IMG/VR virus record: IMGVR_UViG_3300044997_001199
Span: 124,001 to 188,000 of that record
Length of the DNA stretch: 64,000 nucleotides
Reading direction: 5' to 3' (one strand)
The notes beneath the pieces were generated by a model that was not told the DNA's origin, ran no database searches, and saw only the letters and a program-made list of their open reading frames with translations. This document shows positions 1-64,000 of the stretch, one piece after another; the first letter of the stretch is position 1, and the number at the start of each line of letters is the position of its first letter. Position numbers and translations under genes: made by a program.

Positions 1-66
1 ATCAGTGTTGTTTTCTTGGTGTAACAATTCAGTTAACTTGTTGATGCAGTTTTCGGACAGGGTCAT
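1..66 (-). CDS. 5' end of ErpA/IscA-family Fe-S carrier (runs off window edge)
   Basis: SD AAAGGA then ATG; reads MTLSENCINKLTELLHQENNTD, matching the A-type carrier N-terminal pattern (x-L-S/T-E-x-A/C-x-x-K-I/L-x-E/D-L-L-x-E-E/N-N). Only 22 codons visible. Confidence 0.6.
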   Translation of the reverse strand, partial: MTLSENCINKLTELLHQENNTD

Positions 67-197
67 ATTTCCTTTCTTGGCCAGGCACAGGCCTTGTCAT
101 TTTTAATCAGTTTTGATACTACTAAATGGTAACCGGTTGCAGATTGCTAAGTTTTTTGGTTGTTCTCAAGGCAGTATACTTCCACAAATATTTATAT

Positions 198-755
198 CTA
201 CAACCTTTCGTTGATCACATTCCAATCTATTATTTTCCAAAAACTGTCAATGTACGCTTCTTTGTCCCACTGATATTGCAGTGAATATGCGTGTTCCCAC
301 ATATCTAAAAGTAGCGCAATGTCGGTGCGCACAGCATGATTGGCAATGGTCTTGATATCGCCTGCAGTGGAAAGGTAAACCCATCCTGATCCTTGTAGCT
401 TCATGGCAGTTTCCTTCACTGCATCCTGGAATGCTTCATAGGTCTTGAATTTGGATTCAATCAGTTCCAGCGCCGCGCCGCGCGGTCGGTTGCCTGCACG
501 TGGGGCACGAAACTGTGGAAAAAATCGGTTGTGCAGATAACTGCCTGCACGGTTGAAATCGGCATTGCCTTTACCGGCATTGTATCTTTTTGCATAGCCC
601 TTGGCCAAGTGATTGTAGTGGTAGTCTATGGTTTCTGCACTCATGACCGGAGCCAAGTCCTTCTCCCCGTAAGGCAGAGGTGTGGTTTCCAATTTGGTTG
701 GCCGAGTGGTGGCTTCCAGCAAGTCAAGATCATCGCGTATAGTTCGCTGTACCAT
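198..755 (-). CDS. sod: Fe/Mn superoxide dismutase
   Basis: LPY...L-P-VMSAET..YH; LHN.FF; GSGW; DMWEHAY metal-ligand motifs; start moved to ATG at 755. Confidence 0.93.
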   Translation of the reverse strand: MVQRTIRDDLDLLEATTRPTKLETTPLPYGEKDLAPVMSAETIDYHYNHLAKGYAKRYNAGKGNADFNRAGSYLHNRFFPQFRAPRAGNRPRGAALELIESKFKTYEAFQDAVKETAMKLQGSGWVYLSTAGDIKTIANHAVRTDIALLLDMWEHAYSLQYQWDKEAYIDSFWKIIDWNVINERL

Positions 756-756
756 G

Positions 757-975
757 TCAGTTTCTCCGTACAATGCGTCCTCGTGTAAGGTCGTAGGCAG
801 AAAATTCCATTTCTACTTCGTCTCCTAGCAGTACCTTAATATTGTTCTGTCGCATACGACCACTGAGTGTTGCCAGTGCAATATGCTCGTGACCGTGTAG
901 TTGTACTCTAAACATCGCACTAGGCAACACATCTATGACCCGTCCAGTGGTTTTTAATACATCTTCTTTACCCAA
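757..975 (-). CDS. infA: Translation initiation factor IF-1
   Basis: GRVIDVLPSAMFRVQL...LSGRMRQNNIKVLLGDEVEMEFSAYDLTRGRIV; TTG start at 975 gives the canonical 72 aa. Confidence 0.96.
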   Translation of the reverse strand: MGKEDVLKTTGRVIDVLPSAMFRVQLHGHEHIALATLSGRMRQNNIKVLLGDEVEMEFSAYDLTRGRIVRRN

Positions 976-1300
976 GTGAAAATTCAATCCTCTTTAACCG
1001 ATCCCAACGGAAACTGCGCCATGCATCTTTCTCGCAATCCCATACCACACACACTTCGGGATTGGGAACATGTTCCGTGACAGTATTTACTCGTTTGGCT
1101 CCAAGTATTTCGGAAAGAGTACAAATCATGTGTTTGGCACTGCCATCAGATTTTTCAAATTCAACTGAAACCGCGGTTTCGGTCAACAGTGTGCGCAGCC
1201 AGGTCTTGAAGTCTTCGCGGTCCTGATCCGATGCCCGGCAGTAAAAATTGCCCGGGTCATCGGCCAGTTCTCTCCATGTCTGAGATTGTTCTGAGTTTAT
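968..1300 (-). CDS. WYL_2/DUF2693-like SH3 beta-barrel protein; apparent ATA start
   Basis: V-F-K-DG..K-M-CTL...V-VWD-EK-AWRSFRWDRL pattern; AAGGAG lies 6 nt upstream of ATA at 1300. Confidence 0.6.
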   Translation of the reverse strand: MNSEQSQTWRELADDPGNFYCRASDQDREDFKTWLRTLLTETAVSVEFEKSDGSAKHMICTLSEILGAKRVNTVTEHVPNPEVCVVWDCEKDAWRSFRWDRLKRIEFSLG

Positions 1301-1494
1301 TGCGATCTCCTTGACCACAAAAAGCAGGCCAACTAGCCAGAAACAGCAGTCGGTCCTACTCATTGAAAAATTCAAAATCCATGCAGTTGATTTCAATACG
1401 ATAGTTTATTTTTGGTCAACTGAATTGTCTTGTTTTCTTTTTATGCCTTCGATAGATTTATAAAATACCTATCATAATATGACCAATATAGATT

Positions 1495-1875
1495 TTATCT
1501 TCTCATTTTTGCAGCATCAATAGCCGATTGTTTGTCAAACACTGGTTGTAAACACGATTTGTGAAGTACAGTTACTCCAATACACTCTGTACCGGTATAC
1601 TGCTTGGCCGGTGATGCTGCAGCAGTGCCGCGACCGGTGTCCACACTAGGAATGCGAGGTCCGTTATCACGACGATAAGGACCTGGGTTGCCCGGCAAGC
1701 GCGTGACTGTGTCGGTGCGGACAGTGTTTGGTCTGATATCATACTTGTCTAGCAGTTGCTGCCAGGCGTCGCGATTCTTCCGTGCCTGTGCAGCAGCATC
1801 TGCAGTGCGGTATCGGCGACCGCCACGTTTTTTTCCAGTGGTAGTGAGCCAGGGGCCAACAAGGTGCATGGTCAT
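1495..1875 (-). CDS. Hypothetical phage protein (basic)
   Basis: ORF with SD GAGAG downstream of a sigma70-type promoter. Confidence 0.7.
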   Translation of the reverse strand: MTMHLVGPWLTTTGKKRGGRRYRTADAAAQARKNRDAWQQLLDKYDIRPNTVRTDTVTRLPGNPGPYRRDNGPRIPSVDTGRGTAAASPAKQYTGTECIGVTVLHKSCLQPVFDKQSAIDAAKMRR

Positions 1876-1902
1876 GTGCTATCTCTCGTGGTTGATTTGA
1901 GT

Positions 1903-1931
1903 ATTATACAAGAACCGGGTACAGCAGTCAA
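1903..1931 (-). promoter_or_regulatory. sigma70-type early promoter TTGACT-17-TATAAT
   Basis: Direct reading; 17-nt spacer. Confidence 0.85.
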
Positions 1932-2243
1932 TCACTTGAAGAAAATCATGGCTACTAGAGTCGCTTGCATCACAAAGCCTGCAGCAATGGTGGCGATTTG
2001 CAACAGGTTGCGTCGTACCAGGGACTGTAAAAACAGTGCCACCAGTCCTCCGTAGACCGGGAGCAGCATGTCCAGGGGCGGCATGCGATCACTGAGACCC
2101 GACAACAGAGACATGAGCATGGGCACAGTGCTGGCATGCAGCATGAGCACTGCCAGCCAGCCCAGAGTTTCTGCTGACACCAAATTCAACCCCTGCAGGA
2201 ACCGTTCAAAACCTTGCTTGACATCTATCATTGCTAATATCAT
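1932..2243 (-). CDS. Small multi-pass membrane protein
   Basis: Three hydrophobic segments; GAGGAGG SD before ATG 2243. Confidence 0.7.
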   Translation of the reverse strand: MILAMIDVKQGFERFLQGLNLVSAETLGWLAVLMLHASTVPMLMSLLSGLSDRMPPLDMLLPVYGGLVALFLQSLVRRNLLQIATIAAGFVMQATLVAMIFFK

Positions 2244-2256
2244 TGCTAATCCCTCC

Positions 2257-2796
2257 TCAGGGCTTGTAAAAAATATGATGACCAATCTTGGCCACCCGGG
2301 TTTTGCCCCAGCGTGGGTTCATGTAGTCTGCATGATAATACAGGGCATCTTGCAGGCCAGGCAAGCGCATGCCTTCCATCATGACCATGACCGCTGCATC
2401 GTAACTGTCCTGATACAGCGCAGGATGTTTTTTGCGAGTGACCACGGCGCTTTTACACAACCAAGAAAACTGACAGACCACACGATCGTAGATCATACTC
2501 TTTTGATAGATCACACGACAGGGATCTTTGGGGAAATCCGGGTGTGCCACTCTGTTCATGACCACCTGCGCCACTGCGATTTTGCCTGCAGCAGGTTCGT
2601 CGGCAGCTTCCCAGTAGATGTTGTCGGCCATGCATCGCAGTTGCCGACGTTGTTCTTTTACTGACACGTGAGCAAACTGTGCACGATCATTTTCTTGTGT
2701 GGCTTTGTTGATCCTGTAGTTTACCACCCAGATAGTAGAAAACCCCGCCACTGCCACTGCCACTACAAATCCAAGCATGTACATATATTTTTTCAT
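2257..2796 (-). CDS. SleB/Hydrolase_2 cell wall hydrolase with N-terminal membrane anchor
   Basis: CMADNIYWEAADEP..GKIAVAQVVMNRV..P.FP..C.VIYQ...CQFSW; ALYYHADY..P.W...IGHHIFY. Confidence 0.92.
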   Translation of the reverse strand: MKKYMYMLGFVVAVAVAGFSTIWVVNYRINKATQENDRAQFAHVSVKEQRRQLRCMADNIYWEAADEPAAGKIAVAQVVMNRVAHPDFPKDPCRVIYQKSMIYDRVVCQFSWLCKSAVVTRKKHPALYQDSYDAAVMVMMEGMRLPGLQDALYYHADYMNPRWGKTRVAKIGHHIFYKP

Positions 2797-2925
2797 GTAA
2801 CAACCCTCCGGTTTGCGCCGTGTTTGGCGCCGCGATCGCTTGAAAATATACAAAAGCCTTCGCTGTTTTTGAAACGTCTAGTATATAGCCAGGTGCAACA
2901 GGTAGGTATTAAACCCGGTTATCTG

Positions 2926-3687
2926 TTATTGGTCAAGTCTGCACACCGGAATAGGTTGCATTTTGTGAAGTGTCTGAATTCGTATGCGGCGGTACACTGC
3001 CAGCGCCTGCGCTTCCTGTTCCGAAGCAGGGTCTGTGCCCTGCTCGTCCTGTGACATGGCCAATTCCAGCTCGGCATAGGAGAGGCCTTGCAGTTGATCC
3101 TGATCGGTACGGCCATCATCCCAGAGTCCGTCAGTGGGCGCGGCTGTGATGATGTCCTCCAACACGCCAAGTTCCCGACCCATGTCCCACACTTGGGTTT
3201 TCAAACAATCGCCGATGGGACTGATGTCCACGCCGCCGTCGCCGTATTTGGTAAAGAATCCCACACCAAAATCTTCCACACGATTGCCAGTGCCCACCAC
3301 GATGCCGCCCAGAGTCTGCGCAGACTGGTAGAGAGTGGTCATACGCAACCTCGCGCGACTGTTGGCCAAGGCCAACTCATTGGGACTTTTCCAGAGATTT
3401 GCAAACTGGTCATAGACTGCAGTGAGATCTACGGTGTGCATGGTCACATTGTTAAATTGTTGGGTCAGCCATTGGCCGTGTCGTTGGCTGAGATCATGTA
3501 GCTCGGGTCGCTGATGTATGGGCATGCTGAGAACATGAGTGTCCAGGCCGGTACGAGCACACAGAGTACTGACCACTGAGCTGTCGATGCCGCCCGATAT
3601 GCCTACCACAAGCGTCGAAATCAAATGTGTGTCTGCATAGTCACGGATCCAGGCAGTGATATGTGCGATTCGTTGTTGAGCGTTCAT
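2926..3687 (-). CDS. nadE: NH3-dependent NAD+ synthetase
   Basis: VVGISGGIDSSVV; N..ARLRMTTLY; GTGNRVE; GFFTKYGDGGVD; APTDGLW..RTD. Confidence 0.96.
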   Translation of the reverse strand: MNAQQRIAHITAWIRDYADTHLISTLVVGISGGIDSSVVSTLCARTGLDTHVLSMPIHQRPELHDLSQRHGQWLTQQFNNVTMHTVDLTAVYDQFANLWKSPNELALANSRARLRMTTLYQSAQTLGGIVVGTGNRVEDFGVGFFTKYGDGGVDISPIGDCLKTQVWDMGRELGVLEDIITAAPTDGLWDDGRTDQDQLQGLSYAELELAMSQDEQGTDPASEQEAQALAVYRRIRIQTLHKMQPIPVCRLDQ

Positions 3688-4094
3688 TTGATCTCCGGTG
3701 GCGGCATGGTCGTGAGTTGTTTCCACATCTGTGATTTTTCGATGCATCTTTTTTCCAACTCGCGATAACGTTGTCCCATCTCGCGTAGTTCTTCCCACTC
3801 GGCCTCCATTTGAACATTTGGTGCCAAAATGTTCAACCGTTGTTGTATGCTGTGTAATGTCTCGGTGAGGCTCACCCCATCGATCACAATGTCAGCACCT
3901 TCTCCCGCAAGATTCAATCGATTGTTAGGGGTATTGTTGATTATGCTGATAGTATCTGTAGCTGACCCCACGGGGTTGTTCCAGTCAAAGACAATGTCTT
4001 TGGCACAGTCCAAAAGATTTAGGGTCATGATGTTATCGACCACAGGTTCAGACAGGGTCACGGTGTCACTGATTTTGATTTCTGTAGTTGCCAT
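3684..4094 (-). CDS. Conserved hypothetical phage protein, C-terminal coiled coil
   Basis: ORF with SD AAGGA; stop overlaps nadE start. Confidence 0.7.
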   Translation of the reverse strand: MATTEIKISDTVTLSEPVVDNIMTLNLLDCAKDIVFDWNNPVGSATDTISIINNTPNNRLNLAGEGADIVIDGVSLTETLHSIQQRLNILAPNVQMEAEWEELREMGQRYRELEKRCIEKSQMWKQLTTMPPPEIK

Positions 4095-4240
4095 GTTCCG
4101 TCCTTGTTGTCTGTCCATTCCAGGATGTCACCAGGTTGCCAGTCCAGTTTCTTGCATAGTTCGGGCCCAAGATCCAACAACAATTCGACAGGATTGTCTG
4201 GATCGGTCACTATCTGATGTATGCCGCGATATTCACTCAT
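4058..4240 (-). CDS. AbrB/MazE/SpoVT-like small DNA-binding protein
   Basis: LLLDLGPELCKKLDWQPGDILEW..DG swapped-hairpin pattern. Confidence 0.65.
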   Translation of the reverse strand: MSEYRGIHQIVTDPDNPVELLLDLGPELCKKLDWQPGDILEWTDNKDGTWQLQKSKSVTP

Positions 4241-4907
4241 TTCGGTCGCCCAAGAGTTGCAATAGATTCACAAAAATATTGATAAAATTGATATATAGGC
4301 TCAGTGCAGCGAACCATTGCATGCGACCGATGTCTGCAACGTCGGCTCGCCAAAACAGATCTCTGATGCGATTCATGTCATGGGCTGTGAGTCCCAGGAA
4401 AATCACGATGGTCAGTACATTCAATGTCATCTGCAGTGCAGTGCTGCCCACAAAAATATTGACAATCGAAGCCACTACCAATCCAATGACCCCAGCGAAT
4501 AGGAACGGACCCCAGCCCGAGATATCGCGACGTGTGAAATATCCCCATCCGGCCAAGGCAACAAAACTTACAGTGGTCCCTATCAAGGCCTGTGCGATGG
4601 ATCCTGCGGTATAGACTGCAAAGATCAAACTGAGACTTAGTCCCATGGCTGCCGCAAAGCCAAAATACCAGGCCTTGATGGCAGATTCAGACAACTCAGA
4701 TCCGCGCCAGGCCAGATACAGACTCATGGCCAGAGGAAGGAAAATCAACGCATATCCCAGGATGCCCGAAAACAACAACGGCACCAGGCCCAGCCCCGCA
4801 ATCACTGAGGACGCAAGCAAGGTCGCCAACACGCCAGTGGTCATGCGAGACAGTACTCCCCCTACTGCGGAGTTCAGTTCCGCGGCTGTAGAAACAGTGT
4901 TAGACAT
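4233..4907 (-). CDS. Bax inhibitor-1/YccA family membrane protein
   Basis: Seven TM segments; G.TT.RD.S.WG..LF; D.NRI; ALSLYINFINIFVNLLQLLG. Confidence 0.92.
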   Translation of the reverse strand: MSNTVSTAAELNSAVGGVLSRMTTGVLATLLASSVIAGLGLVPLLFSGILGYALIFLPLAMSLYLAWRGSELSESAIKAWYFGFAAAMGLSLSLIFAVYTAGSIAQALIGTTVSFVALAGWGYFTRRDISGWGPFLFAGVIGLVVASIVNIFVGSTALQMTLNVLTIVIFLGLTAHDMNRIRDLFWRADVADIGRMQWFAALSLYINFINIFVNLLQLLGDRNE

Positions 4908-4931
4908 TGTGCTATCTCCTTTGGAATATGT

Positions 4932-4960
4932 ATGTTACTGCAGCATGCCTGCAAAGTCAA
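4932..4960 (-). promoter_or_regulatory. sigma70-type promoter TTGACT-17-TAACAT
   Basis: Direct reading upstream of the yccA-like gene. Confidence 0.7.
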
Positions 4961-4997
4961 ACAGTTTGTATTATATATTTCTTCGATTTGATGATCA

Positions 4998-5024
4998 CAA
5001 AAATGCGGAACTCGAGTGCCGCAT
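4998..5024 (-). terminator. Rho-independent terminator
   Basis: ATGCGG...CCGCAT hairpin followed by TTTTTGT on minus strand. Confidence 0.65.
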
Positions 5025-5043
5025 ACCGGGCCAAACCGATCAA

Positions 5044-5391
5044 TCAATCGTAGGTAACCGACGGCATGTTGATCGCGCGATCACCGGTACCTGCCAGGTT
5101 AGCTCGCTGCCCTACTCGTTGAAATTCACTGCGGCGTGCGATCTGCAGTTTTTCATTGTACTTGCATGACACAGCATAGGCAGCATCTGCATCCAGATCA
5201 AGATGGCGTAGATAGTCAAGGCTTTCCAACTTGGTCATGGGCTCGGGCAGTTCTACTAGATTGATATTGCTACAGCCGGTCTTGTTGAGAATCTTGATGC
5301 GGCTCACAAGGTCCGTGGCCCAACGTACCTTGGTCACGCCATTGGGATTGGTAGCAGTACCTGCCACAGTGAAAAGTTTTTCGTTGATCAT
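5044..5391 (-). CDS. Hypothetical phage protein
   Basis: ORF with SD GGGAG, followed by terminator. Confidence 0.7.
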   Translation of the reverse strand: MINEKLFTVAGTATNPNGVTKVRWATDLVSRIKILNKTGCSNINLVELPEPMTKLESLDYLRHLDLDADAAYAVSCKYNEKLQIARRSEFQRVGQRANLAGTGDRAINMPSVTYD

Positions 5392-5406
5392 GTTAGTCTC
5401 CAGAAG

Positions 5407-5532
5407 TTATTGGGTCAACCGAGTGACCTGAGTTTTAACCGTCTCGACCGCGCGGTCAAGAATGCCCACGACACCACCGATGCCTACTGCTGATATAACA
5501 ATACCTACCAAAACTCCTACCCAAAAATTCAT
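5407..5532 (-). CDS. 41-aa membrane peptide (below ORF-track cutoff)
   Basis: AAGGAG SD; MNFWVGVLVGIVISAVGIGGVVGILDRAVETVKTQVTRLTQ*. Confidence 0.75.
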   Translation of the reverse strand: MNFWVGVLVGIVISAVGIGGVVGILDRAVETVKTQVTRLTQ

Positions 5533-5739
5533 GATGTCTCCTTGACGATTTTCACACGATTGAGTTGAGCGGTGTCGAGGCGCAGGGACTCGACTGTGCC
5601 GGAGATGCTACTTTACATACTCACCGTTGATACGTTGAGCGTGAGCCGCTGCGGCCCACACTGTGTCTGCGGGACAGACCGCGACGGGCATCTGAGACTT
5701 GGCACGGCGAGCAGTTTTCATGACATAGTTGGCAAGCAT
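5529..5739 (-). pseudogene. Internally deleted gene: N-terminal and C-terminal stumps joined out of frame
   Basis: MLANY...VWAAAAHAQRINGEYVK* followed in another frame by ISGTVESLRLDTAQLNRVKIV; both recall the ends of a ~220-aa phage family (from memory). Confidence 0.5.
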
Positions 5740-5768
5740 GGTCAGACCTTGTCTGGCACGATGATTCG

Positions 5769-5797
5769 ATTATACACAAATTGCAGAGTCTGGTCAA
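5769..5797 (-). promoter_or_regulatory. sigma70-type promoter TTGACC-17-TATAAT
   Basis: Direct reading. Confidence 0.85.
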
Positions 5798-6369
5798 CCG
5801 CGGGTGTCAACCACGAGATACTGGAAATAGGCATAGTGCTGGCTCAGGGTCCAGTCATCAGGATCGACTGCGGTGCCATCGTGAGTCTCGAAACGGGCTG
5901 AGAAAATCTGCGTGTACCTACGGAACGGAAACCACATGTCGGGGGTATGGCCGGCCCATCCCGATTCCTTAAGACGTCGGTGCTTGGCGCGACTCAACGT
6001 CACAGTGGGTGCGTTGAGCGCCTGTGCCACAGAGATCACACCCGACAACAACATGTCACGGATGCGAGCCGCAGGAATCAGGTGCTCAAAATCCACATCA
6101 GCATCGGCGCCGATTTCACGATAATGAGCACCCATGCCGTCTCGCTGGCGGATGCAGTATTCGTGATAACGGTGTAGATAATAGTCGATGTCGTTGCGCA
6201 CTTCTCGCAACAACTGTTGGTCATTGCGTATGGTCCGGTATTCTTCTACCAGGAGATCGAGGTGCCTGGCACAATGACGAGCCACTGTGCGATAGGTGTC
6301 TGCGGTGCGACGAGTGCGTCCATAGACTGGTGCAGAGAAAGTCTTAATGGATGTTTCCAATGTGCTCAT
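5794..6369 (-). CDS. Hypothetical protein with FEH-IP (His-Me/HNH-like) motif
   Basis: DFEHLIPA motif; start at 6369 overlaps end of upstream gene. Confidence 0.65.
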   Translation of the reverse strand: MSTLETSIKTFSAPVYGRTRRTADTYRTVARHCARHLDLLVEEYRTIRNDQQLLREVRNDIDYYLHRYHEYCIRQRDGMGAHYREIGADADVDFEHLIPAARIRDMLLSGVISVAQALNAPTVTLSRAKHRRLKESGWAGHTPDMWFPFRRYTQIFSARFETHDGTAVDPDDWTLSQHYAYFQYLVVDTRG

Positions 6370-6847
6370 TTTTTGCGATCTCACACATATATTCAAAGGA
6401 AGGCACTTCGTGACTCCACCATTGATTATCGCGTTTGGGTCTACCATCATGTTCAAATGGAACCCGAATGGTGTTACCAGCCTTGCGTCGATAGGATTCA
6501 TATGGAAAAACGAAATAGTATTGTTTTTGAGTTAGATTCTCGGTTATCACAGCCAAGATCGTACGGGTATGTCCCTTGATGGATATGTAGGCGCCGAGTT
6601 TGCGTTTGCCAGTTACATACCATTTTTCTAGACTGGTAGCACCGTGTTTGATCTGATGCCCACTTACCAGATCTATTTCTGGAGTATTTTTACTACAACG
6701 ACCAATGCCTGAATGCTTGCTAACACTTAACTCTGCCAACTCACCGATATCGATAAGGCGTTTTTCCTCCAGCAAAGCAATGGCTTTGCTCAATGGCATG
6801 GTCGCGGTCAGTTGGTCTTCAAAAATTACTTCATATAACTTGTTCAT
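6344..6847 (-). CDS. Hypothetical protein, possible PD-(D/E)XK nuclease fold
   Basis: GELAE...PEIDLVSGHQIK arrangement; SD AGGAG. Confidence 0.55.
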   Translation of the reverse strand: MNKLYEVIFEDQLTATMPLSKAIALLEEKRLIDIGELAELSVSKHSGIGRCSKNTPEIDLVSGHQIKHGATSLEKWYVTGKRKLGAYISIKGHTRTILAVITENLTQKQYYFVFPYESYRRKAGNTIRVPFEHDGRPKRDNQWWSHEVPSFEYMCEIAKNEHIGNIH

Positions 6848-6917
6848 AGTTGCTCCTGGATGTCGTAAAACTGTCGAGAACTCAGCCGCCGGATACGATA
6901 TCCTGCTAGCTGTAGTG

Positions 6918-6946
6918 ATTGTATGCAAAAATTACCCTGCGGTCAA
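6918..6946 (-). promoter_or_regulatory. sigma70-type promoter TTGACC-17-TACAAT
   Basis: Direct reading. Confidence 0.8.
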
Positions 6947-6956
6947 CCGGAACTGC

Positions 6957-7097
6957 CTACCAACTGGAATTGTAAAAAACTCGCAGGTCCATGAATAGGT
7001 CTGCACGTGCTTCGCGCACAAAAGCTAAATCCTGATCTCGACGATGTTCGTCCGATGCACTGCCAAAGAAAAATCCCTGGATGTTGAGTGTGGCCAT
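6957..7097 (-). pseudogene. C-terminal remnant of a conserved phage protein
   Basis: MATLNIQGFFFGSASDEHRRDQDLAFVREARADLFMDLRVFYNSSW*; resembles only the last third of the GFFFG...VFYNSSW family (from memory). Confidence 0.5.
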
Positions 7098-7112
7098 CTG
7101 CCCCGTGCTCGA

Positions 7113-7373
7113 TTACTGAGAGTTTTTGGCACTGCGTTTTAGATAGTAGCGCCTGATGTGACGATCGGCCATGTGTGAGTCCAGTGTATTGTACAGCCAA
7201 AAGTCATGGATGTCAAACTTGTTGCAAAAGCTCTGCCCCACCCGTTGTCCTTGCAGGCAATCCCAGATCACGGTCCTGCGCCAGGAATCATAGTCCTGAC
7301 GAGACACACGCCGGGGTTTTTCACGATACAGATTCAAAAGTTGTTCACGAGTCCAGGCCAAGGGGCTGATCAT
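7113..7373 (-). CDS. Hypothetical protein
   Basis: Coupled ORF in tight operon. Confidence 0.65.
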   Translation of the reverse strand: MISPLAWTREQLLNLYREKPRRVSRQDYDSWRRTVIWDCLQGQRVGQSFCNKFDIHDFWLYNTLDSHMADRHIRRYYLKRSAKNSQ

Positions 7374-8053
7374 AGCAGTTCGGGCTCTGTGAGAGACAGA
7401 TAATGCCAGGCTTCCTGGCCCTGGCCAGTGGACTCAATGCAGCAAGTGGCTCGTAGATCTACCTGACCCTGTTGGAAAAATCCTTCGACCAGGCTGCGCA
7501 AAGGATTTACCAGACCAACCGACCACAGCACAGGGCGACAGTCATGATCGGCCCACCAATATTCCATGGTTTCTTGCCGACGACGACTGCGCAGCACACG
7601 ACGCTGTGCAGTGAGAGTACCTGTCAGACCTATGACCACCGAAACATCGTTGTGCGGTGCCATGACCGTGCGCAGTGAATCTCGGATTTCTAAGTGAGCC
7701 TGATCCTCAGCATAGAAATACGGCAGTCGACACAGCATACCGATGTGTCTCTGCTGATAGTGTTGTGTTTCCAACAAGTGATAAAGATCCTGTTGGAAGT
7801 CGGTCAACGGTCGTGAGCCACGCAGGGCTGCCAGGGTGATCTTGCTGATGTAGTATTGACGTATGCATGCGGCCAATTCGCGATCCTCGTGCACCGGCGT
7901 CTGGCTTTCGAGAGCAGTCCAGCGCACTCGATAGTTGGTTCTCACTGCCTGACGCCAGGCGGCCACACTGAGACTCAGCGGATCATCGCTGTAGACCATG
8001 GGAGTTTGGTCTCGGTTGACACCGAGAAAATCCCAAATTGCCTTTTCTATCAC
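7370..8053 (-). CDS. Hypothetical protein
   Basis: Coupled ORF (4-nt overlaps on both sides). Confidence 0.7.
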   Translation of the reverse strand: MIEKAIWDFLGVNRDQTPMVYSDDPLSLSVAAWRQAVRTNYRVRWTALESQTPVHEDRELAACIRQYYISKITLAALRGSRPLTDFQQDLYHLLETQHYQQRHIGMLCRLPYFYAEDQAHLEIRDSLRTVMAPHNDVSVVIGLTGTLTAQRRVLRSRRRQETMEYWWADHDCRPVLWSVGLVNPLRSLVEGFFQQGQVDLRATCCIESTGQGQEAWHYLSLTEPELL

Positions 8054-8244
8054 AGTGTGACCTCGGGAATCTGCAAAGAAACAGCCAATGCTGCGACTGG
8101 ATTGGCGAATTCAGCAGCCCAACACTGATCTTGGTGATTCCAATACCAGTGATAGTCTTGGCCCAGTTGGACTCCGGCACGGTCCAGCCACTGTGACCAG
8201 GTCAAAAAACTCCAGTGAGGCCTTAGCGAAACAACTGTGCTCAT
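8050..8244 (-). CDS. Small Trp-rich hypothetical protein
   Basis: Coupled ORF; W...W-W...W-A-F...A pattern of small phage proteins. Confidence 0.6.
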   Translation of the reverse strand: MSTVVSLRPHWSFLTWSQWLDRAGVQLGQDYHWYWNHQDQCWAAEFANPVAALAVSLQIPEVTL

Positions 8245-8573
8245 AGTGCAGTGTTCCGCAGGCGATCAATCACTGCAGGGTCTCCAGAAACCACGTTCAT
8301 GATCTGATTGAAACGCTGTGCGCGAGTTACAACTTCTTTGATGTCATGTACTTGTACGATGAACTCATCGGTTTCATTGTTGTAGAGATAAAATTGCTCA
8401 CCGTGCTGTTCCACACGCACAGCTATCACGCTGGGCGGTTGACCCTGTTCGATTTCATCCAGCATGCGACTGCGCTTTTGGTTGAACGCACGACACGCAC
8501 GATTGATTGCCCACATCAGATAAAGTGCAGAAATCGCGGTTCCTATCAGCAGTCCTGCAACAAACTCAAACAT
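8241..8573 (-). CDS. Hypothetical protein with N-terminal TM helix
   Basis: SD GAGGAG; hydrophobic N-terminus. Confidence 0.7.
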   Translation of the reverse strand: MFEFVAGLLIGTAISALYLMWAINRACRAFNQKRSRMLDEIEQGQPPSVIAVRVEQHGEQFYLYNNETDEFIVQVHDIKEVVTRAQRFNQIMNVVSGDPAVIDRLRNTAL

Positions 8574-8712
8574 TGTGTGCTCCTCGACGATTATTGAGAT
8601 GACTTCTGCTCGGTAAGACTATTCCTCTCCCAAAAAACGCCATCGGAATCTCCTTTAGGCCAAAGTTCATCAGCGTGTGTATTGTACTGCCAAACAGAGC
8701 CAGTGTCGACCT

Positions 8713-9018
8713 CTACTGGCTCCAGTGGGTTTCGCTGTTGGGATCGCAGCACAAGGGGGTGTTAACGCTCTGTGTGAACTCTGTGCCCGTGATCAGATTA
8801 CGCTTGGTCACATGCTGTTCTATAAAGAGATGATAGTACTGTGAGTACGCCAGTGCTATCCAAGACAAGAGGACAAGTTTCTGTGCAAGGCCGCCCGGCA
8901 CGTAGGGACTGTGACGAACATACCTGTTATGTGCTCTAGTGATCGCTGCCTGTGCCGCAGCCGAGGTCTTGCAGCCTTTTACGATCGCTGTCGATCTCTT
9001 GTCGTATACGTACCACAT
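8713..9018 (-). CDS. Hypothetical phage protein
   Basis: AAGGAG SD before MWYVYDK; C-terminal RNLITG.EF...NTP.CCDP.SET.WS. Confidence 0.7.
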   Translation of the reverse strand: MWYVYDKRSTAIVKGCKTSAAAQAAITRAHNRYVRHSPYVPGGLAQKLVLLSWIALAYSQYYHLFIEQHVTKRNLITGTEFTQSVNTPLCCDPNSETHWSQ

Positions 9019-9048
9019 GGTTCGCTCCTTGCTGTTTGCTGTACTACC

Positions 9049-9077
9049 AGTATATGCGGTGCTGAGTGTTGTGTCAA
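9049..9077 (-). promoter_or_regulatory. sigma70-type promoter TTGACA-17-TATACT
   Basis: Direct reading. Confidence 0.85.
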
Positions 9078-9104
9078 CTAAATATCGGTATACATAAGTA
9101 TCTA

Positions 9105-10286
9105 GTGGAAGTAAATTCATCTACATTTTGTGTTGCTCCATGGTTCCAGGCACGGCACGACAATACCAAACAATGGAGTTGTTGTGCCCTGATTGATTCC
9201 ACGAAAACCAACGGACCAACAAACGCGACCATGTCATGGCCTCAGTATTCGGCCTTGGAATACATGAACAGTGAGTACGTGACCTATGTCAGACAACAGC
9301 TCGGCCAAGGCAATCAATTGCCCGAATGCTCGGCCTGCTGGCGAGCAGAAAGCGCCGGTGAAATCAGTCTAAGGCAACGGTTAAACAATTTAATCACACA
9401 CGGAAAATGGGCTCTGAATCAACCCAACTGGGTTGATCTGTATCTTGGGTTCAAGCAGGACTGGAGTGTTGATTATTGGATCAGTGCAGACCTCAAACCC
9501 AGCAATATCTGTAATTTTGACTGTGTGATGTGCGATCCTGAGGACAGTACTACTGTGGCAAATTCCTGGAACGACCAACGATTGCATCCGGCCGTGATTG
9601 AAAGAACCAGTTCGACTTCTGCAATTGCAATCACTTCAAATTCCAAAGGGTCACGAACAGCATTGATACAAAATGCCATAGATTCTGGTGTGCGATGGTT
9701 GCAAATATTGGGCGGAGAACCATTGATTGACCGAGGTCTACTGAGATTTTTGTCTGCACAGGATTCTGCGATCAAAAAATCATTGCACCTGTTGTTTGTG
9801 ACCAACGGTAGTGTTGACCTTTCGACAGTTCGCGATCAACTGGGACCGTACAAAGGCATTACCTTTGTTGTGAGTCTCGAAGGCGTTGGTCAATGTCAAG
9901 ACTATGTTCGCAGACACAGTCACTGGCTCGACATCGAATCTAATATTTTAAAATATCAAGAGCGGTACAACAATCAAGGACTGTCGATCGCCCATACCCT
10001 ACAGTGTCTCACTGTGTGCCGTGTCGATGAACTGTTTGTCTGGGCGAGATCTCACGATATTTCTGTTGGTGTTTCTGAATTGGTACAACCCGAATTTTTA
10101 TCACTGGCGGTGTTGCCCGAGTCATTGAGAGAAAAAGCTCAACTGGCGCTGGGGAACCGCGCGGGATTTTTACGACAGATAGATTATCGTCCTCATTTGT
10201 TACCACAACTCAAACAATGGATGGATTTTTATGACCCCGATCAGACCTGGCGCGAAATACTGCCTGAATGGTCTCCGTTCCTCTAG
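9105..10286 (+). CDS. Radical SAM protein with N-terminal twitch/SPASM-like Cys cluster
   Basis: CNFDCVMC (CxxxCxxC); LGGEPL; TNGS; S-EGVG; N-terminal FCVAPW...CC...CSACW. Confidence 0.9.
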
Positions 10287-10870
10287 TCTCGCTGTGAAAT
10301 GATTTTATCTGCCAGACCATAGTCAACACTTTGATCTGCTGTCATAAAATTGTCTCGGTCCATGTCATGCTCCAGCACTGTGTATTCTTTCTTGGTATGT
10401 TTGACATAGATCTTAGTCAGCACTTCTTTCCAGCGTTGTAACTCACGATACTGGATTTCTACATCCGTGGCTTGACCCGACGCACCGCCCAACGGTTGAT
10501 GGATCATGTGGCGAGCATTGGGCAGGATGTATCTGTGTCCGGGCTCACCGGCCGCGGCCAACAGAGATCCCATGGACGCTGCCTGGCCCATCACGATGGT
10601 ATGCACTGCAGGTTTGATGAACTGCATGGTGTCGTAGATAGCCATGCCTGCTGTGACTGAACCTCCGGGAGAGTTGATATAAAATGAAATGGCCTTGTCA
10701 GGATTTTCACTTTCCAAAAACAGCAGTTGTGCAGTGACCAGACTGCTGCTGTGGCTATTGACTTCGCCATCCAGGATGATGATACGATCTCTCAGCAGCC
10801 GACTGTAGATATCATAACTGCGTTCACCTTTGCTGGTATTTTCTAAAACCATGGGCACCAGATTGGGCAT
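10283..10870 (-). CDS. clpP: ATP-dependent Clp protease proteolytic subunit
   Basis: [13 protein letters not shown]; YINSPGG; QAASMGS (catalytic Ser); MIHQP (His); DRDNFM (Asp). Confidence 0.98.
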
Positions 10871-10926
10871 AAGGTCTCCGTGTTGAGTAGTTACCATAAG
10901 TATACAATACAGACTTTGAAAACACA

Positions 10927-12468
10927 ATGAGAGATTTGATCAATATCATAGAAAGCGTGGGTCTTGCAAATCGTCGTCCGGGAGATCGCTGGCAGAACTC
11001 ACAGGGCAACGAACTGATTTTTGTGGACTTGGTTTTCCATCCACGTGTGGCTGCATTCAAGAGTCCTCAAGACCTCAACGCTGCCATCGAGGCCGCAGCT
11101 CAATCCAATGGTATCGCTCCCACCGACATAGTTTGGAGCAACACGCCGGGATCAAACCTGGCGTTTGCCCTGGCACATTTTGTAGATTCCAGCAATCAAG
11201 ATTATTACATCGGCAGATACTTCCGCCAGATCAGCCCCAATGCCACAGAAAATCGTTTTCCCAATGATTTGCCTGGTGGGTATCGTTTGCAAAAGAGCTC
11301 GGCGGTCAAGGAACGTACAGGATACAAGCCCACAGATATCTTGACACAGTTGGACGACCTATCTCCGCAGGACATACTTGATCAGGTACGACAAAAATTT
11401 GGTGACCGCAGTGTCGAAGTCCAGATCATGGAAACATTTATGTCTGCAGATCGATTTCCCATCGTAGTTCCCGGTCAGGGTGTCAATTTTGCGGCCTTTA
11501 CCAACTATTTCTGCGAATTGCTACAGCCCATGGCTTTGGTCATGGGCAAGCCGGTGCAGGGAAATGCCGGCGACGCCGAAACCAAATTCCTTACACGGGG
11601 TGGGTATGGTGATTGCACCATTGGTTTTTCAGCCGGACAAACCTCTGGGTTGGTTGACAGCGTACTGACCAACTCATCCGGACAAAGCATCGGCATCAGC
11701 AGCAAAGCCAAAAGTGGAGCCAAAGCATCGGCGGTCAATCTTCAAAACAAAGTCGCCGAGATGACCAGAGATGCTGCCGGGCAGAAAATATTGGATCAAT
11801 ACCCCGACGCAGTGACCACAATACAAACCATTGCTCGCGACGGCTATATCAATGCACCCCTGAACCTTGCTGTGTTATTTGATATCATCACGGCGCAGGA
11901 AAAACAGCAGATCCTGTCTCTCCGCGGCCAATCGCCCGGGCAAGGTCTCGATCAGCTCACGCCAACGCTGAAAAAAATCTATCAGAGCAGGATCAGTGCC
12001 GACAGCAATCGCCGGGTACCGTTCTATCACATGCTGGCTGCCGTGGCACATCAAGTGGCCGACCATGTTAACCAACGCACTGACTTTGGTCCAGCGGCTT
12101 CGGCAATATTGAATCACGGAGCCTTTGTGCAGATCTATACCCGGGCGCAGCAACAGGGTGACAACATTGTTTTGAATGAATTCGAAGTACAGTATCCCAG
12201 CACTGCGATCACTCAGGTACTGCTACGTGCCGACAAAACCTACTACAGCACTGGTAACAAAGGTAATTTTACGTTCCAGATTTTGAAAAACGGCGCCCAA
12301 CCTTCAGGCACAGAAACAGATACGTCGGCAGTGGATACCAAACCCGACGTGGATCTTGATCTGATCGATCAAGCACCGCGTCTGACCGGCCCGGGCGCTC
12401 GTGCGGCGCGAACCCAGGCCGCACCGCGCATGACCTCTGCAGTGCTAGGGCGCGAGCGTCGGCGGTGA
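10927..12468 (+). CDS. Large hypothetical protein, probable virion/internal protein
   Basis: 513-aa ORF; [10 protein letters not shown] leader; TAAGTA late-type box upstream. Confidence 0.7.
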
Positions 12469-13584
12469 CCCGCAATTTTTTCTGGGTATCACAGAAACAT
12501 CGACGCGATCCAACCGATCCAACTGATCAGCGGTAAATTTCTGCCGCACCCGGATATTGAGCTTGGACCGGGCCCACCCCTGTACTGTGATCAGGCCGGG
12601 GTTGGAAATTTCTACCAGACCGCCTGCATAACGATCTAAGGAACCCGCGGCCACGGGATTCAATTGAGCACTGGCATAGCAGCCGTCATGCACCGTGGTA
12701 CCGCTGGCATCTTTGAGCTGAATCCGGATCACAGGAAGCGTGTCTAATAGATGCTGTTTAATCAAATACCATCGTGATTGGTCTCGATAGATCCCTTCGA
12801 CGATGTTGCGATTGCGATAGTCATGTGTGACTCTGGCATAGAACGTGTTGTCGCTGCAGGACACCGAATAATGTGCACACGAGTCTCGTACACCGATCTG
12901 CGAAGTCTGTGCAAAGGCTTCACCGAGACTGCTGAGATATTGCCGATGCCAGACCACATCGAATTCTACCCACATGGTCGGTTGTCGCTGATTGTCCAGC
13001 CAGAACGATGCTCGAGTGTTCTGGATGTCAAACGCGCGTTTGGGAAAATTACGCAGCACTGATTCCAACAGAGCATCACCACTGCGCTGTTCCTCCTGCA
13101 ACGAGCGCAGACTCTGGGCGATCTGTTGACCGTCGATAGTACCGCCGTTGCGACTGTCGCCGAACAGGCCATCGGCCAAGGTGCTGCGCTGTACCCAGAC
13201 TTGATATCGTATGATCACTTGTCCATTGTCCTGGGTCTCGCGGGCGAGTTCGCGGAATCGGCTCACGTATCCGCTGCTGTAATTGACCACAATGTTCCTG
13301 GCCACCTCGCGATTGATCACTTCGCTCTGACTCAGGACCAGACTGCCAATGGCTTCGTTCACTGCCAGTTTGAAGGCCTGGTCTCGAGCCTCGGATTCAG
13401 ACCACCCCGAACCTTGCACCGTGACTTCGTACACCGGGTCTTTGCGATTCTGTTCGTAGATCCAGCGTCCCACGGTGAGTACCACCGTGGCCGGACCGGG
13501 AAAGAACATTTTAAGTAGATCCGATGCCTGAGCAGCGCCAGAGGCCAGGACGAATGCCGCAACGACGAGCCAGCGCATGATCAA
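12445..13584 (-). CDS. Exported protein, LPP20/FlgT N-terminal-like domain
   Basis: Signal peptide; V.V.G.G...EARDQAFK.AV.EAIGS.V.S motif. Confidence 0.6.
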   Translation of the reverse strand: MIMRWLVVAAFVLASGAAQASDLLKMFFPGPATVVLTVGRWIYEQNRKDPVYEVTVQGSGWSESEARDQAFKLAVNEAIGSLVLSQSEVINREVARNIVVNYSSGYVSRFRELARETQDNGQVIIRYQVWVQRSTLADGLFGDSRNGGTIDGQQIAQSLRSLQEEQRSGDALLESVLRNFPKRAFDIQNTRASFWLDNQRQPTMWVEFDVVWHRQYLSSLGEAFAQTSQIGVRDSCAHYSVSCSDNTFYARVTHDYRNRNIVEGIYRDQSRWYLIKQHLLDTLPVIRIQLKDASGTTVHDGCYASAQLNPVAAGSLDRYAGGLVEISNPGLITVQGWARSKLNIRVRQKFTADQLDRLDRVDVSVIPRKNCGSPPTLAP

Positions 13585-14243
13585 CGCATCTGCCGACGCA
13601 GGAGTTCACTGATGTCTTGGTCTTTCTGGCTCCACCGGTACACCGCGACATACTGCGCACCGTTTTGACGCACGTCGTCACTGATCTTGCGCACACCGGT
13701 CAGATGACCACGCGCAGTGATAGAAGTCACGGTGTTGACCAAGGTGTTTTCCACACGGTCGGCGATGCGGCGACTGGTGTTGCTCTGCCCATTGTCTTCG
13801 GTAGATCCGCCGGCAGCAGGAACATCCTGTTCGACATCCCGGGCATTGAATGCCAGTGTGCCCTCGGTGTTGTTGAATCGGTTCAGTGTGTTGTCACGTG
13901 CTCGATCCAGCGTACGAGCAATCACTCGAATACGACGTTCAGTGGTCACTGACTGGCCATGCACAAACTTGACCAACTTGTCCATGGCATCGGCTTCGGC
14001 CAAAACTGTGTGATTGCCTTTCCAAGTGGGCGCAGTGCCTGTGACTTCGATGCGATCCAGAGATCCTAACAGGTTGTAATGGATACTAATGCCTTCGTCG
14101 CGGAAATCAGTACTGATACGAGTGTCAGTCACTGCGGTTTCGGCCGTGGCCGGAGGTGTCAGGCCACGGGTTTCTTTGGTAGAACTACAGGCGGAAACCG
14201 CAGCCAAGGCAGCGACAGCCAGAGCCAAACGAGTGTGATTCAT
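13581..14243 (-). CDS. Lipoprotein (LPP20-like)
   Basis: Lipobox LAAVSAC; AEADAMDKLVKFVHG..V. Confidence 0.7.
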   Translation of the reverse strand: MNHTRLALAVAALAAVSACSSTKETRGLTPPATAETAVTDTRISTDFRDEGISIHYNLLGSLDRIEVTGTAPTWKGNHTVLAEADAMDKLVKFVHGQSVTTERRIRVIARTLDRARDNTLNRFNNTEGTLAFNARDVEQDVPAAGGSTEDNGQSNTSRRIADRVENTLVNTVTSITARGHLTGVRKISDDVRQNGAQYVAVYRWSQKDQDISELLRRQMR

Positions 14244-14283
14244 GGTGATCTCCACAGTGGGGTTAAAAAAATTCTGTTTGTGT

Positions 14284-14312
14284 ATAGTACACAAACAGGA
14301 TCCGGCTGTCAA
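14284..14312 (-). promoter_or_regulatory. sigma70-type promoter TTGACA-17-TACTAT
   Basis: Direct reading. Confidence 0.8.
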
Positions 14313-14318
14313 CCTTGG

Positions 14319-14540
14319 TCAGACTGCCACGGCCTGTTTGATGGCCGAGCCAAACGCACGAGCTGCTGTGATCTGTGCGCGGATCAGCTCACATCCTGCG
14401 GCATTGATGTTTTCGGCTGCGGTGCGTACACGTTCGTCGGTGATAAGACCAGCAAAGGTCTTGTTGTTTTTTTCCACAGCATCGATCACTGTGTTGACAT
14501 CAAACATCTTGGTAATATCAAACTTGGTATAATCAACCAT
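14319..14540 (-). CDS. Small amphipathic helical protein, phasin-like
   Basis: 73 aa, Ala-rich helical; strong SD; phasin resemblance is inference. Confidence 0.55.
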   Translation of the reverse strand: MVDYTKFDITKMFDVNTVIDAVEKNNKTFAGLITDERVRTAAENINAAGCELIRAQITAARAFGSAIKQAVAV

Positions 14541-14626
14541 TTCAGTCTCCTTAAAATTAAGCGAGGTTCACTACAACGAGACCTGCCCCATGCAGCATCT
14601 CATGCTGTCAGTGTAACAGTATTTAT
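14541..14626 (-). promoter_or_regulatory. Conserved leader copy A: late promoter + bulged-G hairpin + ROSE-like anti-SD
   Basis: ATAAATA..GAGAT-G-CTGC atggg GCAG-GTCTC..CTCGCTTAA tttt AAGGAG..ATG. Confidence 0.75.
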
Positions 14627-14648
14627 TGTGCAATGCAACAAATTAGAT

Positions 14649-15434
14649 TTATTTTGGAGAAATCAAATCTGCGGACTGTGTCCAAGTCACGATTTCCCAA
14701 CGACCGTCCCAGTGTTCTACCAAGGCAGTCATTGACTCAACCCAGTCGCCGTCGTTCATGTAGATTACACCATCAATTTCTTTGATTTCTGCGTTGTGTA
14801 TGTGCCCACAGATCACGCCGTCAAACCCTCGCTTTTTACAGTAGCCGGCAAGATTCTTTTCAAACTGAAAAATAAAATCTATAGATTTTTTAACTCGTGT
14901 TTTGAGATATTTGCTTAAACTCCAGTAACCCAGTCCTAGTCTGCGTCTAAGAGCATTGAATCTACTGTTTAAGTCTAGCACAAAATCATACATCTTGTCA
15001 CCTAAAAAGGACAACCACGGGGCTAAACGAGTGATTCCGTCAAAAAGATCTCCATGAGTGACCAGATAATGTTTTCCGTCTAAACCAATGTGCTCGGTCT
15101 GATTGAAAACTTCAATCATACCAAAACCAATACCGTATGGAATCAATGGGCGAAGAAACTCATCGTGATTGCCTGCTACATACACAACGCGGGTTCCACG
15201 CTTGGCATGTCCCATTATACGTCTTACAACATTGGTATGGCTTTGTTTCCAGCGCCACTTGTTTTGTTGAATTTTCCACGCATCAATGATGTCACCAACA
15301 AGATAAAGTGTTTCACAGGTATTATGTTTGAGAAAATTATTTAACTGCTCTGCTCTGCAGTCGCGGGTTCCAAGATGTACATCACTGATGAATATGGCGC
15401 GATAGGTGGTCACTAGGTATTTAACCCGGCGCAT
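14649..15434 (-). CDS. LpxH/YbbF-like metallophosphoesterase (UDP-2,3-diacylglucosamine hydrolase family)
   Basis: ISDVHLG; LVGDIID; AGNHDEFL; THGD; CGHIH; NDGDWVES. Confidence 0.88.
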   Translation of the reverse strand: MRRVKYLVTTYRAIFISDVHLGTRDCRAEQLNNFLKHNTCETLYLVGDIIDAWKIQQNKWRWKQSHTNVVRRIMGHAKRGTRVVYVAGNHDEFLRPLIPYGIGFGMIEVFNQTEHIGLDGKHYLVTHGDLFDGITRLAPWLSFLGDKMYDFVLDLNSRFNALRRRLGLGYWSLSKYLKTRVKKSIDFIFQFEKNLAGYCKKRGFDGVICGHIHNAEIKEIDGVIYMNDGDWVESMTALVEHWDGRWEIVTWTQSADLISPK

Positions 15435-15445
15435 TGTCCTGTTCT

Positions 15446-16216
15446 CTATGCACAATAACGTTCCAACGCAGCGTCGGTCTTGGTCATGTCTGCGCAGGTC
15501 CAGGTCTGGTAACTGTGTTTGAGATGCGGTGGCATGGGTATTTCTTTCACTGGAACACCAAAACTGTTGGCCACTTGACGGAAACTCAGCGTGGTACCGG
15601 TGCCAATGTTGAAAATACCACTTTCTGGTACGGCAAAAAATCGTTGATGACAGCGAACCACTTCTTCCACAGGCACAAAATCGCGCTGATAGGCATGGCT
15701 ATTTTCAAACACCGTGACCTCGCCGTGTTGCTCTGCCTGCAGGCGGAACTGTGTGAACGGACTGGCCTGCGACCCTTTGTGCTCTTCGCCGGACCCATAC
15801 ACATTGAAATATCGGAATCCTTGTACATGGATGTTGGGTGCAGGATCGCATTCGATGTGCCGCTCCACGATGTATTTGGTCCATGCATAGGGAGTGCGTG
15901 GATCGGGCGGAGCAGTTTCTGAAAAATTGGTCCCCGGTCCATACACACTGGCCGATGATGCCCATTGGAGATTTACACCATGCTTGCGACACTGATTGTA
16001 TAACCACAGTGTGAAATCCACATTCTGTCGCATGATCTGTTCCACATCAGCAAAGGTAGTGCTGGAAATGGCACCCACATGTATGACCCAATCCAGACCG
16101 GCCACTGTGGGCAAGGGTTCTCCCCATTCAAAGGTCGACACGTCGTGGCTCGAGCTCAATGCAGCGACAAGATGCGAGCCTATGAATCCTCGATGACCGG
16201 TAACCAAGATTTTCAC
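15446..16216 (-). CDS. NAD-dependent epimerase, HldD/RfaD (ADP-heptose 6-epimerase)-like
   Basis: TGHRGFIGS; HVGAISST; ASSASVYG; YAWTK; RYFNVYG..EEHKG.QAS; RDFV. Confidence 0.85.
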   Translation of the reverse strand: MKILVTGHRGFIGSHLVAALSSSHDVSTFEWGEPLPTVAGLDWVIHVGAISSTTFADVEQIMRQNVDFTLWLYNQCRKHGVNLQWASSASVYGPGTNFSETAPPDPRTPYAWTKYIVERHIECDPAPNIHVQGFRYFNVYGSGEEHKGSQASPFTQFRLQAEQHGEVTVFENSHAYQRDFVPVEEVVRCHQRFFAVPESGIFNIGTGTTLSFRQVANSFGVPVKEIPMPPHLKHSYQTWTCADMTKTDAALERYCA

Positions 16217-17244
16217 GATGTCACTGCCTCCCGTAAGTTAGACACAAAACCATCACGTGCGAGATTTTTGCCCTTGGCTTCGCACTGGATGTCGAATTCA
16301 TCGCTGAACGTGCCGGCCCAGGCATTCACGGCGTGATTCCAATAGAAATCTGAATGAGCTCGGAGTTTCTGCTTGTGGAATCCTCGCTCCAGCAGCCCGG
16401 CAAGATCAGGGCGGGTGTGGATATCATGCCCCACCAATAGGTCTTCTCGACTAACGCTATAGTGAACTACAGGGCGAACACCACGCCAAGACTCAATGAC
16501 GTGCTGCGTCCTAGGGTCTTTGGGCTCAATATATTCGCCGGTGCGCACCCAATGGTGATGAATGTCCAACACAAGGGCCACATGATCAGCCACAAGCAAA
16601 GTAAGGTCCAGACCATTTGAAATTTCGTCGTTCTCAATGGTGATTAGATTCCGGGCCTCGGGGCTGAGACGCCCCAGAGTACGAAGGAATTTGTCAGGCC
16701 CACCTTTGCCCGACAAATGCACATTGATCTTGAATCCTGAATCATGCCACGCGGCACCATAACCCATCCAGCGCGCCATGTCTGCATGATATTCAAATTC
16801 ATCAATGCTTCTATTTACAATATCGTCGTTCTCTGATGCAAGAACACAGAACTGTCCAGGATGGAAACTCAGTCTCACGCCCAGTTCACGCGCACGGTCG
16901 CCAATGGGTTGGAATATGGTCTCAAGGTGGTGCTGAATGTCGGCCTGCTGCCACCAGTCCTGCCAGGACGCCTCGGTGTAGCCCTGCAACATTTCAGACC
17001 CAAGACGCACCATGCGGAATTCTGGCTGCAGTGAGCCCACACATTCTACCATGCGCAGAGCTGCTGCGGCATTGTGATTCATGATGTCCCACTGGCGTTG
17101 CTCGGCTAGATCTGCATGCTCGCGCAGCCAACGCATGGTAGTGGAGCGACCATTGAGTTCACGATTGGCGGCATTGACCTTCATGCCGCCACATTCAGCA
17201 GGATCTTCCAACCACTTGCAACAAAACCCAAAACGTCCTGTCAT
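16213..17244 (-). CDS. uvsE: UV damage endonuclease
   Basis: GFCCK; RLSFHPGQF.VLAS; INVH; LITIENDE; VLDIHHHW; P.VHYS; AHSD; CEAKGK. Confidence 0.93.
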   Translation of the reverse strand: MTGRFGFCCKWLEDPAECGGMKVNAANRELNGRSTTMRWLREHADLAEQRQWDIMNHNAAAALRMVECVGSLQPEFRMVRLGSEMLQGYTEASWQDWWQQADIQHHLETIFQPIGDRARELGVRLSFHPGQFCVLASENDDIVNRSIDEFEYHADMARWMGYGAAWHDSGFKINVHLSGKGGPDKFLRTLGRLSPEARNLITIENDEISNGLDLTLLVADHVALVLDIHHHWVRTGEYIEPKDPRTQHVIESWRGVRPVVHYSVSREDLLVGHDIHTRPDLAGLLERGFHKQKLRAHSDFYWNHAVNAWAGTFSDEFDIQCEAKGKNLARDGFVSNLREAVTS

Positions 17245-17489
17245 TGACTACCCCATCGAAGTTGAAACCATACCGCATGTTCCTGTTCGCAAAACCAAAC
17301 CAATTTTTTCATAGAACCATCTACCAAGTCAAACGTTTCAACATAGGGTATGTTGTTGTTGAACAGCCAAACAAAGGCCGGTACGGAAATGCCGGTTATT
17401 TCCACACTGTGGCGATAGTCATCTGCATTATATATGCACTGTAGTTGGCGTCTATGCTTCACGCGGCACTGTCTTTGGTCAGAGCACAC
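17241..17489 (-). CDS. Small hypothetical protein (start uncertain)
   Basis: C-terminal ...F-EQEHAVWFQLRW motif typical of small phage proteins; stop overlaps uvsE start. Confidence 0.5.
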   Translation of the reverse strand: MCSDQRQCRVKHRRQLQCIYNADDYRHSVEITGISVPAFVWLFNNNIPYVETFDLVDGSMKKLVWFCEQEHAVWFQLRWGSQ

Positions 17490-17920
17490 ACGGTTTGAGA
17501 ATGTTCCTATGCCAAGCGTACTGACTCGTGTTGCATGAGTTTATTGGCTTCCTGTCGCATGGCCTGCACCCCAGATTCAGCAATGTCACGGATGCTAGCA
17601 CGAGGCAACGTGCGAACACGGTCTCCCATACCTCAATGAGATTGAGCCGGACGTTGAGTTCAGACTGCGGCATCTCACGACCATCGGGCGGCTTCACTGC
17701 GCCGGCCTCTGCCAGAGCCTGGCAGATAGCATCTTCGGCCACACGGCCAGCAGCAATCATGGCAGCATAGTTTGGATCAATACAGTGCCTGCGACTCTGC
17801 CCCACCCGGGTAGCACATGACCAGGTGTGTGCCTTGGGGAAATGAGTCAAGCAGTTCTTGGTCATATTCATTGACAGGTACATATCTGCGTCCTCTCTTG
17901 CGATAAAACGTTTCTTTCAT
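17459..17920 (-). pseudogene. Conserved phage gene with two frameshifts and a nonsense codon
   Basis: MKETFY...CYPGG | QSRRHCIDPNYAAMIAAGRVAEDAI...EVW | DRVRTLPRASIRDIAESGVQAMRQEANKLMQHESVRLA*EHSQTVCALTKD across three frames. Confidence 0.7.
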
Positions 17921-18615
17921 GCTAGATCTCGCAACAGTTGCCAGGTGTGGCGCCAGTCTCTGACAGCATAACACTGGCCGCGTGCCTGGTCAACGATGGC
18001 GTCAGCCAAGGGTCGATCGTTGCCCATGGCATCTATGCGATCGCCAAAAAACGCTACGTCGTCGGAGATCCAGCGCAAGACCTGTGACTTGTCGGTTCCG
18101 CGGCGGAAGATGTCGATAGAGATTTCGCCGCCCACCACGGCGTGTACGTCGGGCCAGCCGCGATTGATTTCCTGTGCAATGACAGCACGCTCACCGTGCA
18201 ATTGATCCCAACGATAGTAGTGGTCTCGATCCCAGGCCGTGGCACGACGTCCTACCACGCTGAAATTCAGCATGCCTGTGCGCTGTTCAAAGTGTAGGCC
18301 AGTACGGTGTCGATAGCCGCTGACACGTAAACGATTTTCTAGCCACGACCTGAGATCTCGGGGACACTGCCATTCGCTCTGGTGCACCAGTTGTCCCGCA
18401 CGATACACTGCATTGCCCGAACAGTTGAAACTGGTGTCCACGGTGTTCATGACCGCCTGGCCCAGCTGTTCCAGGGTCTTGCTATAGTCGCTGCCAGTGA
18501 CCAGACTCACGGTGTGTGCTCGACAAAACTCTCGAAACCAACCGCCAAATGCAGTGTCAATCACACCACGGCTGGGAGTAAGTGTGCCGTCAACATCAAA
18601 TAGATAGTGTGTCAT
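17917..18615 (-). CDS. Eukaryote-type phosphomannomutase (HAD IIB)
   Basis: LFDVDGTLTPSR; VTGSD; EQRTGMLNFSVVGR; GGEISIDIF; FFGD....GND. Confidence 0.88.
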   Translation of the reverse strand: MTHYLFDVDGTLTPSRGVIDTAFGGWFREFCRAHTVSLVTGSDYSKTLEQLGQAVMNTVDTSFNCSGNAVYRAGQLVHQSEWQCPRDLRSWLENRLRVSGYRHRTGLHFEQRTGMLNFSVVGRRATAWDRDHYYRWDQLHGERAVIAQEINRGWPDVHAVVGGEISIDIFRRGTDKSQVLRWISDDVAFFGDRIDAMGNDRPLADAIVDQARGQCYAVRDWRHTWQLLRDLA

Positions 18616-18638
18616 TGGTATCATTAATTCTTAGATAA

Positions 18639-18776
18639 CAATCTTTTTCCCTTTTATTTTACAGCGAAAAAACATTCAGGTCAATGGTTTGTTTTCAACC
18701 ATTTGTAATCTATGGTCAACAAAATGCCAACCGTCACTTGAAAGAAATAGGTTACAAGACTTACAACGATATATGA
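18639..18776 (+). pseudogene. Remnant of a GT10-like (SEKT/TEK motif) gene
   Basis: LFYSEKTFRSMVCFQPFVIYGQQNANRHLKEIGYKTY* aligns by eye with HLTEKTLRPIACGKPFLLAATPYSLRYLRSYGFLTF in 22226..23557. Confidence 0.65.
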
Positions 18777-18857
18777 ATTACAAACAGAACTGATTAAAGA
18801 TCTAAAAGAAAAACCAAAACAAAACAATCAGAGCCCGATATTAGGATTCGAATATTT

Positions 18858-18931
18858 TGGTAGGCCCGAAGGGTAACGCTCCCTCTTCTACGGTTTAAAA
18901 GACCGTTGCTTCACTTTAAAGCTTCAAGCCC
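18858..18931 (-). tRNA. trnK: tRNA-Lys(UUU), non-canonical D and T loops, encoded CCA
   Basis: GGGCTTG-AA-GCTT TAAAGTG AAGC-A-ACGGT CTTTTAA ACCGT-AGAA-GAGGG AGCGTTA CCCTT-CGGGCCT-A-CCA folds as a cloverleaf. Confidence 0.88.
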
Positions 18932-18943
18932 ATCAAACATCGA

Positions 18944-19021
18944 TCAGGCCAAGGTCCAGTATGCCACGATGGCTATTACATAGATTACTACTGCATAAAC
19001 AATCTGTCTAGCGATATTCAT
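18944..19021 (-). CDS. 25-aa hydrophobic peptide
   Basis: GGAG SD, own promoter; MNIARQIVYAVVIYVIAIVAYWTLA*. Confidence 0.6.
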   Translation of the reverse strand: MNIARQIVYAVVIYVIAIVAYWTLA

Positions 19022-19044
19022 TGTTCACTCCTACCTGTGTTGCT

Positions 19045-19073
19045 ATTGTATGGCAGGTAGAATTTGCAGTCAA
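19045..19073 (-). promoter_or_regulatory. sigma70-type promoter TTGACT-17-TACAAT driving peptide + tRNA-Lys
   Basis: Direct reading. Confidence 0.8.
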
Positions 19074-19089
19074 CTATTTCTAGACACAG

Positions 19090-19299
19090 TCATGTAAACC
19101 GCAAAGCGAATACCGTGGCGTCTTGACTGGTCTTGAAGTAAAACACTGTGCGGTCATAGTAGTAAACCGGATACCACTGACCTGCGAAAACTCCCAGGTT
19201 TTGTGCAAGCCATTGTTCTTGATGGTATGTGCCCATGTCAGACTCTTTGAGGTTTACAGTGACACTGTAGGGCCAACGTTCTTTATTCAGGGTTTTCAT
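19090..19299 (-). CDS. Small hypothetical protein
   Basis: ...FYFKTSQDATVFALRF motif of small phage proteins. Confidence 0.65.
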   Translation of the reverse strand: MKTLNKERWPYSVTVNLKESDMGTYHQEQWLAQNLGVFAGQWYPVYYYDRTVFYFKTSQDATVFALRFT

Positions 19300-19570
19300 G
19301 TCTACCTCATAGCGAATAACACACGTTGCTTTTCGTCACGCACACGCCATACGTCATAACGAAGTAACTATGATTGCTCTGTTTGACATATACTATATGT
19401 TCAAGCGTTGGCAAGATCAAGGTTGGGAAATGTCAACTGCTCGCGATGAAAAGACTGGCAAGTATGCCACGGGCCTTGACCAAGAACGACCACTCCGTTA
19501 CGTTAAAGGCTTAATTTATAGCTCTCACAGAGCCGTTGACAATTTTGTTAACGGCTGTGACAGTTAGTGG

Positions 19571-20488
19571 TTAACCTTGTCGGTGCAGATCCAGGGTCAC
19601 ACAGTGGAAACCACCACCCAGGGTGCGGCTGTGTCGCAGTTCCATAGGAATGACATCAAGACCCTGCGCCTGTATCTGTTGTATCAAGTCGATCTGCATG
19701 TGATCCACGATCACAGTGTTGGGATCCACGGTGAGAGTGTTCATGCCGATCCATTTTGATGCATAGGGATATTGGTAAAAATCACGGGGCACACAGTCTT
19801 CCACCCAGATTTTGTCCCAGGATTTCAATACAGGAGGCAAGTTGTGTTCTGTGACTCTCGATGCATTGAGCAAGACCAGTCCTTCACGCAACGGACAGAT
19901 GGTCGAATCTATGTGTACCCCTGCATAGAAATCGCAGAGGTGTATGCGTATCTGTGGAAACTGTTCGCAAAGCCAATGATAGGCGGCCATGTTGCCGCTA
20001 GCACTGCGCAAAAACAACCAATGATCATTGAGACGACACACATTGGCTGCATCCAAGATCATACCTTGATCTCTGGGCATGATCCGAGTGCTGATCCCGG
20101 GTTGTGTCAAGAAGTCAAGACTCTGTATTTCCTGATCCCGACAAGGGTACATCATGGCAGTATCGACCACGACATCGCCTGCTATGATCACCCGGTCCCG
20201 TGGACAGTAGTTGTACATGCCCTGTGTGATCACAAAGTCTTTGTAGGCCGGACGTAGGACTTCGACGCCGGCATCAGTCAGCACAGCGATCAAGCGTTCG
20301 AGATCCTCCTCGGCTTCCATCTGAATCCACTCGGGTACCGGTCCAGACGGCGGCGGCGTCTGGGTCCAGGAAGTTTTGCTGGACTCCTGTGCAAACATCG
20401 GATCCTCTGCGGGCCAGTTGGCCCCCGAGGCTGATCCTACCACCACGGTGCGCAGGCGGTCCCATTCATTGTGGCTGTGTATTTTCAT
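19571..20488 (-). CDS. Amidinotransferase (glycine / inosamine-phosphate amidinotransferase family)
   Basis: HSHNEWD.L..VVVG; YNYCPRD; DAAN; HIDS; N.L.VDP; LGGGFHCVTLD. Confidence 0.92.
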   Translation of the reverse strand: MKIHSHNEWDRLRTVVVGSASGANWPAEDPMFAQESSKTSWTQTPPPSGPVPEWIQMEAEEDLERLIAVLTDAGVEVLRPAYKDFVITQGMYNYCPRDRVIIAGDVVVDTAMMYPCRDQEIQSLDFLTQPGISTRIMPRDQGMILDAANVCRLNDHWLFLRSASGNMAAYHWLCEQFPQIRIHLCDFYAGVHIDSTICPLREGLVLLNASRVTEHNLPPVLKSWDKIWVEDCVPRDFYQYPYASKWIGMNTLTVDPNTVIVDHMQIDLIQQIQAQGLDVIPMELRHSRTLGGGFHCVTLDLHRQG

Positions 20489-21018
20489 TGTATGCCGGTA
20501 ATCTGTAGAGTGTATCGATCGGTCTGACCCACATTGGCAGCAAGATGAGGCACTGTGTTTTGCCAGACCACGGTATCGCCGGCCTGCCATTTGGTATAGG
20601 GGTGACCGTCGATTTCAAAATAATGACCGCTGGCCCAGGGTTCCAGGAAAATCACGGCTCGCCATATACGATCGGGGTCTGTGATGCCATGTATGTCGCG
20701 GAATCGTGCATAGGTGTCGCTGTGTGCGGGCAGCACTGTGCCTGGGCACATGCGATATACGGACCAGGAAAAACACTGCCAGTCAAACTGCTGCTGTACG
20801 GCTGGCATCCATTCGGGCTGACTCTGACGCATGTCATACATGTCGCCTGTGAATCGAGTCTGGGTATAACCCAGACTTCGCCACAATTTAACCGATTCGG
20901 AATCATTGAATGGCTCGTTGCAGTAAGGCAGATCGCGATGATCTGTCCAGACCAACTCAGTGTGGGTGTAGTACCATTTAGGCACGACGAGTGTTACCGT
21001 AGTGTACCACCTTGACAT
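20485..21018 (-). CDS. 2OG-Fe(II) dioxygenase
   Basis: PAHSD (HxD), distal H in PHLAAN, RYTLQITG. Confidence 0.8.
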   Translation of the reverse strand: MSRWYTTVTLVVPKWYYTHTELVWTDHRDLPYCNEPFNDSESVKLWRSLGYTQTRFTGDMYDMRQSQPEWMPAVQQQFDWQCFSWSVYRMCPGTVLPAHSDTYARFRDIHGITDPDRIWRAVIFLEPWASGHYFEIDGHPYTKWQAGDTVVWQNTVPHLAANVGQTDRYTLQITGIQ

Positions 21019-22222
21019 TGGGCAGATCCAACGACAAACGGCGCCACGGGTCCACTATCACGGACTCTGCAGGAATGTCACAGTAGGGATTGGTGTCGTC
21101 TTGCTCACCGGTGTATTCATAGGTAATCTTACGGTTGTGCGCCCATAGTATCACAGCTGGCTCCCTGAGATCAGAGACCACGTCAGTGGGGTCATCGGCC
21201 ATGGGGTCCAGATACACCACAGCATGGCCTAGCTCTCTTACATAGTGACCCACCAGAGTAGAATAACTGCCAATACAGTATTCCACGTCGGGCTTGTAGG
21301 CCTTGCCGTGGATCACGATGGGTACATTACCCATGCGATTGGCATCGGCCTGATCTACCAAGAACTTGGCCAGATTGCGTGCCTGGATTTCGCGAGCGTG
21401 CATGATGGTGTCAAACAGGTCATAGCCGATGTCATACTCCTGCGCCAGCCAACGCAGAGCAATGTTGTCACGTGGATGGCAAGCGCCGGCATCGCCCATG
21501 CCTGCGGTCATGTATTTGGGACCCATGATGCGCATGGTTGAATTGGCCAGGGCGTCGGTGACCACGTCCACATTGATGTTTCCAATGCGCAGTGCAAAAT
21601 CCTGGATCATGTTGGCCAGACCTACTTTGGCTGAGATAAAGGTGTTGTAGAAAATCTTGATGGCTTCGCATTCGTCCCAGGTACCTGTGACATAGCGCGG
21701 ATCATTGACCATGAGTGCACGATAGATATCAATCAGATCTTGCATCTCGGCAGGGTCGCCGGATTCCGATCCGATCATGACCATTTCAGGATTGATCATG
21801 TCCCATTTTACCGAACCCATGGCAATGAGATAGGGATTGTAAAGGAACTGATGTTGTGGATCCAGCAAGGTAGCAAAATGGCGTCGCGTGGTTCCCGGCA
21901 GCACAGTGGAAATCAAGACCACTCGCTTGGGCAATGTGGCATAACGATTGACATTGTTCAGGGCCGCCTTCACTGCATCGTGTCCAAAGTCACGAGGTTC
22001 CATGTGGCTGCTGGGCACTGATCCGTCGTATCCTTCCTCGTGCGGAGTGGGAACTGCAATGAAAATCCAATCGCTGTCGCGCACGGTTTCTTCGATGCCG
22101 CAGACTTTTACTAGGTCGCTGGACCTCGGGTAAATATCATATCCACGCACAGTGTACTTTTCTGCAAATACCTCGGCACAATCCATGCCCAACTTGCCCA
22201 ACCCAATAAAACCAATGTTCAT
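20978..22222 (-). CDS. ugd: UDP-glucose/GDP-mannose dehydrogenase family
   Basis: GFIGLGKLG; IAVPTP; ISTVLPGT; EAIK.FYNTFIS.K; GACHPRD; G.AYKPD. Confidence 0.92.
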   Translation of the reverse strand: MNIGFIGLGKLGMDCAEVFAEKYTVRGYDIYPRSSDLVKVCGIEETVRDSDWIFIAVPTPHEEGYDGSVPSSHMEPRDFGHDAVKAALNNVNRYATLPKRVVLISTVLPGTTRRHFATLLDPQHQFLYNPYLIAMGSVKWDMINPEMVMIGSESGDPAEMQDLIDIYRALMVNDPRYVTGTWDECEAIKIFYNTFISAKVGLANMIQDFALRIGNINVDVVTDALANSTMRIMGPKYMTAGMGDAGACHPRDNIALRWLAQEYDIGYDLFDTIMHAREIQARNLAKFLVDQADANRMGNVPIVIHGKAYKPDVEYCIGSYSTLVGHYVRELGHAVVYLDPMADDPTDVVSDLREPAVILWAHNRKITYEYTGEQDDTNPYCDIPAESVIVDPWRRLSLDLPNVKVVHYGNTRRA

Positions 22223-22225
22223 CTG

Positions 22226-23557
22226 ATGAATATTCCGTTAGAAAGATTGTATCATTATGTCAGCGATATTGCTGGTCCTGATGTAATAATTTATCGTTGG
22301 TCCTCTCACGGATCAAAAATTCTCTACGATCTCAGAGCACTGACCGATATCCTGTCGGGATCTCAACTTCAGTTCTATAGTTCCGATTTGGTCCAACATG
22401 TCGCGATTATAGCACATGATCAGGAACCATTGGATCTTTTGTACTATGATCGACAACATATTTGCGAACACTTTGCCAGGATTTTCGGGCTGGATCCACA
22501 GACGCTGCTGCAGGATGGATCAACCGCCGACATAAAAGACATCGTGTACCTGCACTTGCGATCCGTACTACATCCCAGTGTTCACCGACCCATTTTGTTG
22601 CATTCAGAAGTCGGCGGCCGCCAACTCAAGATCTATCAGCAGCTGGGCTACATACCGGCCTACTGGTGGTGTCATGCCGTGTTGGCCAGAGATTGGTTTA
22701 GATATGCTCAGTGCGATCCACAGTTAAAGCACCGTCCGGCACAATGGCACAAAGATTTTTTAATCTACTGTAGATCCTGGACCGGAACCAGAAAATATCG
22801 CCTAGCATTTTTTGAGATGTTGGCCGATGAACAATTGTCGGACTACTGCCAGGCATCACTGGCCTCACATGATCAAGGATTTCACTATCTCGACATTGGT
22901 GTTCGCGACCCTGATCTAGCAGTGCAAAGAACCGATCTGGACCAGATATTCCGATCGTCTGGGATGGGTCCCGCGGCCAGTGCAGACTACGACAATCAGG
23001 ACTATGCTGCTGCAGCACTGGAAATAGTTTTAGAAACAGTGTTTGACGATGATCGCCAACATCTTACCGAAAAAACCCTGCGTCCCATTGCCTGCGGCAA
23101 ACCATTTTTGCTGGCTGCCACTCCCTATAGCTTGCGATATCTACGCAGTTATGGTTTTCTGACCTTTGCACCATTGATCGACGAAAGCTATGATGAGATC
23201 ACTGATACCAAACAACGTCTCCGGGCCTTGGTCAAAGAAATGCGACGCATTGCCAATTTATCAAGACAACAAAAACAGATCTTGTACCAAGAACTACATC
23301 AACGCGCACAGATCAATCAAAAACATTTTTTTTCTGAGGATTTTTATCAGCAAGTGACTCAAGAACTCAGTTGCAATGTCAAGACTGCCGTGGAACAATC
23401 GAGATCACAAGTGTCGCTGGCCTGGATCGAACAACGTCTGCGCGTGGCCAATCGGTGGAACGACCTTGGACTCTCAGAATGCCAGTCTCTCTATGCCTGG
23501 ACGGTGGCCAACATACAAGTTTCGAGATCAGGAACAGATACCAACCCATCCCATTGA
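22226..23557 (+). CDS. GT10-like putative glycosyltransferase
   Basis: EIVLETVF....HLTEKTLRPI..GKPF resembles the GT10 E-N/T-S...Y-x-TEK motif. Confidence 0.55.
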   Translation: MNIPLERLYHYVSDIAGPDVIIYRWSSHGSKILYDLRALTDILSGSQLQFYSSDLVQHVAIIAHDQEPLDLLYYDRQHICEHFARIFGLDPQTLLQDGSTADIKDIVYLHLRSVLHPSVHRPILLHSEVGGRQLKIYQQLGYIPAYWWCHAVLARDWFRYAQCDPQLKHRPAQWHKDFLIYCRSWTGTRKYRLAFFEMLADEQLSDYCQASLASHDQGFHYLDIGVRDPDLAVQRTDLDQIFRSSGMGPAASADYDNQDYAAAALEIVLETVFDDDRQHLTEKTLRPIACGKPFLLAATPYSLRYLRSYGFLTFAPLIDESYDEITDTKQRLRALVKEMRRIANLSRQQKQILYQELHQRAQINQKHFFSEDFYQQVTQELSCNVKTAVEQSRSQVSLAWIEQRLRVANRWNDLGLSECQSLYAWTVANIQVSRSGTDTNPSH

Positions 23558-23880
23558 CTGTTTTGGTTGGACTCTGTAGATTGTTGGTTGATACGTTGTA
23601 ACAATATTTCATAAAAACTGTCAACTTCTCCGTTCCATCGTCCGGCCAAGGATTCAATGGCACCACGGCAATAGTCCCAGTTGCCCTGACGATATTGTGT
23701 CATGAGATTGTGATGCAGATCGCGATAGGTGTCCAAGGTAACAAATTCTGTCAGCGGCACGTATTCTACCACACACCATGCTGTGGATCGGTGACCTTTT
23801 TTGTCTACAAAAGTGTCGAGTTCGAGCAAGGTATAACTGTCGGGTAATTGTGGTATTAGGTGCCCAAATATAATGTGCAT
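23491..23880 (-). CDS. Hypothetical protein resembling the C-terminal tail of class III adenylate cyclases
   Basis: LELDTF..K.G; YRQGNWD.C...I; Y..L.QRI; WDG. Confidence 0.5.
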   Translation of the reverse strand: MHIIFGHLIPQLPDSYTLLELDTFVDKKGHRSTAWCVVEYVPLTEFVTLDTYRDLHHNLMTQYRQGNWDYCRGAIESLAGRWNGEVDSFYEILLQRINQQSTESNQNSQWDGLVSVPDLETCMLATVQA

Positions 23881-23904
23881 GCGTTTTCCTTTTAAATAAG
23901 TGTT

Positions 23905-24696
23905 ATGCCACTTGCATTTGATTTGATTTCTGATTTACACGTTGAAACATGGTCCAAGATATTTAATTGGACTGGTCAGGCCACCAGTCCATTTTGTGTG
24001 GTAGTTGGAGATGTGGCGCAGGACCGCAATGTTTTGATAAAAACGTTAACACACCTTGGCAGTTGTTATCAAGCAGTTTTTTACATCGATGGCAATGACG
24101 AGCATCGTGACTATTACGACAATCTCAGTTCCAGTTACAATGACCTAGCCGCAAAACTCAAACCCGTACCCAATCTGGTGTATCTACAGAACAACGTAGT
24201 GGTAATCGAGGGAGTGGCCATCCTGGGTACCAACGGTTGGTGGGCCTTTAATTTTGATCTCAGTGTCGATTCGGGGTCGTCCGTAGAACTTTGGCAGGAC
24301 GAAACCGGACACGATCTTGCAGCTTCTCAATATATTTCGGCCATGGCCCAGAACGATGCCAACTATCTTGTTCGCAGCGTCAAGCGTTTGCAAAAACGCT
24401 ATGATGTCCGTCACATCGTGGTAGCTACACATACTGTGCCGGCGACGCAATTGCTTGCCCACGACATCGAGTTGAAATCAACTCCCAAACTCAACTGCAT
24501 GGGCAATCGATATCTCGAAGAAGCACTGGACTGCGATACCGAAAAAAAAATACATACCTGGTGCTTTGGACACTATCACAGACCGATAGATCAGATCTAT
24601 CGACAAATACGGTTTGTTAACAACTGTCGCGGAAAAGAGAAAACCGACTATGCCACGTCGGTTTTCTATCCCAAACGGATCGTGGTAGAAAACTAA
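23905..24696 (+). CDS. Calcineurin-like metallophosphoesterase
   Basis: ISDLH; VVGD; GNDEH; THTVP; WCFGHYH. Confidence 0.88.
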   Translation: MPLAFDLISDLHVETWSKIFNWTGQATSPFCVVVGDVAQDRNVLIKTLTHLGSCYQAVFYIDGNDEHRDYYDNLSSSYNDLAAKLKPVPNLVYLQNNVVVIEGVAILGTNGWWAFNFDLSVDSGSSVELWQDETGHDLAASQYISAMAQNDANYLVRSVKRLQKRYDVRHIVVATHTVPATQLLAHDIELKSTPKLNCMGNRYLEEALDCDTEKKIHTWCFGHYHRPIDQIYRQIRFVNNCRGKEKTDYATSVFYPKRIVVEN

Positions 24697-24998
24697 TCAG
24701 TGGATTCGGGTTCCAGTTTGATCTGCAAAGGGTAGCTCTGTTCTCTGGCACTGAGCGTGACTTCGATGCCTTTTTGTTCGGCAATCTCATAGGGCAACAC
24801 CGCGACCACGGCTGATCCAGACTCGTGAATGTCCAGAGTGATTTCTTTGGCTAGATTCACACTGTAATCAAAGTACTCTACTAGCGATTCAATCACAAAC
24901 TCCATGCTAGTGGCATTGTCATTGAGATAAATTACCCGATACATGGGGGGTTCAGTGACTTTTTCGTTGATACGAGTGCGGAATTCAATCTGTGACAT
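24693..24998 (-). CDS. clpS: ClpS adaptor
   Basis: EPPMYRVIYLND..TSMEFV...L...F; DIHESG.AVV; EIAEQK; YPL. Confidence 0.92.
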   Translation of the reverse strand: MSQIEFRTRINEKVTEPPMYRVIYLNDNATSMEFVIESLVEYFDYSVNLAKEITLDIHESGSAVVAVLPYEIAEQKGIEVTLSAREQSYPLQIKLEPESTD

Positions 24999-25014
24999 TT
25001 TATAATCCTTGTAT

Positions 25015-25045
25015 ATACAGTGGCGGACACTGTCCGCCACTGTAT
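25015..25045. repeat. Perfect 14-bp inverted repeat with 3-nt loop
   Basis: ATACAGTGGCGGAC-ACT-GTCCGCCACTGTAT. Confidence 0.9.
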
Positions 25046-25059
25046 TTAACAAAACACTG

Positions 25060-25497
25060 TCAAGAAGTGTAGGTAATTGCGATGCTCTTGGGTTTGGCCG
25101 ACTCAGGAACCAGGCGTTCCAATTGGATGGTCAAGATACCATCTCGGACCACCGCGGCCTTGATTTCAACATGGTCTGCCAGCATGAAACAACGAGAAAA
25201 CTTGCGAGTCGATATTCCCTTGTGCAAATATTCAACTCCGACCGATTCGGTTTTCTTTTCACCGGTCACTGTGAGTTCACCGTTGTGGAATGTGACATCA
25301 ATTTCGCCTTGACTGAATCCGGCCGCGGCCAGGCGGATTTCATAGGTTTCCTCTCCGGTCTTGACCACATCGTGCGGTGGATAGTTGCCAACCTGAGATG
25401 AATGCTCAAACTGGTCTAGGATACGGTCAAACAAACGATCCACGCCCACGGTGTGACGATAGAAAGGGGTCAAGTCTAATGCAGTAAGTTTTGTCAT
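25060..25497 (-). CDS. ibpA: Small heat shock protein Hsp20 (IbpA-like)
   Basis: VGVDRLFD; NYPPHDV; I.LA.AGF; L.VTG; YLHKGISTR.F.R.F.L; DGIL.I.L; P..I.I. Confidence 0.95.
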   Translation of the reverse strand: MTKLTALDLTPFYRHTVGVDRLFDRILDQFEHSSQVGNYPPHDVVKTGEETYEIRLAAAGFSQGEIDVTFHNGELTVTGEKKTESVGVEYLHKGISTRKFSRCFMLADHVEIKAAVVRDGILTIQLERLVPESAKPKSIAITYTS

Positions 25498-25565
25498 GAT
25501 AATCTCCTTTTAAGCAAGTATGACAACAGTAGACCCGGAAATCGGCATCTACTAGGATATTTATA
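25498..25565 (-). promoter_or_regulatory. Conserved leader copy B (hsp20)
   Basis: TATAAATA..TAGTAGAT-G-CCG atttc CGG-GTCTACTG..CTTGCTTAAAAGGAG..ATG. Confidence 0.8.
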
Positions 25566-27423
25566 CTACTTCCGTGAAGTCACTGTCAACCACAGTTTGC
25601 TCAGCAGCACCGCGTTGGCGTGCTTCGTGCAGTGCTGTGAGTTTTCCAGCGAGTTCTGTGAGTGCGGTTTTCATGGCTTCCACATCGTCTCCCTTGCCTG
25701 CGTTTTCGCAGTCAGTAAGCACCTGGAGGATTTCTGCATGTTGTTTGGACGTGAGATCACTTTCCAGTTCCTTGAGATCTGCTCTTGCCGAATGTGTCAT
25801 GCTGTCGATCTGATTGCGAGTTTCAATTAGCTCTCTCTGGCGGCGATCCACGTCAGCATTGGCCTCGGCGTCCTGCACCATCTTCTGGATCTCCTCCTCA
25901 GAGAGGCCCGAGTTGGCTCGGATGGTGATATTGTTCTTCTTGCCGGTGGCCCGGTCTTGAGCTGACACATGCATGATACCATTGGTATCGATATCCAGTG
26001 TGACTTCGATCTGTGGTATGCCGCGGCGCGCAGGTGCGATGCCTTCGAGATTGAACTCTCCTAACAATTTGTTGTATTGGAATAGTTCACGTTCGCCCTG
26101 CGCTACCTTGATGGTCACTGCGGGCTGATTGTCCTCGGCTGTGCTGAAAGTTTGACTGTGCTTGGCAGGAATAGTAGTGTTCTTGTTGATCAGCTTGGTA
26201 AACACTCCTCCCTGTGTTTCAATACCCAGACTCAGCGGAATCACGTCCAGCAGCAGCACATCTGTGCGATCGCCACTCAGCACTGCGCCCTGAATCGCAG
26301 CACCCACGGCCACTGCTTCGTCGGGGTTGACGTCCTTGCGCGGATCCCGACCGAAAAACGTCCGGACTGCCTCTTGCACCTTGGGCATGCGCGTCTGGCC
26401 ACCCACCAGTATCACATCGCTGATATCAGCAACAGCAATACCTGCATCTTTTACGGCCTGACGGCAGGGTTCGATAGAACGCTGGATAAGGTCCTCGACC
26501 ATGCCCTCAAACCGCGCACGAGTGATCTTTACCACCAGGTGCTTGGGGCCGGTCTGATCCATGGCGATATAGGGTTCGTTGACTTCGACCTGGGAACCAC
26601 TGCTCAGTTCGATTTTGGCACGTTCGGCTGCGGCCTTGATGCGCTGCAGAGCAATAGCATCTTTGGTAAGATCAATACCGGTTTGGTCGCGGAACTCGTT
26701 GCAGAGGAAGTCGATCAGGCGTTGGTCGAAGTCCTCACCGCCCAGGAATGTATCGCCATTGGTGGACAGAACTTCAAACTGATATTCGCCGTCGACGTCT
26801 GCGATCTCGATGATCGAGACGTCGAAGGTGCCGCCGCCGAGGTCATAGACGGCGATCTTGCGATCTCGCTGTTCGTTTTTGTCAAGTCCAAATGCCAAGG
26901 CTGCTGCAGTGGGCTCGTTGATGATGCGACGCACTTCTAGTCCAGCGATGCGGCCAGCGTCTTTGGTGGCCTGACGCTGCGCGTCGTTGAAGTAGGCCGG
27001 CACAGTGATCACGGCCTCGGTCACGGCATGTCCCAGATAATCCTCGGCAGCTTTCTTCATCTTACGTAACACTTCGGCCGAAATCTGCGGAGGGGCCTTG
27101 TTGTCGCCATTGACTGCGATCCATGCATCGCCGTTGTCGGCCCTCACAATATCGTAGGGCAGAGAGTTGATATCTCGTTGTACGGCCTTTTCTTCGAATC
27201 TTCGTCCGATCAGACGCTTGGCTGCATACACTGTGTTCTTGGGATTGGTAACAGCCTGGCGTTTAGCAGGTGCACCGACCAAGATTTCATCCGCGGTATA
27301 GGCCACAACAGAAGGAGTGGTTCTGGCTCCTTCGGCATTTTCGATAACTCTCGGGTTTCCATTTTCGATCACAGCCACGCAGGAATTGGTGGTGCCAAGA
27401 TCGATACCAATGATTTTGCTCAT
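25561..27423 (-). CDS. dnaK: Chaperone DnaK (Hsp70)
   Basis: [15 protein letters not shown]; [20 protein letters not shown]; [10 protein letters not shown]; LVGGQTRMP; full length. Confidence 0.99.
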
Positions 27424-27492
27424 AGTGTTCTCCTTGGTTAAGCAAGAATAAGTCGAGATCCCCGGAATGGGCAATCTCTAGTGCTATTTATA
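27424..27492 (-). promoter_or_regulatory. Conserved leader copy C (dnaK)
   Basis: TATAAATA..GAGATT-G-CCC attcc GGG-GATCTC..CTTGCTTAA cc AAGGAG..ATG. Confidence 0.8.
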
Positions 27493-27517
27493 GACAAAAT
27501 CTCAAATCAAGTCAAGC

Positions 27518-27742
27518 TCAATACAGGGTTTTAGGCAATTCTTGGCTAGCCAAATATCTACGCCAACGAGATTTGGCCGCGGATTTTTTGCGTTTTCTCA
27601 CCGAAGTGGGTTTTTCGTAGAACTCATATTTCCTGAGATCCATGAGTATGCCCGAAGTCTGGACCTTTTTTTTGAATTTACGCAGTGCTTTTTCAACGTT
27701 TCCGTCGTTGACAAACACTCTGCGACCATTTAATTCACTCAT
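27518..27742 (-). CDS. rpsU: 30S ribosomal protein bS21
   Basis: V.V.DGNVEKALRKFKKKV..SGIL.DLR..EFYEKPTSVRKRKK.AA..R. Confidence 0.93.
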   Translation of the reverse strand: MSELNGRRVFVNDGNVEKALRKFKKKVQTSGILMDLRKYEFYEKPTSVRKRKKSAAKSRWRRYLASQELPKTLY

Positions 27743-28943
27743 TTACTTTTTTTAACTCCTTGGGTTCATACACCATGTCGGCGTCAATAACGACTTCGGT
27801 AATACCTTGCCGCACGTATTCTCGCAGTCGATACATGTGCGGTATTAGCACTCGCTCGAGTTCTCCGTGCAAGCCACGTGCTCCTGTTTTGTTTTTCATG
27901 GCATGCTCTACCACGAGATCCAGTGCCGCGGATGTGAATTCTAACTTGATCTGGTCTTGGTCAAACAGCCATTGATACTGTTCTATATAGTTATTTTTGA
28001 TGTTGAGCAGTATGGCCAAAAGATCCTGTTTGGTTAGTTCTCTCAAAGACACCCAGGTGGGGAATCTGCCTACAAATTCGGGGATCATGCCAAACTTTAC
28101 AATGTCATCAGGAGTGGTACTGTCAAGATACACACTGGGATCCTGTTCCACTGGAACGCTGAATCCAATACTGGTTCCCTTGATTCGAGATTTCACGAGA
28201 TTTTCGATGCCTACAAACGCACCGCCGGCGATAAACAAGATATCAGTGGTGTCGATTTCCACGGTGTCGTTCTGAGGATTCTTGCGACCCCCGTGAGGTA
28301 CGATTCTGCACTTGGTACCCTCCACCAATTTGAGAAGGCTTTGCTGTACACCCTCACCTGACACATCGCGAGTGATACTGATATTCTCCCCTCTGCGGGC
28401 TATTTTGTCTATTTCGTCAATAAAAACGATTCCGGTCTGGCAGCGCTCGATGTCATAATCGGCTGCTGCGTACAACCGCGAAATCACGCTTTCTACGTCA
28501 TCGCCTACATAACCGGCTTCGGTCAGACTGGTGGCATCTGCGATCACAAAAGGCACACCCAGGTACCGAGCCACTGTGCGCGCCAGCAGGGTTTTGCCCG
28601 ATCCCGTGGGTCCCAGCATCAGTATGTTGACTTTTTCAATTTCCGTGTTTTTTTCTTGATTGCGTATGCGCTTGTAGTGATTGGCAATGGCCACACTGAG
28701 AACGATTTTTGCGTCTTGCTGACCAATCACATACTGGTCGAGAAACTGTTTGATCTCCATTGGGTCCACATGCGATTCAATCATGGTCTGGCCCTGGGCT
28801 TGGTTAGATAACAGCAGTGTGTCACACAGAGTCACGCACTCGTTGCATATGGCAACCTTGTCTCCCACAATGAGTTTTCCGACTGCGTCCTTGTGCTTGC
28901 CACAAAAACTACAGTCGTTGGGTGTGAGATCAGTATCTGTCAT
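27735..28943 (-). CDS. clpX: ATP-dependent Clp protease ATPase ClpX
   Basis: CSFCGK...ICNECV Zn domain; GPTGSGKT; GYVG; DEIDK; [10 protein letters not shown]; IGF loop; GARGL. Confidence 0.98.
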
Positions 28944-30421
28944 TGATTGTGCTTGCCAAGTCGATTGGAAATTTGTTCGGTTTCCGCTGCAGTGAGGAAG
29001 TCAGGATCATACTGACCCTGTTCCAACTGTTGGATAAGATGGTCGATATAGGCATCGTTGTATGTATAACTATCGGCGATCTGCTTGCTGATTTCGATCC
29101 AGTCGTTTTCATTGTATCGATAGAGAACGTGCGGGATCCGATCGGTACGTATCCATAGATCGCCCTTGACTGCATGTTCGGGGAATCGGTTTCCGAATCC
29201 AGTGCCAAGAGTCGGTTCCGGCAAGTCATCAGTGACCAGCGACATCCATGGCAGTTGATCGATTAGACCTTGTTCATATCGATGGCGTTGGTCCTTGAGA
29301 GTTCTTCCGGGATTGGCCTGTTTCCAGAGACGCATGGCTTCTTTGACTTTGTTGTCGTGGTGACCGAACTCGTCGTCGGCAGACTCAGCATCGTCCAGTA
29401 AACGATCCATTGGGTGTTCGTGCTCCACAATAACCAATGTTTCCTGGGTCTGGTTCTCTGTGTCCGCCGTGGTCTCAGGAACATAGACTATCGGGCCCAC
29501 TGGATCAACTCCGGGTACATGATGTTTCCATTCTTTTTGGAGGTAATCATGCGTGACTGTTTGTTCGATCGATGAATCTTGAGCAGTTTCTTGTGGGCTC
29601 GGGTCTGCAGACTCTGCTAGGTCCGACACAGCGGCGTCGAGAGACTGCGATTGAGTCAGTTGTCGTTCACGTTCCCATCCATGGCTTTCGGTGAACGCCA
29701 ACAACATCATTATGGCCAGGGGATCAAATACCATAACCAAGACTATGATCACCCATCGCACTGCTTTTTCCAGGACATTCACTTCAGGGTTGTCACCATA
29801 GACCAGAGCAGCAATATATTTGATTGGGCCGACTTCGGCTTCTACTTTTCTCAATTCACTGGCTATGGGAGCACGCTGTTCATTGAGGTCAGCGATTATC
29901 GACTGTGCCTGGGCAATTTCTCGTTGCAGTCTTACACGCTCGGCTTGTTGTTGTCTGCGTATCTGCACTGCACGTTCTGCACCGCGATCATCATTGCTGC
30001 GACTCAGACGTTCGTTGACCTGGCTGTCCATCTGTTGAACAGAGGTCTTGGCCGCAGCAATGTTATCCTGTTGGGTGCGTATTTTTTCGTCAATCAGATC
30101 GACCTGGGCAGCAACGTCGCCGGTGGGTACTGCCTGGTCCAGATGTGCCTTTGACAAAAATCCAAAAATACCCATGGATGTTATGATCATGAGTAGGATC
30201 ACTGCTGGTACTAGATAGGCTTTCATGGTCCATCGCACACGATGCCAGTACTCATGTAGCCAGACCGTGATTGCGAGTTTGGCTATTTCTAAAATGGTGC
30301 CCATGACCGCTATGGGCACTGTGGCCGCGGCAAATATAGCCGTGAGACCGGCTATGGAGTAAAAGGCTGCGATACCGCTGAGGCTCAGGGCCACGGCCAG
30401 GACAATATATGTTAGAAACAT
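28940..30421 (-). CDS. Membrane-anchored coiled-coil protein
   Basis: Three N-terminal TMs, long coiled coil, EVGPIKYIA, further TM, acidic tail. Confidence 0.75.
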   Translation of the reverse strand: MFLTYIVLAVALSLSGIAAFYSIAGLTAIFAAATVPIAVMGTILEIAKLAITVWLHEYWHRVRWTMKAYLVPAVILLMIITSMGIFGFLSKAHLDQAVPTGDVAAQVDLIDEKIRTQQDNIAAAKTSVQQMDSQVNERLSRSNDDRGAERAVQIRRQQQAERVRLQREIAQAQSIIADLNEQRAPIASELRKVEAEVGPIKYIAALVYGDNPEVNVLEKAVRWVIIVLVMVFDPLAIMMLLAFTESHGWERERQLTQSQSLDAAVSDLAESADPSPQETAQDSSIEQTVTHDYLQKEWKHHVPGVDPVGPIVYVPETTADTENQTQETLVIVEHEHPMDRLLDDAESADDEFGHHDNKVKEAMRLWKQANPGRTLKDQRHRYEQGLIDQLPWMSLVTDDLPEPTLGTGFGNRFPEHAVKGDLWIRTDRIPHVLYRYNENDWIEISKQIADSYTYNDAYIDHLIQQLEQGQYDPDFLTAAETEQISNRLGKHNQ

Positions 30422-30782
30422 AGTACTCTATTTATTGCTCGTCCTTGAGCATCCATGTTTCAATCTCTGCTGTTCAGTACCCAACCCAACTGCCATGGAT
30501 CTTGGACAATGTTGTCTGTGACAGGTCCTTCGGTCACGTAGCTTGATATCTGGGAATCTGGTGTATTGTCGATCTTTTCTATTGAGTCTGTGCCCGAGCA
30601 ATACTAATCAATATAGTCGCCTTCGAGCCTTATGTCGTATACAATACCACCCGCATAGTGCCAGGAACACGATCAACGCCGATTACAGTTATAGCAGGAA
30701 ATACAGATCAGTGCAACCGTTGGCTGTGTGTGGTTGACTGTTTTGTGTCTGAGTCAGTTGACTCAGCGTTCATACCGTGGAT

Positions 30783-32201
30783 TCACAGTTTTTCCTCCGC
30801 ATCGAACCCACGGAATCTAACAAACCGAGGGAATCGGAGACTGCAGGTACCATCTTGATTTTGCGTGACTGCATCGGCCTGGATCTCGACCACATGTCCT
30901 TGCAATGTAGCTCGGTTGTTCCAGTAGGCATCGCGGTCCTGATCGGTCAATCCCGAACCCACATTTACCCGGATCTGTTTTTCGGCATCCTGCCCCTCGC
31001 AGATCATGGCACCCAGACGTCCTACATTGCGACCCGTGCCTTCTTCAAATCCCACAATGGTCAGGTCCACGGTGATAGTGGGCTTCCACTTCATCCAGAA
31101 ACTGCTGCGACGACATTCATACGGCGCATGAAGATCTTTGATCATGATGCCCTCGTAGCCCTGTGCCACTGCATCCGCAGCGAATCGGTGCATGATGTCG
31201 CGTCCCTGGGAAGTGTCAAGATTCACAGTGATACCGGGCATGACACGCAGGCAAGTGGTTTGTGCTTCAATAACAGTGCGGGCCCGGTCTAACATGCCCA
31301 CGCGCCGGTACTGCTGTGCGTTCCAATGCCCGCGTTCAAAGTCGTCCAATGGAATTATGTCAAAGATATGGTAGACCATGCCCGTGGTCTTGGCATCTTT
31401 CTTGCGACGCGCCTGGCGCATCAGGGTCTGGAAACTTTCGCCCACGATCTCGCCGTCTAAAACAAATCGTCCGCCACTGGTGTGCGCCTGTTGAAAGTAA
31501 CGACGATTGTCGGCAATGGCATCAGCGATTTGCGGAAAATTGGTCAATTCCTTGCCATTGCGACTATACAGTGTGACCCCCAGCCCGTTGACCACGGACA
31601 GCACACGCACACCATCCAGTTTGCATTCCAGACGTTTTTCTCCCTGCATCTTGGCCGGGTGATCTGTGGAATCCTGTGCGAGCTGGCAGGAAAACACCGG
31701 TATGCGCCAGTCTGTCTTGCCCAGGACCTTGTTGAGAGTTTTGTCCGAAATTCCGCAGCGGAGATCCTTGATCAGCACTCGCCGGGCCAGGCTATTCCAC
31801 TCTACGGAATCAAACTGCATCATGACTTCTTCGATCGCAGTGCGAGCCTGATTGCCAGTTACTCCGCGTGTGCGAAGATTCTCACACAAGGCCCAGAACC
31901 GTGGCCATGAATTGGGCCGATCTGTTAGATCGTGAGATTCTGGAACCTGTTGCACATGATACACAAAAAAGGGATTGTAGGCAAGATAACAATTGAACAA
32001 AAAACATTGTGCATTGGCACTGCCCAATTTAGAGGCCATGAGAGCCTTTTCAATCACACGCTCTTTGTGGATTCTGCTGTCGCTTGACTCAAGATCACGA
32101 ATCCAGTCTGCGGCCAATTTGATTCCTTCGAATTCTGACTGACCAAAGTCAATGTCTCGCATGTACTTAACCCCAGAAAGATACCGTAATAGTTGGAACA
32201 T
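30783..32201 (-). CDS. lig: ATP-dependent DNA ligase
   Basis: ECKLDGVR (motif I); LDGEI; FDII; EGIMIK; WMKWK; VNVGSG; LRFPRF. Start 32201 or 32162. Confidence 0.96.
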   Translation of the reverse strand: MFQLLRYLSGVKYMRDIDFGQSEFEGIKLAADWIRDLESSDSRIHKERVIEKALMASKLGSANAQCFLFNCYLAYNPFFVYHVQQVPESHDLTDRPNSWPRFWALCENLRTRGVTGNQARTAIEEVMMQFDSVEWNSLARRVLIKDLRCGISDKTLNKVLGKTDWRIPVFSCQLAQDSTDHPAKMQGEKRLECKLDGVRVLSVVNGLGVTLYSRNGKELTNFPQIADAIADNRRYFQQAHTSGGRFVLDGEIVGESFQTLMRQARRKKDAKTTGMVYHIFDIIPLDDFERGHWNAQQYRRVGMLDRARTVIEAQTTCLRVMPGITVNLDTSQGRDIMHRFAADAVAQGYEGIMIKDLHAPYECRRSSFWMKWKPTITVDLTIVGFEEGTGRNVGRLGAMICEGQDAEKQIRVNVGSGLTDQDRDAYWNNRATLQGHVVEIQADAVTQNQDGTCSLRFPRFVRFRGFDAEEKL

Positions 32202-32208
32202 TTGCCCA

Positions 32209-32506
32209 GCCCTCCTTTGTGACTACTATTCAAACCCTTCAGCAACTCGGGGTCTGTCACTCCTCCTTTCGTACACTGTCAGAAAGAATCGACAAACACC
32301 GTGGGGAGGTAAATGCACTACCCGTCTTGGATACATCAAACAAAAACGTATCGGGTACTTTGTACTCAAGCATTATATTTAGAGTCTTCTTACTCACAGC
32401 ATCGAACGATGCACGGCCCGCTGGAGTGCGAGAGTATTGCTTTCACCACACCTTAATTTCTTCAGGCATCATGTTGTCCGTCTCAACGCCCTCCTTTGTG
32501 ACTACT
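32209..32506. repeat. 19-bp direct repeats containing a strong SD, flanking a 260-bp non-coding segment
   Basis: GCCCTCCTTTGTGACTACT at 32209-32227 and 32488-32506. Confidence 0.9.
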
Positions 32507-32556
32507 GTTAAGGTTGTTTAACTGTCAAGAAATTTTACACTGCGGTGAATTTCTGG

Positions 32557-33423
32557 TCAACTGAGATTCTGGCGACGCAGATTGGCCTGCACTATGGTTC
32601 GTGCCTCGGCCACTGTGTGAGAAGCGTCGGCAAGATTGGCCCGAGGCGGCGGAGTGGTAGGCTGGTCAGGCACTTCGTTGAATCTATTGAGGTCCAGCGA
32701 GTCGATACTGTCCTCATTGCGACCTTCGATCAAACAGCCCTGTGTGGCCTGGCCTGTAAATGTTGAGGTGGCAATACTTTGCAGATATTCGCCACTCTGA
32801 CCTGCTTCGGTGTTTTGTCCATATCGGTCCAGAGACAGTACAAAACTGGTCACTGCGGCCTGCGACGGAGTCGGGATGTCTGCAAAATCAATTTCGGCAG
32901 TGGCCTGGTTGGTTGGTTCATACACCAAGGCATGAAAATTCATGATTTCCCAGTATTGGTCCAGAGTGGTCATCTGTTGTGCAGGTATGGCCGCTGCGGT
33001 AGACATGACCTGAGATTCAGCGGCCGCGACCAGAGCCAACAATGCATCGTTATAGGACGCATAGGTTCCAGCGGCCGGCTGATCCGACGGGATCACTATG
33101 GCAAGGGATGGCATGGTCTGCGTGTACACACCATTGACCACATTCAACATGGTGTTGTAGATCAATGACAACGATTCTAGATTGCCATTGGCGATGTTGG
33201 TCTGTATCAGCTGATTGACTGTGGGAAAGTAATCATTGTGCGGATCGCCCGCGGTGGTGCCAAAAAAATCAGTGATCAAAAATGTACCATTGGGTCCTTT
33301 GCCGTTGGCAAAATCATTTTGCCCAGGTGGGTTAGCAGTGCCAAAAAACGAAGAAGTATTTGCTGACACAGGCTGATTTAGATCATTGATCAGAGGCAAT
33401 CCTACCAAAGTACGAACAGTCAT
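32557..33423 (-). CDS. Probable virion (baseplate/tail) protein
   Basis: Coupled to upstream gene, downstream of PAAR; Ala/Thr/Asn-rich. Confidence 0.6.
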   Translation of the reverse strand: MTVRTLVGLPLINDLNQPVSANTSSFFGTANPPGQNDFANGKGPNGTFLITDFFGTTAGDPHNDYFPTVNQLIQTNIANGNLESLSLIYNTMLNVVNGVYTQTMPSLAIVIPSDQPAAGTYASYNDALLALVAAAESQVMSTAAAIPAQQMTTLDQYWEIMNFHALVYEPTNQATAEIDFADIPTPSQAAVTSFVLSLDRYGQNTEAGQSGEYLQSIATSTFTGQATQGCLIEGRNEDSIDSLDLNRFNEVPDQPTTPPPRANLADASHTVAEARTIVQANLRRQNLS

Positions 33424-34601
33424 TGCAGCACCCTCGCAAGCTCGGGCAGAGTGATTTTCCCGATCGACGACAGCTGACCAAATGCAATCTGCAGGGCCTG
33501 ATTGGCACGGGCCTGGTCAGGCGGAATGATCTTGGCTAGTTGATCACAGCCCGATGGTATGAATTCTGCGCCCGATGGTATGAATTCTGCGCCCGATGGT
33601 ATGAATTCTGCGCCCGATGGTATGAATGCTGCGTCAGGAAATACCAGAGGAAACACCAGATCTAGATCGGAGTTGATAGTGCCATCAAGATTGTAGATAA
33701 GCACCGCACCAACCGGTGACGGAAATGTCAGGCTGGCAAAACTCTGCGGAAATGTTTTGACTGGGTTCAGTAGATCGGCCAGACTATCGAGATTGGGCGT
33801 GGTCACTTCTAATATTTCCAATGCATCCTGCAGATTGGCACCGGTGATGTCTGTCAGTGCATTGAAAATATCTTTTTCAGTCTGGGCTGGAACAGTCTGG
33901 GCACCATCTGTGCCGTCGATCTCCAGATCAACTTCAACTCCGTTTTCGTCCAAGGCACGTTCTATGGCCGGAGTCAGTCCGCCGGCTATACGTACGATCT
34001 GCGTCAATACACTGGAGGGAAAACCAATGGTATTTGGTTGTATGGGGTCGATTGCTTGACCTAGATTGCCAAGATCTTGACCAAATGCATCCAGCGCCAG
34101 ATTGATGCTAGACAGTGCTCCAGTCACAAGATCGTCCATGTTGGTAAAAGTAGGTCCAAGATATTCATTGGCATTGACCGCACTTTCGATCACTTTGTTT
34201 GTGACATTGATATATCCGTCGGCTGCAGCAAAGGCCTGCACGAATTTGTTGAGATCACTGACATAGAATTCTCCCAGCCGTCTGAGCTCAATGGTGGCAA
34301 ACAAAGGTCTAGGGCCAGTCACCGGAGACGCCGTCAAGACATCTTCAGGTATGCTGTTCGCCAAAACAGGATGCGTGGAACTTCCTATGCTGCGCATGGC
34401 ATCAATGGTTGAATTGGCCACTCTCAGTGAAACATTGCCGATGGCCGAGGTCACTGCGTCCATCAGTGGACTTATCAAGGTAGACGACTGATAGGTAGTC
34501 AGTTGTGTGGAAAATGCCGCGTTGATAGCCACAGCACCTCCCTGATACCATCCAGGTGCGGCATTGAGCTGCAACGGAGACATTGTGGTTTGATAGTTCA
34601 T
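33420..34601 (-). CDS. Probable virion (baseplate/tail) protein with IPSGAEF repeats
   Basis: Coupled to PAAR gene; structural-protein composition. Confidence 0.6.
   Translation of the reverse strand: MNYQTTMSPLQLNAAPGWYQGGAVAINAAFSTQLTTYQSSTLISPLMDAVTSAIGNVSLRVANSTIDAMRSIGSSTHPVLANSIPEDVLTASPVTGPRPLFATIELRRLGEFYVSDLNKFVQAFAAADGYINVTNKVIESAVNANEYLGPTFTNMDDLVTGALSSINLALDAFGQDLGNLGQAIDPIQPNTIGFPSSVLTQIVRIAGGLTPAIERALDENGVEVDLEIDGTDGAQTVPAQTEKDIFNALTDITGANLQDALEILEVTTPNLDSLADLLNPVKTFPQSFASLTFPSPVGAVLIYNLDGTINSDLDLVFPLVFPDAAFIPSGAEFIPSGAEFIPSGAEFIPSGCDQLAKIIPPDQARANQALQIAFGQLSSIGKITLPELARVLQ
33550..33633. repeat. In-frame 21-bp tandem repeat x4
   Basis: CCCGATGGTATGAATTCTGCG x3 plus one copy with one mismatch; encodes (A)EFIPSG repeats. 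Confidence 0.95.
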
Positions 34602-34888
34602 GTCAGTCTAACATTGTTGCTGCCGCCAGCACGCGGATGACCGCAAGTGTCCGAGTCTGCACCGGTGCGTATAACCGGCCGACCACCGGCCCGCACAGTG
34701 GCGCTGCCGCCACGAGTTTTGGCACTGCAATGTTTGGCACACCCGGAGCGACCACAGCAGGGGTGCGGAGTGACCGTCTGTGCAGGTATCACTATGGGTC
34801 TACCGTTGACCCGCACCGAAGGCACACCCGATGTTACCACTCCACCTGCTGTGTTGGGGTCCCCCCGGCGCTGACAACGATATGGCAT
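34598..34888 (-). CDS. PAAR-repeat spike tip protein (T4 gp5.4-like)
   Basis: RRGD....GG; V.VNGRPI; TPHPC; V.AGGRPV.R.G.D.D.CGH. Confidence 0.9.
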   Translation of the reverse strand: MPYRCQRRGDPNTAGGVVTSGVPSVRVNGRPIVIPAQTVTPHPCCGRSGCAKHCSAKTRGGSATVRAGGRPVIRTGADSDTCGHPRAGGSNNVRLT

Positions 34889-34889
34889 G

Positions 34890-35207
34890 TTATTCCATTA
34901 CAATTTTCTTTACTGAAATCTGTATTCCAGTGGTGGCTTCGATGTAACGACCACGTACCGATCCATCGGTTGCGGCATACATTGTCACATTAGAAATATT
35001 TATTTGCGTGACTGACTCTGTATCAGCCGTGAGCATGGCAGGCACCAATCCCAGTAGTATACGACTGCCCTGCGGACCGGGTGCGATCGATACCGGATTG
35101 GTTACTGTGATCCATTCGTGATCCACGGCAGTGACTTTGCCCACCAGTTCTTCACCGCTGGTAAGTTTGAATGTGTATACTTCGTCGGGTTTGACTGACA
35201 GATTCAT
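34890..35207 (-). CDS. Sm-like fold phage protein
   Basis: TFKL.SGEELVGKV...ITV.NPV pattern. Confidence 0.6.
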   Translation of the reverse strand: MNLSVKPDEVYTFKLTSGEELVGKVTAVDHEWITVTNPVSIAPGPQGSRILLGLVPAMLTADTESVTQINISNVTMYAATDGSVRGRYIEATTGIQISVKKIVME

Positions 35208-35440
35208 TGGGTTCCTTGATCGAAAAGTTTTTTGAGTTCAGTGAATCCACCCACATAGGTGCCATCCAAGAAAATTTGCGGCACCGTGCGTGCTGTGGGC
35301 ACTGATTCCAGCAGTTGTTCGCGTGACCATCCTCGGCCGATTTGTCGTTCTTCGTACTCAATGTTACTGAGTCGTAACAGTTGTTTGGCTTGGTTGCAGT
35401 ACGGACAAGCAGGTTTGCTCCAGATTATAGCAGCAGCCAT
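35204..35440 (-). CDS. grx: Glutaredoxin
   Basis: CPYC; RTVPQIFL...YVGGF.EL. Confidence 0.95.
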   Translation of the reverse strand: MAAAIIWSKPACPYCNQAKQLLRLSNIEYEERQIGRGWSREQLLESVPTARTVPQIFLDGTYVGGFTELKKLFDQGTQ

Positions 35441-35448
35441 GATTACTC

Positions 35449-36549
35449 TCAAACGTTGGGCAAGGCGTCATAGTCAATGGTGTCAGACATGACTCCTATA
35501 ACATAGTTAGTTGACTCTGACTCCTGGAGCGCAGTTTGTTTCTTGTGAGTTTCCACGTGTTTGTTGAACCACGGTATGGGCGTTGACCGTGGTGCTGGTT
35601 CGTGATACTTGATTCCGATTTCTTTCAGCGCCAGAGAAGCAGTGTAATCAACAAAATCTTTGAGGATTGCAGCGTTGAGACCAATCACCGGTCCTTTGCT
35701 GAACAGATAGTCGGCCCAGACCTTTTCTTCGCGTATCACATCCAAATACATTTGATATACCTCGGATTCACACTCAACTCGTGCCTGAGCGAATCGAGGA
35801 TCTTCCTTAACTGTTTGATTGATTATCCAGGCAGTCCAGTCTCGATGCAGTATTTCATCCTGCAGGATGAGACTGATGATATTGCCATTGCCGATGAAAA
35901 TACGATTTTCTACCATGGCCAGACTGGTAGCAAATGATACCATGAAGCGGAATGCTTCTAGCCCATACGAAGCATTAAGAGCCAACCATATGGCCCGGAT
36001 ATGTTCTTTTTCTGTGACTGGTTCACCGACCTCGCGGCGGCAGTTGATGACGTGCAGTCGGTCATAGTATTCACCGATGTTTGATGCCATGTTGACGATC
36101 TCTGCGGTGTCATGGATGGTATTGAACACATCCCTGGGCACATTGTAGATGTTGCGGATGATGTGGCTGTAGCTACGACTGTGAATATTGGTTTCAAAAA
36201 ATGTCCAATTGTAGACCAAACTTTCCAGTTCGGGAAGGCTCACAACCGGAGTGAAGATCTGGCTGGGTCCGCGACCTTGCAGACTGTCCAGTGCGGTCTG
36301 ACGCAGGAGGTTGGAAGTAAAGATGTGTCGAACTGTGTCAGATGCATCCTTGAAATCTTGCCCGTCCTTGGTCAGAGAAATTTCCTCGGGTACCCAAAAG
36401 AATCCTCGTGCTTCCTGTTCAAACTTTTGCAGTTTATTGTACTTAACTTCTTCGACCCGCTGGATGGTTACTGGACCCTCCGGATCCAAGAACATCTTCC
36501 GATTTAGATAGTCAGTGCGTGTTTTTAAATTGTATTGTTGTTGGCTCAT
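35449..36549 (-). CDS. nrdB: Ribonucleotide reductase class Ia beta subunit
   Basis: FFWVPEE; QTALDS; ETNIHSRSY (radical Tyr); LEAFRF; DEILH; C-terminal QE.E..NY. Confidence 0.97.
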   Translation of the reverse strand: MSQQQYNLKTRTDYLNRKMFLDPEGPVTIQRVEEVKYNKLQKFEQEARGFFWVPEEISLTKDGQDFKDASDTVRHIFTSNLLRQTALDSLQGRGPSQIFTPVVSLPELESLVYNWTFFETNIHSRSYSHIIRNIYNVPRDVFNTIHDTAEIVNMASNIGEYYDRLHVINCRREVGEPVTEKEHIRAIWLALNASYGLEAFRFMVSFATSLAMVENRIFIGNGNIISLILQDEILHRDWTAWIINQTVKEDPRFAQARVECESEVYQMYLDVIREEKVWADYLFSKGPVIGLNAAILKDFVDYTASLALKEIGIKYHEPAPRSTPIPWFNKHVETHKKQTALQESESTNYVIGVMSDTIDYDALPNV

Positions 36550-38867
36550 AATTTACAGGATTCGCATCCTTCCTCGTCGATATATTCGTTTGATACCGGC
36601 AGCAACGATACGTCATTGTCTGCGGCCTTGGCACCTTGTTTGTTAACTAGACTGTAATAAAACGTCTTGAGACCCCAGCGATGTGCCTGCATGAGATTGC
36701 TAGCGATCAAGGTCGTGGGCACTTTTCTTTCAGAAAACCAAGCCGGGTTGTAAAATGTATTGGTCGAAATCGATTGGTCCACGTAGGCAGCAAGCACCGC
36801 AGCAGTTTTGATATACCCGATACAATCTGTTTGTTCCCACATCAGTTGATAGCGATTTTTTAGCTTGTGATACTCAGGAACCACCTGGGTAAATGATCCT
36901 GCCTTACTTTCCTTGGTAGAAATCAGGCTCATGGGCAGTTCGATACCGTTGGTGCTATTGATTACCACTGATGATGACTCCACTGGAGCAATGGCCATCA
37001 AAGTGGCATTTCTCACTCCGTGTTGCTTCATCAGATCGCGCAAGGGTTCCCAATCCAACTCAGGTGCAAAATCGGTCAATTCGTTGACCGCTTTGGCTCG
37101 TAGTTCCCAGGGGAATTTGCCTTGCCCGTAGCGAGTGCGATCGCTGTGCCGGCAAGCGCCGCGTTCCCGGGCCAATTCCACTGTGGACTCAGTGAGATAG
37201 TATGCCTGATGCTCCATCCAGGTCTTGACCTCTTGAAGGGCATCACTTTCGCCGTAGCGCAGGTTTCGCTTGGCATGCCAGTAGGCCAAGTTGGTTATGC
37301 CGATGCCCAGCGGCTGGATTTCTTCGTTGCTGAGCTTGCTCTGAATGCTGAGAAAATCTTGATAATCTAAAATATTGCACAGACTGCGCTGTAGTATACG
37401 ACAGGCCCGACGCATGTCTTCGGGGTTGCGAAATGCTCCCCAATTGATAGAGCCCAATGTACACAGGGCGATACGGCCTTCGGGGTCGTCCAGTCGTTTG
37501 AACGGCCGGGTGGGCAGCAGGATTTCGCAGCAGAGGTTGCTCTGATAAATGGTGTGGTATCCCGGATCAAACGGTCCTTGATTCATGACATTGTCAATGA
37601 ATACCAGATAGATACGTCCAGTGTCAGTGCGTTCTTTGAGTATGCCGCCCTTGAAAACTTCCTCTGCACTCATGACCTTTTTTCTCAATTCTGGCCTGCG
37701 TTCGTATTGTTGATAGAGTTCTTCAAACAACACAGTGTCGCGATAGAATGCTTCGTAGAGATCAGGTACTTCGTTGGGATCAAAGAATGTGATGTTTCCG
37801 CGATTGCGAAATCTACGCCAGAACATGGCATTGAGTACCACTCCATAGTCCATGTGCCGCACACGGGTCTCCTCGGTTCCCTGGTTGTTCTTCAACACAA
37901 TGAGATCATCAAACTGATAGTGCCAGATTGGGTAGAACACCGTGGCCGATGCATTACGGATACCGCCCTGGCTACAACTGCGTAGATCGCCGAACCATTT
38001 CTTTAAAAATGGAATCATGCCAGTGTGCATGATTTCGCCGCCGCGAATGGGTGCGCCCAGTGGACGCAGGCGACCAATTTCCAGACCAATGCCAGCACGT
38101 TTGCTAGCATACTTGGCCATCATCTCGCCGCTGGCAAATATACTGTCAAGATCGTCGTCGCTGCGGATGAGCACACACGAACTGAACTGCTTGGTGGGGG
38201 TGCCCAGGCCGGCCAACACCGGGGTAGCAAGAGTAAACAGCCCATCACTGGCACAGTTATAGTATTCCTTGATGTATCGCATGCGCGACGAATTGGGTTC
38301 TTCTCGGTGAAACACTGTTGCTGCAGCGATCATGTATCTGACTTGAGGAGTCTCGTAGATTTCTTTGGTGGCTCGATTGCGCACCAGATATTTTTCTATC
38401 AACTGCTCGATAGCAGCGTATGAGTACTGCTCGTCCTTGCTGTGATCAATCATGGTGTCCATGCGATCCCAGTCGTCTTCGTTGTACCATTCCACCAGGT
38501 CGGGAGTATAGAAACCCACTGCGATGTTGCGTTTTACGATTTCGTAGAGACGAGTCGGAGCATAGGTGCCATAGACATCTTTGCGCAGCATGGAAACTCT
38601 CTGTTTGCCTGCTACATATTGATAATTGGTATGTCCAACATCGGGATTGGCTTCCACATCAATAAGATCCACGATGGCTCGTAGCGTGATTCCGTCGATT
38701 TCGCGTGTAGAAATGCCATCATAGAAGTGCAACTGTGCCTTGATTTCGATCATTGACTGACTGACATCTGCTGTTCCTGCACAGACCTTGGCAATCTGTG
38801 CCTGCCACTTTTCCAGTGCCAAGGGTTCACGTTGCCCGCTGCGTTTGACAACAGTTATGTTTTTCAT
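36546..38867 (-). CDS. nrdA: Ribonucleotide reductase class Ia alpha subunit
   Basis: ATP-cone VVKRSG; TPVLAG; FSSC; SNLCCEI; AP.ESSS; KTFYY; C-terminal CESC. Confidence 0.98.
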   Translation of the reverse strand: MKNITVVKRSGQREPLALEKWQAQIAKVCAGTADVSQSMIEIKAQLHFYDGISTREIDGITLRAIVDLIDVEANPDVGHTNYQYVAGKQRVSMLRKDVYGTYAPTRLYEIVKRNIAVGFYTPDLVEWYNEDDWDRMDTMIDHSKDEQYSYAAIEQLIEKYLVRNRATKEIYETPQVRYMIAAATVFHREEPNSSRMRYIKEYYNCASDGLFTLATPVLAGLGTPTKQFSSCVLIRSDDDLDSIFASGEMMAKYASKRAGIGLEIGRLRPLGAPIRGGEIMHTGMIPFLKKWFGDLRSCSQGGIRNASATVFYPIWHYQFDDLIVLKNNQGTEETRVRHMDYGVVLNAMFWRRFRNRGNITFFDPNEVPDLYEAFYRDTVLFEELYQQYERRPELRKKVMSAEEVFKGGILKERTDTGRIYLVFIDNVMNQGPFDPGYHTIYQSNLCCEILLPTRPFKRLDDPEGRIALCTLGSINWGAFRNPEDMRRACRILQRSLCNILDYQDFLSIQSKLSNEEIQPLGIGITNLAYWHAKRNLRYGESDALQEVKTWMEHQAYYLTESTVELARERGACRHSDRTRYGQGKFPWELRAKAVNELTDFAPELDWEPLRDLMKQHGVRNATLMAIAPVESSSVVINSTNGIELPMSLISTKESKAGSFTQVVPEYHKLKNRYQLMWEQTDCIGYIKTAAVLAAYVDQSISTNTFYNPAWFSERKVPTTLIASNLMQAHRWGLKTFYYSLVNKQGAKAADNDVSLLPVSNEYIDEEGCESCKL

Positions 38868-38874
38868 TTTTTCC

Positions 38875-39300
38875 TTAGGTAATGCGTTTGACAATATCTT
38901 GTTGGGTGACACTGCGTTTAGTGGTCGGACGATCTGGGCAGATATTTACGATGGTATCTGCTTCCCAATTAAGTGCATATTTTTCTTTATGCAGCAGGAC
39001 TAAATTGTCCGCACCCACTTCAACCAATTTCGCATCCACGATGTCATTTCTTTCTAACATTGCTAGAGTATACATGATTCCCAAGCCTCTAGCAACATTG
39101 CAATATATGTTGTCCTGCAATAGTTGCCAGGGATTTGGCCATTCCCGCCGATCGTCCCAGTGTAGGTAGTAGGTGGTCCACGGGGCCCGGAACCACCAGT
39201 GATTCACACGGGCGAGACAGGATTCTAACTCAAGATCTAAGACCGTGGCACGTAGTTGTGCCCAGTCCGTGAGTCTGGACGTGAAATCAGTGTGCCACAT
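38875..39300 (-). CDS. Hypothetical protein, possible transglutaminase-like Cys motif
   Basis: WP.PWQLL..N.YC.VARG. Confidence 0.6.
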   Translation of the reverse strand: MWHTDFTSRLTDWAQLRATVLDLELESCLARVNHWWFRAPWTTYYLHWDDRREWPNPWQLLQDNIYCNVARGLGIMYTLAMLERNDIVDAKLVEVGADNLVLLHKEKYALNWEADTIVNICPDRPTTKRSVTQQDIVKRIT

Positions 39301-41108
39301 CAGGCCAGATGGTTTAAACTGTAGTAGATAATACCACTGGTTCCAGTCGACGATGCACTGTAGAAAACTGTTGTCACATTTCCTGCGATCGGATCATATG
39401 ATTCAGAAACTGATAGTTGTACCTGTGGGTCCAAATTCTCAACATAATCGTCGCTGTAGGTTGCCACCGCCAGAGAACTGTCATCTGCACTGCCGCCCAC
39501 TGATGTGAGTGTTCCGGTGCGTACGCAGCCTAGCTCTCCAATGGTTCGAGTTATGGTATAATCCATACGGAAAGCCAGGAACCCACCATTGGCCACTGAT
39601 CTGTCCAATGATACTGCAAACAGTGTCTGATCCGTGGCTCCATCTGTTATTGTTGCTTGCTGTCCGGATTCTCGTACATAGGACCCCATCTGTATGTACT
39701 GCCCGCCCGATGTAACGATGCTGGTAGGAATCGTCACATCAAACAGATAGATCCTGGGGTATCCTGGACTTATCTGTGTTTGTGCGACTGTGCGCTGGAA
39801 AGTGTCGCCCAGGCTGATGTTGTCATTGGCATTGATAGAGATTATCGGTGTGGCAGGATTGGCATTGCCAAAGAAATGGTTGCCCACATCGTAAAATGTG
39901 TTGTAGGCCGTGGCATTGAACGAACAATTTTCAATAATCACGCCTTCCTCATAGATGTTGTCAAAAATGTTTTGTACGATCCGGAATCCAGTGGGGCCGC
40001 CGTTGACCGGAGCCGCGTCACCCAGCACTATGCCCTGGTATAGAGTATCAAACTGACCGTTGCTCACTGTGACACCGTGTGTGGCCTGATCGGTGTTGAT
40101 CGCATAAGTGACTCCGACAAATCGACACTTGTCAAGAATGACCTGTCGGCAAGTACGAGCAGATGTGCTCGAAAAACGCACCGCAGCTAGATCTTCGGTA
40201 GCAGTGCCAAGCGATGACTGATCCAGCGGGCCTTGAAAATCCACACTGTCCAGATAAATCTGATCGATCTGTTCCAGCAAACATATGTTATGAGAAACCG
40301 ACGAGTCGTTTCCACTGGTCGCAGTGCGCAGTGCCATGCTAGAAATTTCCACATTGGTAGGATAAGTGGCACCGGCCAGACCGATGTTGACCCCGGTCTG
40401 TTGTTTGCTGTCTGTGGTGCGAACCACATATTCCGGCAATGAAACCGGCGACCAGTACTCTGTATCGTTGAGCAAGATTCCAGTGGCCGGGACCGGCGAC
40501 GTGCTACGATAATAGTTGTCCAGCTCGTCAGCTACCAGCACACCTCCTGCGTAGGCAGTGTTGGCAGCCCAAAGAACGACTTCAAAACTGATGATAGAAC
40601 TGCTAGCGCCTTCGCCGTAGAGTTTGGCATAGGGCGGAATCAACAGAGTATTGGAAATCTTGTAGGTTCCGGCCGGAAAAAACAAACTGCGACGAATCTG
40701 AGTGTTGGATTGCACACAGTATAACTGGAACAGTGCGCGATTAATGGCTGCGGTGTCATCTGTAGCCCCATCGCCGCGCGCACCAAAATCGGTCACGATG
40801 GCATAACTATCCAGCCGACTCTGTAGACTCTGGCTGATTGGCGTGCCCGGGGTGGGTCCAGTTTGCGCTGTGTACCCTGCTGCATCGCCTCGGTAGGTAT
40901 AGGCCGTGGTAAATGCCAACAGGTCAGAAAATTCCGTGAGAATTTCGGTATTTCCGACCACCGGGGCACCTTCGGCCAGAGTACCGTTGCCGATGTAGAG
41001 ACGGCGCTGATCCACAGCCCAGCCAAGCTCTGCGCCGGCCAACGGTTGTGGAAGGTCTTCCTCTAGACCTTTGCGTTGGGTGATTCTACTTACTTGTACT
41101 ATTGCCAC
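39300..41108 (-). CDS. Tailspike/baseplate protein with pectate-lyase-3-like beta-helix
   Basis: N-terminal R.TQRKG...LA.AELGW..D.RRLYIGNG; VTDFGARGDG.TDDTAAINRA; LFFPAGTYKI. Confidence 0.8.
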   Translation of the reverse strand: MAIVQVSRITQRKGLEEDLPQPLAGAELGWAVDQRRLYIGNGTLAEGAPVVGNTEILTEFSDLLAFTTAYTYRGDAAGYTAQTGPTPGTPISQSLQSRLDSYAIVTDFGARGDGATDDTAAINRALFQLYCVQSNTQIRRSLFFPAGTYKISNTLLIPPYAKLYGEGASSSIISFEVVLWAANTAYAGGVLVADELDNYYRSTSPVPATGILLNDTEYWSPVSLPEYVVRTTDSKQQTGVNIGLAGATYPTNVEISSMALRTATSGNDSSVSHNICLLEQIDQIYLDSVDFQGPLDQSSLGTATEDLAAVRFSSTSARTCRQVILDKCRFVGVTYAINTDQATHGVTVSNGQFDTLYQGIVLGDAAPVNGGPTGFRIVQNIFDNIYEEGVIIENCSFNATAYNTFYDVGNHFFGNANPATPIISINANDNISLGDTFQRTVAQTQISPGYPRIYLFDVTIPTSIVTSGGQYIQMGSYVRESGQQATITDGATDQTLFAVSLDRSVANGGFLAFRMDYTITRTIGELGCVRTGTLTSVGGSADDSSLAVATYSDDYVENLDPQVQLSVSESYDPIAGNVTTVFYSASSTGTSGIIYYSLNHLA

Positions 41109-41127
41109 AATGGTGTTCCTTGAACGA

Positions 41128-41844
41128 TCACATATTTAGTATGTAGTATTGTTCGACTCTTTTCCACCAGGCCCGAGTCCAGTGTTGAAATTCGGCACCT
41201 TCAATTACCCACTGCTGATACTGAGGCGGGGTGCTGTAAACTCCTGATTGAGTTTCTGTGGGCTTTACACACATCAGGATCACTCCGCGTTGTATGTGTG
41301 TGCCATGGATTTCGTTGTGCGCTTCGGCATAGGCCGCCAGTTGCAGTTTGTAATCGTCGATCCATTCCTCGCGCTTGGGACGATTGCTTTGTTTAAAATC
41401 CATGATGGCCGGTGTGCCTTGGTGCAGACCCACGCAATCAGTGGTACCTGCGTAAACCCGAGGAAAATACAAAGGAACTTCTATGCCCCAATATTCTGTG
41501 ACTTGACTGAGTCCGTGTTCTATCACGGTCTGTGCCATGTCGTGGCTGGGCCACGAAAACGGATTTGGTCCTCGCTCTTTCATGGCACCGTTGCGAACAT
41601 AGTGCTCGAGATAGGTGTGCATGCGAGTGCCGCGATTGGCTGCTTCTGTGGTTATGGCCTGTGCCTGTGCATGACCCACGCGATCGCGCCAGGCTTGCAA
41701 GGCTTGGCGTTTTTTCTCGGGTTGTGTGCGATCAAGAATGGTAGTGACCGAGGGCAATCGATCGCCAGTGGGAGTAGCGTATAGGCGCTGCCCGTTGACT
41801 GTTTCTCGAGTTAGTGCCTGATAATCAAATTTTGTGGCGATCAA
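41128..41844 (-). CDS. PD-(D/E)XK exonuclease
   Basis: LPSVTTIL; RGTRMH; EVPL; AGTTDCVG; IMDFKQS; QLAAYA; TTG start. Confidence 0.9.
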   Translation of the reverse strand: MIATKFDYQALTRETVNGQRLYATPTGDRLPSVTTILDRTQPEKKRQALQAWRDRVGHAQAQAITTEAANRGTRMHTYLEHYVRNGAMKERGPNPFSWPSHDMAQTVIEHGLSQVTEYWGIEVPLYFPRVYAGTTDCVGLHQGTPAIMDFKQSNRPKREEWIDDYKLQLAAYAEAHNEIHGTHIQRGVILMCVKPTETQSGVYSTPPQYQQWVIEGAEFQHWTRAWWKRVEQYYILNM

Positions 41845-42167
41845 ACGGAAAAACTTTCTCCACAGCCACATCTGGCACTTTCATTGGGGTTAATAAACTC
41901 AAACCCTTCATTTAATCCCTTTTTAGTCCAGTCCATGGTCAGGCCCTGGAGGTACACCAGGCTTTTACCATCGGCCCAGACTGAAACTCCATGACTTTCA
42001 TAATGAAAATGGTCACAGGTGGTGGGTGAGTGGTCCACATACTCCAGAGTGTATGCCAGGCCAGAGCAGCCAGTGGTTCTTACTCCAACCAAGATACCTA
42101 GACCTTTACCTCTTTTATCCAGGGATTCTCTGACCTTTGCAGCGGCTGTTTCAGTTAAAGAAATCAT
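41841..42167 (-). CDS. iscA: Fe-S cluster assembly protein IscA
   Basis: GVRTTGCSGLAY; F.F.NPN...RCGCGESF. Confidence 0.96.
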   Translation of the reverse strand: MISLTETAAAKVRESLDKRGKGLGILVGVRTTGCSGLAYTLEYVDHSPTTCDHFHYESHGVSVWADGKSLVYLQGLTMDWTKKGLNEGFEFINPNESARCGCGESFSV

Positions 42168-42541
42168 TAATGTTTTTTTCGATAATCGGTTATAGCAGCT
42201 CGGATCGCGTCTTCGGCAAGAATCGAGCAATGTATTTTAACTGGAGGGAGTGCAAGATGTTCGGCGATTTCAGTATTCTTGATAGTTGCTGCTTGGTCCA
42301 GAGTCTTACCTTTGACCCACTCCGTAACGAGTGATGAACTTGCGATAGCCGAGCCGCAGCCATAGGTCTTGAATTTCGCATCAGTGATTACTCCATCCTC
42401 TACTTTGATCTGCAGTTTCATGACATCGCCGCAGGCCGGCGCACCTACCATGCCGGTTCCTACTCCTGCTTCGTCCGTGTCAAACGTGCCCACGTTTCGG
42501 GGATTCTCATAATGATCAATGACTTTTTCTGAATATGCCAT
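42167..42541 (-). CDS. iscU: Fe-S scaffold IscU
   Basis: MAYSEKVIDHYENPRNVG; APACGDVM; YGCGSAIASSS; LPPVKIHC. Confidence 0.98.
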   Translation of the reverse strand: MAYSEKVIDHYENPRNVGTFDTDEAGVGTGMVGAPACGDVMKLQIKVEDGVITDAKFKTYGCGSAIASSSLVTEWVKGKTLDQAATIKNTEIAEHLALPPVKIHCSILAEDAIRAAITDYRKKH

Positions 42542-42559
42542 CGTATTCTCCTATACCAA

Positions 42560-42588
42560 ATAGTAAACAACTTGTCATGAGTTGTCAA
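42560..42588 (-). promoter_or_regulatory. sigma70-type promoter TTGACA-17-TACTAT for iscU-iscA, overlapped by an inverted repeat
   Basis: ACAACT-N7-AGTTGT at 42567-42585 covers spacer and -35. Confidence 0.75.
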
Positions 42589-42667
42589 GGGGATTTGAGC
42601 ATGGATATTTATGATGCCCATGCTCTGTGTGTTGAGCATCAAAACCCGACTCGGAATCGTGTTTGTT

Positions 42668-42778
42668 TTATTTTTGCCAGAGCGTCTTGAGACGATCAGT
42701 CCAGGGCCTGGCCCAGGGAGGTTGTGGCCAATGCCATCCTGCAACGATACCAACGATCAACCAAAATAACCACGACAT
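42668..42778 (-). CDS. 36-aa membrane peptide
   Basis: AGGAG SD; MSWLFWLIVGIVAGWHWPQPPWARPWTDRLKTLWQK*. Confidence 0.65.
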   Translation of the reverse strand: MSWLFWLIVGIVAGWHWPQPPWARPWTDRLKTLWQK

Positions 42779-42779
42779 A

Positions 42780-43124
42780 TCAATCTCCTTTTTTAGAGGC
42801 CCGCTTGGCCATGCGTGACACAATATCCCGGGCCTTGTCCACCGGCATTTTGACATCGGTGGATTCGCCGCCTTTGAATACCACGACTCCTGACGCAGGA
42901 TTCAACGGTTCCAACACATTGCTGAGAGGTGGCCGAGATATCATGTCACCAAGATTCGAGGCAGTGACGTTGATACCCAGCTGCCGAGCCATGTTTATAA
43001 ACGCTATCTGACTTATGTGTTTTTTGGTTGCAGTATCTTGGGCACGCCCTGCCAAAAATTCAACCAGACCCAGTAACTTGGCCGTTTCGGGATCCATGCC
43101 GAAATCGACTTCCAGTATGAGCAT
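42780..43124 (-). CDS. Probable head-associated protein
   Basis: MLILEV leader; late operon. Confidence 0.6.
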   Translation of the reverse strand: MLILEVDFGMDPETAKLLGLVEFLAGRAQDTATKKHISQIAFINMARQLGINVTASNLGDMISRPPLSNVLEPLNPASGVVVFKGGESTDVKMPVDKARDIVSRMAKRASKKGD

Positions 43125-43126
43125 GT

Positions 43127-44239
43127 TTATCTGCGAGCTCGACCCAGCGTGCCTTTGGTGCCCATGGACTTTCCGTCAGCAGGCTCTTCCGTGTCCAGAT
43201 CAGTGTCCACAGCAAGGTCCATGCTGTTGTCAGGAGGCATGGACATGTTGGTGTTGCCGGCGTCCATGGCTGCGTCCAAGGTCGGCGTCGCTGGCTGTTG
43301 TCCTGTGACAATCCCCAAGGCCACTTCCAACTGTTGTTTGGCAGCCTGTAGGTTTTTTACTAGACCAGTCAGTGCCGCAGTGGCATCGGTATTGAATTGA
43401 TTGGCCTGATCCATGCCGGTTTGGTTACGTATAGAATCTACCAAGGCCGGTAATTCTTTGAACTGCATCTCAGTGGTGTCCTCCAGCATGCCTTGCATCT
43501 TGTCTACCATGTCCTGAGCGGCCAGCACTACCTGTGCTTGCTGCACTTCGCTTTCGTTGAGAGTGCGATAGGCACTGCGCAGGCGGTTTTCTTGTTGCAT
43601 CAACGCAGCACTGACCACGAGTTTTTGTTCGTCGGGGCTGAGGGTTTGACCACTCTGGCTCTTCTTGAGCGCAGCAGCCAATTTGGGATCCTTGACGTTG
43701 ACCGCAGGCTTGGCAGCAGCAGGCTTGGCCGCGGCCGAACCTGATGATTGGGCAGAGGTAGCCGCACCTGTGGTAGGTACCATTTCTTCACGGATTTCTT
43801 GTTGCATCAACGCAGCACTGACCACGAGTTTTTGTTCGTCGGGGCTGAGGGTTTGACCACTCTGGCTCTTCTTGAGCGCAGCAGCCAATTTGGGATCCTT
43901 GACGTTGACCGCAGGCTTGGCAGCAGCAGGCTTGGCTGCGGCCGAACCTGATGATTGGGCAGAGGTAGCCGCACCTGTGGTAGGTACCATTTCTTCACGG
44001 ACTCGACTGGCCAACGCAGTTTCCATCACTACCAACTTGAGATATGCCGGGTCCTGCTCACGAAAATGATGAATCACAGTTTGTTTGTGTTCTTGCATGA
44101 GACCCCGCACGCGATCTAACATCTGGCAGGCCTGGCGCAGCGTCAGCTGGTCAAATGCGATACGAGTCCCAAAGTGATTTTCAAATACCTTGGTAGCATG
44201 GCACACTGGATCAGACGCAGCGAGTTCTTGCAGTTTCAT
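43127..44239 (-). CDS. Probable prohead core/scaffolding protein with 69-aa internal duplication
   Basis: MKLQEL leader; coiled-coil, Ala/Gln-rich; L-x-E sites. Confidence 0.6.
   Translation of the reverse strand: MKLQELAASDPVCHATKVFENHFGTRIAFDQLTLRQACQMLDRVRGLMQEHKQTVIHHFREQDPAYLKLVVMETALASRVREEMVPTTGAATSAQSSGSAAAKPAAAKPAVNVKDPKLAAALKKSQSGQTLSPDEQKLVVSAALMQQEIREEMVPTTGAATSAQSSGSAAAKPAAAKPAVNVKDPKLAAALKKSQSGQTLSPDEQKLVVSAALMQQENRLRSAYRTLNESEVQQAQVVLAAQDMVDKMQGMLEDTTEMQFKELPALVDSIRNQTGMDQANQFNTDATAALTGLVKNLQAAKQQLEVALGIVTGQQPATPTLDAAMDAGNTNMSMPPDNSMDLAVDTDLDTEEPADGKSMGTKGTLGRARR
43588..44001. repeat. 207-bp tandem duplication (206/207 identical)
   Basis: Units 43588-43794 and 43795-44001; single difference C43730/T43937. 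Confidence 0.95.
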
Positions 44240-44687
44240 TTTGGAATCCTCTAAGTTGTAAGTATTTAGTCAGTGAGATACATTTTTCTAACTGGTTGTT
44301 GATCTGTGCACGATAAAGATTTTTGGCCTGCAGTTTGGTCAGTACTCGATCGCGAAACTGCGGTTGTGAGCTGTGCAGTGCCAATTTTTTTCTTGCTTCG
44401 CAGTCTTGTTCAACAGTCGAATGTTGCTGATCCAGCATGGCGATGCTAGCGGCAAGATCGTGCCGTTGGAGATTTTTGGCCACGCACCAACTCAGTGCCA
44501 CTCGGCGATCGCTGAAATCGCCGAGCACATTGCTCATCGCCAACACACGACAACCATGTTTGGTAGGCCGCAGGGTGAATTTACCAAACGCTATCACGTC
44601 ACGGCCGTCACCGGGCACTATGATCTGACCAAGATATCGGTTCAGTTCGCGCTCGGCCCAGTGCTGTATTCGAGAATCTACATTCAT
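44211..44687 (-). CDS. Hypothetical late protein
   Basis: Coupled ORF. Confidence 0.65.
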   Translation of the reverse strand: MNVDSRIQHWAERELNRYLGQIIVPGDGRDVIAFGKFTLRPTKHGCRVLAMSNVLGDFSDRRVALSWCVAKNLQRHDLAASIAMLDQQHSTVEQDCEARKKLALHSSQPQFRDRVLTKLQAKNLYRAQINNQLEKCISLTKYLQLRGFQNETARTRCV

Positions 44688-44950
44688 AGAGTCCTGACGT
44701 ACTGACTTGTCAACCAACCAATCACTGCCAGCAATACGCCGATGAGGCTGACCCCCCAGCCTATGAGTTGACTGTTGTGCTTTTCGGACATCGAGGTCAC
44801 CATGTCAGCCACTTCCTTGACCAGGCGCTCCATGCTCGTGAGTTTTTCCTCCACGGTTTCCAGTTTGAGTTCCAGCATCTTGTAACGCTCGGCACAAAGT
44901 TCCACGTGTGCTTCAAGGCTCTTTTTTTCTATGTCGCGAGTATCGCTCAT
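44684..44950 (-). CDS. Coiled coil + C-terminal TM protein (XhlA/holin-like topology)
   Basis: LELKLETVEEKLTSME heptads; GWGVSLIGVLLAVIGWL. Confidence 0.6.
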   Translation of the reverse strand: MSDTRDIEKKSLEAHVELCAERYKMLELKLETVEEKLTSMERLVKEVADMVTSMSEKHNSQLIGWGVSLIGVLLAVIGWLTSQYVRTL

Positions 44951-44951
44951 G

Positions 44952-45374
44952 TCAAATCTCCGTTAACGTATTTACCGATTGGAACCAAATATTGCGGTCA
45001 GGATCCTGGATCGACACAACAGATTTTACCCCGGGCGATTCGTCCAGGTTAGTGATCATAGGAATACCCTCGCAGTCGCGATATAGATCTTCCAATTCTG
45101 AGCCACCAAACACTCCGTCATTTTCAACAGTAAATTCAAAACACCAGTGAGTGTCAATCTTGACCGGCACAGAAATGTCCTGCGGTTGGCATCTCAATCC
45201 GATGATTTGCAGCAAGGTTTCCCAGTTGCGCTGTTGATTTCGACTGCGATTCCAAGACTGCTGACCATCCACTAGGTTTCCGTTTCGATCACGGAATGGA
45301 ATCTGCGCGACACGGTAGTGGCCAATCACGCCTGTGGCTGCACAGTCAAACAGAGTTTTGCATCGAAATCGCAT
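44952..45374 (-). CDS. Hypothetical late protein
   Basis: ATG 7 nt after TAAATA box. Confidence 0.65.
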   Translation of the reverse strand: MRFRCKTLFDCAATGVIGHYRVAQIPFRDRNGNLVDGQQSWNRSRNQQRNWETLLQIIGLRCQPQDISVPVKIDTHWCFEFTVENDGVFGGSELEDLYRDCEGIPMITNLDESPGVKSVVSIQDPDRNIWFQSVNTLTEI

Positions 45375-45392
45375 GGCAAGATATTTAACGGC

Positions 45393-45423
45393 AAACAAAA
45401 ACCCCGGATTTTTATATCCGGGG
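45393..45423 (-). terminator. Strong rho-independent terminator
   Basis: CCCCGGAT-N6-ATCCGGGG then TTTTTGTTT on minus strand. Confidence 0.85.
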
Positions 45424-45447
45424 TCATTGTGCAACTGCTGACAACTA

Positions 45448-45846
45448 TTACGATGTGGCTAACTTGAAACCAACACTGGCAGCCGAATCCAGTTGGAAGC
45501 CAGTGTAAGTCACATTGGCAGCCGACAGCAGAGTTGCGGCGTTGGCATATGCGCCGGCAGGGTAGATGCCCAGCGACAAGCGTGTTCCGTCGACTTGATA
45601 GAAAGCCAGGGTCGAAGTCTGTTGCACTGCTTGCAGAACGGCAGCAACGTAACCGTTGGCCGAACCGATCACACCCTGTTGTGTGGCCATGGTAGCATTA
45701 GCGGTAAGCGAGAAGAAGTCTAGCTTGGGACCGGCCATGTTGACCGGAGTACCGGCAGTGGCCGTGGTAGGAGCGATATGACCGTTTTGTACGTCGATCG
45801 CAAATACTGGTTGTGCATCACCATTTACACGAGTTAATGAAGCCAT
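45448..45846 (-). CDS. Probable abundant virion structural protein
   Basis: Own TAAATA promoter, AAGGAG SD, own terminator; Ala/Thr/Gly-rich. Confidence 0.7.
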   Translation of the reverse strand: MASLTRVNGDAQPVFAIDVQNGHIAPTTATAGTPVNMAGPKLDFFSLTANATMATQQGVIGSANGYVAAVLQAVQQTSTLAFYQVDGTRLSLGIYPAGAYANAATLLSAANVTYTGFQLDSAASVGFKLATS

Positions 45847-45914
45847 TTTGTTTCTCCTTGATATATGGGGATTGACCCCTACTGTTATTTAGCGCCCGGA
45901 CCAAAAATCAAAAC

Positions 45915-47792
45915 CTAGGGATTGTTTCTTGCACGGTTCTTGGCTGTGAAATCAAATCGGTTGACGGCCTTGGCATAGCCCGCAGGTGTGCTCATGACCC
46001 AGCCTTCGTTGCCCGGACTCTGCTGATCCAGTTGTTCAAGCACTTGCATTTTGAGATCGTGCAACATCAAAAACAGTGCAAATGCCGCGATCATGCCGTC
46101 GGTGTTGGTCGTGGGCGACCGTAGATATTCCACAATGTTTTTGAATTTGCGTTCCGTGACACGTGTAGGCAACCATTGCAAAAAGCCCGACAGCAGATCG
46201 TTGAAGTTTCCGGTTCCGATCCGATGATTGATGTAGTCAACGCATAGTCTTGCCAGATCCGTGAGTTGCTGCCGTCTCATCTCCACCGGATTGAACAAGG
46301 TATCAATGGCTGTGCCGTGTTGTCGCAGAGTCTGGCCGATGCGCTGTACCAATTTGCTGTCCACGCCCACGTTCTTGGCACGTATGGGCTCCAGTAACAA
46401 CAGTCCCGGTACCTCATTGAATTTCACTCTGGCTATAGGCTGTTTGGGTTCACCCTGATCGGCATACATGCTGTGCATGGCTATGCCTGTTGTGCTATCG
46501 CCGATGCGTTGTCCCAGGGCAGATCTGGCTGGTATGCGATATTCCACGGTGTTGGGCTGAAACACATAGTTACCGGCCTGCAGCAGCGGCGTAGAAGTAT
46601 ACAATAGGTCGCCCTTGACATAACCACGGAAGTTGCTGGGGAGGCTTTGTTCCAACAAGGGGAACAGACTGGCGTACAATGCCATGAGTTCCCGGCGTTC
46701 GCCCGATCGCTGTTGTTGTATGCGAACCATCATGGCCGGCGAAGTGGCCAGACCATCGTAACCGCGAGCTTCAAATCCCGAACCATCGGTCAGCACAAAC
46801 TCACCGGTGGCCGGTTTGCGTCCAAATATCACTGCTGGTTTTCCGTCCCACTTGACCGTGGTAGTGGCTGCGGGATCGTCGACCACGTCGTGGATGATCG
46901 CCAAGGCCTGCTCGACTCCGGCTGAGGCTCGGCGGAACACCAGGTCTTCGAGGTGCTCAATGCCCTTGGCACGACCGCCCACACCGGGTTCGATTTCTTC
47001 CAATATCGCGGTGTCTTCAACCAAGGCCTGCATGCCTTGGTTGACAATGCGATCTCGCAGTCGCGCAATGAAGCTGACATCTGTTTCCTGCACTTGTTCA
47101 TCAAAGGGTATGCCTTCGCGTGCAGCATAGTCGCGAAAATCACGTAGTTTTTCTTCGCGACGAGGATCAGCGGCCAGTGCACGCACGATGCGCTCCACTG
47201 ACGCAAGATCTTCGGCGGCTGCTTGACTGTGCAGCAATCGCTTGGCGATTTCTGCAGGATCATCAGTGATCACACGTTCAGTGGCACGGTCAACCAGACC
47301 GTGCGTGACACTGATCTTGTATCCCAGAGACCTAGCCACACTGCTCAACAGCACGTTGCGAGTCGCGCCCTTGTAGGCCGACCCAGGATCCGCACGCATC
47401 ATGAACTTGGAGTAAGTGGGTTTGGGCACAAACATGAAATCGGTCTGCACATAGCCGCGGCGTGGCTCGCCACCAATGGGTGTGAGGAAATGCACTGCGG
47501 TGCCTGACCGCCGGACCCACTCGCGAGGATCTTGCCCTTGCTGACGAGCCCACTGTCCAAGTTGTTCAGCAAAGGTATTTTTGTCCACAGCTGTGCTGTC
47601 TACCGCAAGATCCAGATCGCCCGATGTAGGGCGAAGCCCAGTTGACCCTAGCATGTTGTTTTCTAGTTCAAGACCAGTGATAGATTCCAGCCAACGCACT
47701 GTGGACACGACATCGGCCAGGGCAATGCGCTGAGTGCGAGGTTGCCCTTTGGCATCTTTGAATACGTTGCCACCTTCGGCCAGCTGCATCAA
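45915..47792 (-). CDS. Two-domain protein: Pol-beta-like nucleotidyltransferase + DUF6267/KxDG ligase-like domain
   Basis: LGSTGLRPTSGDLDLAVD...VQTDFMF; then GIEHLEDL...TVKWDG.PAVIFG...KGDLLY...EGWV...K.V.R. Confidence 0.7.
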   Translation of the reverse strand: MMQLAEGGNVFKDAKGQPRTQRIALADVVSTVRWLESITGLELENNMLGSTGLRPTSGDLDLAVDSTAVDKNTFAEQLGQWARQQGQDPREWVRRSGTAVHFLTPIGGEPRRGYVQTDFMFVPKPTYSKFMMRADPGSAYKGATRNVLLSSVARSLGYKISVTHGLVDRATERVITDDPAEIAKRLLHSQAAAEDLASVERIVRALAADPRREEKLRDFRDYAAREGIPFDEQVQETDVSFIARLRDRIVNQGMQALVEDTAILEEIEPGVGGRAKGIEHLEDLVFRRASAGVEQALAIIHDVVDDPAATTTVKWDGKPAVIFGRKPATGEFVLTDGSGFEARGYDGLATSPAMMVRIQQQRSGERRELMALYASLFPLLEQSLPSNFRGYVKGDLLYTSTPLLQAGNYVFQPNTVEYRIPARSALGQRIGDSTTGIAMHSMYADQGEPKQPIARVKFNEVPGLLLLEPIRAKNVGVDSKLVQRIGQTLRQHGTAIDTLFNPVEMRRQQLTDLARLCVDYINHRIGTGNFNDLLSGFLQWLPTRVTERKFKNIVEYLRSPTTNTDGMIAAFALFLMLHDLKMQVLEQLDQQSPGNEGWVMSTPAGYAKAVNRFDFTAKNRARNNP

Positions 47793-48517
47793 ATCTTGCC
47801 CTGTCTACGCAACGTGGCAATAATCTGTGCGTTTTTGGGGTCAGCCGGATCCAACATTTCTCCTCCTATGGAAATCTGACCACCGGACTGTACTGTGACC
47901 CGAGGAGCTCCAGCCCGTTGGCGGCGCGGAGGCGACTGAAATGTTGCTAGGCTAGCTATGGTATAAAGTTTTTCTGCAGTGGTTTGCCACAAGCGAGAAA
48001 GTTTGGCCTGCTGAGCGTTTGAAGGTTCTGTGGCCACTGTGGCCAGTATGGTACCCATCGCGGTTTCCAGTTCTCGAACTGCATCAAGAGCTACTTTTGC
48101 TCCTTTGCCGCCATAGGCCTGAGGGTCGACCAATTTTGAAATTTCTCGGTAATCTTGTAATTCATCGTTGGACATCTTGTTCAGCGTGGAATTAAGTTGT
48201 GACACCAGGACACGCTTCAGTTGATCTCGAGGTATGTCCTTGACGCTGGTCACTCCGCGAGAACTGTAGGCTTGTGTCATGGCCTGTTGTATGGCCTGGC
48301 TCCACCCTGCATTGAGACTCTGTGCTATCTGATTGACCAGGGGCGCACTGGCTTGTGCGGCCCGACTTTGGGGATCAATGGCGAATCCCGGTGCATTTGA
48401 AGGTTGCGTGATACCTGCGGTACCGGCCTTCTGCGCCAGACGATTGACCGCACCTTGAAGGAACGATGATTGTGCACCTGGGTTGGTAAAGACATTGACA
48501 ATTTCATTGATCAGCAT
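47789..48517 (-). CDS. Probable internal head protein
   Basis: MLINEI leader; Gln/Ala-rich. Confidence 0.55.
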   Translation of the reverse strand: MLINEIVNVFTNPGAQSSFLQGAVNRLAQKAGTAGITQPSNAPGFAIDPQSRAAQASAPLVNQIAQSLNAGWSQAIQQAMTQAYSSRGVTSVKDIPRDQLKRVLVSQLNSTLNKMSNDELQDYREISKLVDPQAYGGKGAKVALDAVRELETAMGTILATVATEPSNAQQAKLSRLWQTTAEKLYTIASLATFQSPPRRQRAGAPRVTVQSGGQISIGGEMLDPADPKNAQIIATLRRQGKI

Positions 48518-48752
48518 GCACTCTCCTCACTGATCTGATGAATTTGCCTGGTTCTTTCATGCGCATGGCATTGAGAAGTTTGCGAGTGAGAATTTCTGCC
48601 TGCTCGGGAGAATATTCAGACTCGATCTGTTCGATCAAGCGTATGGCAGCATCAATGAGATTGTTGGCTCGGCTTTCGATCAAAAGCCGGCGGTCACGCT
48701 CGACGTAGAGGCTGTCCAGTTCTTCTAGTATGCTGCGAGTCTTTTTTTGCAT
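48504..48752 (-). CDS. Conserved hypothetical protein (MQKKTRSILEEL...)
   Basis: TAAATA box upstream; intact 82 aa. Confidence 0.75.
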   Translation of the reverse strand: MQKKTRSILEELDSLYVERDRRLLIESRANNLIDAAIRLIEQIESEYSPEQAEILTRKLLNAMRMKEPGKFIRSVRRVHADQ

Positions 48753-48826
48753 GTGATAGATCTTGGTGTATTATTTAGCGGCATGGCTTTTTCAATAAAT
48801 ATCTACTAGATGAGCAAGGATCACCA

Positions 48827-50275
48827 ATGACCAGTCAGATCAACCCCAACAACATCGATGGTAATTATCCTGTGGCCGGTGTGTCAAACAACACCCAGGG
48901 CATGCGCGACAACTTTACCAACACCCGTACCAACTTTCAGTATGCGGCCAACGAGATTACCGAACTGCGACAAAAGACTGTGTTGAAAACAGCCATCACT
49001 GGTAGCACGCTGGACAACAACATGAATGACAACCTACTGTATGCCGTACAGTTGAAGGATGTCAGTTATACCCAGATCACGGTGGCCACTACCGCAGGCA
49101 CAGTCAATCTAGATTATGCTGCTGGCATGTATCAACAGGTCAATACCACAGGATCCATCAGTCTGGCCTTTGCCGGCTGGCCTGTGGCCGGAACCGTTGG
49201 CACCCTGACAGTGAGCATCAGCATTACCGACACTGCATTCACAGTGACCTTGCCTGCTGCTGTGAGTCAGGGACTGCTGGGGCTCGAAGGTGTGACTCCC
49301 GGCGGCGCTGGGGTCACCAACACCATTACTTTTGGCCAGATTGGCAATTTTGTATTTGAATTTGTCACTGCCGATGCCGGAGAAACCATAACAATCGTCG
49401 ATCAATCGCGACCGCGCACAGTGTATACCTCGCCCATAGCAATCACATCTGAAGCCGTGAGCACGTCCACTGCGACCGGTGCTCTCACCGTGGACGGCGG
49501 AGTGGGCGTGTCGGGCGACCTCTATGTGGGCGGCGACATCGTAGGAAACATCGTGGTCACTGGTATCAGTCTCACTGGCACGGTCACAGGCGGCAACGTG
49601 ATTTCTCAAGGGGTCGTGACTGCAACTGGAAACATTTTGGGCGGCAACATGATTTCTCTAGGCACTGTGACTGCTGCTGGCAATGTCACTGCCACTGGTC
49701 TGCGAGCACAGACTCTGAGTCTCACCGGCAACATACTGTCGGCTGCCAATGTCACTGGCAATGTCAACGGTGGCAATCTACGCACCGATGGCCTGATGTC
49801 CGTGGCTGGCAATGTCACTGGTGGCAATCTCCGCACCGCAGGATTGGTCACTGCCACGGGCAATGTCACTGGTGGCAACATGATCACCACCGGATTGATC
49901 TCAGCTGCCGATGCCATCACTTCGTCGGGTGCCACCGCAGGAGTGGGCTACAGAACCGGTGCTGGCGGCACAGTGTCACAGTCAACTTCCAAGAGCACCG
50001 CAGTCACGCTCAACCGTGTCTGCGGCGAAATCACCATGAATGGTGCACAGTTGAACGGCGACAGCACAGTGAGTTTCACGCTCAACAATACTGCCGTGGC
50101 CAACACCGATGTGATCATAGTCAATCAAGTGGGCGGCGGCAACATTGGCGAATATGCATTCAATGGCAGCTGCGGCGCCGGCAGCGCAGAAATTTCAGTG
50201 CATAACATGACCGATGTCAATCGGTCCGATGCCATCGTGTTGAGATTCGTCGTAGTCAAGGCCGCGATCAATTGA
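48827..50275 (+). CDS. Tail fibre-like virion protein with GNVTGGNL repeats
   Basis: N-terminal MTSQINPNNIDG.YPVAG..N.TQG.RDNF..I/TRTNF; degenerate G-N-V-T-G-G-N repeats; late promoter. Confidence 0.75.
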   Translation: MTSQINPNNIDGNYPVAGVSNNTQGMRDNFTNTRTNFQYAANEITELRQKTVLKTAITGSTLDNNMNDNLLYAVQLKDVSYTQITVATTAGTVNLDYAAGMYQQVNTTGSISLAFAGWPVAGTVGTLTVSISITDTAFTVTLPAAVSQGLLGLEGVTPGGAGVTNTITFGQIGNFVFEFVTADAGETITIVDQSRPRTVYTSPIAITSEAVSTSTATGALTVDGGVGVSGDLYVGGDIVGNIVVTGISLTGTVTGGNVISQGVVTATGNILGGNMISLGTVTAAGNVTATGLRAQTLSLTGNILSAANVTGNVNGGNLRTDGLMSVAGNVTGGNLRTAGLVTATGNVTGGNMITTGLISAADAITSSGATAGVGYRTGAGGTVSQSTSKSTAVTLNRVCGEITMNGAQLNGDSTVSFTLNNTAVANTDVIIVNQVGGGNIGEYAFNGSCGAGSAEISVHNMTDVNRSDAIVLRFVVVKAAIN

Positions 50276-50297
50276 TCGCGCCACTAATGTTGTATAG

Positions 50298-50447
50298 CCA
50301 ATAGCCGCAGATGACACGGATAAAACCTCCTCCGCCCAGTGGGAACGAGCTGCAGGAACTCCGGCCTGGGAACAACCTGCCCGTGTCACAGCAGATATAC
50401 AAAGCGCCAAGCTAAAACAGTTACTGGGACAAATAAAACAATCATGA
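50298..50447 (+). pseudogene. 3' stump of a second replicative helicase gene
   Basis: ...PARVTADIQSAKLKQLLGQIKQS* vs resident helicase end PKITAEVQSNKLKQLLNQIKS*. Confidence 0.85.
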
Positions 50448-51097
50448 ATTTGATCTGTTTTCCACACTACACCTGTGGCGGCCTGTTGTGCGATGTGCTC
50501 AATGAAACCTGGAGCGATATTGCACCCAATGGTGGGATCGACTCCATACATCACAGCCTGGGCAAAATCGGAGATGACGACACAGTTTTGACCAACTATG
50601 ATCCGCAACAGCTGATCGATGGTTTGAAAAATCTACAGTGCAGTGACCATACTTGGATAGGCACACACTGCTGGCCCGGCAAACTGGATTTTGGCCTGTT
50701 TGATCAAGTCATTGCGGTCACAACTACCACATTCCGCAGCAAACTTTATCGTTGGGTCAGAGCATATCATCATTATTATCATGACTCAGAACCCTGGACA
50801 CAGACCCGGGCACAGGCCCGCATTGACAAAGAAAGAGAAACTGCCAAAAACTATGTCATAGCATTTGAACCGGTCAGTCATGCCTGTGTGACCAACATAG
50901 AGTTTGCAGAAATAGTGGACACCACAACTCAGTTCCGTAAACTGGTGGGCCAACATCCTGTTGACCAGCATGTTGCTCGATGGCAAAATATCAACAGTTT
51001 TTTATACCGTCCTGATCTATGGACCAGTACAGCAGCACAGCGTTTTTACGAAGCAGAGTTAGAAATCAATCTGCGGCAACACTATGTCTACCAATAA
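50444..51097 (+). CDS. Hypothetical protein, sulfotransferase-like N-terminal loop
   Basis: LICFPHYTCGGLLCDVL; similar opening in 58736..59611. Confidence 0.55.
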   Translation: MNLICFPHYTCGGLLCDVLNETWSDIAPNGGIDSIHHSLGKIGDDDTVLTNYDPQQLIDGLKNLQCSDHTWIGTHCWPGKLDFGLFDQVIAVTTTTFRSKLYRWVRAYHHYYHDSEPWTQTRAQARIDKERETAKNYVIAFEPVSHACVTNIEFAEIVDTTTQFRKLVGQHPVDQHVARWQNINSFLYRPDLWTSTAAQRFYEAELEINLRQHYVYQ

Positions 51098-51779
51098 AAT
51101 TTTTTGTTTCGGAGACGGGTATGCACACGGTCACATTTGGCCAGAATGGCCACAAATTTTACAGGCCTTGTTGCCCTATCATGACATAGTGACACACTCC
51201 GGAGTAGGAGCCGGCAATGAATTCCTGATAGATCGTCTGTTGACTTCACCCTGTGCCAACAGCACCGTGATTTTTCAATGGGCAAAATCACAAAGATTTG
51301 ACAAGCTCATACAAGATCAACCCTGGAAAGATCTAGCACTGCAAGACCCTGTGTATTTTTTCAACTTTGAAGAATCCCCGTCGGGCACCTGGTGGTTGTC
51401 CAGTGGCACACAAAATCGCAAAATCCGGGAATACCATGATTTTTTTGTACAGGACCAGCAGGCCAATCTGCGCACACACAATCAAAAAATACTGCTGGAA
51501 AATTATCTACAAAATCAACGTTGCCGTTATTGGTTTACCAGCACCCTGGAACAGGAAATATTCTCTAGAAAACATGCGTTGCGAGGTCCAGAAATCCAGC
51601 CCAGTCCTATATCTCATTTTTATTTTGTAGTAGACTGCATAAAGCCTGCTTTAGATCTGAGATTTGAACCAGGCAGACAACAAAAATTACAAACTCTGTT
51701 GCAAAACACTGTTTGGACACCCTTCGACCCAGATAGACAGTCAATTTGGCAAAAGATCTGCACACAGATTGGCCAGTGA
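51084..51779 (+). CDS. SGNH-hydrolase-like protein lacking block I Ser
   Basis: FCFGDGYAHG...WPQIL...GVGAGN. Confidence 0.55.
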   Translation: MSTNKIFCFGDGYAHGHIWPEWPQILQALLPYHDIVTHSGVGAGNEFLIDRLLTSPCANSTVIFQWAKSQRFDKLIQDQPWKDLALQDPVYFFNFEESPSGTWWLSSGTQNRKIREYHDFFVQDQQANLRTHNQKILLENYLQNQRCRYWFTSTLEQEIFSRKHALRGPEIQPSPISHFYFVVDCIKPALDLRFEPGRQQKLQTLLQNTVWTPFDPDRQSIWQKICTQIGQ

Positions 51780-51823
51780 TAGCAAGTCATTGTCCATAAA
51801 TAATAAAAAGGTACTAACCTAAC

Positions 51824-51946
51824 ATGCAGAAAAAGACTCGCAGTCTACTTGAAGAACTTGATGCCATGTACGTCCATCGCGACCGGCGCCATGTGATCGA
51901 AAGCCGCGCAGCCAATCTATTGCTATACAGTTACGTTGATGGTTAG
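51824..51946 (+). pseudogene. 5' stump of a paralog of 48504..48752
   Basis: MQKKTRSLLEELDAMYVHRDRRHVIESRAANL then unrelated LLYSYVDG*; own TAAATA box at ~51796. Confidence 0.88.
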
Positions 51947-51994
51947 CAAAATACCATCCGGCACGGTCAATACAAAAATATTTTTTATCTTTCA

Positions 51995-53380
51995 TTACGA
52001 TTTAATTTGATTCAATAGTTGTTTGAGTTTGTTTGACTGTACTTCTGCTGTGATCTTGGGCGTATCTTTGGCAGTTTCTTGCATGGTGCTACGTGCCTTG
52101 ATCGACTCCATTATGGCCGATGCAGGATTTCTGGCGTGGCCTTCTTGTGCTTCCTCGCCGAGATCAGTGATACGCATGGTTTCGACGTTGTATTCTAGAT
52201 CGATCTTCTGGCCCACGCCGGTCGAGCTGCGCGATTTCATGCACTGAATCTGATAGCGGCCACGCTCGCGCATGGCACGACTGGTAAAGATACCAAACAC
52301 ATTGTCTGCGGTGTTGATCTTGCTGATACCGCCCGAAATATGACTGTGGTCAAACTCAATCTCTTCCACCGCAGATCGATTCAATTGACTGGCAGTCACA
52401 AACAACACATTGAGTTCTTTGGCCAGATTTCTCAGTTCTTCACTTACATACTTGTCTTTGACAAATAGGTCATTGGGCGATACCTTGGCTGACACCGGCA
52501 TCAAGAGATCCAGATAGTCAACCATGACAAAGTCCACACGGATACCTGTCTGTATCTGCAGCTCCTTGAGATAACTGCGGATATCATTTACTGTGCTTTG
52601 TGCAGACAAGGCCTTGACTCGATATTGCCCGGCTTTTTTGGCTACCAGTCGAACTTTGAGTTCTGTGGTATCGATATCTTTGCGAATATCTTTGGTTGAC
52701 ATATTAGTCAGCATGGCATCGGTTCTCAGTGCACACAGTTCTTCGCTGAGTTCCAAACTTACATACACCCCCGACAGGCCCTGCTGCAACCAATTCAATG
52801 CCAGGTTCAGCATTACCAGGCTTTTGCCCGATCCTGACCCACCTGCAAAGATATTAAGTTCTCCGCGGCTGAATCCACCATAGAGTAACCGGTCCAGTGT
52901 AGACCATCCTGTGCTGACCTGACCACCAGAATTGAAATATCGATTGATACGATCTCGGGGATCGGCCCAGTAGTCTGTGCCCATGTCCCGCGTGAGGCTG
53001 ATTTGCACTGCATCTTTGATCAGTTTTTCTACCGGGTCATATTCACCTTTTTCTAGCAGGTCCGCTGATTTGAGAATGGCTCGTTCCAGTTCCTGTCTAC
53101 GTGTAAATGATTCAAACTCAGTGAGAAACCAATCAAAATGTCCTTCATTCAGATCGGGTATAGATTCTAATTTCGTACCAGTGGCTGCCGTGATCTGAGC
53201 GCGGTCAGGCATAGTGCGGAATTCGTCGCTGTGCCGTTGAATGAATCTAGCGGTATCGCGAAGGCTACGATCAAAATTGTCCGGATTGAAGATGTTTTGT
53301 ACGCGCACGTAACTCTGTGCATCCTCTAGCATCATCTCCAAAAACAATCGCTGAACATCAACTCCGTAATCTTTGAGCAA
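51995..53380 (-). CDS. Replicative DNA helicase (DnaB/T4 gp41-like)
   Basis: GGSGSGKS; SLELSE; VDYLDL; TASQLNRS; SGGISK..TAD; TTG start. Confidence 0.95.
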   Translation of the reverse strand: MLKDYGVDVQRLFLEMMLEDAQSYVRVQNIFNPDNFDRSLRDTARFIQRHSDEFRTMPDRAQITAATGTKLESIPDLNEGHFDWFLTEFESFTRRQELERAILKSADLLEKGEYDPVEKLIKDAVQISLTRDMGTDYWADPRDRINRYFNSGGQVSTGWSTLDRLLYGGFSRGELNIFAGGSGSGKSLVMLNLALNWLQQGLSGVYVSLELSEELCALRTDAMLTNMSTKDIRKDIDTTELKVRLVAKKAGQYRVKALSAQSTVNDIRSYLKELQIQTGIRVDFVMVDYLDLLMPVSAKVSPNDLFVKDKYVSEELRNLAKELNVLFVTASQLNRSAVEEIEFDHSHISGGISKINTADNVFGIFTSRAMRERGRYQIQCMKSRSSTGVGQKIDLEYNVETMRITDLGEEAQEGHARNPASAIMESIKARSTMQETAKDTPKITAEVQSNKLKQLLNQIKS

Positions 53381-54359
53381 GCTGGCGCCTCCGTAGTTCA
53401 ATTTTGATCCGGCTGGTTTCCCGGGCCTGCATTATAGTTAGCACAGTGGCCAACTGGCCCCAACGAACCACTGCATCATTGACATCCTTGACATCGCTGG
53501 GCCAGTCAGGCATTGATACTGCCCATCCCAGTTCTATGGCCCGATCCACCAGGCGCAGGCCGGCTTCGTCCTGGTCTGGCACCACAGTGATCGCACGGTC
53601 CAGACTGCGGATCAATCGTGCCTGTGTGTCGGAAATATCAGCATGAAGCACTGCTAGCCCCGACACGCTCAAGGCATCAAACACACCCTCGGTCACGATC
53701 ACATGTTTCCAGGTCGGGCGTTGTAGGTCTGTGCCAAACACATAACCAGGCTGGATGTCGTGGATGTACTTGGGTGTGCGGTCGTCCAACATGCGCGAAC
53801 TGTAACCCACTATGACATTGTCATAGGTAAATGGCACTATGACCTGGGGACGGGTCCAATGCACACCGTCGTTTTTCTTCACGTAACCAAACCGGACAGT
53901 CATGAGCGGATAATCCGCGGGCACTGCACGGCGTCTTGCATAGTGCCACTCTGCTTCGTGCTCGGGTGTCAGCAGCTCGGCACCAGGAGGCAAATCGCGT
54001 TCCTCAAAACGGATGCTTTGCGACTCGTTGGCTGTGCGTTGCCGATCGTCCAGGATGCCCTGGACATCCCGATGTCGCAGACTTTCCAGATTGGCGCGTT
54101 CAATTTCTTCCTGCGGTACTCCCAACCATGACAGCAGCCGACGAGACTTGAAACTTAGTGTCCGACCTTGTATAAAGTTAGCGGTATATCCACAATTGAA
54201 ACAATGATACCCCCACCCCCGATCGGACACCTTGATTCCACCGCGGCTGCGCCGATCAGCCGAAGTGCCGTTGTGCACACAACAAGGAGCATCAAAACTG
54301 ATCCAACCGCTGGCCGAGGCCTTGCGGCGCGCAGGAACATAGGTTAGAATATCTAACAT
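53358..54359 (-). CDS. DNA primase (T4 gp61-like)
   Basis: CCVHN...YHCFNCG Zn finger; VTEGVFDA; PDQDEAG; KDVND (TOPRIM). Confidence 0.93.
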   Translation of the reverse strand: MLDILTYVPARRKASASGWISFDAPCCVHNGTSADRRSRGGIKVSDRGWGYHCFNCGYTANFIQGRTLSFKSRRLLSWLGVPQEEIERANLESLRHRDVQGILDDRQRTANESQSIRFEERDLPPGAELLTPEHEAEWHYARRRAVPADYPLMTVRFGYVKKNDGVHWTRPQVIVPFTYDNVIVGYSSRMLDDRTPKYIHDIQPGYVFGTDLQRPTWKHVIVTEGVFDALSVSGLAVLHADISDTQARLIRSLDRAITVVPDQDEAGLRLVDRAIELGWAVSMPDWPSDVKDVNDAVVRWGQLATVLTIMQARETSRIKIELRRRQLAQRLRS

Positions 54360-54390
54360 GTCCATATTGTAACAGAACTCAAATCAACGA

Positions 54391-55461
54391 TCAACGGTAT
54401 TGGAGATTGGTAATCGTGCCGTTGTCGATGTAGACTGTGGCCGTTTGTGTGCCTTGAAACTGTATGGGAGTGTAGCCCGATCCACCATCCGTGATAGTGA
54501 TAGTGCTCACAGCGCCGTCGCTGCCGATGGTGGCTCGAGCACGAGCACCTGCCCCGTTGCCTAGAATCTGTACCCTGGGATTGGCCACATAATTTTGTCC
54601 AAGATTGCCCAGAGCAATGGAGGTCACCGCACCGGCTGTGGTCGTGGCCGTGGCCGTGGCTCCAGACCCAATGGAATTGTTGAATGCTGCTCGAATCAAG
54701 GGATGGAATCCCTGTATGTTAAAATATTGTGTGCTGGTCTCTGCAAAGTATTCAAAACTTTCAGTAATGTCGTACCAAACAGATTCACAGTTTTCTGCGC
54801 CTTGAAATTTCACAGTACCGGTAAATGTGTCAAGATCCATCTTTACGGTGGTCAGACTCTGATGACTGGTATCTATGTAACTGCTGTAGAATTCTGTGAG
54901 TTGAGTGGTATTGACCGGGGGTGGATAGTTGGCCCAGTCTGGCCAGTTGGTGGGGCCGGGCTGCAGTTGTTGAGCCTTGTCATAGATAGTGGGAATTGTC
55001 AAGACCGCGCTGGGCACAAACTCGGGCAACACACTGTCCACGATGTCGCAGTAGCCTCGGGCCTGTGAATTGGCATTGACATACACTGCCTGCACATAGT
55101 TGCCGCTGGTTCGTTCAACACTGTAACTGGCCGGCTGAGCAGTGATTTCAATGGTGTCGGCGGTATCCAGTACTACCTTGACACGCCCAGTGGGTGCATT
55201 GAGTATTTCCATGGGCTTTTCTATCAAGAGGCGATCGCCGTTTTGGCTCAGTAAACGGAACACAAAAGAACTGCCGGTAATATTCACTGGCTTCTGATCT
55301 TGATTGATGAACTCAAACAACAACACATTGTCTACACCTTTGTTTACAGTCAAATATTTTGCGTACACCGGGTCATACCTCGCAGTAAAGTATCCACCGC
55401 TGGTGTCGATCAATAATACTCGAACAATTTGTTGGTATAAGTAAGCAGTGGTAGAATACAT
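54391..55461 (-). CDS. Probable virion/baseplate protein
   Basis: Late promoter; BppU-like N-half; Gly/Thr-rich I.I...G..Y..P.V.I.G.G.GA.A.A C-terminal motif. Confidence 0.6.
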   Translation of the reverse strand: MYSTTAYLYQQIVRVLLIDTSGGYFTARYDPVYAKYLTVNKGVDNVLLFEFINQDQKPVNITGSSFVFRLLSQNGDRLLIEKPMEILNAPTGRVKVVLDTADTIEITAQPASYSVERTSGNYVQAVYVNANSQARGYCDIVDSVLPEFVPSAVLTIPTIYDKAQQLQPGPTNWPDWANYPPPVNTTQLTEFYSSYIDTSHQSLTTVKMDLDTFTGTVKFQGAENCESVWYDITESFEYFAETSTQYFNIQGFHPLIRAAFNNSIGSGATATATTTAGAVTSIALGNLGQNYVANPRVQILGNGAGARARATIGSDGAVSTITITDGGSGYTPIQFQGTQTATVYIDNGTITNLQYR

Positions 55462-55481
55462 AGGAACCTCAACAGATATTT

Positions 55482-55859
55482 ATGAGCAACACAGTGTTTG
55501 ATAAGCTAGCGGAAAAGTATCCATTTATCTCACTGTGCGTCTACGCCAATGTTGAGTATGTGGGTGTGATACAGAATCGAGACGATGCTGTGACCACGAT
55601 CTATGACTACGGTTCAGTGATCACAGCCCAAGACAAATTGGATTTCCTGGAACTGGCTGCAGTATGGTGGTGGGATTCCAATAGATCCATACCCATAAAC
55701 ATTTTTCTCAAGGGAGAATGGGATCGTTTTCGATTTACTCTCCGAACATTTAGCAACAAGGATCTTGCTATAGTCCATGGACCTGTGTGCAGCCTGGCTG
55801 ATATTTCTCGCAAAAAGTCCAAACGCAAATCAATCATGCTGGTCCGTAGAATTGAGTAG
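55482..55859 (+). CDS. Conserved hypothetical protein
   Basis: 125-aa ORF, divergent from upstream gene. Confidence 0.7.
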   Translation: MSNTVFDKLAEKYPFISLCVYANVEYVGVIQNRDDAVTTIYDYGSVITAQDKLDFLELAAVWWWDSNRSIPINIFLKGEWDRFRFTLRTFSNKDLAIVHGPVCSLADISRKKSKRKSIMLVRRIE

Positions 55860-56408
55860 ATTCATGTGAAGAGCGACCAACATGCTGTAACTGACCGCAT
55901 GAGACTTTTTGAATACAAACCCGCGGCTATCGTCGCCATTCCATACTTCAGCAAACACCTGGGGCCACGGTTGTCCTTGTAGATATGCCTTGCCGGGACG
56001 TATCACACTGATAAATGCAGCCATACGTTCAATGGAATCGGGGCGCATCTGGTCCAGAAGTTTGGTGTAGTTTCCGATGTGCACTAACTTTTCGGCCCAG
56101 ACCGGGTCGGTCCAGAGTCGTGACCACGGCGGTATGCGTGTGAGCAATTGTTCATAGTGGTCTGTGTCACGTATCAGTTGGTAGACCGACATGTTGAGCA
56201 AATCAATTTTGAAGTAGCCTCGTTGATCGGCAGTTTCATAATCTATAGACGCACACCCCGACACTGGGTCTCGGGGAATACCAGTGACATAGATGCCCGA
56301 ATTATGACGACAAGCGTCACCGAATCGGGTTTGTCGAGCCGGTATGTGTTTGATGAGTTTGAGAATTGCAGTGCGATCTGCAAGGTCAATGTCTATGTCA
56401 GCACTCAT
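55830..56408 (-). CDS. Minimal DnaE (Pol III alpha)-like protein
   Basis: ADIDID; RHNSGIYV; GYFKIDLL; IRPG; FKKSHA.SY in only 192 aa. Confidence 0.8.
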   Translation of the reverse strand: MSADIDIDLADRTAILKLIKHIPARQTRFGDACRHNSGIYVTGIPRDPVSGCASIDYETADQRGYFKIDLLNMSVYQLIRDTDHYEQLLTRIPPWSRLWTDPVWAEKLVHIGNYTKLLDQMRPDSIERMAAFISVIRPGKAYLQGQPWPQVFAEVWNGDDSRGFVFKKSHAVSYSMLVALHMNLLNSTDQHD

Positions 56409-56442
56409 GTTGGTCTTTTGTCAAAGAAACAGAATACCAATG

Positions 56443-57600
56443 TCATTGGCGTACAAAATTTGCAAGAATCTGATCGAATCTGATCACAGCTTGATAATCG
56501 CATTCGCAGGTCAAAAAGTTTAGTTTGTTTTGCTGAGTCATACATCGATACTGCTCACTGTCAAACACCTCCGGATTGTTGTGTAGCCAGGCAACTGCAT
56601 GACTGAGTTGTTGATAGCGCACGTCGTGGTCTAGTATACCGTCAAATTTCTGCATTTCTTCAGGTAGCAAATTCCATGCAGTGTAAAAACCAATTTCATT
56701 GTATAAACGATTTATATTTGCCCCGGCCACTGGCAGTGGTAGAGTTTCGGCATAAAAACATTTTAATGCCTTTTCTGTGATCGATAATTCATTGTTTTGC
56801 CAGCTTGTTTCGGGAAATATTACACAGGCATGTTGAAAATACAAGGGCAAATGAAAATGACCCGGAGGTATTTTTCCAAAGCGATCGTCGATGCCCACAG
56901 AAACGGACTGGTCGTAGTAGGTGTTGGCGAAATCCTCGATCAATGAATGTGAGTATTTCTGATTGACCCATGTTCGGAATTTGGTATCTTCCGATGATTC
57001 CCAACAAGATTCTCCTATTTCACATATCTGCTCGGTCACACTGTTTTTTATAGTGATATCTAAATTCAACTGTGCTAGGTAATCCATAAACAATTGTCGC
57101 ACAGTGCGATTGGCACCATTGATATAGAACAAAGAATTTGTCTTTTCATCTGTGCGTTGTTTACACAAATCATAGTATTGTGGATAGAAATGTCTGGTCC
57201 AGTAGTCTCTGCAGGTCATTATTTCGTCAGGAAACCAGATGACTTTGTTTTTGATTTCAACCTCGTCAGACAGATAACTGTTGGCAATTAAAAATACATT
57301 GTTATGTTGTAGTAGATATTTTAGTGCCGGGCTGGACACGCTAAGTGGTTCACCTCTGTTACAGATCAATACGATATCATACTGTTGTATTTGCGCGTCC
57401 GTGATCGATAGTGTTTTACTGTTTTTTTCGAATAAAACGCTGAGATTGTAATCTTCTTTATTGAACTTAAATGCTGTGTCAGTTAAAAATGTATATTGAT
57501 TGTTATTCTTGTAGCTTGCCCGAGATTGCTCATAGGCGTTCCATGCATCAAATAACTGGATTCCGATTGACGGTCGAGGATTATTAATAAGAATTTTCAC
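56443..57600 (-). CDS. GT10-like putative glycosyltransferase
   Basis: VIFPETS....SITEK..K.F....P.P.AG....LYNEIGF. Confidence 0.5.
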   Translation of the reverse strand: MKILINNPRPSIGIQLFDAWNAYEQSRASYKNNNQYTFLTDTAFKFNKEDYNLSVLFEKNSKTLSITDAQIQQYDIVLICNRGEPLSVSSPALKYLLQHNNVFLIANSYLSDEVEIKNKVIWFPDEIMTCRDYWTRHFYPQYYDLCKQRTDEKTNSLFYINGANRTVRQLFMDYLAQLNLDITIKNSVTEQICEIGESCWESSEDTKFRTWVNQKYSHSLIEDFANTYYDQSVSVGIDDRFGKIPPGHFHLPLYFQHACVIFPETSWQNNELSITEKALKCFYAETLPLPVAGANINRLYNEIGFYTAWNLLPEEMQKFDGILDHDVRYQQLSHAVAWLHNNPEVFDSEQYRCMTQQNKLNFLTCECDYQAVIRFDQILANFVRQ

Positions 57601-57601
57601 G

Positions 57602-58300
57602 TTACCATCCTGCTTTTTCTAGTAGGTCTTTGATTCTCTCTTGGTCGGATAGATAGTCGTGAAACTTTTTTTTCCAACTGTCCGATTCGATATAGGGCCA
57701 TATCATGGCAAGTTGATCTGCTGTTAAATTTTCCAGAAACTGCTGACCTGACTTGCAGTTGTATATCACCCAGGGTGAAATACGACCCGAAACCACAGCA
57801 TGACACAGTGTATGAACATTTCCGTATCGCAGGCAATGCTCGGCAGCGGCCTGATTTCGTTCGGCCCAATCAATGGCCCATTCCAGTGTACGTGCTAGTG
57901 CCTCCTCAGCAGATTCTTGTCGCAGATGCGTGACTAGATATTCTGTATATGCTGTATCGCTGGCCCAGCGATCGACTTTTTTGTTGTTCTTTAATAGCCA
58001 GGTCAGAAATTGTGCAGGAGCCACAGCGCGGGTATCCACACAATATCGACCCCATTTCACAAATGCTCGATAATACGGCGAATCCGCGAAATCGTCAAAG
58101 GTCCTTAGGCGATTAGATCCCTGTGACATCTGATAAAACTGCAAAAAGGCCTGGAACCCCAGCTGTACCCCGCGCTCGCCTTGTTCATGCCGCCGCCGCT
58201 TGGGCTCACACATGTGCACTGCCAGGCTGTTTTCTCGAGAGAATTCTTTACGACAATGATCACAACGAAATTTAATCGCTGTTTCCATGTTTTTTAACAT
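57602..58300 (-). CDS. Conserved protein with N-terminal zinc finger
   Basis: CDHCRKEFSRENSLAVHMC. Confidence 0.7.
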   Translation of the reverse strand: MLKNMETAIKFRCDHCRKEFSRENSLAVHMCEPKRRRHEQGERGVQLGFQAFLQFYQMSQGSNRLRTFDDFADSPYYRAFVKWGRYCVDTRAVAPAQFLTWLLKNNKKVDRWASDTAYTEYLVTHLRQESAEEALARTLEWAIDWAERNQAAAEHCLRYGNVHTLCHAVVSGRISPWVIYNCKSGQQFLENLTADQLAMIWPYIESDSWKKKFHDYLSDQERIKDLLEKAGW

Positions 58301-58769
58301 AGTCGTTGATTTCCTGTTGTGTCACGATTTCATTCAGCAGATCAATTTCATCATCGCGACGATTGGGAAACAGTTCGCGCAGTTGTTTCCGCTTGGCAGA
58401 ATCGGTGCGGTCTCGTTTTTTTGGTGCAATCCAGGAGTGACGATGGACGCCCAGGTTTGGGCTGACCGAAGTGGCCATGAGCCACTGAAGTTTTTTGTGC
58501 CGTGCTGTGTTGACTGCAAAAAAATGTTGATTCAATCTTTCGTTAGTGGCAATCACATAGAATTCCTGTAACTCTCGGGAACCCTCGACGGAGCTGCCCC
58601 AGCGTATCATGAGATATGGAGAAAACTTTTGACGTTCTTCATCACTAAGGCTGTCATAGAAACCACGATCTTTGAGATCAAGACAGCGCATTTCGTTGCC
58701 AATGTTGAGTTTATCGCTCGTCGGCTCACGTGGTTTTACAACGGAACTGCTTGTATTTTTTCTAGCCAT
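58272..58769 (-). CDS. Clamp loader small subunit (T4 gp62-like); start uncertain
   Basis: FSPYLMIRW; NERLN.HF; KLQW; WIAPKK; replication-module context. Confidence 0.65.
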   Translation of the reverse strand: MARKNTSSSVVKPREPTSDKLNIGNEMRCLDLKDRGFYDSLSDEERQKFSPYLMIRWGSSVEGSRELQEFYVIATNERLNQHFFAVNTARHKKLQWLMATSVSPNLGVHRHSWIAPKKRDRTDSAKRKQLRELFPNRRDDEIDLLNEIVTQQEINDYVKKHGNSD

Positions 58770-59611
58770 TGCTTATGATAACATTCTATAAAGTCTTTGT
58801 CAAAATCATGCAGATCAATCCACTGATACAGAGATCGCATGGTATCTAGACATCGGTCAGCATTCAACAAACATTCTGCATCAAATTCAAACACTTCTCG
58901 ATTTGTGCACACCTGGTCCAGATGCTGTTTTTCATTCTGTCGGTAACACCTGTCTGCGGCAGGATGCATGATATATCGAAATATATCACCGTGCCTCACA
59001 AATAACAGTTCTTTTTGTATGTTTGGATCTAGGTTACTAAACTCTTGCCAAGTGGTAGGGGCTGACATCGGCCAACTGGGATCGCGAACCGTTTGCCAAA
59101 ATACATCGAATTCTTGCTGATTGTGTCTTACTCCCCGAAACTCAAGGAATTGATCTGTATTGACAAATCTGACCACCCGGGCTTGATGCCAGACTCTTAG
59201 CGCAGCCTCTAGATGACCAGCATCATGAAAGTCCATGAACCAAACCAGAGTAGATCTAGACAGCTCGTGCATGCATTCGATCCAAGGCCAATATTGAGCT
59301 GTGTGTGGTCTTAGTCTTACATAGGTGTGCTCTTTTATCCCGGTTAGATTGACGGTGCCAAGGTGTAGGTCTTGCCAGCGACCATGTTCAGCTGCCAACC
59401 TTGTGAGCACTAGATTTTGTTTTTGTTGGGGCGTTAGATCATTAAAAAACTGTTGCCTTGCTAGAGAGTCATCCTGTAGCACTGCTCGTGCACTCACTGC
59501 TAGACAATTGATCACAAACTTGCCACCTGCTCCCCAGGGATACACCACAAACACAGCATGTGTGTTATCAAAGTTTATGCCGAGTCGGGGCCAATCTGAA
59601 TAAACTACCAT
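58736..59611 (-). CDS. Hypothetical protein, sulfotransferase-like N-terminal loop
   Basis: VFVVYPWGAGGKFVINCL; VRDPSWP motif. Confidence 0.55.
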   Translation of the reverse strand: MVVYSDWPRLGINFDNTHAVFVVYPWGAGGKFVINCLAVSARAVLQDDSLARQQFFNDLTPQQKQNLVLTRLAAEHGRWQDLHLGTVNLTGIKEHTYVRLRPHTAQYWPWIECMHELSRSTLVWFMDFHDAGHLEAALRVWHQARVVRFVNTDQFLEFRGVRHNQQEFDVFWQTVRDPSWPMSAPTTWQEFSNLDPNIQKELLFVRHGDIFRYIMHPAADRCYRQNEKQHLDQVCTNREVFEFDAECLLNADRCLDTMRSLYQWIDLHDFDKDFIECYHKQWLEKIQAVPL

Positions 59612-60105
59612 GCTTTACGATAGTCTACAATTTCACAGGTGCGAGAAATATCTTTTACAAAGTAGATACATTCGGGGTTAAAGTGGTTGGTAATGGGCAC
59701 TGCCAGCAGTTGACCATTTTTGAGTTTGGGCGCGTACCAATTTACTTCGTGATACACATCCACTATCTCAATGTCTAAGAAACTGGGGCGAAATGAAGTC
59801 AGCGGGTTAAACTGAAATACGTTGAAGCCACGATCATTGATCGAGGTCAATGGCAGTGCTTCAAGGTCCCCCACATCGGCGTCGCCGATCAAGACCTGCC
59901 AATCCATGGGCATACGTACTACGGCTTCGCCTATTCTGAGAACCAATGCAGGTGCATTGAAACTCTCGAGAAAGATCAGAGGTATGAAATAATAGTCAGG
60001 TTCTGTGGGATTGGAATTGTCCAGGATCGCAAATCGCATGTCATCGATTTCATCCGGCAAGTGATCTAAATCGTAAAACTGATTTTCTAGTGTCAATATT
60101 CGCAT
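59605..60105 (-). CDS. Conserved hypothetical protein (possible Hint-like beta fold)
   Basis: All-beta pattern; adjacent to uvsW. Confidence 0.65.
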   Translation of the reverse strand: MRILTLENQFYDLDHLPDEIDDMRFAILDNSNPTEPDYYFIPLIFLESFNAPALVLRIGEAVVRMPMDWQVLIGDADVGDLEALPLTSINDRGFNVFQFNPLTSFRPSFLDIEIVDVYHEVNWYAPKLKNGQLLAVPITNHFNPECIYFVKDISRTCEIVDYRKAW

Positions 60106-60147
60106 GTTGTTATTTTACAAGAACGTTGCCGATAACACAACAGTAGG

Positions 60148-61605
60148 TCATCTCCATTCTAGCCTTTCCTGTGAAAATGGATATTGTGCGTCGCGATAGT
60201 AGGCCTTGCGCTTGGTCAAATGTCGTTTGGCGAACCTACACGTGGAGGTTATATCCCAGATCTCCACGTGGTCCTTGTCTTCGGCTTTTCGAATACCGCG
60301 GCCAATCGACTGAATAACTCGGACAAAACTCTTGCCAGGCTCCACGAGCACAAGATTAAAAATACGAGGAATATTGATACCAACAGCAGCAACCCCATAT
60401 GTAGCGACGATAATTTTGTCGCTAGCCTCTGAAACTTCGTCATAGTGATCTCGTCTTTCGGCTGATTTTGTAGACCCTGATATGAATACTGCGTTCGGTA
60501 ATTTACTTACCAGAGCTTCGCCGGCGGCGATTCGATCTACCAAGATCAGGGTATTGCCTGTGTTCTTGACCTTGTTGACCAAATCAGCAATGGCGTCGAG
60601 TCGGCCGGGTTCTTCGAGCAGATACTTGAGTTCGCTTTGATAGTTGGAAAATTCAACGGAATCCACCAGTTGCACGACATTGACATGACACTGTGCCAAC
60701 ACTCCGCGACCCTGCAGTTCGGCAGCGGCCAACCTGGACACCACTGGCCCCAGACTTACCAACAATGACTGACTCTCAAATGCTTCTTTGGGTATGGTGC
60801 CTGTGAGTCCCCAACGCATGGGCACTTGACTCATCACCCCGGTGAGCAGGCTTTTGAGCGCGTCGGCCTTGGCCATGTGCACTTCGTCCACGATCACACA
60901 GATCACGTTTTCTAAAAATTCTTGTATGGTAATAAGTGCAGTCTGATTGCGTGTGTTTTTCAGCAACACATTGAGACTCTGCCAGGTGCAGATGGTATGT
61001 TGATGTCCAAACTCTTTGCGGTCACCAAAAAACACTCCTACGTCAAGGCCAAGATTACGATAATCTACCTCGGTCTGCGTGACCAGACTTTTGTTAGGAA
61101 CGATCACGATGCTACGTCCGTACTGCCCTGCGGCATCACTTAGCGCAGCGGTCATGATGGTTTTGCCTGCACCTGTGGCCACTTCCTGCACACACTGCGG
61201 GTTAGCCAGAAAGTTGTTGATGATTTCAATCTGATAATCGCGTAGTAATATGGCCTGACCTGCGGCAGGGTGTCCCTTGGGCCATGTCCGGTCTTGGTAT
61301 GTGGTTTCAACTACTGAGTTAAATTCAAAAGTAGTGCGGTAGTTTCGTTGGTCGTCTAGTTCTATGTCGTACCCATCCTCTTCCAATATGGGCAGTATGT
61401 CGGGCAAGAGATTTACGTAGGTACTGCCGCCCAATTGAAAATAGGCTACCTTGCCATCCCAGCGTCCTAACCGCACTGCGGGCAAATAGCGGGCATATGG
61501 CACATCATATTTGAATCGATTGACCAACCGACGACGCGTATCAAGGTCCAGACCTTCTAATTTGATGTTGACTTCGTCGCGGATAATCAGTTGAGCTTTT
61601 TTCAT
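60148..61605 (-). CDS. uvsW: SF2 DNA helicase, UvsW-like
   Basis: LRDYQ; ATGAGKT; VDEVH; GLTGT; ATYG.AAVGINIP; QSIGRGIR. Confidence 0.92.
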   Translation of the reverse strand: MKKAQLIIRDEVNIKLEGLDLDTRRRLVNRFKYDVPYARYLPAVRLGRWDGKVAYFQLGGSTYVNLLPDILPILEEDGYDIELDDQRNYRTTFEFNSVVETTYQDRTWPKGHPAAGQAILLRDYQIEIINNFLANPQCVQEVATGAGKTIMTAALSDAAGQYGRSIVIVPNKSLVTQTEVDYRNLGLDVGVFFGDRKEFGHQHTICTWQSLNVLLKNTRNQTALITIQEFLENVICVIVDEVHMAKADALKSLLTGVMSQVPMRWGLTGTIPKEAFESQSLLVSLGPVVSRLAAAELQGRGVLAQCHVNVVQLVDSVEFSNYQSELKYLLEEPGRLDAIADLVNKVKNTGNTLILVDRIAAGEALVSKLPNAVFISGSTKSAERRDHYDEVSEASDKIIVATYGVAAVGINIPRIFNLVLVEPGKSFVRVIQSIGRGIRKAEDKDHVEIWDITSTCRFAKRHLTKRKAYYRDAQYPFSQERLEWR

Positions 61606-61631
61606 GTACTGAAGCTTAACATGATTTCCTT

Positions 61632-62516
61632 TTAGGCACGATCAATTTGGATTGTTTTAAGACACTGGTGTTGAGAAATCTGCCGGAATATCTCATCTTG
61701 TTCTGCAGATTGATCAAGTTTAGCTATAGTAATTCCACCTAGACTGAGACGTTTGGTGGGTTTTTCATATCCCAGCTTGGCGAAAAACTCCCTATGTTGA
61801 GCAAAATACTTCCAGATTCTTTGTTCAACCTCGGAATGCTGTTGAAAAGACTGGTCAGTGAATCTCACCGTAAAATCAAAACAATAATGACGCTGAGGAA
61901 CAAAAGCATCTTCGCTTATCCATTGGTCGTCGTCGTGCCAGAGGTCGTATAAGTTTTTTCCAATTTCACAGTAATTTAATCTAAGATCTCCCCATTCTTC
62001 GTGTAAAGAAAAATGCTGATAATCCTCTGGCAGCAGTTCATCGCGATAGGGTTTGTGTTTCCAGGTGGCTACAAATCTTGGAATCCCCCCCAGCGTTTCA
62101 TACCGATGTATCCAGATGTTAAGGTCTCCCAAGGCTACTTGTACCGGCACAGGGGCATTACGAAAAAATTCATTGTTGTCTTGCTGATCATACAATCCAT
62201 GATACCGTTCAAAGATATGGTGCAGGTAATTAAGGTCATCTCGGCTGAGAGTTTCACCTATGTCGCGGTCTATGATATCGGGCGAATAATCTCGGATTGT
62301 CGCCACGAGATGTTTTAAATGCTGGATTGTTTCTTTGTGACCATAACGACCGTGCGGAAAATTGTAAAATCTTAAGGAATCATCCCATGGTTGCCCGGCA
62401 TCAATAAAATATTGGAGATGTTTGAGCCAACGGTCGGCGATGCCAATGGGCAGAAGATCAAACCGTAAATCATAATTATCTATTCCGTTGGTAAGCGTGA
62501 TAAGTACCTGAGTCAT
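61632..62516 (-). CDS. Conserved hypothetical protein
   Basis: 294-aa ORF; YCEIGK.L.DL..D.D motif. Confidence 0.7.
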   Translation of the reverse strand: MTQVLITLTNGIDNYDLRFDLLPIGIADRWLKHLQYFIDAGQPWDDSLRFYNFPHGRYGHKETIQHLKHLVATIRDYSPDIIDRDIGETLSRDDLNYLHHIFERYHGLYDQQDNNEFFRNAPVPVQVALGDLNIWIHRYETLGGIPRFVATWKHKPYRDELLPEDYQHFSLHEEWGDLRLNYCEIGKNLYDLWHDDDQWISEDAFVPQRHYCFDFTVRFTDQSFQQHSEVEQRIWKYFAQHREFFAKLGYEKPTKRLSLGGITIAKLDQSAEQDEIFRQISQHQCLKTIQIDRA

Positions 62517-63111
62517 GCATACCTCTTTTGTTCAACTAAATTTGTCAGGATCATGGTGTAATGAATGGCCCACTCTCCGGGTTCGGGGCAATGAAACTAT
62601 TTATTTTGACGGTAGTGTGATAGACAATATCAGTATCGAGTTTTCAATGCCGTTGAATGCTCTGAACACGTTGGAAATTGAACATTACGGAAAGTCCTTC
62701 GGCGAAAACGGACGTTGGGATACGCTGGTCGAGGATGGTCAAATCACGCAGGACCGCGCTGTAAAAATCAATCACATCTGCCTGGACGAGGTAGATCTCA
62801 TCGATTACCTATTTAAAAACTTTCCCATGAAAGTTGGTCAAGAAACCATTAGTACCGATTACATGGGCCACAACGGCGTCATTTCGATTGCATTTGAGTC
62901 TCCGGTGTACAATTGGATTATTAAAACTTTCGTGGCCCCAAAAGAAAGAAACAAACCCACTTTTGATCTGGTAGTAGAAACCAGCTTTGGCAACCTGTTT
63001 GATTATTCGCAGGACCTATTAGAGATAGAAGAAATTGAAAACATTCTGATCCAAAATGCACATCTCATTGATAAACCTTCCGCGATTCGAAATACACCGG
63101 CCGCCTCTTAG
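62515..63111 (+). CDS. Hypothetical protein
   Basis: TAAGTA 8 nt upstream of ATG; coupled to downstream radical SAM. Confidence 0.65.
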   Translation: MHTSFVQLNLSGSWCNEWPTLRVRGNETIYFDGSVIDNISIEFSMPLNALNTLEIEHYGKSFGENGRWDTLVEDGQITQDRAVKINHICLDEVDLIDYLFKNFPMKVGQETISTDYMGHNGVISIAFESPVYNWIIKTFVAPKERNKPTFDLVVETSFGNLFDYSQDLLEIEEIENILIQNAHLIDKPSAIRNTPAAS

Positions 63112-64000
63112 TCTCGCAATACTCAGCGAGATATGTAATCAAGAACAGGTCAAATACCGATGCCTAGATTTCAGTTTGGTTATATGGCAGGAATTGCCTC
63201 AAGATTTTGAAAAGATCGATACTTTTTGTATTACCGGAGAAATTGACCCCGAGTGCCTCGACCGTTTGGTTAGGCTAATTGACGCTACTGTCAGCAATAT
63301 TTTGGCACAAACCCCTGACACCATCTTTTCATTGAGTCTTTTAAGCACGTGGAGTTGCCATATCTGTGAATTGTTCTGCAGCAGCGTAAAACGTCAAAGC
63401 CAGTGCGAAGTGCTGCTGGGCGGTCAAGGGTTGGCGTCGGAATCTTGGGTACAAAAACAAGTGTCTGAAAAAAAAGCGGACCATTTTCTCATCGGCGAAG
63501 GTGAGATTACTTTTCGTCGATTCCTACAGGGTGCAAGGTCTGGACCCGGTATCAACAACTTTGATTTCCAACAAGTGGATGACCTTGACCAACACTGTGT
63601 GATACCCGACTACCGGGGTCTACCGCTTGAACAATACCCCTACTTGACTAGCCGTCCCGATTTGTTTATCACTGCCAGCCGCGGCTGTGTTCGTAATTGC
63701 GGCTACTGTGATATCGGGTACCTATGGAAAAAATATCGATATCGTAGCGCACAACACGTGGCCGAGGAGATGATAACTCAATACCAAAGGCATGGAATAC
63801 GTGACTTTTTTTTCACCGACAGTCTAATCAATGGTAGCATGAAGATGCTCAACGAACTTTGCGACAAGCTGATAGATTACCAAAGTAGAAATCCCATGGC
63901 TGATTTCAAATGGCGTGGGCAATATATTTTTCGCCCACGTGCCACAGTCACAGAGCAACACATAGAGAAGATGGCTGCAGCCGGGGTAACCTATCTAATT
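63056..64000 (+). CDS. B12-binding-domain radical SAM protein (partial, runs off window)
   Basis: My translation: MHISLINLP...PPLSLAIL...LLGGQG...IGEGE...ITASRGCVRNCGYCDI...FFFTDSLING. Confidence 0.88.
   Translation, partial: MHISLINLPRFEIHRPPLSLAILSEICNQEQVKYRCLDFSLVIWQELPQDFEKIDTFCITGEIDPECLDRLVRLIDATVSNILAQTPDTIFSLSLLSTWSCHICELFCSSVKRQSQCEVLLGGQGLASESWVQKQVSEKKADHFLIGEGEITFRRFLQGARSGPGINNFDFQQVDDLDQHCVIPDYRGLPLEQYPYLTSRPDLFITASRGCVRNCGYCDIGYLWKKYRYRSAQHVAEEMITQYQRHGIRDFFFTDSLINGSMKMLNELCDKLIDYQSRNPMADFKWRGQYIFRPRATVTEQHIEKMAAAGVTYLI

What the first reader, a model, noticed from the sequence alone, without database searches (positions are those of the whole stretch)
198..48752. Shared (I/L)-x-E N-terminal leaders suggest capsid targeting, including on the SOD
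Late proteins begin MRDLINIIE|S (10927), MLILE|V (43124), MKLQE|L (44239), MMQLAE|G (47792), MLINE|I (48517), MQKKTRSILE|E (48752). T4 gp21 protease cleaves after (I/L)-x-E and such leaders target internal proteins to the prohead. The SOD carries an extra N-terminal RTIRDDLDLLE|A segment of the same style before the SOD fold. Inference: SOD is packaged and injected, or protects the virion from superoxide.
Basis: inference. Interest (0 to 1): 0.6.

Follow-up and report, generated by a model that had tools for sequence, protein, structure and literature searches.

The report
T4-style cleavable leaders, including on SOD
An uncultured jumbo phage related to Pseudomonas phage PA5oct carries short N-terminal leaders ending in (Ile/Leu)-x-Glu on several virion-cluster proteins and on an iron/manganese superoxide dismutase; phage T4 uses such leaders to load proteins into its head and then trims them off, so the antioxidant enzyme probably travels inside the capsid, though this is not yet proven.

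Summary
The raw count is what chance gives: 8.6% of N-termini in this genome carry [IL]-x-E within 10 residues, against 6.8% of internal windows. The signal lies in conservation.

- **SOD leader:** 30 distinct leaders from 61 relatives vary in length (9-15 aa) and sequence. All keep Glu at P1 and Leu/Ile at P3, directly before an invariant mature N-terminus.
- **Window 10927 family:** it shows the same pattern.
- **Leader similarity:** a profile built from SOD leaders alone finds the N-termini of two unrelated proteins as its best hits in this genome.
- **Cluster 42780-48752:** four families keep M-x-(I/L)-x-E or RS(I/L)LE across six genomes.
- **Protease:** complete relatives and PA5oct encode a T4 gp21-type prohead protease (Peptidase_S77). 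The window's 61%-complete fragment does not hold it.
- **Mass spectrometry:** PA5oct's SOD orthologue has an ISIAE|A leader and is annotated as detected by ESI-MS/MS in virion preparations, but obvious non-structural enzymes were detected too.

Most likely these are gp21-type propeptides or capsid-targeting leaders, with SOD as head cargo (about 0.55). Cleavage and packaging remain untested.

The parts
198..755 (-). Fe/Mn superoxide dismutase gene, 185 aa from ATG 755. It is compact, with all four metal ligands present.
   Evidence: Pfam Sod_Fe_C 9e-23 and Sod_Fe_N. PDB FeSOD hits at 1e-23; His, His, Asp and His ligands align. AF2 model pLDDT 80.8.
714..755 (-). SOD leader MVQRTIRDDLDLLE (14 aa) ending in L-L-E, followed by ATTRPTKLETTPLPY. 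Proposed gp21-type propeptide or targeting leader.
   Evidence: 61 relatives give 30 unique leaders of 9-15 aa: P1 Glu 30/30, P3 Leu/Ile 30/30, P5 Ile/Leu/Val 30/30, P8 Arg 24/30, then an invariant A[ST]T. PA5oct orthologue: MNDSIKKYISIAE|A. The model places the leader as a low-confidence helix outside the fold.
757..975 (-). IF-1 (infA-like) gene immediately upstream of SOD. Its stop lies 1 nt before the SOD ATG, so the two are probably one operon.
   Evidence: Pfam eIF-1a 4e-18. The same adjacency is seen in G001.
10927..12468 (+). 513-aa protein of unknown function. Its leader MRDLINIIE (10927-10953) comes directly before the conserved [10 protein letters not shown].
   Evidence: No Pfam or PHROG hit. 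In 18 IMG/VR loci plus G001 the leader is 9-14 aa and always ends in h-x-E directly before [SGA]xGL[AG]xRxPG. It is the best hit in this genome for a profile built only from SOD leaders.
48504..48752 (-). 82-aa family A protein with leader MQKKTRSILE|E.
   Evidence: phrog_11854 'virion structural protein' 5e-11. PA5oct gp259 reads VSTRRSILE|E. RS[IL]LE|E is present in all six genomes.
47789..48517 (-). 242-aa family B protein with leader MLINE|I.
   Evidence: M-x-I-x-E in 5 of 6 genomes. G001 has Asp at position 5 and L-T-E at position 15. It is the positional counterpart of PA5oct gp258 (MS-detected), but with no detectable similarity.
45915..47789 (-). 624-aa family C protein. Leader MQLAE|GGNVF, then a Pol-beta-type nucleotidyltransferase-like N-domain and a DUF6267 C-domain.
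   Evidence: DUF6267 5e-28. The leader is 4-6 aa, M..(L/V)xE before an invariant GGNVF, in six genomes. PA5oct gp253, the N-domain homologue (MS-detected), lacks the leader.
43127..44239 (-). 370-aa family D protein with leader MKLQE|L. It is helical and Ala/Gln-rich, with an acidic tail ending LGRxRR.
   Evidence: phrog_14154 'virion structural protein' 2e-14. Orthologue of PA5oct gp247 (MS-detected, MFLKDVKITE|S). MKL[QTHNK]EL in relatives. Preceded by CTAAATA.
42780..43124 (-). 114-aa family E protein with leader MLILE|V.
   Evidence: 73 loci give 37 unique N-termini: M1, R/K2, I/F/L3, a freely variable position 4, E5 37/37, mostly V6.
48772..48778 (-). CTAAATA motif, similar to a T4 late promoter, 26 nt upstream of the family A start. 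Further copies lie at 45886-45892, 44263-44269 and 41133-41139.
   Evidence: The motif lies within 80 nt upstream of 10 of 277 genes, against about 0.9 expected from its genome density.
39300..41108 (-). Pectate-lyase-fold tail-spike-like protein that closes the virion-protein block. Orthologue of PA5oct gp243 (MS-detected).
   Evidence: Pfam PF12708 2e-16 and tail-spike PHROGs. Synteny.
10283..10870 (-). ClpP protease. It is not the prohead protease; its PA5oct orthologue gp212 is annotated 'head maturation protease'.
   Evidence: Pfam CLP_protease 2e-79. 48% identity to PA5oct 180349-181020.

Best explanation
The window comes from a roughly 350-kb jumbo phage with a T4-type head: a gp23-like capsid protein, a gp20-like portal and a gp21-like Peptidase_S77 prohead protease.

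A subset of its proteins carries short N-terminal leaders of 5-15 residues ending in (I/L)-x-E. Two styles are seen:
- M-R-(D/E)-x-(I/L)-(N/D)-(L/I)-h-E on SOD, on the 513-aa protein at 10927 and on a 135-aa protein elsewhere in the genome
- a minimal M-x-(I/L)-x-E on proteins of the virion-protein cluster 48752-42780

[quoted passage not shown] The prohead protease then cuts after the Glu, at Glu|Ala in SOD. The mature protein stays inside the DNA-filled head and leaves with the DNA at infection.

On this reading the Fe/Mn SOD is head cargo. It would remove superoxide around the packaged or incoming genome, or in the newly infected cell.

What is shown: the motif, its conservation, its presence on unrelated proteins, the protease in complete relatives, and the MS annotation of the PA5oct orthologues. 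What is inferred: cleavage, targeting, packaging of SOD, and what SOD does there.
For: 1. **SOD leader.** P1 Glu and P3 Leu/Ile are invariant in 30 unique variants, while length (9-15 aa) and the P4, P6 and P7 residues vary. The invariant mature N-terminus AST(R/K)P.KLETTPLPY starts right after the Glu. PA5oct's orthologue is only 38% identical overall, yet has ...ISIAE|A at the same place.
2. **Window 10927 family.** It has the same architecture: a variable 9-14-aa leader with h-x-E abutting the conserved block.
3. **Leader profile.** An HMM built only from SOD leaders ranks the extreme N-termini of 10927 and of G000 103644 as its two best hits in this genome. The window's own SOD, which was not used to build it, ranks third (scores 5.3, 4.4 and 4.1; next best 1.8).
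4. **Families A-E of the cluster.** The motif residues are kept across six genomes and up to 73 loci, with the x positions free. Constraint on alternate residues (P3 and P1) is what an extended, protease-bound substrate would show.
5. **Protease.** Peptidase_S77 is present in 4 of 5 complete relatives (E about 1e-25), in PA5oct and in Vibrio phage 2.275.O. The capsid protein is a T4 gp23 homologue.
6. **Head module.** Genes of G001 and PA5oct begin the same way: MILNE, MNKFEQLIE, protease MALYLRE / MARQLYE (T4 gp21 has LIE-9), and capsid protein MSQELLE..ALLE..VILE34 (PMC9026906).
7. **PA5oct annotation.** SOD gp223 and most of the syntenic block gp258-gp243 carry the ESI-MS/MS note (PMC7318152). 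M-x-[IL]-x-E occurs in 6/90 MS-detected genes against 6/318 others, p=0.03.
8. **Conservation between G000 and G001.** Among [IL]-x-Z triplets conserved between the two genomes, Z=Glu shows the highest enrichment in the first 20 residues relative to internal regions: 17 observed against about 8.5 expected.
9. **T4 precedents.** The L/I-X-E motif, a Glu-Ala bond, the 10-19-aa CTS, the 6-aa Alt propeptide (ITE-6), and foreign enzymes packaged through a CTS.
Against: - There is no direct evidence of cleavage or of SOD in capsids for this phage.
- The PA5oct virion list was obtained from a 'purified phage lysate' and includes clearly non-structural enzymes (RNR, thymidylate synthase, ligase, UvsX, FtsH), so the SOD detection may be carry-over.
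- The broad motif is not enriched genome-wide. It is also not enriched among PA5oct MS-detected proteins: 15/90 against 33/318, p=0.14.
- SOD sits in an operon with IF-1, among chaperone and protease genes, without the late-type CTAAATA motif.
- Vibrio phage 2.275.O has the protease, but its SOD lacks an N-terminal leader.
- PA5oct gp253 and gp170 are MS-detected but lack the motif that their orthologues here have.
- Conserved N-termini such as MKLQEL could simply be part of the folded protein.
- The window's own contig lacks the protease gene, though it is only 61% complete.
- A 5-residue leader is shorter than any T4 targeting sequence shown to be sufficient.
Confidence: 0.55

Rival explanations
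1. The leaders are conserved for a reason unrelated to capsid assembly. For example, they could be N-terminal amphipathic helices used for oligomerisation or partner binding, or sequences that favour translation initiation. On this view SOD is an ordinary cytoplasmic auxiliary enzyme that detoxifies superoxide in the infected cell, and its detection in PA5oct virion preparations is contamination.
For: - SOD is co-transcribed with IF-1 and lies among DnaK, Hsp20, ClpXPS, bS21 and Fe-S assembly genes rather than structural genes.
- The AF2 model makes the leader a helix.
- The PA5oct MS list contains many enzymes.
- The N-termini of families A and D are conserved beyond the motif itself.
- The Vibrio phage SOD has no N-terminal leader.
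Against: - A helix-packing or translation explanation does not predict an invariant Glu exactly at the junction with the conserved mature domain, together with variable leader length.
- It does not predict constraint on alternate residues (P3 and P1) with P2 and P4 free.
- It does not predict the same leader style on unrelated proteins.
- Cellular Fe/Mn SODs start at the fold and lack the extension.
Confidence: 0.3
2. The shared motif is coincidence. [IL]-x-E is short, and N-termini that carry it are expected at this frequency.
For: - N-terminal frequency is 8.6%, against 6.8% internally.
- M-x-[IL]-x-E: 6 observed against 2.8 expected in G000, and 5 against 5.6 in G001.
- About six instances are expected in a window of about 87 genes.
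Against: - Motif positions are invariant over 30 unique SOD leaders, 37 unique family E N-termini and the 10927 family, despite turnover at neighbouring positions.
- The instances are clustered, p about 0.001.
- The profile built only from SOD leaders picks out other N-termini.
Confidence: 0.07
3. The leaders are N-terminal recognition tags for the phage's own Clp machinery (ClpX, ClpP and ClpS in the window; ClpA in PA5oct). They would set the lifetime of these proteins rather than their location.
For: - The phage encodes ClpP, ClpX and ClpS.
- The M-R-D-h-h leader loosely resembles Met-basic-hydrophobic N-terminal ClpX tags. This resemblance is from my own knowledge and was not tested here.
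Against: - It does not explain the invariant Glu at the leader/mature junction.
- It does not explain the match to the gp21 motif.
- It does not explain the same motif on the capsid protein, the prohead protease and scaffold-region proteins.
- It does not explain the MS detection of the orthologues in virions.
Confidence: 0.05

Closest known systems
Phage T4 capsid targeting sequences of internal proteins IPI, IPII and IPIII (Mullaney and Black 1996; reviewed in PMC9026906)
   Same: Short N-terminal propeptides (10-19 aa in T4, 9-15 aa here) end in (I/L)-x-E. They sit on otherwise unrelated proteins and resemble one another. They occur in a phage lineage with a gp21-type protease, and the cut is at Glu|Ala.
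   Different: The leader sequence differs: M-R-D-x-I-N-L-V-E here against the T4 leader. The cargo is a recognisable metabolic enzyme rather than small basic proteins. Targeting and cleavage are untested here.
Phage T4 Alt ADP-ribosyltransferase (6-aa N-terminal propeptide cut at ITE-6 and C-terminal cut at LTE-619; PMC5694885)
   Same: It is an enzyme packaged in the head and ejected, with a very short M-x-x-I-x-E-type N-terminal propeptide. That is the best precedent for the M-x-(I/L)-x-E leaders of families B-E and for an enzyme as cargo. The C-terminal ...MLDE|S extension on the Vibrio phage SOD recalls Alt's C-terminal propeptide.
   Different: The enzymes have different activities. There is no evidence yet that 5-residue leaders here are removed or needed.
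Pseudomonas phage PA5oct gp223 and the gp259-gp243 virion-protein block (Lood et al. 2020, PMC7318152)
   Same: These are orthologous or syntenic genes. The SOD orthologue has the same kind of leader and is flagged ESI-MS/MS. PA5oct also has the S77 protease, a gp23-like capsid protein, ClpXPS, bS21 and Hsp20.
   Different: Identity is only about 25-55%, and GC is 33% against about 50% here. PA5oct gp223 is annotated 'hypothetical protein'. In the text I searched, the paper mentions neither superoxide dismutase nor propeptide cleavage.
Propeptide processing in phiKZ, 201phi2-1 and SPN3US giant phages (PMC5694885, PMC9026906)
   Same: A diverged gp21-like protease cuts many head and ejection proteins after Glu in a three-residue motif.
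   Different: Those phages use (S/A/G)-x-E and mostly long propeptides of more than 100 aa. Here the motif is the T4-type (I/L)-x-E with short leaders.
Chlorovirus PBCV-1 Cu/Zn superoxide dismutase A245R (Kang et al. 2014; reviewed in PMC7019647)
   Same: A virus-encoded SOD that is packaged in the virion and is thought to lower superoxide early in infection.
   Different: It is a eukaryotic giant virus with a Cu/Zn enzyme rather than Fe/Mn, has no cleavable leader mechanism described, and has an unrelated capsid architecture.

Membership tests
T4-type gp21-processed propeptide / capsid targeting sequence | The phage encodes a gp21-family (Peptidase_S77) prohead protease | tested here: inconclusive
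   Absent from the window's own 215-kb fragment, which is 61% complete and lacks the head module. Present in 4 of 5 complete clade members, in PA5oct and in Vibrio phage 2.275.O.
T4-type gp21-processed propeptide / capsid targeting sequence | Short N-terminal leader ending in (L/I)-x-E immediately before the mature domain | tested here: met
   P1 Glu and P3 Leu/Ile are invariant in the SOD family, near-invariant in family E (P3 Phe in 2 of 37), and mostly so in the 10927 family (P3 Val in some). Leader length is 5-15 aa.
T4-type gp21-processed propeptide / capsid targeting sequence | Similar leaders on otherwise unrelated proteins | tested here: met
   A profile built only from SOD leaders finds the N-termini of window 10927 and G000 103644 as its top hits. 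M-x-(I/L)-x-E occurs on four unrelated cluster families.
T4-type gp21-processed propeptide / capsid targeting sequence | The leader is actually removed by cleavage after Glu | not testable with these tools
   This needs N-terminal or semi-tryptic peptide data. The PA5oct peptide tables are not held.
T4-type gp21-processed propeptide / capsid targeting sequence | The protein is present inside mature heads | tested here: inconclusive
   The PA5oct orthologues, including SOD gp223, carry the ESI-MS/MS note. The same list contains evident non-structural enzymes.
T4-type gp21-processed propeptide / capsid targeting sequence | The leader is necessary and sufficient for encapsidation | not testable with these tools
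   This requires leader-reporter fusions in a cultured relative.
Fe/Mn superoxide dismutase | Both SOD domains recognised above the curated thresholds | tested here: met
   Sod_Fe_C scores 80.7 bits (cut-off 20.9) and Sod_Fe_N 27.3 bits (cut-off 27). PDB FeSODs match at 1e-23.
Fe/Mn superoxide dismutase | Four metal ligands (His, His, Asp, His) conserved | tested here: met
   YHY, LHN and D..WEH align with the ligand positions of solved FeSODs and are invariant in 36 relatives.
Fe/Mn superoxide dismutase | Dismutase activity and metal specificity | not testable with these tools
   This needs an enzyme assay. The helical hairpin is about 18 residues shorter than in solved enzymes.
PA5oct-like (Arenbergviridae-related) T4-core jumbo phages | Shared gene content and synteny with PA5oct | tested here: met
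   69 of about 267 proteins have PA5oct hits. The block 48752-35449 is collinear with gp259-gp240. Identities are low, so this is not the same genus or family by any usual threshold.

The most novel reading that the evidence does not exclude
A widespread clade of uncultured jumbo phages of about 340-365 kb uses modular, T4-like cleavable leaders to load a set of enzymes into the capsid. The cargo would include a catalytically intact Fe/Mn superoxide dismutase, a nucleotidyltransferase/ligase-like protein and a 513-aa protein of unknown function, all delivered with the DNA. That would make SOD the first antioxidant 'ejection protein' known in a bacteriophage. It would also give a sequence rule for reading the injected proteome of uncultured phages directly from metagenomes.
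Probability: 0.4. Interest if true: 0.7.

Novelty: new member of a known kind. Interest (0 to 1): 0.55.

Why it matters
If the leaders are what they look like, they work as a readable address label. From sequence alone one could list which proteins of an uncultured jumbo phage ride inside the head and enter the host with the DNA. That class of proteins includes anti-defence factors in T4.

A packaged SOD would be a new kind of phage cargo. It suggests that oxidative damage to the genome, or an early host superoxide response, is a selective pressure on these phages.

The prediction can be tested at once in the cultured relative PA5oct, whose SOD orthologue has the same leader and has already been seen in virion preparations.

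Tried and rejected
- **Nucleotide search:** megablast of two window stretches against GenBank phages found nothing. tblastn with the 370-aa protein found nothing.
- **Broad motif ([IL]xE within 10-13 residues):** not enriched genome-wide. Not enriched in MS-detected against other PA5oct genes (p=0.14-0.25). I therefore dropped simple enrichment as evidence.
- **Genome-wide M-x-[IL]-x-E counts:** near expectation in G001, 5 against 5.6.
- **Protease in the window's own genome:** the search was negative, which I attribute to the missing 39% of the genome.
- **PA5oct peptide data:** the supplementary peptide tables are not held, and the preprint text gives no coverage data.
- **Positional counterparts:** pairwise comparison of window 42780 with PA5oct gp246, and of window 47789 with gp258, showed no detectable similarity. 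Those links rest on synteny only.
- **G001 orthologue of 10927:** I first read it as lacking the motif because of Asp at position 9. The wider family shows the site is the I-T-E five residues further on.
- **DUF6267 in cyanophages:** the homologues do not start with the leader, so it is not a generic feature of that family.
- **Retrieval bias:** one search pattern for family D loci was the N-terminus itself. I count only the neighbouring family E N-termini from that scan as unbiased.

Full report
**What the window is**

The 64-kb window is bases 124001-188000 of a 215-kb IMG/VR virus record estimated to be 61% complete. It has no close nucleotide relative among GenBank phages.

Protein searches tie it to the 287-kb Pseudomonas jumbo phage PA5oct and, more loosely, to other jumbo phages of about 350 kb or more. 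69 proteins have PA5oct counterparts. Window genes 48752 to 35449 (minus strand) are collinear with PA5oct gp259 to gp240.

Much closer uncultured relatives are abundant in IMG/VR. They include complete 340-365-kb genomes, and one (G001, 352,754 bp with terminal repeats) shares 157 orthologues with this genome at a median 51.5% identity.

**Checking the observation**

Two starts need correcting.
- The 625-aa ORF most likely starts at ATG 47789, which overlaps the upstream stop. That gives MQLAE|G.
- SOD starts at ATG 755, behind a GGAGA Shine-Dalgarno and 1 nt after the stop of an IF-1 gene. That gives MVQRTIRDDLDLLE|ATTRPTKLETTPLPY.

The SOD assignment is secure. Both Pfam SOD domains match, solved FeSODs match at 1e-23, and all four metal ligands are present. 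Solved SODs align only from about residue 23, so the extension is real. The AF2 model shows it as a low-confidence helix outside the fold.

**Is it more than chance?**

By counting alone it is not.
- [IL]-x-E within the first 10 residues occurs in 8.6% of the genome's proteins and in 6.8% of internal windows. Six instances in a window of about 87 genes is what chance predicts.
- The same holds for PA5oct when proteins detected by mass spectrometry are compared with the rest (15/90 against 33/318, p=0.14).
- Only the strict M-x-[IL]-x-E form shows something. Four of nine consecutive genes in the window carry it (permutation p about 0.001). In PA5oct it occurs in 6/90 MS-detected genes against 6/318 others (p=0.03).

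**The comparative evidence**

- **SOD.** 61 relatives give 30 distinct leaders. Length runs from 9 to 15 residues and several positions turn over freely. P1 is Glu in 30/30, P3 is Leu/Ile in 30/30, P5 is Ile/Leu/Val in 30/30 and P8 is Arg in 24/30. The invariant mature sequence A(S/T)T(R/K)P.KLETTPLPY begins immediately after the Glu. PA5oct's orthologue is 38% identical overall and reads MNDSIKKYISIAE|AASS.
- **Window 10927 family.** It behaves the same way. Leaders of 9-14 residues ([60 protein letters not shown] and others) always end in h-x-E directly before the conserved (S/G/A)xGL(A/G)xRxPG.
- **Leader profile.** An HMM built only from SOD leaders of relatives was run against all ORFs of this genome. 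Its three best hits are the extreme N-terminus of 10927, the N-terminus of an unrelated 135-aa protein (MRDIINLLE|A, G000 103644-104051) and the window's own SOD. There is a clear score gap to the next hit. Unrelated proteins therefore share one leader style, which is the hallmark of the T4 internal-protein CTS.
- **The cluster.** Family A keeps RS(I/L)LE|E. Family B keeps M-x-I-x-E in 5 of 6 genomes. Family C keeps a 4-6-residue leader ending (L/V)-x-E before an invariant GGNVF. Family D keeps MKL(Q/T/H/N/K)EL. Family E has Glu at position 5 in 37 of 37 unique N-termini from 73 loci and Ile/Phe/Leu at position 3, while position 4 takes seven different residues.
- **G000 against G001.** Across all orthologue pairs, conserved [IL]-x-Z triplets are most over-represented in the first 20 residues when Z is Glu. 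There are 17 observed against about 8.5 expected from the internal rate.

**The machinery that would read the motif**

Peptidase_S77, the T4 gp21 family, is found in 4 of 5 complete clade genomes, in PA5oct (gp331, itself MS-detected) and in Vibrio phage 2.275.O. The neighbouring capsid protein is a clear T4 gp23 homologue (3e-40).

The window's own fragment has no S77 hit. The portal-protease-capsid module seen in PA5oct and G001 found no counterpart among this fragment's ORFs, so I expect it to lie in the missing part of the genome.

In G001 and PA5oct the head-module genes begin in the same style:
- a small protein next to the portal: MILNE|L and MKINDIITE|G
- MNKFEQLIE|Y
- the protease: MALYLRE|N and MARQLYE|Y
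- a scaffold-position protein: ...DLINE|E
- the capsid protein: MSQELLE|S...ALLE|G...VILE34|N

The published gp21 motif is L/I-X-E, with a Glu-Ala bond first seen in gp22 and LIE-9 in gp21 itself. T4 CTS leaders are 10-19 residues, with processing determined at the P3 and P1 positions. Asp at P1 blocks processing but not targeting. T4 Alt, a packaged enzyme, loses just six N-terminal residues at ITE-6 and a C-terminal piece at LTE-619.

**Virion association**

The flagged proteins include the SOD orthologue gp223. They also include most of the block syntenic with the window cluster: gp258, gp257, gp254-249, gp247-245 and gp243.

The weight of this evidence is limited. The material was a purified lysate, the paper itself counts seven 'virion-unrelated enzymes', and RNR, thymidylate synthase, ligase, UvsX, FtsH and others are on the list.

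**Timing**

CTAAATA resembles the T4 late promoter core (that comparison is from my own knowledge). It lies within 80 nt upstream of 10 genes, against about 0.9 expected. In the window it precedes the starts at 48752, 45846, 44239 and 41108. 'Late' is therefore plausible for the cluster. Nothing comparable precedes SOD or 10927.

**Weighing**

The best reading is that these are gp21-type propeptides that also serve, as in T4, to place proteins in the prohead, and that SOD is one of the cargoes. I put this at about 0.55.

The main rival, at about 0.3, is that the leaders are conserved for another reason and SOD is a cytoplasmic auxiliary enzyme whose MS detection is carry-over. In its favour:
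- SOD sits in an operon with IF-1 among chaperone, Clp and Fe-S genes.
- The Vibrio phage SOD has no N-terminal leader.
- Some PA5oct orthologues are MS-detected without the motif.

Pure chance is no longer tenable for the conserved families. A Clp-degron role does not explain the junctional Glu.

**Novelty**

The mechanism would be the known T4 one, carried into a different and largely uncultured jumbo-phage lineage. The searches of the papers library I ran turned up no report of a phage-packaged Fe/Mn SOD, nor of CTS-type leaders in PA5oct-like phages. Those searches were not exhaustive. The nearest functional analogue is the virion-packaged Cu/Zn SOD of chlorovirus PBCV-1.

**Limits**

- Gene starts were chosen by a simple rule plus comparison between genomes.
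- The PA5oct MS status was read from annotation notes.
- Retrieval of family D loci was partly seeded by the N-terminus itself.
- The complex prediction could not be run.

Noticed in passing
window 43584-44001: A 207-bp unit is present in two tandem copies (99% matching) inside the family D gene. It duplicates a 69-aa Ala/Lys-rich segment that is single-copy in the five relatives examined. It could be a real recent duplication or an assembly artefact.
   Followed up: partly
window 757-975, 24693-30421, 10283-10870: The phage carries a translation and proteostasis gene set: IF-1, ribosomal protein bS21, a full-length Hsp70/DnaK, Hsp20, ClpS, ClpX and ClpP. All have strong Pfam matches.
   Followed up: partly
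window 41841-42541: IscU (NifU_N, 6e-53) and an IscA/HesB-type Fe-S assembly gene sit between the virion-protein cluster and the exonuclease. PA5oct has no genes at this position. Together with the Fe/Mn SOD they point to an iron and oxidative-stress theme.
   Followed up: no
window 45915-47789: The 624-aa protein has two parts. The N-terminal domain carries a Pol-beta nucleotidyltransferase-like GS...GDLDL signature. The C-terminal domain is DUF6267 and contains a K-W-D-G motif reminiscent of ligase motif I. DUF6267 is common in T4-like cyanophages, next to a cytidylyltransferase. This may be an RNA or DNA end-repair enzyme.
   Followed up: partly
L111:1168-1737 (Vibrio phage 2.275.O SOD): This SOD has no N-terminal leader. 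It has a 22-residue C-terminal extension, ...KMLDE|SVNIRHLINFISK, containing L-D-E and an IRHLINFI stretch that resembles the N-terminal MRDLINII-type leaders. It may be a C-terminal propeptide like that of T4 Alt.
   Followed up: no
G000:C1:27546-27932 and 85774-86433 (outside the window): Two proteins begin MRAREFIRE| and MKAREFITE|. The second is an orthologue of the MS-detected PA5oct gp135. From memory, this leader style resembles the T4 internal-protein CTS (M-K-x-x-x-E-F-I-x-E).
   Followed up: no
window 48772-48778, 45886-45892, 44263-44269, 41133-41139 (minus strand): CTAAATA is about tenfold enriched upstream of genes in this genome and may be the late promoter core for a gp55-type sigma factor. 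PA5oct annotates such a factor (gp346).
   Followed up: partly
L006:4349-5020 (PA5oct gp212): PA5oct gp212 is annotated 'head maturation protease'. It is the orthologue (48% identity) of the window's bona fide ClpP. The true gp21-type protease is gp331, so the annotation looks misleading.
   Followed up: partly
window 43127-44239 and relatives (alignment A2): Family D proteins end in an acidic low-complexity tail followed by an invariant LGRxRR C-terminus, and they are predominantly helical and Gln/Ala-rich. This looks like a scaffold or internal-core protein.
   Followed up: no

What the first reader, a model, noticed from the sequence alone, without database searches (positions are those of the whole stretch)
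757..62517. Near-leaderless late genes alongside phage IF1 and bS21
Several genes start only 6-8 nt after a TAAATA/TAAGTA box with no SD (23905, 30421, 45374, 62515), and divergent pairs leave no room for leaders (62514-62517 share CATG as both start codons; 22222/22226 are 3 nt apart). T4-type late promoters initiate a few nt downstream of the box, so these mRNAs would be essentially leaderless, whereas sigma70-driven early genes have strong AAGGAG SDs. The phage also encodes two 30S initiation components, IF1 and bS21. Inference: it retunes initiation for a two-class mRNA system.
Basis: partly seen in the sequence, partly recalled or inferred. Interest (0 to 1): 0.6.

Follow-up and report, generated by a model that had tools for sequence, protein, structure and literature searches.

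The report
Leaderless genes in a jumbo phage
In this uncultured jumbo phage (relatives about 345 kb) and its close relatives, roughly half of the genes sitting directly behind a T4-like TAAATA promoter box begin only 4-8 bases after it, so their messages should have no ribosome-binding leader.

Summary
The sites are as described. TAAATA lies 6-7 nt before the ATGs at 23905, 30421 and 45374. IF1 (757-987, minus strand) and bS21 (27518-27742, minus strand) are genuine.

The window alone is not significant (4 matches against 1.4 expected). The 215-kb contig is: TAAATA is the most enriched hexamer upstream of genes, and box-to-ATG spacing is bimodal, at 4-7 nt without SD or 17-30 nt with SD. Orthologues in IMG/VR keep the adjacent box in 65/66, 51/52 and 41/41 distinct loci. 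In the last set a terminator sits immediately upstream of the box.

T4 numbering puts the A of the ATG at about +1. Complete relatives encode a gp55-like sigma. T4, PA5oct, Phosso, Atu_ph07 and GAP32 use the same box but only with SD-containing leaders, so the leaderless class is specific to this clade.

The retuning idea is not supported:
- Phosso has IF1 and bS21 but no adjacent class.
- PA5oct and Atu_ph07 have bS21 but no adjacent class.
- TAAATA also drives SD-led genes.
- Some sigma70-type promoters in a relative also abut ATGs.

No transcript data could be obtained.

The parts
23893..23907 (+). TAAATA box (23893-23898), 6-nt spacer and ATG of a metallophosphoesterase gene (23905-24696). 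Leaderless candidate.
   Evidence: first start codon of the ORF; phrog_1649; 51 of 52 distinct orthologous loci keep the box, 50 of them at 6 nt.
30419..30434 (-). TAAATA box (30434-30429), 7-nt spacer and ATG 30421 of a 493-aa predicted membrane protein (28940-30421). It heads the run 493-aa gene, ClpX, bS21. Leaderless candidate.
   Evidence: 65 of 66 distinct orthologous loci keep the box 4-9 nt (44 at 5 nt) before the conserved MFLS N-terminus, while the flanks diverge.
45372..45425 (-). Intrinsic terminator (hairpin 45425-45402, T-run to 45392), TAAATA box (45387-45382), 7-nt spacer and ATG 45374 of a 140-aa gene (44952-45374). Leaderless or near-leaderless candidate.
   Evidence: all 41 distinct orthologous loci have hairpin + T-run, box, 6-8 nt, ATG, with compensatory stem changes.
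15411..15423 (-). TAAATA box (15423-15418), 4-nt spacer and GTG 15413 of a phosphoesterase-like gene (14649-15413). Leaderless candidate with a non-ATG start.
   Evidence: the G001 orthologue has TAAATA + 4 nt + ATG and the same N-terminus.
62501..62517 (+). TAAGTA (62501-62506), 8-nt spacer and ATG 62515 of a 198-aa gene. Unverified variant box.
   Evidence: Variant only weakly enriched. No relatives found.
757..987 (-). IF1 (infA-like). The likely start is TTG 975 (72 aa, LGKED aligned to MAKED), overlapping the stop of the upstream WYL_2 gene. Its stop is 1 nt before the ATG of a Fe/Mn superoxide dismutase gene (198-755).
   Evidence: PF01176, 65 bits.
27518..27742 (-). bS21, 74 aa. Its ATG overlaps the end of clpX, with an AAGGAG 13 nt upstream. 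No box of its own here.
   Evidence: PF01165, 65 bits. In G001 it has its own TAAATA 23 nt upstream plus an SD.
25498..25563 (-). TAAATA box (25563-25558) followed by a ROSE-like two-hairpin leader and an SD, before the HSP20 gene (25060-25497). SD-led class, and an independent marker of where the transcript starts.
   Evidence: ROSE_3, 35.7 bits, below gathering 43, E 4e-5, whole model. HSP20; hairpin conserved in 51 relatives, first pair 4-5 nt after the box.
27424..27490 (-). TAAATA box (27490-27485) and a 61-nt leader with UUGCUUAA..AAGGAG before DnaK (25561-27423). SD-led class.
24998..25048 (-). TAAATA box (25048-25043), a hairpin leader, an AAGGA SD and an ATG near 24998 of ClpS (ends 24693). 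SD-led class.
   Evidence: for the G001 counterpart.
44240..44268 (-). TAAATA box and a 23-nt leader with AGAGGA before a 370-aa gene (43127-44239). SD-led class.
44951..44974 (-). TAAATA box and an 18-nt leader with GGAG before an 88-aa gene (44684-44950). SD-led class.
45847..45891 (-). TAAATA box and a 39-nt leader with AAGGAG before a 132-aa gene (45448-45846). SD-led class.
48753..48826 (.). Divergent intergenic region with two back-to-back TAAATA boxes: 48777-48772 on the minus strand, 19 nt before ATG 48752, and 48796-48801 on the plus strand, 25 nt before ATG 48827.
38913..38948 (-). TAAATA box 30 nt before the called GTG start of the ribonucleotide reductase large subunit (36546-38912).

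Best explanation
The window comes from a 215-kb fragment of an uncultured myovirus whose complete relatives are about 345 kb. It belongs to the PA5oct / Atu_ph07 / Rak2-like supergroup. Its DnaK is closest to Burkholderiales, so the host is probably a betaproteobacterium.

TAAATA is the core of a T4-type, gp55-dependent promoter: a -10-like element with no -35. In T4 numbering the box ends at -6, so RNA starts about 6 nt downstream. In this clade about half of the genes directly behind such a box have their ATG 4-8 nt after it (mode 5). The A of the ATG is then at or within about 3 nt of +1, and these mRNAs are leaderless or nearly so and must be translated without an SD. The other half have 17-30 nt or longer leaders carrying an SD, some with regulatory hairpins.

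The adjacent class is an innovation of this clade. It is fixed gene by gene and is not restricted to structural genes. A similar arrangement exists at some sigma70-type promoters of a complete relative. IF1 and bS21 are real phage genes, but they are older acquisitions shared with relatives that have only SD-led late genes. They are not needed to explain the architecture.

Shown: motif enrichment, spacing, lack of SD, conservation, and gp55-like genes in relatives. Inferred: the transcription start, the timing, and the mode of translation.
For: Motif and spacing:
- TAAATA is the top upstream hexamer: 48/101 copies, P 1e-41. It has no flanking conservation.
- Spacing is bimodal.
- In 15 of 23 adjacent cases the codon is the first possible start of the ORF and was picked by a caller blind to the box.
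- The adjacent class has no SD; the 10-45 nt class has an SD in 61-78%.

Relatives in the clade:
- The same pattern holds in the 97%-complete relative G001: 35/138, P 2e-13.
- Five more relatives that are at least 91% complete show 28-43 matches against 6-21 in the reversed control.
- Class is conserved between orthologues: 17 of 21, Fisher P 8e-14.
- Orthologue series: 65/66, 51/52 and 41/41.
- Terminator-box-ATG is conserved in all 41 loci of the third series.
- The ROSE-like leader hairpin starts 4-5 nt after the box in 49/51 relatives.

Promoter type:
- gp55-like (phrog_234, E 1e-23) is present in all three relatives that are at least 90% complete (plus a 72%-complete one) and in PA5oct.
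- T4 box = -13..-6 (PMC2988020).
- An ATAAATA late-promoter motif and a gp55-like gene are reported in CBB and GAP32 (PMC5259590).

Outgroups:
- Starts at 3-9 nt versus 17-30 nt after TAAATA: PA5oct 5/30, Phosso 1/27, Atu_ph07 3/36, GAP32 0/21.
- T4 boxes sit 13-30 nt upstream, with an SD.

Context:
- 9 of 23 adjacent genes sit at divergent junctions. The box TAA is the upstream stop codon in only 1.
Against: - No transcript 5' ends: no RNA run was listed.
- The focal contig itself has no detectable gp55, gp33 or gp45. It is 61% complete.
- gp33 and gp45 were not found in complete relatives either, though the control for those searches rang nowhere.
- Four adjacent starts in the focal contig are GTG and one is TTG. 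These work poorly on leaderless mRNA in E. coli.
- Spacers of 7-8 nt may leave a 1-3 nt leader rather than none.
- My gene caller is home-made and its start calls for unboxed genes are noisy.
- Late timing is assumed by analogy with T4.
Confidence: 0.72

Rival explanations
1. The phage runs two mRNA classes, sigma70-driven early mRNAs with an SD and late leaderless mRNAs. Its own IF1 and bS21 retune 30S initiation to favour the second class.
For: - IF1 and bS21 are present and conserved in all three relatives that are at least 90% complete.
- IF1 is rare in phages: 35 of 50,697 records. It is absent from PA5oct, which lacks the adjacent class.
- IF1 stimulates leaderless translation in vitro (PMC9031893).
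- phiYS40 is a precedent for leaderless middle/late mRNAs combined with a shifted IF2/IF3 balance (PMC3594737).
- In G001 most strong sigma70-type promoters carry AAGGAGCC leaders, and bS21 has its own TAAATA box.
Against: - Phosso has IF1 and bS21 but 1 adjacent start against 27 leadered ones. Atu_ph07 and PA5oct have bS21 without the class.
- About half of TAAATA-proximal genes are SD-led.
- Five or six sigma70-type promoters in G001 abut ATGs, so some leaderless messages would precede any phage-made factor.
- From established knowledge, bS21 promotes SD-dependent binding, and ribosomes lacking it still translate leaderless mRNA.
- Some betaproteobacteria already have up to about 10% predicted leaderless genes (PMC3160421).
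Confidence: 0.12
2. TAAATA close to the ATG acts on the RNA, not as a promoter. It would be an A/U-rich ribosome landing site, or a stop codon (TAA) followed by re-initiation, on transcripts that start further upstream.
For: - The box contains TAA. In G001 the IF1 stop is the TAA of the box before the SOD gene.
- 11 of 37 adjacent genes in G001 lie within 15 nt of an upstream same-strand gene.
Against: - The box TAA is the upstream stop in only 1 of 23 and 3 of 37 cases. 9 of 23 lie at divergent junctions.
- The same hexamer sits 17-30 nt upstream with an SD in between, in this and five other phage groups.
- A terminator directly precedes the box at 45374 in 41/41 loci.
- The exact hexamer is needed; A/U-rich variants are not enriched.
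Confidence: 0.08
3. The adjacent ATGs are not the real starts. Translation begins at downstream SD-led codons, so the transcripts have ordinary leaders.
For: This is true for some look-alikes:
- ClpS, called at GTG 25040 but really starting at an ATG near 24998.
- Two sigma70 cases in G001 with an internal SD plus ATG.
Against: - Orthologue alignments start at residue 1 on both sides for most adjacent genes.
- N-terminal residues are conserved (MFLS..).
- The ATG position relative to the box is fixed across 41-66 diverged loci, while third codon positions and flanks vary.
Confidence: 0.05

Closest known systems
T4 late transcription (TATAAATA box, gp55 sigma, gp33, gp45 clamp)
   Same: A -10-type A/T box with no -35. 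It is used on both strands and ahead of virion genes. The core TAAATA is identical. gp55 homologues are present in complete relatives.
   Different: Only the hexamer is conserved. No gp33 or gp45 was detected. T4 boxes lie 13-30 nt before the ATG with an SD, and no adjacent class exists there. Here boxed genes also include chaperones, RNR and phosphoesterases.
ATAAATA putative late promoters of Rak2-like jumbo phages (CBB, GAP32; PMC5259590), and the same box in PA5oct, Atu_ph07 and Phosso
   Same: Same motif, enriched upstream of genes in all of them. These are the nearest cultured relatives; TerL is 43-54% identical.
   Different: Those phages have only leaders of 17 nt or more. The 3-9 nt class is 0-5 genes there, against 17-24 in this clade.
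Thermus phage phiYS40 (leaderless middle/late mRNAs, host IF2 up and IF3 down; cited in PMC3594737) and the '-10 region adjacent to ORFs' of Deinococcus-Thermus (PMC12340547; PMC3160421)
   Same: A -10-type element a few bp before the start codon, giving leaderless mRNA. phiYS40 is also a precedent for a phage that shifts initiation-factor balance.
   Different: Those hosts are themselves rich in leaderless genes (35-46%). Here the host is probably a betaproteobacterium, a group where SD-led genes dominate. The promoter is gp55-type, and no factor link is supported.
Ribosomal protein bS21 and IF1 encoded by huge phages (PMC7162821)
   Same: The same two families, in a phage longer than 200 kb. 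That paper proposes they intercept host initiation.
   Different: No N-terminal extension of note on this bS21 (74 aa). Function is untested anywhere. Here their distribution does not follow the leaderless architecture.
Jumbo phages with mapped 5' ends (phiKZ, PMC8244752; AR9, PMC5312081)
   Same: Large phages with their own promoter classes.
   Different: No leaderless transcript was found in phiKZ. AR9 UTRs are 26-491 nt. Both use phage RNA polymerases rather than a gp55-type sigma.

Membership tests
T4-type (gp55-dependent) late promoter system | A/T-rich -10-type box matching TATAAATA, with no -35 element | tested here: met
   Exact TAAATA is 17-fold enriched upstream of starts. No other conserved column from -25 to +14. 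Single-base variants are not enriched or only weakly so.
T4-type (gp55-dependent) late promoter system | gp55-family sigma encoded by the phage | tested here: inconclusive
   Not found in the 61%-complete focal contig. Found (phrog_234, E 1e-23) in all 3 relatives that are at least 90% complete, in a 72%-complete one, and in PA5oct.
T4-type (gp55-dependent) late promoter system | gp33 co-activator and gp45 sliding-clamp activator | tested here: inconclusive
   phrog_254 and phrog_223 gave no hit in the focal contig or in 6 related genomes. In some searches the control genomes rang nowhere. The CBB paper also reports none (PMC5259590).
T4-type (gp55-dependent) late promoter system | Late, replication-coupled timing | not testable with these tools
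   No expression data.
Leaderless mRNA | Transcript 5' end at, or within a few nt of, the start codon | not testable with these tools
   No RNA run listed. Indirect support: the modal 5-nt spacer equals +1 in T4 numbering (PMC2988020), a terminator lies directly upstream, and the UTR hairpin starts 4-5 nt after the box.
Leaderless mRNA | -10-like signal about 10 bp upstream of the start and no SD (the in-silico criterion of PMC3160421) | tested here: met
Leaderless mRNA | AUG start codon | tested here: met
   18 of 23 (focal) and 33 of 37 (G001) adjacent starts are ATG. The exceptions are GTG or TTG, for example 15413.
IF1 (PF01176) | Full-length S1-like OB domain scoring above the Pfam gathering score | tested here: met
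   65.1 bits against a cut-off of 30.2, profile positions 3-64 of 64.
Ribosomal protein bS21 (PF01165) | Domain scoring above the Pfam gathering score | tested here: met
   65.1 bits against a cut-off of 27.
ROSE RNA thermometer (Rfam ROSE_3, RF02523) | Score at or above the Rfam gathering threshold | tested here: not met
   35.7 bits against 43. Not listed at gathering threshold.
ROSE RNA thermometer (Rfam ROSE_3, RF02523) | 5' UTR of a small heat-shock gene, with UUGCU facing the SD in the last hairpin | tested here: met
   HSP20 lies downstream. CUUGCUUAA..AAGGAG is conserved in 51 relatives, and hairpin 1 shows compensatory changes.

The most novel reading that the evidence does not exclude
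In this clade IF1, acquired earlier (Phosso also has it), served as a pre-adaptation. With extra IF1 (and perhaps bS21) present, 5'-AUG messages are translated efficiently in an SD-dependent betaproteobacterial host. That would have allowed about 10% of the genes, at both gp55-type and sigma70-type promoters, to lose their leaders. The phage would then use leaderless initiation as a private channel that escapes host or phage shut-off of SD-led translation.
Probability: 0.12. Interest if true: 0.8.

Novelty: new variant of a known kind. Interest (0 to 1): 0.5.

Why it matters
T4-type late promoters and leaderless mRNAs are each well known. A whole clade of abundant environmental jumbo phages in which the two are fused, gene by gene and stably over about 50% protein divergence, has not been described in the literature I could search. 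The jumbo phages with mapped 5' ends there (phiKZ, AR9) show no leaderless messages.

It matters in three ways:
- It gives a clean natural system, with sister groups that lack the feature, for asking how leaderless messages are translated in an SD-using proteobacterium.
- It warns that SD-based gene callers will misplace about 10% of starts in these genomes.
- It provides a comparative argument against reading phage IF1 or bS21 as markers of leaderless translation.

Tried and rejected
- Near-identity search in GenBank phages: no match.
- RNA runs: none was listed, so read laying was not used and no 5' end could be mapped.
- gp55, gp33, gp45 and RegA by PHROG profile and by phmmer with the T4 proteins and the PA5oct gp55-like protein: nothing in the focal contig.
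- Window-only statistics: not significant.
- Relatives of the 62515 gene: none found, so the TAAGTA site stays open.
- Rfam at gathering threshold: only a tRNA-like hit. The DnaK leader gave no ROSE hit even at E up to 5.
- Terminator upstream of adjacent boxes as a general rule: rejected. It is convincing only at 45374.
- Stop-codon re-initiation as the general explanation: rejected.
- GTG 25040 as a leaderless start: rejected.
- The PA5oct omics paper reports only sigma70-like promoters.
- The phiYS40 primary paper is not held; I cite it through a review.
- One literature search with 'anywhere' matching was swamped by 'macrophage'.
- Only genetic code 11 was used.

Full report
WHAT THE WINDOW IS. 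The window is bases 124001-188000 of a 215,330-bp IMG/VR virus record that CheckV rates 61% complete. It has no near match among GenBank phages. Its large terminase is 53% identical to that of Pseudomonas jumbo phage PA5oct, about 50% to Sinorhizobium phage Phosso and Agrobacterium phage Atu_ph07, and about 44% to Rak2-like phages such as GAP32 and CBB. The contig carries a tail sheath, a terminase, virion proteins and a family-B DNA polymerase.

The window itself encodes:
- DnaK, ClpX, DNA ligase, both RNR subunits, glutaredoxin, a DnaB-like helicase and a primase;
- an HSP20 protein, ClpS and an Fe/Mn superoxide dismutase.

DnaK is 68-74% identical to DnaK of Burkholderiales and other betaproteobacteria. 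I take this as a hint, not proof, of the host group. Hundreds of related IMG/VR contigs exist, including complete genomes of 316-364 kb.

THE OBSERVATION. In the window alone, TAAATA-N4-7-ATG occurs 4 times against 1.4 expected, which 9 of 100 shuffles reach. So the window by itself proves nothing.

I called genes on the whole contig with a codon-usage caller that knows nothing about upstream motifs:
- TAAATA is by far the most enriched hexamer in the 50 nt before starts: 48 of its 101 copies, 17-fold, P 1e-41.
- Nothing around it is conserved, so there is no -35.
- The distance from box to ATG is bimodal. One sharp group lies at 4-7 nt: 26 of 101, against 9.5% for permuted boxes, P 2e-6. A broad group lies at 17-30 nt, where an SD sits in between.
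- In 15 of the 23 adjacent cases the codon is the very first start codon of the ORF.
- The adjacent class has no SD-like pairing; it scores below random sequence. The distant class has one in 61-78% of cases.

CONSERVATION.
- The 97%-complete relative G001 (349 kb) shows the same picture: 35 of 138 boxes, control 5.9%, P 2e-13.
- Five further genomes at least 91% complete give 28-43 matches against 6-21 for the reversed pattern.
- Between the focal contig and G001, proteins are 43-80% identical and intergenic DNA has diverged. Even so, 17 of 21 adjacent-class genes keep the class (Fisher P 8e-14).
Gene 30421 keeps the box 4-9 nt before the conserved MFLS start in 65 of 66 distinct loci. Gene 23905 keeps it in 51 of 52, with 50 at exactly 6 nt. 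Gene 45374 keeps it in 41 of 41.
- In that last series a GC-rich hairpin with a T-run, showing compensatory stem changes, ends 12 nt before the box in every locus. Transcripts from upstream stop there, and the gene's message must begin between terminator and ATG.

WHERE TRANSCRIPTION SHOULD START. In T4 the 8-bp late box occupies -13 to -6 (PMC2988020, which gives A(-13) as the variant first base). The hexamer therefore ends at -6 and +1 is the sixth base after it. A 5-nt spacer, the mode here, puts the A of the ATG at +1. Spacers of 6-8 nt give a leader of 1-3 nt, or +1 on the A if the polymerase picks the purine.

An independent marker agrees. The HSP20 gene at 25497 has a box 60 nt upstream. 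The interval matches Rfam ROSE_3 over the whole model, below the gathering score (35.7 against 43 bits, E 4e-5). In 51 relatives its first hairpin is kept with compensatory changes and begins 4-5 nt after the box in 49 of them. That is what one expects if the RNA starts there.

WHO READS THE BOX. The focal fragment has no detectable gp55, gp33 or gp45. All three relatives that are at least 90% complete, a 72%-complete one, and PA5oct encode a gp55-family protein (phrog_234, E 1e-18 to 1e-23). gp33 and gp45 were not found in any of them (weak test), as reported for CBB (PMC5259590). That paper also describes ATAAATA as the putative late promoter of CBB and GAP32. TAAATA does not fit a sigma70 -10 element, because it lacks the T at -7 (my reading). 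I conclude it is a gp55-type promoter core. That it is 'late' is by analogy only.

IS THE ADJACENT CLASS SPECIAL? Yes. In T4, perfect boxes sit 13-30 nt before the ATGs with an SD in between. I ran the same caller on PA5oct, Phosso (400 kb), Atu_ph07 (400 kb) and GAP32. TAAATA is among the top upstream hexamers in all of them. Starts at 3-9 nt versus 17-30 nt after the box number 5/30, 1/27, 3/36 and 0/21, against 17/19 and 24/28 in the focal contig and G001. The virion gene next to the terminase is adjacent-class here (genome position 37673). It has a 23-nt leader in PA5oct. So the supergroup shares the promoter, and this clade alone fused it to start codons.

THE INTERPRETATION. The leaderless inference stands, with the caveat that no 5' end was seen. 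The rest does not.

1. TAAATA is not tied to leaderless genes; about half of its first genes are SD-led. In the window these include DnaK, sHSP, ClpS, RNR and the genes at 44239, 44950, 45846 and 48827.
2. Adjacent-class genes are a mixture: virion proteins, two metallophosphoesterases, a radical-SAM protein, an ATP-dependent protease and a membrane protein heading the ClpX-bS21 run.
3. G001 has a very uniform sigma70-type promoter (TTGACC-N17-GCTATAAT). But five or six such promoters have an ORF-opening ATG exactly 6 nt after TATAAT with no SD. Leaderless messages would thus also be made before any phage factor exists.
4. Distribution: the focal clade has IF1 and bS21. Phosso has both but no adjacent class. 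PA5oct and Atu_ph07 have bS21 only. GAP32, XbC2 and T4 have neither. The factors are therefore older than, and uncoupled from, the architecture.
5. From established knowledge, bS21 helps SD-dependent binding. IF1 does stimulate leaderless translation in vitro (PMC9031893), so a helper role for IF1 cannot be excluded. I give the retuning model about 0.12.
6. The 'no room for leaders' argument for divergent pairs is wrong. 62516(-) has an SD and a box 81 nt upstream inside the opposite gene. The neighbour of 23905, if it starts at ATG 23880(-) (an ORF), has an SD that is the complement of the conserved TTTCCTTT next to the 23905 box (read).

DETAILS ON THE TWO FACTORS. IF1 most likely starts at TTG 975, giving 72 aa with LGKED aligned to the MAKED of the G001 copy. 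That start overlaps the stop of the upstream WYL_2 gene, and the IF1 stop is 1 nt before the SOD gene's ATG, so the gene is translationally coupled on both sides. In G001 it starts at an ATG 7 nt after a TAAGTA whose TAA ends the upstream gene. bS21 overlaps the end of clpX. In G001 it has its own TAAATA 23 nt upstream with an SD. In the focal genome that box is mutated, and bS21 would be read from the 30421 promoter.

COMPARISON AND VERDICT. A -10 element abutting the ORF is the accepted signature of leaderless genes (PMC3160421). It is common in Deinococcus-Thermus (PMC12340547), and Thermus phage phiYS40 makes leaderless middle/late mRNAs (PMC3594737). T4-type promoters are textbook. Phage IF1 and bS21 are known (PMC7162821). 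What seems new is the combination and its sharp phylogenetic boundary: a gp55-type promoter fused to start codons across an abundant clade of proteobacterial jumbo phages, with sister groups that lack it. phiKZ and AR9, the jumbo phages with mapped 5' ends that I found, have no leaderless transcripts (PMC8244752, PMC5312081). I rate it a new variant of a known kind, of moderate interest, resting on strong comparative evidence but no direct transcript evidence.

Noticed in passing
window 25498-25563(-), 27424-27490(-), 14541-14625(-): ROSE-like RNA-thermometer leaders (hairpin, then CUUGCUUAA facing AAGGAG) lie between a TAAATA box and the phage's HSP20, DnaK and a 73-aa gene. The HSP20 leader matches Rfam ROSE_3 below threshold and is conserved, with covariation, in 51 relatives. 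This would make the phage's chaperone genes heat-responsive.
   Followed up: partly
window 24693-30421(-): A proteostasis cluster on one strand: 493-aa membrane protein, ClpX, bS21, DnaK, HSP20, ClpS. bS21 is embedded between clpX and dnaK and overlaps the clpX stop.
   Followed up: partly
window 18861-18931(-): Rfam calls a tRNA here (41.8 bits against a gathering score of 29; anticodon loop CUUUUAA, so apparently UUU/Lys) that ARAGORN did not report. The T-loop looks atypical.
   Followed up: no
G001 (L099-L116), e.g. positions 123350, 206671, 233322, 240400, 329580: Canonical TTGACC-N17-(GC)TATAAT promoters with an ORF-opening ATG exactly 6 nt after TATAAT and no SD. These are leaderless candidates in the presumed early class. 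In the focal contig a DnaJ-like gene (genome position 95497, minus strand) has TATAAT + 7 nt + ATG.
   Followed up: partly
window 198-1318(-): IF1 lies between a WYL_2-domain gene and an Fe/Mn superoxide dismutase gene. Its probable TTG start overlaps the upstream stop, and its stop lies 1 nt before the SOD ATG. In G001 the IF1 stop codon is the TAA of the TAAATA box of the SOD gene.
   Followed up: partly
window 48504-48752(-) and 51824-51946(+): Two paralogous small ORFs beginning MQKKTRS.LEELD, of 82 aa and a truncated 40 aa. Each has a TAAATA box 19-21 nt upstream and they lie on opposite strands.
   Followed up: no
window 24998-25048(-) and G001 near 202455: The ClpS leader is a perfect 10-bp hairpin starting right after the TAAATA box. 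The hairpin is conserved in G001 with a different stem sequence. It may be a regulatory or stabilising 5' structure.
   Followed up: no
L016, L030, L037, L040, L047, L059, L076, L084 (upstream of the HSP20 leader): In some relatives a TATAAT overlaps the TAAATA box (TATAATAAATA), and a second TAAATA lies about 35 nt further upstream. This suggests dual promoters for the heat-shock gene.
   Followed up: no

What the first reader, a model, noticed from the sequence alone, without database searches (positions are those of the whole stretch)
14541..27492. Three-copy structured leader (late promoter + bulged-G hairpin + ROSE-like anti-SD) defining a phage chaperone regulon
Upstream of dnaK (27424-27492), hsp20 (25498-25565) and the phasin-like gene (14541-14626) the same architecture recurs: (T)ATAAATA, then a hairpin AGAU-[bulged G]-3/4 bp-5-nt loop-GUCU/GAUCU with compensatory changes among copies (CCG/CGG, CCC/GGG, CUGC/GCAG), then CU(U/C)GCUUAA 0-4 nt before AAGGAG. 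U(U/C)GCU pairing over the SD with a bulged G is the hallmark of ROSE RNA thermometers, and the first hairpin recalls the PhotoRC-II motif of cyanophage psbA/hli/hsp20 leaders. Covariation is seen directly. Inference: this is a phage-encoded translational switch (thermometer or protein-binding operator) that co-regulates a full Hsp70, an sHSP and a small uncharacterised protein, implying the latter is a stress/chaperone factor.
Basis: partly seen in the sequence, partly recalled or inferred. Interest (0 to 1): 0.85.

Follow-up and report, generated by a model that had tools for sequence, protein, structure and literature searches.

The report
ROSE-like RNA thermometer leaders on phage chaperone genes
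Three genes of this large phage (dnaK, an IbpA-type hsp20 and a small helical protein) carry the same two-hairpin 5' leader, a phage version of the bacterial ROSE-type RNA thermometer that hides the ribosome-binding site, and the same leader sits in front of chaperone genes in many other phages.

Summary
All three leaders lie on the minus strand. Each has (T)ATAAATA, a bulged-G hairpin, CUYGCUUAA, AAGGAG and AUG.

A covariance model built only from other phages finds exactly these three sites in the 64 kb window.

The ROSE reading is right in substance. Rfam ROSE_3, the short Pseudomonas ibpA thermometer, matches two copies end to end. They score 36.6 and 35.7 bits against a gathering score of 43. 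The dnaK copy is missed. PhotoRC-II never matches, and the "phasin" label has no support.

The element is widespread:
- 70 of 80 phage loci chosen only by their Hsp20 protein carry it directly upstream. Most of the rest have a diverged form or sit behind a gene that carries it.
- Cultured phages such as S-PM2, P-SSM4 and HTVC008M have it.
- Hairpin 1 covaries strongly.
- The same leader also precedes phage dnaK, groES-groEL, a rubredoxin-like gene and a family of small helical proteins.
- It also occurs in front of bacterial ibpA and some bacterial dnaK genes.

Most likely mechanism, inferred rather than tested: a stable 5' hairpin plus a weak hairpin that sequesters the Shine-Dalgarno sequence and opens on warming. 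The phage Hsp20 may also repress it; it keeps IbpA's RNA-binding Arg93 and Tyr34.

Verdict: a new variant of a known kind, of moderate interest.

The parts
27485..27492 (-). TATAAATA, T4-late-promoter-like box of the dnaK leader
   Evidence: Exact 8-mer. Hairpin 1 begins 6 nt downstream, so the transcript would start at the foot of the hairpin. This is inference; the transcription start site was not mapped.
27455..27478 (-). Hairpin 1 of the dnaK leader: 5-bp lower stem, bulged G, CCC/GGG upper stem, 5-nt loop
   Evidence: Read directly and folded. Best hit of the independent model R1, 31.5 bits, E 8e-7.
27430..27446 (-). Hairpin 2 of the dnaK leader: CUU-(G)-CUU / AAG-GAG, with anti-SD box 27438-27446 and SD AAGGAG 27430-27435
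   Evidence: The isolated hairpin folds with the bulged G at 15 C (-4.9 kcal/mol) and is only -2.2 kcal/mol at 37 C.
25561..27423 (-). dnaK (Hsp70) coding sequence
   Evidence: Pfam HSP70, E 5e-250. 66-70% identical to the DnaK of other phage contigs.
25558..25565 (-). TATAAATA box of the hsp20 leader; it overlaps the dnaK stop codon
25528..25553 (-). Hairpin 1 of the hsp20 leader: AGUAGAU / bulged G / CCG / AUUUC / CGG / GUCUACU
   Evidence: Rfam ROSE_3 35.7 bits. R1 26.6 bits.
25504..25518 (-). Hairpin 2 of the hsp20 leader: CUUGCUUAA immediately followed by AAGGAG
   Evidence: Very weak on its own (-0.7 kcal/mol at 37 C).
25492..25525 (-). Outer helix predicted in the hsp20 leader: UGUCAU (25520-25525) pairs with AUGACA (25492-25497), enclosing the SD and the start codon
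   Evidence: Present in the MFE structure at 5-50 C. In related leaders an upstream GUCA box occurs with an AUGAC start in 37 of 38 cases. This co-occurrence is confounded by shared ancestry.
25060..25497 (-). hsp20, an IbpA-type small heat-shock protein
   Evidence: Pfam HSP20, E 9e-20. 37% identical to E. coli IbpA in the alignment; keeps IbpA Y34, R93 and R97.
14620..14626 (-). ATAAATA box of the small-ORF leader (7 of 8 positions of TATAAATA)
14578..14601 (-). Hairpin 1 of the small-ORF leader: GAGAU / bulged G / CUGC / AUGGG / GCAG / GUCUC
   Evidence: z -2.5. Rfam ROSE_3 36.6 bits. In the orthologue, CUGC/GCAG is replaced by CCGC/GCGG.
14547..14565 (-). Hairpin 2 of the small-ORF leader: CUC-(G)-CUUA / UAAG-GAG, 7 bp with a bulged G, covering the whole SD
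   Evidence: -4.7 kcal/mol at 37 C, -7.5 at 15 C.
14319..14540 (-). 73-aa protein, predicted alpha-helical hairpin, function unknown
   Evidence: No Pfam, PHROG or NCBIfam family. 29 proteins, nearly all of 60-90 aa, matched its profile among the representatives. AF2 pLDDT 85, two helices. No structural match. hhalign probability 89% to the small proteins that carry the same leader in other phages.

Best explanation
The three sequences are copies of one cis-acting 5'-UTR element. It is a phage variant of the two-hairpin 'short ROSE-like' RNA thermometer known from Pseudomonas ibpA (Rfam ROSE_3).

Proposed working:
- Transcription starts from a T4-late-type (T)ATAAATA box.
- The mRNA begins, at least for dnaK and hsp20, with a stable G+C-rich hairpin. 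Its core is nearly invariant: a Y-G pair, a bulged G, then two C-G pairs. This hairpin does not melt. It probably protects the 5' end and helps the second hairpin to fold.
- About 8-14 nt further on, the box CUYGCUU pairs with (A)AGGAG to form a marginally stable mini-hairpin with a bulged G. This occludes the Shine-Dalgarno sequence.
- Warming opens this hairpin and translation rises.
- The phage Hsp20 is IbpA-like and keeps the residues IbpA needs to bind its own leader. It probably adds a second layer: free Hsp20 represses all mRNAs carrying the leader, and titration of Hsp20 by aggregating proteins late in infection relieves the repression.

Shown here: the sequence architecture, the homology to ROSE_3, the covariation of hairpin 1, and the recurrence before chaperone genes.

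Inferred: the transcription start, thermosensing, and Hsp20 binding.
For: - Rfam ROSE_3 matches the small-ORF leader (36.6 bits, E 1.1e-6) and the hsp20 leader (35.7 bits, E 1.7e-6) over model positions 1-69. Other phage copies score 24.7-39.6 bits. The bona fide E. coli ibpA thermometer scores only 20.8 bits on ROSE_3, and 100.4 on ROSE_2.
- The ROSE_3 consensus hairpin I (GAUGCCGAAgUCGGGUC) is nearly identical to hairpin 1 here.
- The published definition is met: two hairpins, SD in the 3' hairpin paired imperfectly with U(U/C)GCU, and a stable conserved hairpin I that does not melt (PMC3669281).
- An independent model finds exactly three copies in the window.
- 70 of 80 loci chosen only by Hsp20 protein have the element directly upstream. 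Eight of the other ten have a diverged form or follow a gene that carries it; one is cut off by the contig end and one was not examined.
- Hairpin 1 covariation: 98.5% of cells paired; 6 of 7 pairs changed on both sides; score 0.728 against 0.253 shuffled and at most 0.108 when slid. The pair next to the bulge is U-G in 53 sequences and C-G in 21, which fits RNA on this strand only.
- In the protein-selected set the bulged G of hairpin 1 is G in 75 of 77 sequences, and the anti-SD box is CUUGCUU in 66 of 82.
- A compensatory change in the orthologous small-ORF leader.
- Hairpin 2 stabilities of -0.7 to -4.7 kcal/mol at 37 C and -3.0 to -7.5 at 15 C are in the marginal range expected of a thermometer.
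- The Hsp20 keeps IbpA Y34, R93 and R97. The R93 equivalent is at least 90% conserved in 37 phage Hsp20s. R93 is essential for IbpA binding to its 5' UTR and for self-repression (PMC10474464). IbpA also represses ibpB and rpoH mRNAs (PMC10410725).
Against: - All copies are below Rfam's gathering score for ROSE_3, and the dnaK copy gives no ROSE_3 hit at E<=10.
- Hairpin 2 cannot be tested by covariation, because both strands are nearly invariant.
- Nearest-neighbour folding of the full leaders predicts only gradual opening of the SD between 5 and 50 C, and none for the small-ORF leader, where competing structures with the coding region appear.
- Hairpin 2 of the hsp20 leader is too short to be stable on its own.
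- A phage has no obvious need for a temperature sensor within one infection cycle.
- IbpA residue K98 is Cys in the window's Hsp20.
- The element could have been carried over passively with genes captured from hosts, since SAR11-type ibpA and some bacterial dnaK genes have the same leader.
Confidence: 0.7

Rival explanations
1. The element is mainly a protein-binding operator. Oligomers of the phage IbpA-like Hsp20 bind the shared leader, perhaps through the invariant Y-G / bulged-G / CC-GG core of hairpin 1. They repress hsp20, dnaK and the small gene until aggregating proteins titrate Hsp20 away. Temperature plays little part. This overlaps with the best explanation rather than excluding it.
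For: - E. coli, Cedecea and Vibrio IbpA repress translation through their own thermometer-type 5' UTRs. This needs R93 and an aromatic residue at position 34 (PMC10474464).
- The window's Hsp20 has both, plus R97. The R93 equivalent is at least 90% conserved in phage Hsp20s.
- The sequence core of hairpin 1 is conserved far beyond what a generic stabilising hairpin needs, and the ROSE_3 consensus shares it.
- E. coli IbpA does not act on the E. coli dnaK 5' UTR, which lacks such a leader. Putting the leader on dnaK would bring dnaK under this control.
Against: - No binding data exist for any phage Hsp20.
- K98, needed as a positive charge in E. coli IbpA, is Cys here.
- Which part of the UTR IbpA recognises is not known from the papers read.
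- The invariant anti-SD box with its bulged G is explained more simply by the thermometer mechanism, which has been shown experimentally for the Pseudomonas relatives.
Confidence: 0.35
2. The leader is a constitutive expression cassette. A 5'-terminal hairpin protects the mRNA from decay and a strong AAGGAG site drives high translation late in infection. There is no switch.
For: - Hairpin 1 sits at the predicted 5' end behind the promoter box in two of the three copies.
- Krajewski et al. suggest that hairpin I may stabilise the ibpA mRNA.
- The predicted melting of SD pairing is shallow.
Against: This does not explain the near-invariant CUYGCUU box and its bulged G placed directly before the SD in phages and bacteria. 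It also does not explain why the cassette is restricted to chaperone-type genes rather than the other ATAAATA-driven genes of the window.
Confidence: 0.12
3. Hairpin 1 is related to the PhotoRC-II motif of cyanophage psbA/hli leaders, or the element is a new riboregulator unrelated to ROSE.
For: None found. The only link is that T4-like cyanophages also carry the element before hsp20.
Against: No PhotoRC-II match at E<=10 in any of the three leaders or in a canonical copy. ROSE_3 is the only Rfam family that matches repeatedly.
Confidence: 0.02
4. The similarity of the three leaders is chance, or a non-functional remnant of duplication.
For: Three copies alone give little statistical power.
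Against: - An independent model recovers exactly these three sites.
- More than 150 homologous copies show covariation.
- An orthologous copy shows a compensatory change.
Confidence: 0.01

Closest known systems
Short ROSE-like RNA thermometers of Pseudomonas ibpA (Rfam RF02523 ROSE_3; Krajewski et al. 2013, PMC3669281)
   Same: - Two hairpins in a leader of about 60 nt.
- A stable G+C-rich hairpin I with a 5'-side bulged G and a GCC...GGG core.
- A short hairpin II in which U(U/C)GCU pairs imperfectly with the SD, leaving the AUG outside the hairpin.
- It sits in front of an IbpA-type small heat-shock gene.
- It is the best Rfam match and the only consistent one.
   Different: - Scores are 25-40 bits, below the gathering score of 43. 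The dnaK copy is not detected.
- Hairpin II is shorter (5-7 bp, 3-4-nt loop, box CUUGCUUAA) and lacks the flanking G-C clamps described for Pseudomonas.
- It is driven by a phage late-type or sigma-70-type promoter, not sigma-32.
- It is also used on dnaK, groES, a rubredoxin-like gene and a small helical protein.
E. coli ibpA/ibpB thermometers (Rfam RF01832 ROSE_2) and IbpA self-repression (PMC10474464, PMC10410725)
   Same: - The hairpin next to the SD hairpin has the same plan: a 5-bp stem, a bulged G, 3 bp and a 5-nt loop.
- The ibpB leader has ACUCGCUU...AAGGAG.
- The sHSP keeps Y34, R93 and R97.
   Different: - No ROSE_2 match to any window leader.
- The E. coli ibpA UTR has more hairpins.
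- In E. coli, dnaK is not under this control at the level of translation.
ROSE1 and relatives of Bradyrhizobium and other alpha-proteobacteria (Rfam RF00435)
   Same: The conserved U(U/C)GCU anti-SD with a bulged G (my own knowledge of the family).
   Different: Those have three to four hairpins and a much longer SD hairpin. They gave no Rfam match here.
ibpA leaders of SAR11, SAR86 and other marine proteobacteria, and two dnaK leaders on bacterial or MAG contigs (found here; I know of no description)
   Same: The same two-hairpin leader with the exact CUUGCUUAA...AAGGAG box. L286 is a true chromosomal context, with rph, grpE and purC nearby.
   Different: - They lie behind a CCCATAT-type box that resembles the sigma-32 -10 element, not TATAAATA.
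- The ibpA genes stand alone, not in a clpX-S21-dnaK-hsp20-clpS module.
- No hairpin 1 was detected upstream of the L286 dnaK box.

Membership tests
ROSE-like RNA thermometers (definition of Krajewski/Narberhaus, PMC3669281) | Lies in the 5' UTR of a small heat-shock gene | tested here: met
   Met for the hsp20 copy. The other two copies precede dnaK and an uncharacterised 73-aa gene, which goes beyond the classical target range.
ROSE-like RNA thermometers (definition of Krajewski/Narberhaus, PMC3669281) | Two to four hairpins, with the SD in the 3'-proximal one | tested here: met
   RNAfold gives hairpin 1 in all three leaders. It gives an SD-containing hairpin 2 in the small-ORF and dnaK leaders. 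In the hsp20 leader the SD lies inside an outer helix.
ROSE-like RNA thermometers (definition of Krajewski/Narberhaus, PMC3669281) | Conserved U(U/C)GCU anti-SD motif next to the SD | tested here: met
   UUGCU (dnaK, hsp20) and UCGCU (small ORF), 5 to 9 nt before AGGAG. The heptamer is CUUGCUU in 66 of 82 protein-selected relatives.
ROSE-like RNA thermometers (definition of Krajewski/Narberhaus, PMC3669281) | Imperfect pairing over the SD, with a bulged G | tested here: inconclusive
   Predicted for the small-ORF hairpin at all temperatures and for the dnaK hairpin at 15 C. Not predicted for the hsp20 hairpin, where the spacer is too short. Both strands are invariant, so there is no covariation test.
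ROSE-like RNA thermometers (definition of Krajewski/Narberhaus, PMC3669281) | Temperature-dependent melting of the SD hairpin and heat-induced translation | not testable with these tools
   Only nearest-neighbour predictions were possible, and they are not decisive.
Rfam RF02523 ROSE_3 | Score at or above the curated gathering threshold (43 bits) | tested here: not met
   36.6, 35.7 and no hit. No hit at the gathering score over the whole window. Phage relatives score 24.7-39.6.
Rfam RF02523 ROSE_3 | Full-length, structure-consistent alignment to the model | tested here: met
   Model positions 1-69 aligned, with both helices formed, for the small-ORF and hsp20 leaders.
Rfam RF01832 ROSE_2 / RF00435 ROSE | Any match at E<=10 | tested here: not met
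   None for the three leaders. The positive control, E. coli ibpA, gives ROSE_2 at 100.4 bits.
Rfam PhotoRC-II | Any match at E<=10 | tested here: not met
IbpA-type translational self-repression (PMC10474464) | sHSP with Arg at the IbpA-93 position and an aromatic residue at position 34 | tested here: met
   Alignment with E. coli IbpA shows Y34 as Y, R93 as R and R97 as R, but K98 as C. The R93 equivalent is nearly invariant in 37 phage Hsp20s.
IbpA-type translational self-repression (PMC10474464) | Binding of the sHSP to the leader RNA and repression of its translation | not testable with these tools
   Needs purified protein and RNA.
T4-type late promoter | TATAAATA box a few bases upstream of the transcript start | tested here: inconclusive
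   - The box matches 8 of 8 positions for dnaK and hsp20 and 7 of 8 for the small ORF.
- ATAAATA is enriched (11 found against 4.7 expected). Ten of the 11 lie just upstream of ORFs, including virion-structural-like genes.
- No start site was mapped, and no gp55/gp33 homologue was looked for.
Phasin (Pfam Phasin_2, NCBIfam phasin models), for the 73-aa protein | Significant match to a phasin profile | tested here: not met
   No match for the window protein. One of 29 relatives hits Phasin_2 at E 0.046, which is not significant.

The most novel reading that the evidence does not exclude
The leader is the operator of a self-contained phage proteostasis regulon. The phage's own IbpA-like Hsp20 binds the invariant bulged-G core of hairpin 1. 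It represses translation of every mRNA that carries the leader: hsp20, dnaK and the small helical protein here, and groES-groEL and a rubredoxin-like gene in other phages. Hsp20 is titrated away when virion proteins begin to aggregate late in infection. The phage thus rebuilds the logic of the host heat-shock response without sigma-32, by placing an ibpA-type leader directly on dnaK. The small helical protein would then be an unrecognised member of the chaperone network.
Probability: 0.3. Interest if true: 0.75.

Novelty: new variant of a known kind. Interest (0 to 1): 0.55.

Why it matters
ROSE-type thermometers are textbook regulators of bacterial small heat-shock genes. I found no paper in the searchable library that describes them in phages.

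Here the element turns out to be close to universal in front of phage IbpA-type hsp20. That includes model cyanophages and pelagiphages in which hsp20 is a widely noted auxiliary gene. It has also been recruited to dnaK, groES-groEL and an unknown small protein.

This has three consequences:
- It gives a concrete, testable handle on how phages time or tune their own chaperones.
- It supplies a large, diverse set of natural short thermometers, probably tuned to low temperature.
- It points to a conserved hairpin-1 core whose function is still unexplained even in bacteria.

It also shows that Rfam's ROSE_3 model misses this large clade at its curated threshold.

Tried and rejected
- **PhotoRC-II and other Rfam families.** Nothing at the gathering score in the window or in 14 related loci except tRNA. 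Nothing at E<=10 except ROSE_3 and noise.
- **Close relatives among GenBank phages.** None by megablast.
- **MAFFT alignments of the leaders.** These did not keep hairpin 1 in register. I used a length-homogeneous seed and model-based realignment instead.
- **Locus search with a 37-sequence Hsp20 alignment.** An 8-sequence alignment worked.
- **Sigma-32 promoter or CIRCE reading of the hairpin region.** Considered from the sequence and dropped. The half-site resemblance in the dnaK leader has no partner, and the U-G pairs argue for RNA.
- **Extended lower stem of the small-ORF hairpin 1.** Predicted, but not kept in the orthologue.
- **Phasin assignment of the 73-aa protein.** No support.
- **Fold of the 73-aa protein.** The helical-hairpin model has no significant PDB neighbour.
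- **First profile comparisons of the small-protein groups.** These were weak, at 11% and 26% probability. Only the deeper profile reached 89%.
- **Thermodynamic melting curves.** Uninformative for deciding thermosensing.
- **Two distant homologues of the small protein (L331, L334/L335).** They lack the anti-SD box, so the association is not universal.

Full report
**What is there**

The genes in this part of the window run on the minus strand. Read on that strand, the three regions have the same order of parts.
- A (T)ATAAATA box comes first.
- A hairpin follows. Its lower stem ends in a U-G pair, then comes a single bulged G, a 3-4 bp G+C upper stem and a 5-nt loop.
- An 8-14 nt spacer separates it from the box CUYGCUUAA.
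- AAGGAG follows after 0-4 nt, and AUG 6 nt after that.

The upper stems differ in a paired way: CCG/CGG for hsp20, CCC/GGG for dnaK and CUGC/GCAG for the small ORF. The lower stems differ too: AGUAGAU/GUCUACU, GAGAU/AUCUC and GAGAU/GUCUC. RNAfold returns the bulged-G hairpin in all three. Exact coordinates are given in the parts list.

The dnaK start codon is the ATG at 27423. The mechanical ORF list extends the frame to a TTG at 27474, inside the leader.

**Is it more than chance?**

YGCUUAA occurs five times in 64 kb, and three of these are these sites. TATAAATA occurs three times, and two are these sites.

The stronger test used independent data. I scanned IMG/VR for the anti-SD/SD string. 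In most of the 119 loci returned, the string was preceded by the same kind of hairpin. From 21 of those copies I built a covariance model, R1. It contained no window sequence, and only hairpin 1 was given as structure. Run with filters off over both strands of the window, its three best hits were exactly the three leaders: 31.5 bits (E 8e-7), 26.6 bits (E 2e-5) and 12.7 bits (E 0.14). The remaining hits matched only the Shine-Dalgarno part. So the window holds three copies and no more.

**What family is it?**

At Rfam's gathering scores the window gives only a tRNA. Searched locally, the results were as follows.
- The small-ORF leader matches ROSE_3 (RF02523) at 36.6 bits, E 1.1e-6.
- The hsp20 leader matches ROSE_3 at 35.7 bits, E 1.7e-6.
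- Both matches span model positions 1-69, with both helices aligned.
- A canonical phage copy scores 34.5 bits. Six further phage copies score 24.7-39.6 bits.
- All are below the curated 43 bits.
- The dnaK leader is not detected at E<=10, although it is the best hit of the phage-derived model.

As a control, the E. coli ibpA leader gives ROSE_2 at 100.4 bits and ROSE_3 at only 20.8 bits. The window's copies are therefore closer to ROSE_3 than a bona fide enterobacterial ROSE element is. PhotoRC-II never appears.

ROSE_3 is the short ROSE-like thermometer of Pseudomonas ibpA. Krajewski et al. describe its parts (PMC3669281).
- The UTR is about 60 nt long, with two hairpins.
- The SD sits in the second hairpin and pairs imperfectly with U(U/C)GCU.
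- Hairpin I is conserved, G+C-rich and does not melt. Its role is unclear; it may stabilise the mRNA.
- Hairpin II alone confers heat induction.

The ROSE_3 consensus for hairpin I (GAUGCCGAAgUCGGGUC) is almost the sequence seen here.

**Comparative evidence**

To avoid selecting on the motif itself, I fetched 80 IMG/VR loci by Hsp20 protein similarity alone.
- R1 hits directly upstream of hsp20 in 70 of them.
- Of the other ten, one is cut off by the contig end.
- In four, hsp20 is the second gene behind a small protein that carries the leader.
- In one (L179), hsp20 follows dnaK directly.
- Four have diverged versions, for example CUUACUU.

On this set hairpin 1 is paired in 98.5% of cells. 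Six of its seven pairs change on both sides (166 cells). The covariation score is 0.728, against 0.253 for shuffles and at most 0.108 for slid partners. One caveat applies: the alignment was fitted to the model.

The pair next to the bulge is U-G in 53 sequences and C-G in 21. This fits an RNA read from this strand and not a DNA site. The bulged G is G in 75 of 77 sequences, and the anti-SD heptamer is CUUGCUU in 66 of 82. Because both the SD and the anti-SD are fixed, hairpin 2 offers no covariation. Its support is homology to validated thermometers plus conserved complementarity.

The orthologous small-ORF leader in three related contigs differs by a compensatory U-A to C-G change in the upper stem.

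Cultured phages also carry the element before hsp20: S-PM2, P-SSM4, HTVC008M, Melnitz, HTVC115P and C48C1. The E. coli ibpB leader has a related box.

**Which genes carry it**

The first ORF after each model hit was classified as follows.
- hsp20: 158 hits.
- dnaK: 16 hits.
- groES followed by groEL: 2 hits (confirmed by NCBIfam).
- A rubredoxin-like gene: 2 hits (weak NCBIfam match).
- Small proteins of 63-90 aa: 7 hits (L006, L115, L116, L184, L202, L203, L205).

The window's 73-aa protein has no Pfam, PHROG or NCBIfam family. Its profile finds 29 representatives, nearly all small proteins. That profile aligns with the other small proteins at hhalign probability 89%, E 2e-6, so they are probably one family. 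A 38%-identical member (L332) also carries the leader. Two others do not. AlphaFold gives a two-helix hairpin (pLDDT 85) with no significant PDB neighbour. 'Phasin-like' is therefore unsupported, but membership of a chaperone-linked regulon is supported by recurrence.

The module clpX - ribosomal protein S21 - dnaK - hsp20 - clpS of the window is common among these contigs.

**Bacterial counterparts**

The same string searched in one genome per species gave about 31 true copies among 120 rows.
- Most are stand-alone ibpA genes of Pelagibacteraceae, SAR86, other alpha-proteobacteria and Polynucleobacter. They lie behind a CCCATAT-type box that resembles the sigma-32 -10 element (my reading of the sequences).
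- Two are dnaK genes. One lies in a plainly chromosomal context with rph, grpE and purC.

The element is therefore bacterial in origin. Its use on dnaK is not unique to phages. What phages changed is the promoter (TATAAATA or sigma-70-like), and they extended it to more genes.

**How it most likely works**

Shown: the architecture, the homology, the conservation and the target genes.

Inferred:
- Transcription starts a few bases after TATAAATA, so hairpin 1 is 5'-terminal for dnaK and hsp20. This does not hold for the small ORF, where 19 nt intervene.
- Hairpin 1 is a stable element that protects the 5' end or assists folding.
- Hairpin 2 occludes the SD and opens with temperature.

The isolated hairpin-2 stabilities are marginal and stronger in the cold, as expected for hosts living in cool water: -4.7, -0.7 and -2.2 kcal/mol at 37 C, and -7.5, -3.0 and -4.9 at 15 C. 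In the hsp20 leader an outer helix, UGUCAU/AUGACA, encloses the SD and the start codon. Full-leader folding predicts only shallow melting, so computation cannot settle thermosensing.

A second layer is plausible. IbpA of E. coli and relatives binds its own thermometer-type UTR and represses translation. This needs R93 and an aromatic residue at position 34, and relief comes by titration onto aggregates (PMC10474464; PMC10410725). The window's Hsp20 has Y34, R93 and R97 but not K98, and the R93 equivalent is nearly invariant in phage Hsp20s. In E. coli, IbpA does not control dnaK translation; it acts through rpoH. A phage that puts the ibpA-type leader on dnaK would obtain that coupling directly.

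**Verdict**

The PhotoRC-II and phasin suggestions are not.

The element is a phage-borne variant of a known family. It is missed by Rfam's curated threshold, and its target range is wider than the one described for bacteria. I found no description of it in the searchable literature. That library is incomplete, so this is not proof that it is new.

Noticed in passing
window 24693-28943 (-): A proteostasis module: clpX (27735-28943), ribosomal protein S21 (27518-27742), dnaK, hsp20 and clpS (24693-25052). tblastn finds clpX, S21 and clpS homologues flanking hsp20 (and dnaK where present) in many IMG/VR phage contigs (34, 56 and 97 loci hit, respectively).
   Followed up: partly
window 18861-18931 (-): Rfam calls a tRNA here (41.8 bits), but ARAGORN reports no tRNA anywhere in the window.
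   Followed up: no
window 14631-14640 (-); also L207-L209, L331, L332: The near-palindrome (G)TTGCATTGCA lies just upstream of the ATAAATA box of the small-protein gene. It is conserved in four divergent phage lineages. In some it sits inside a TTGATT...TATAAT-like promoter. It may be an operator or a promoter element.
   Followed up: no
window, 11 sites, e.g. 30429-30435, 42606-42612, 48795-48801, 55477-55483, 62598-62604: ATAAATA is enriched (11 found against 4.7 expected). Ten of the 11 sites lie directly upstream of ORFs. These include virion-structural-like proteins, a PAAR protein and a NifU-like Fe-S scaffold. This fits a T4-like late promoter motif.
   Followed up: partly
window 27415-27445 (-): In the dnaK leader the UUGCUUA box is also complementary to UGAGCAA, which covers the last two bases of the start codon and codons 2-3. 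This alternative 7-bp helix is the MFE when little coding sequence is included. Most phage dnaK genes with the leader start AUGAGCAAA.
   Followed up: partly
L201 947-1281, L165 895-1229, L019 2232-2427, L054 4046-4234: In other phage contigs the same leader drives groES-groEL operons and a small rubredoxin-like zinc-ribbon gene. In L019 and L054 the following hsp20 has only the hairpin-2 part, directly after the upstream stop codon, as in E. coli ibpB.
   Followed up: partly
L227, L231, L276 and about 25 other genome loci; L286, L300: Chromosomal ibpA of Pelagibacteraceae, SAR86, Polynucleobacter and others carries the same two-hairpin leader behind a CCCATAT-type (sigma-32 -10-like) box. dnaK on two bacterial or MAG contigs is preceded by the same anti-SD/SD box. 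L286 has a plainly chromosomal context but no hairpin 1 was detected there; L300 has both hairpins.
   Followed up: partly
L136 1041-1459: A phage contig with the hsp20 leader encodes a tmRNA of the beta-proteobacterial or permuted type close to hsp20. This is a possible hint to the host.
   Followed up: no
window 30783-32201, 35449-38912, 20978-22222, 42167-42541: The window also encodes an ATP-dependent DNA ligase, both subunits of class I ribonucleotide reductase, a UDP-glucose dehydrogenase and a NifU-like protein. The small protein of the window occurs on contigs of up to 215 kb, so the source is probably a jumbo phage. It has no close relative among GenBank phages.
   Followed up: partly
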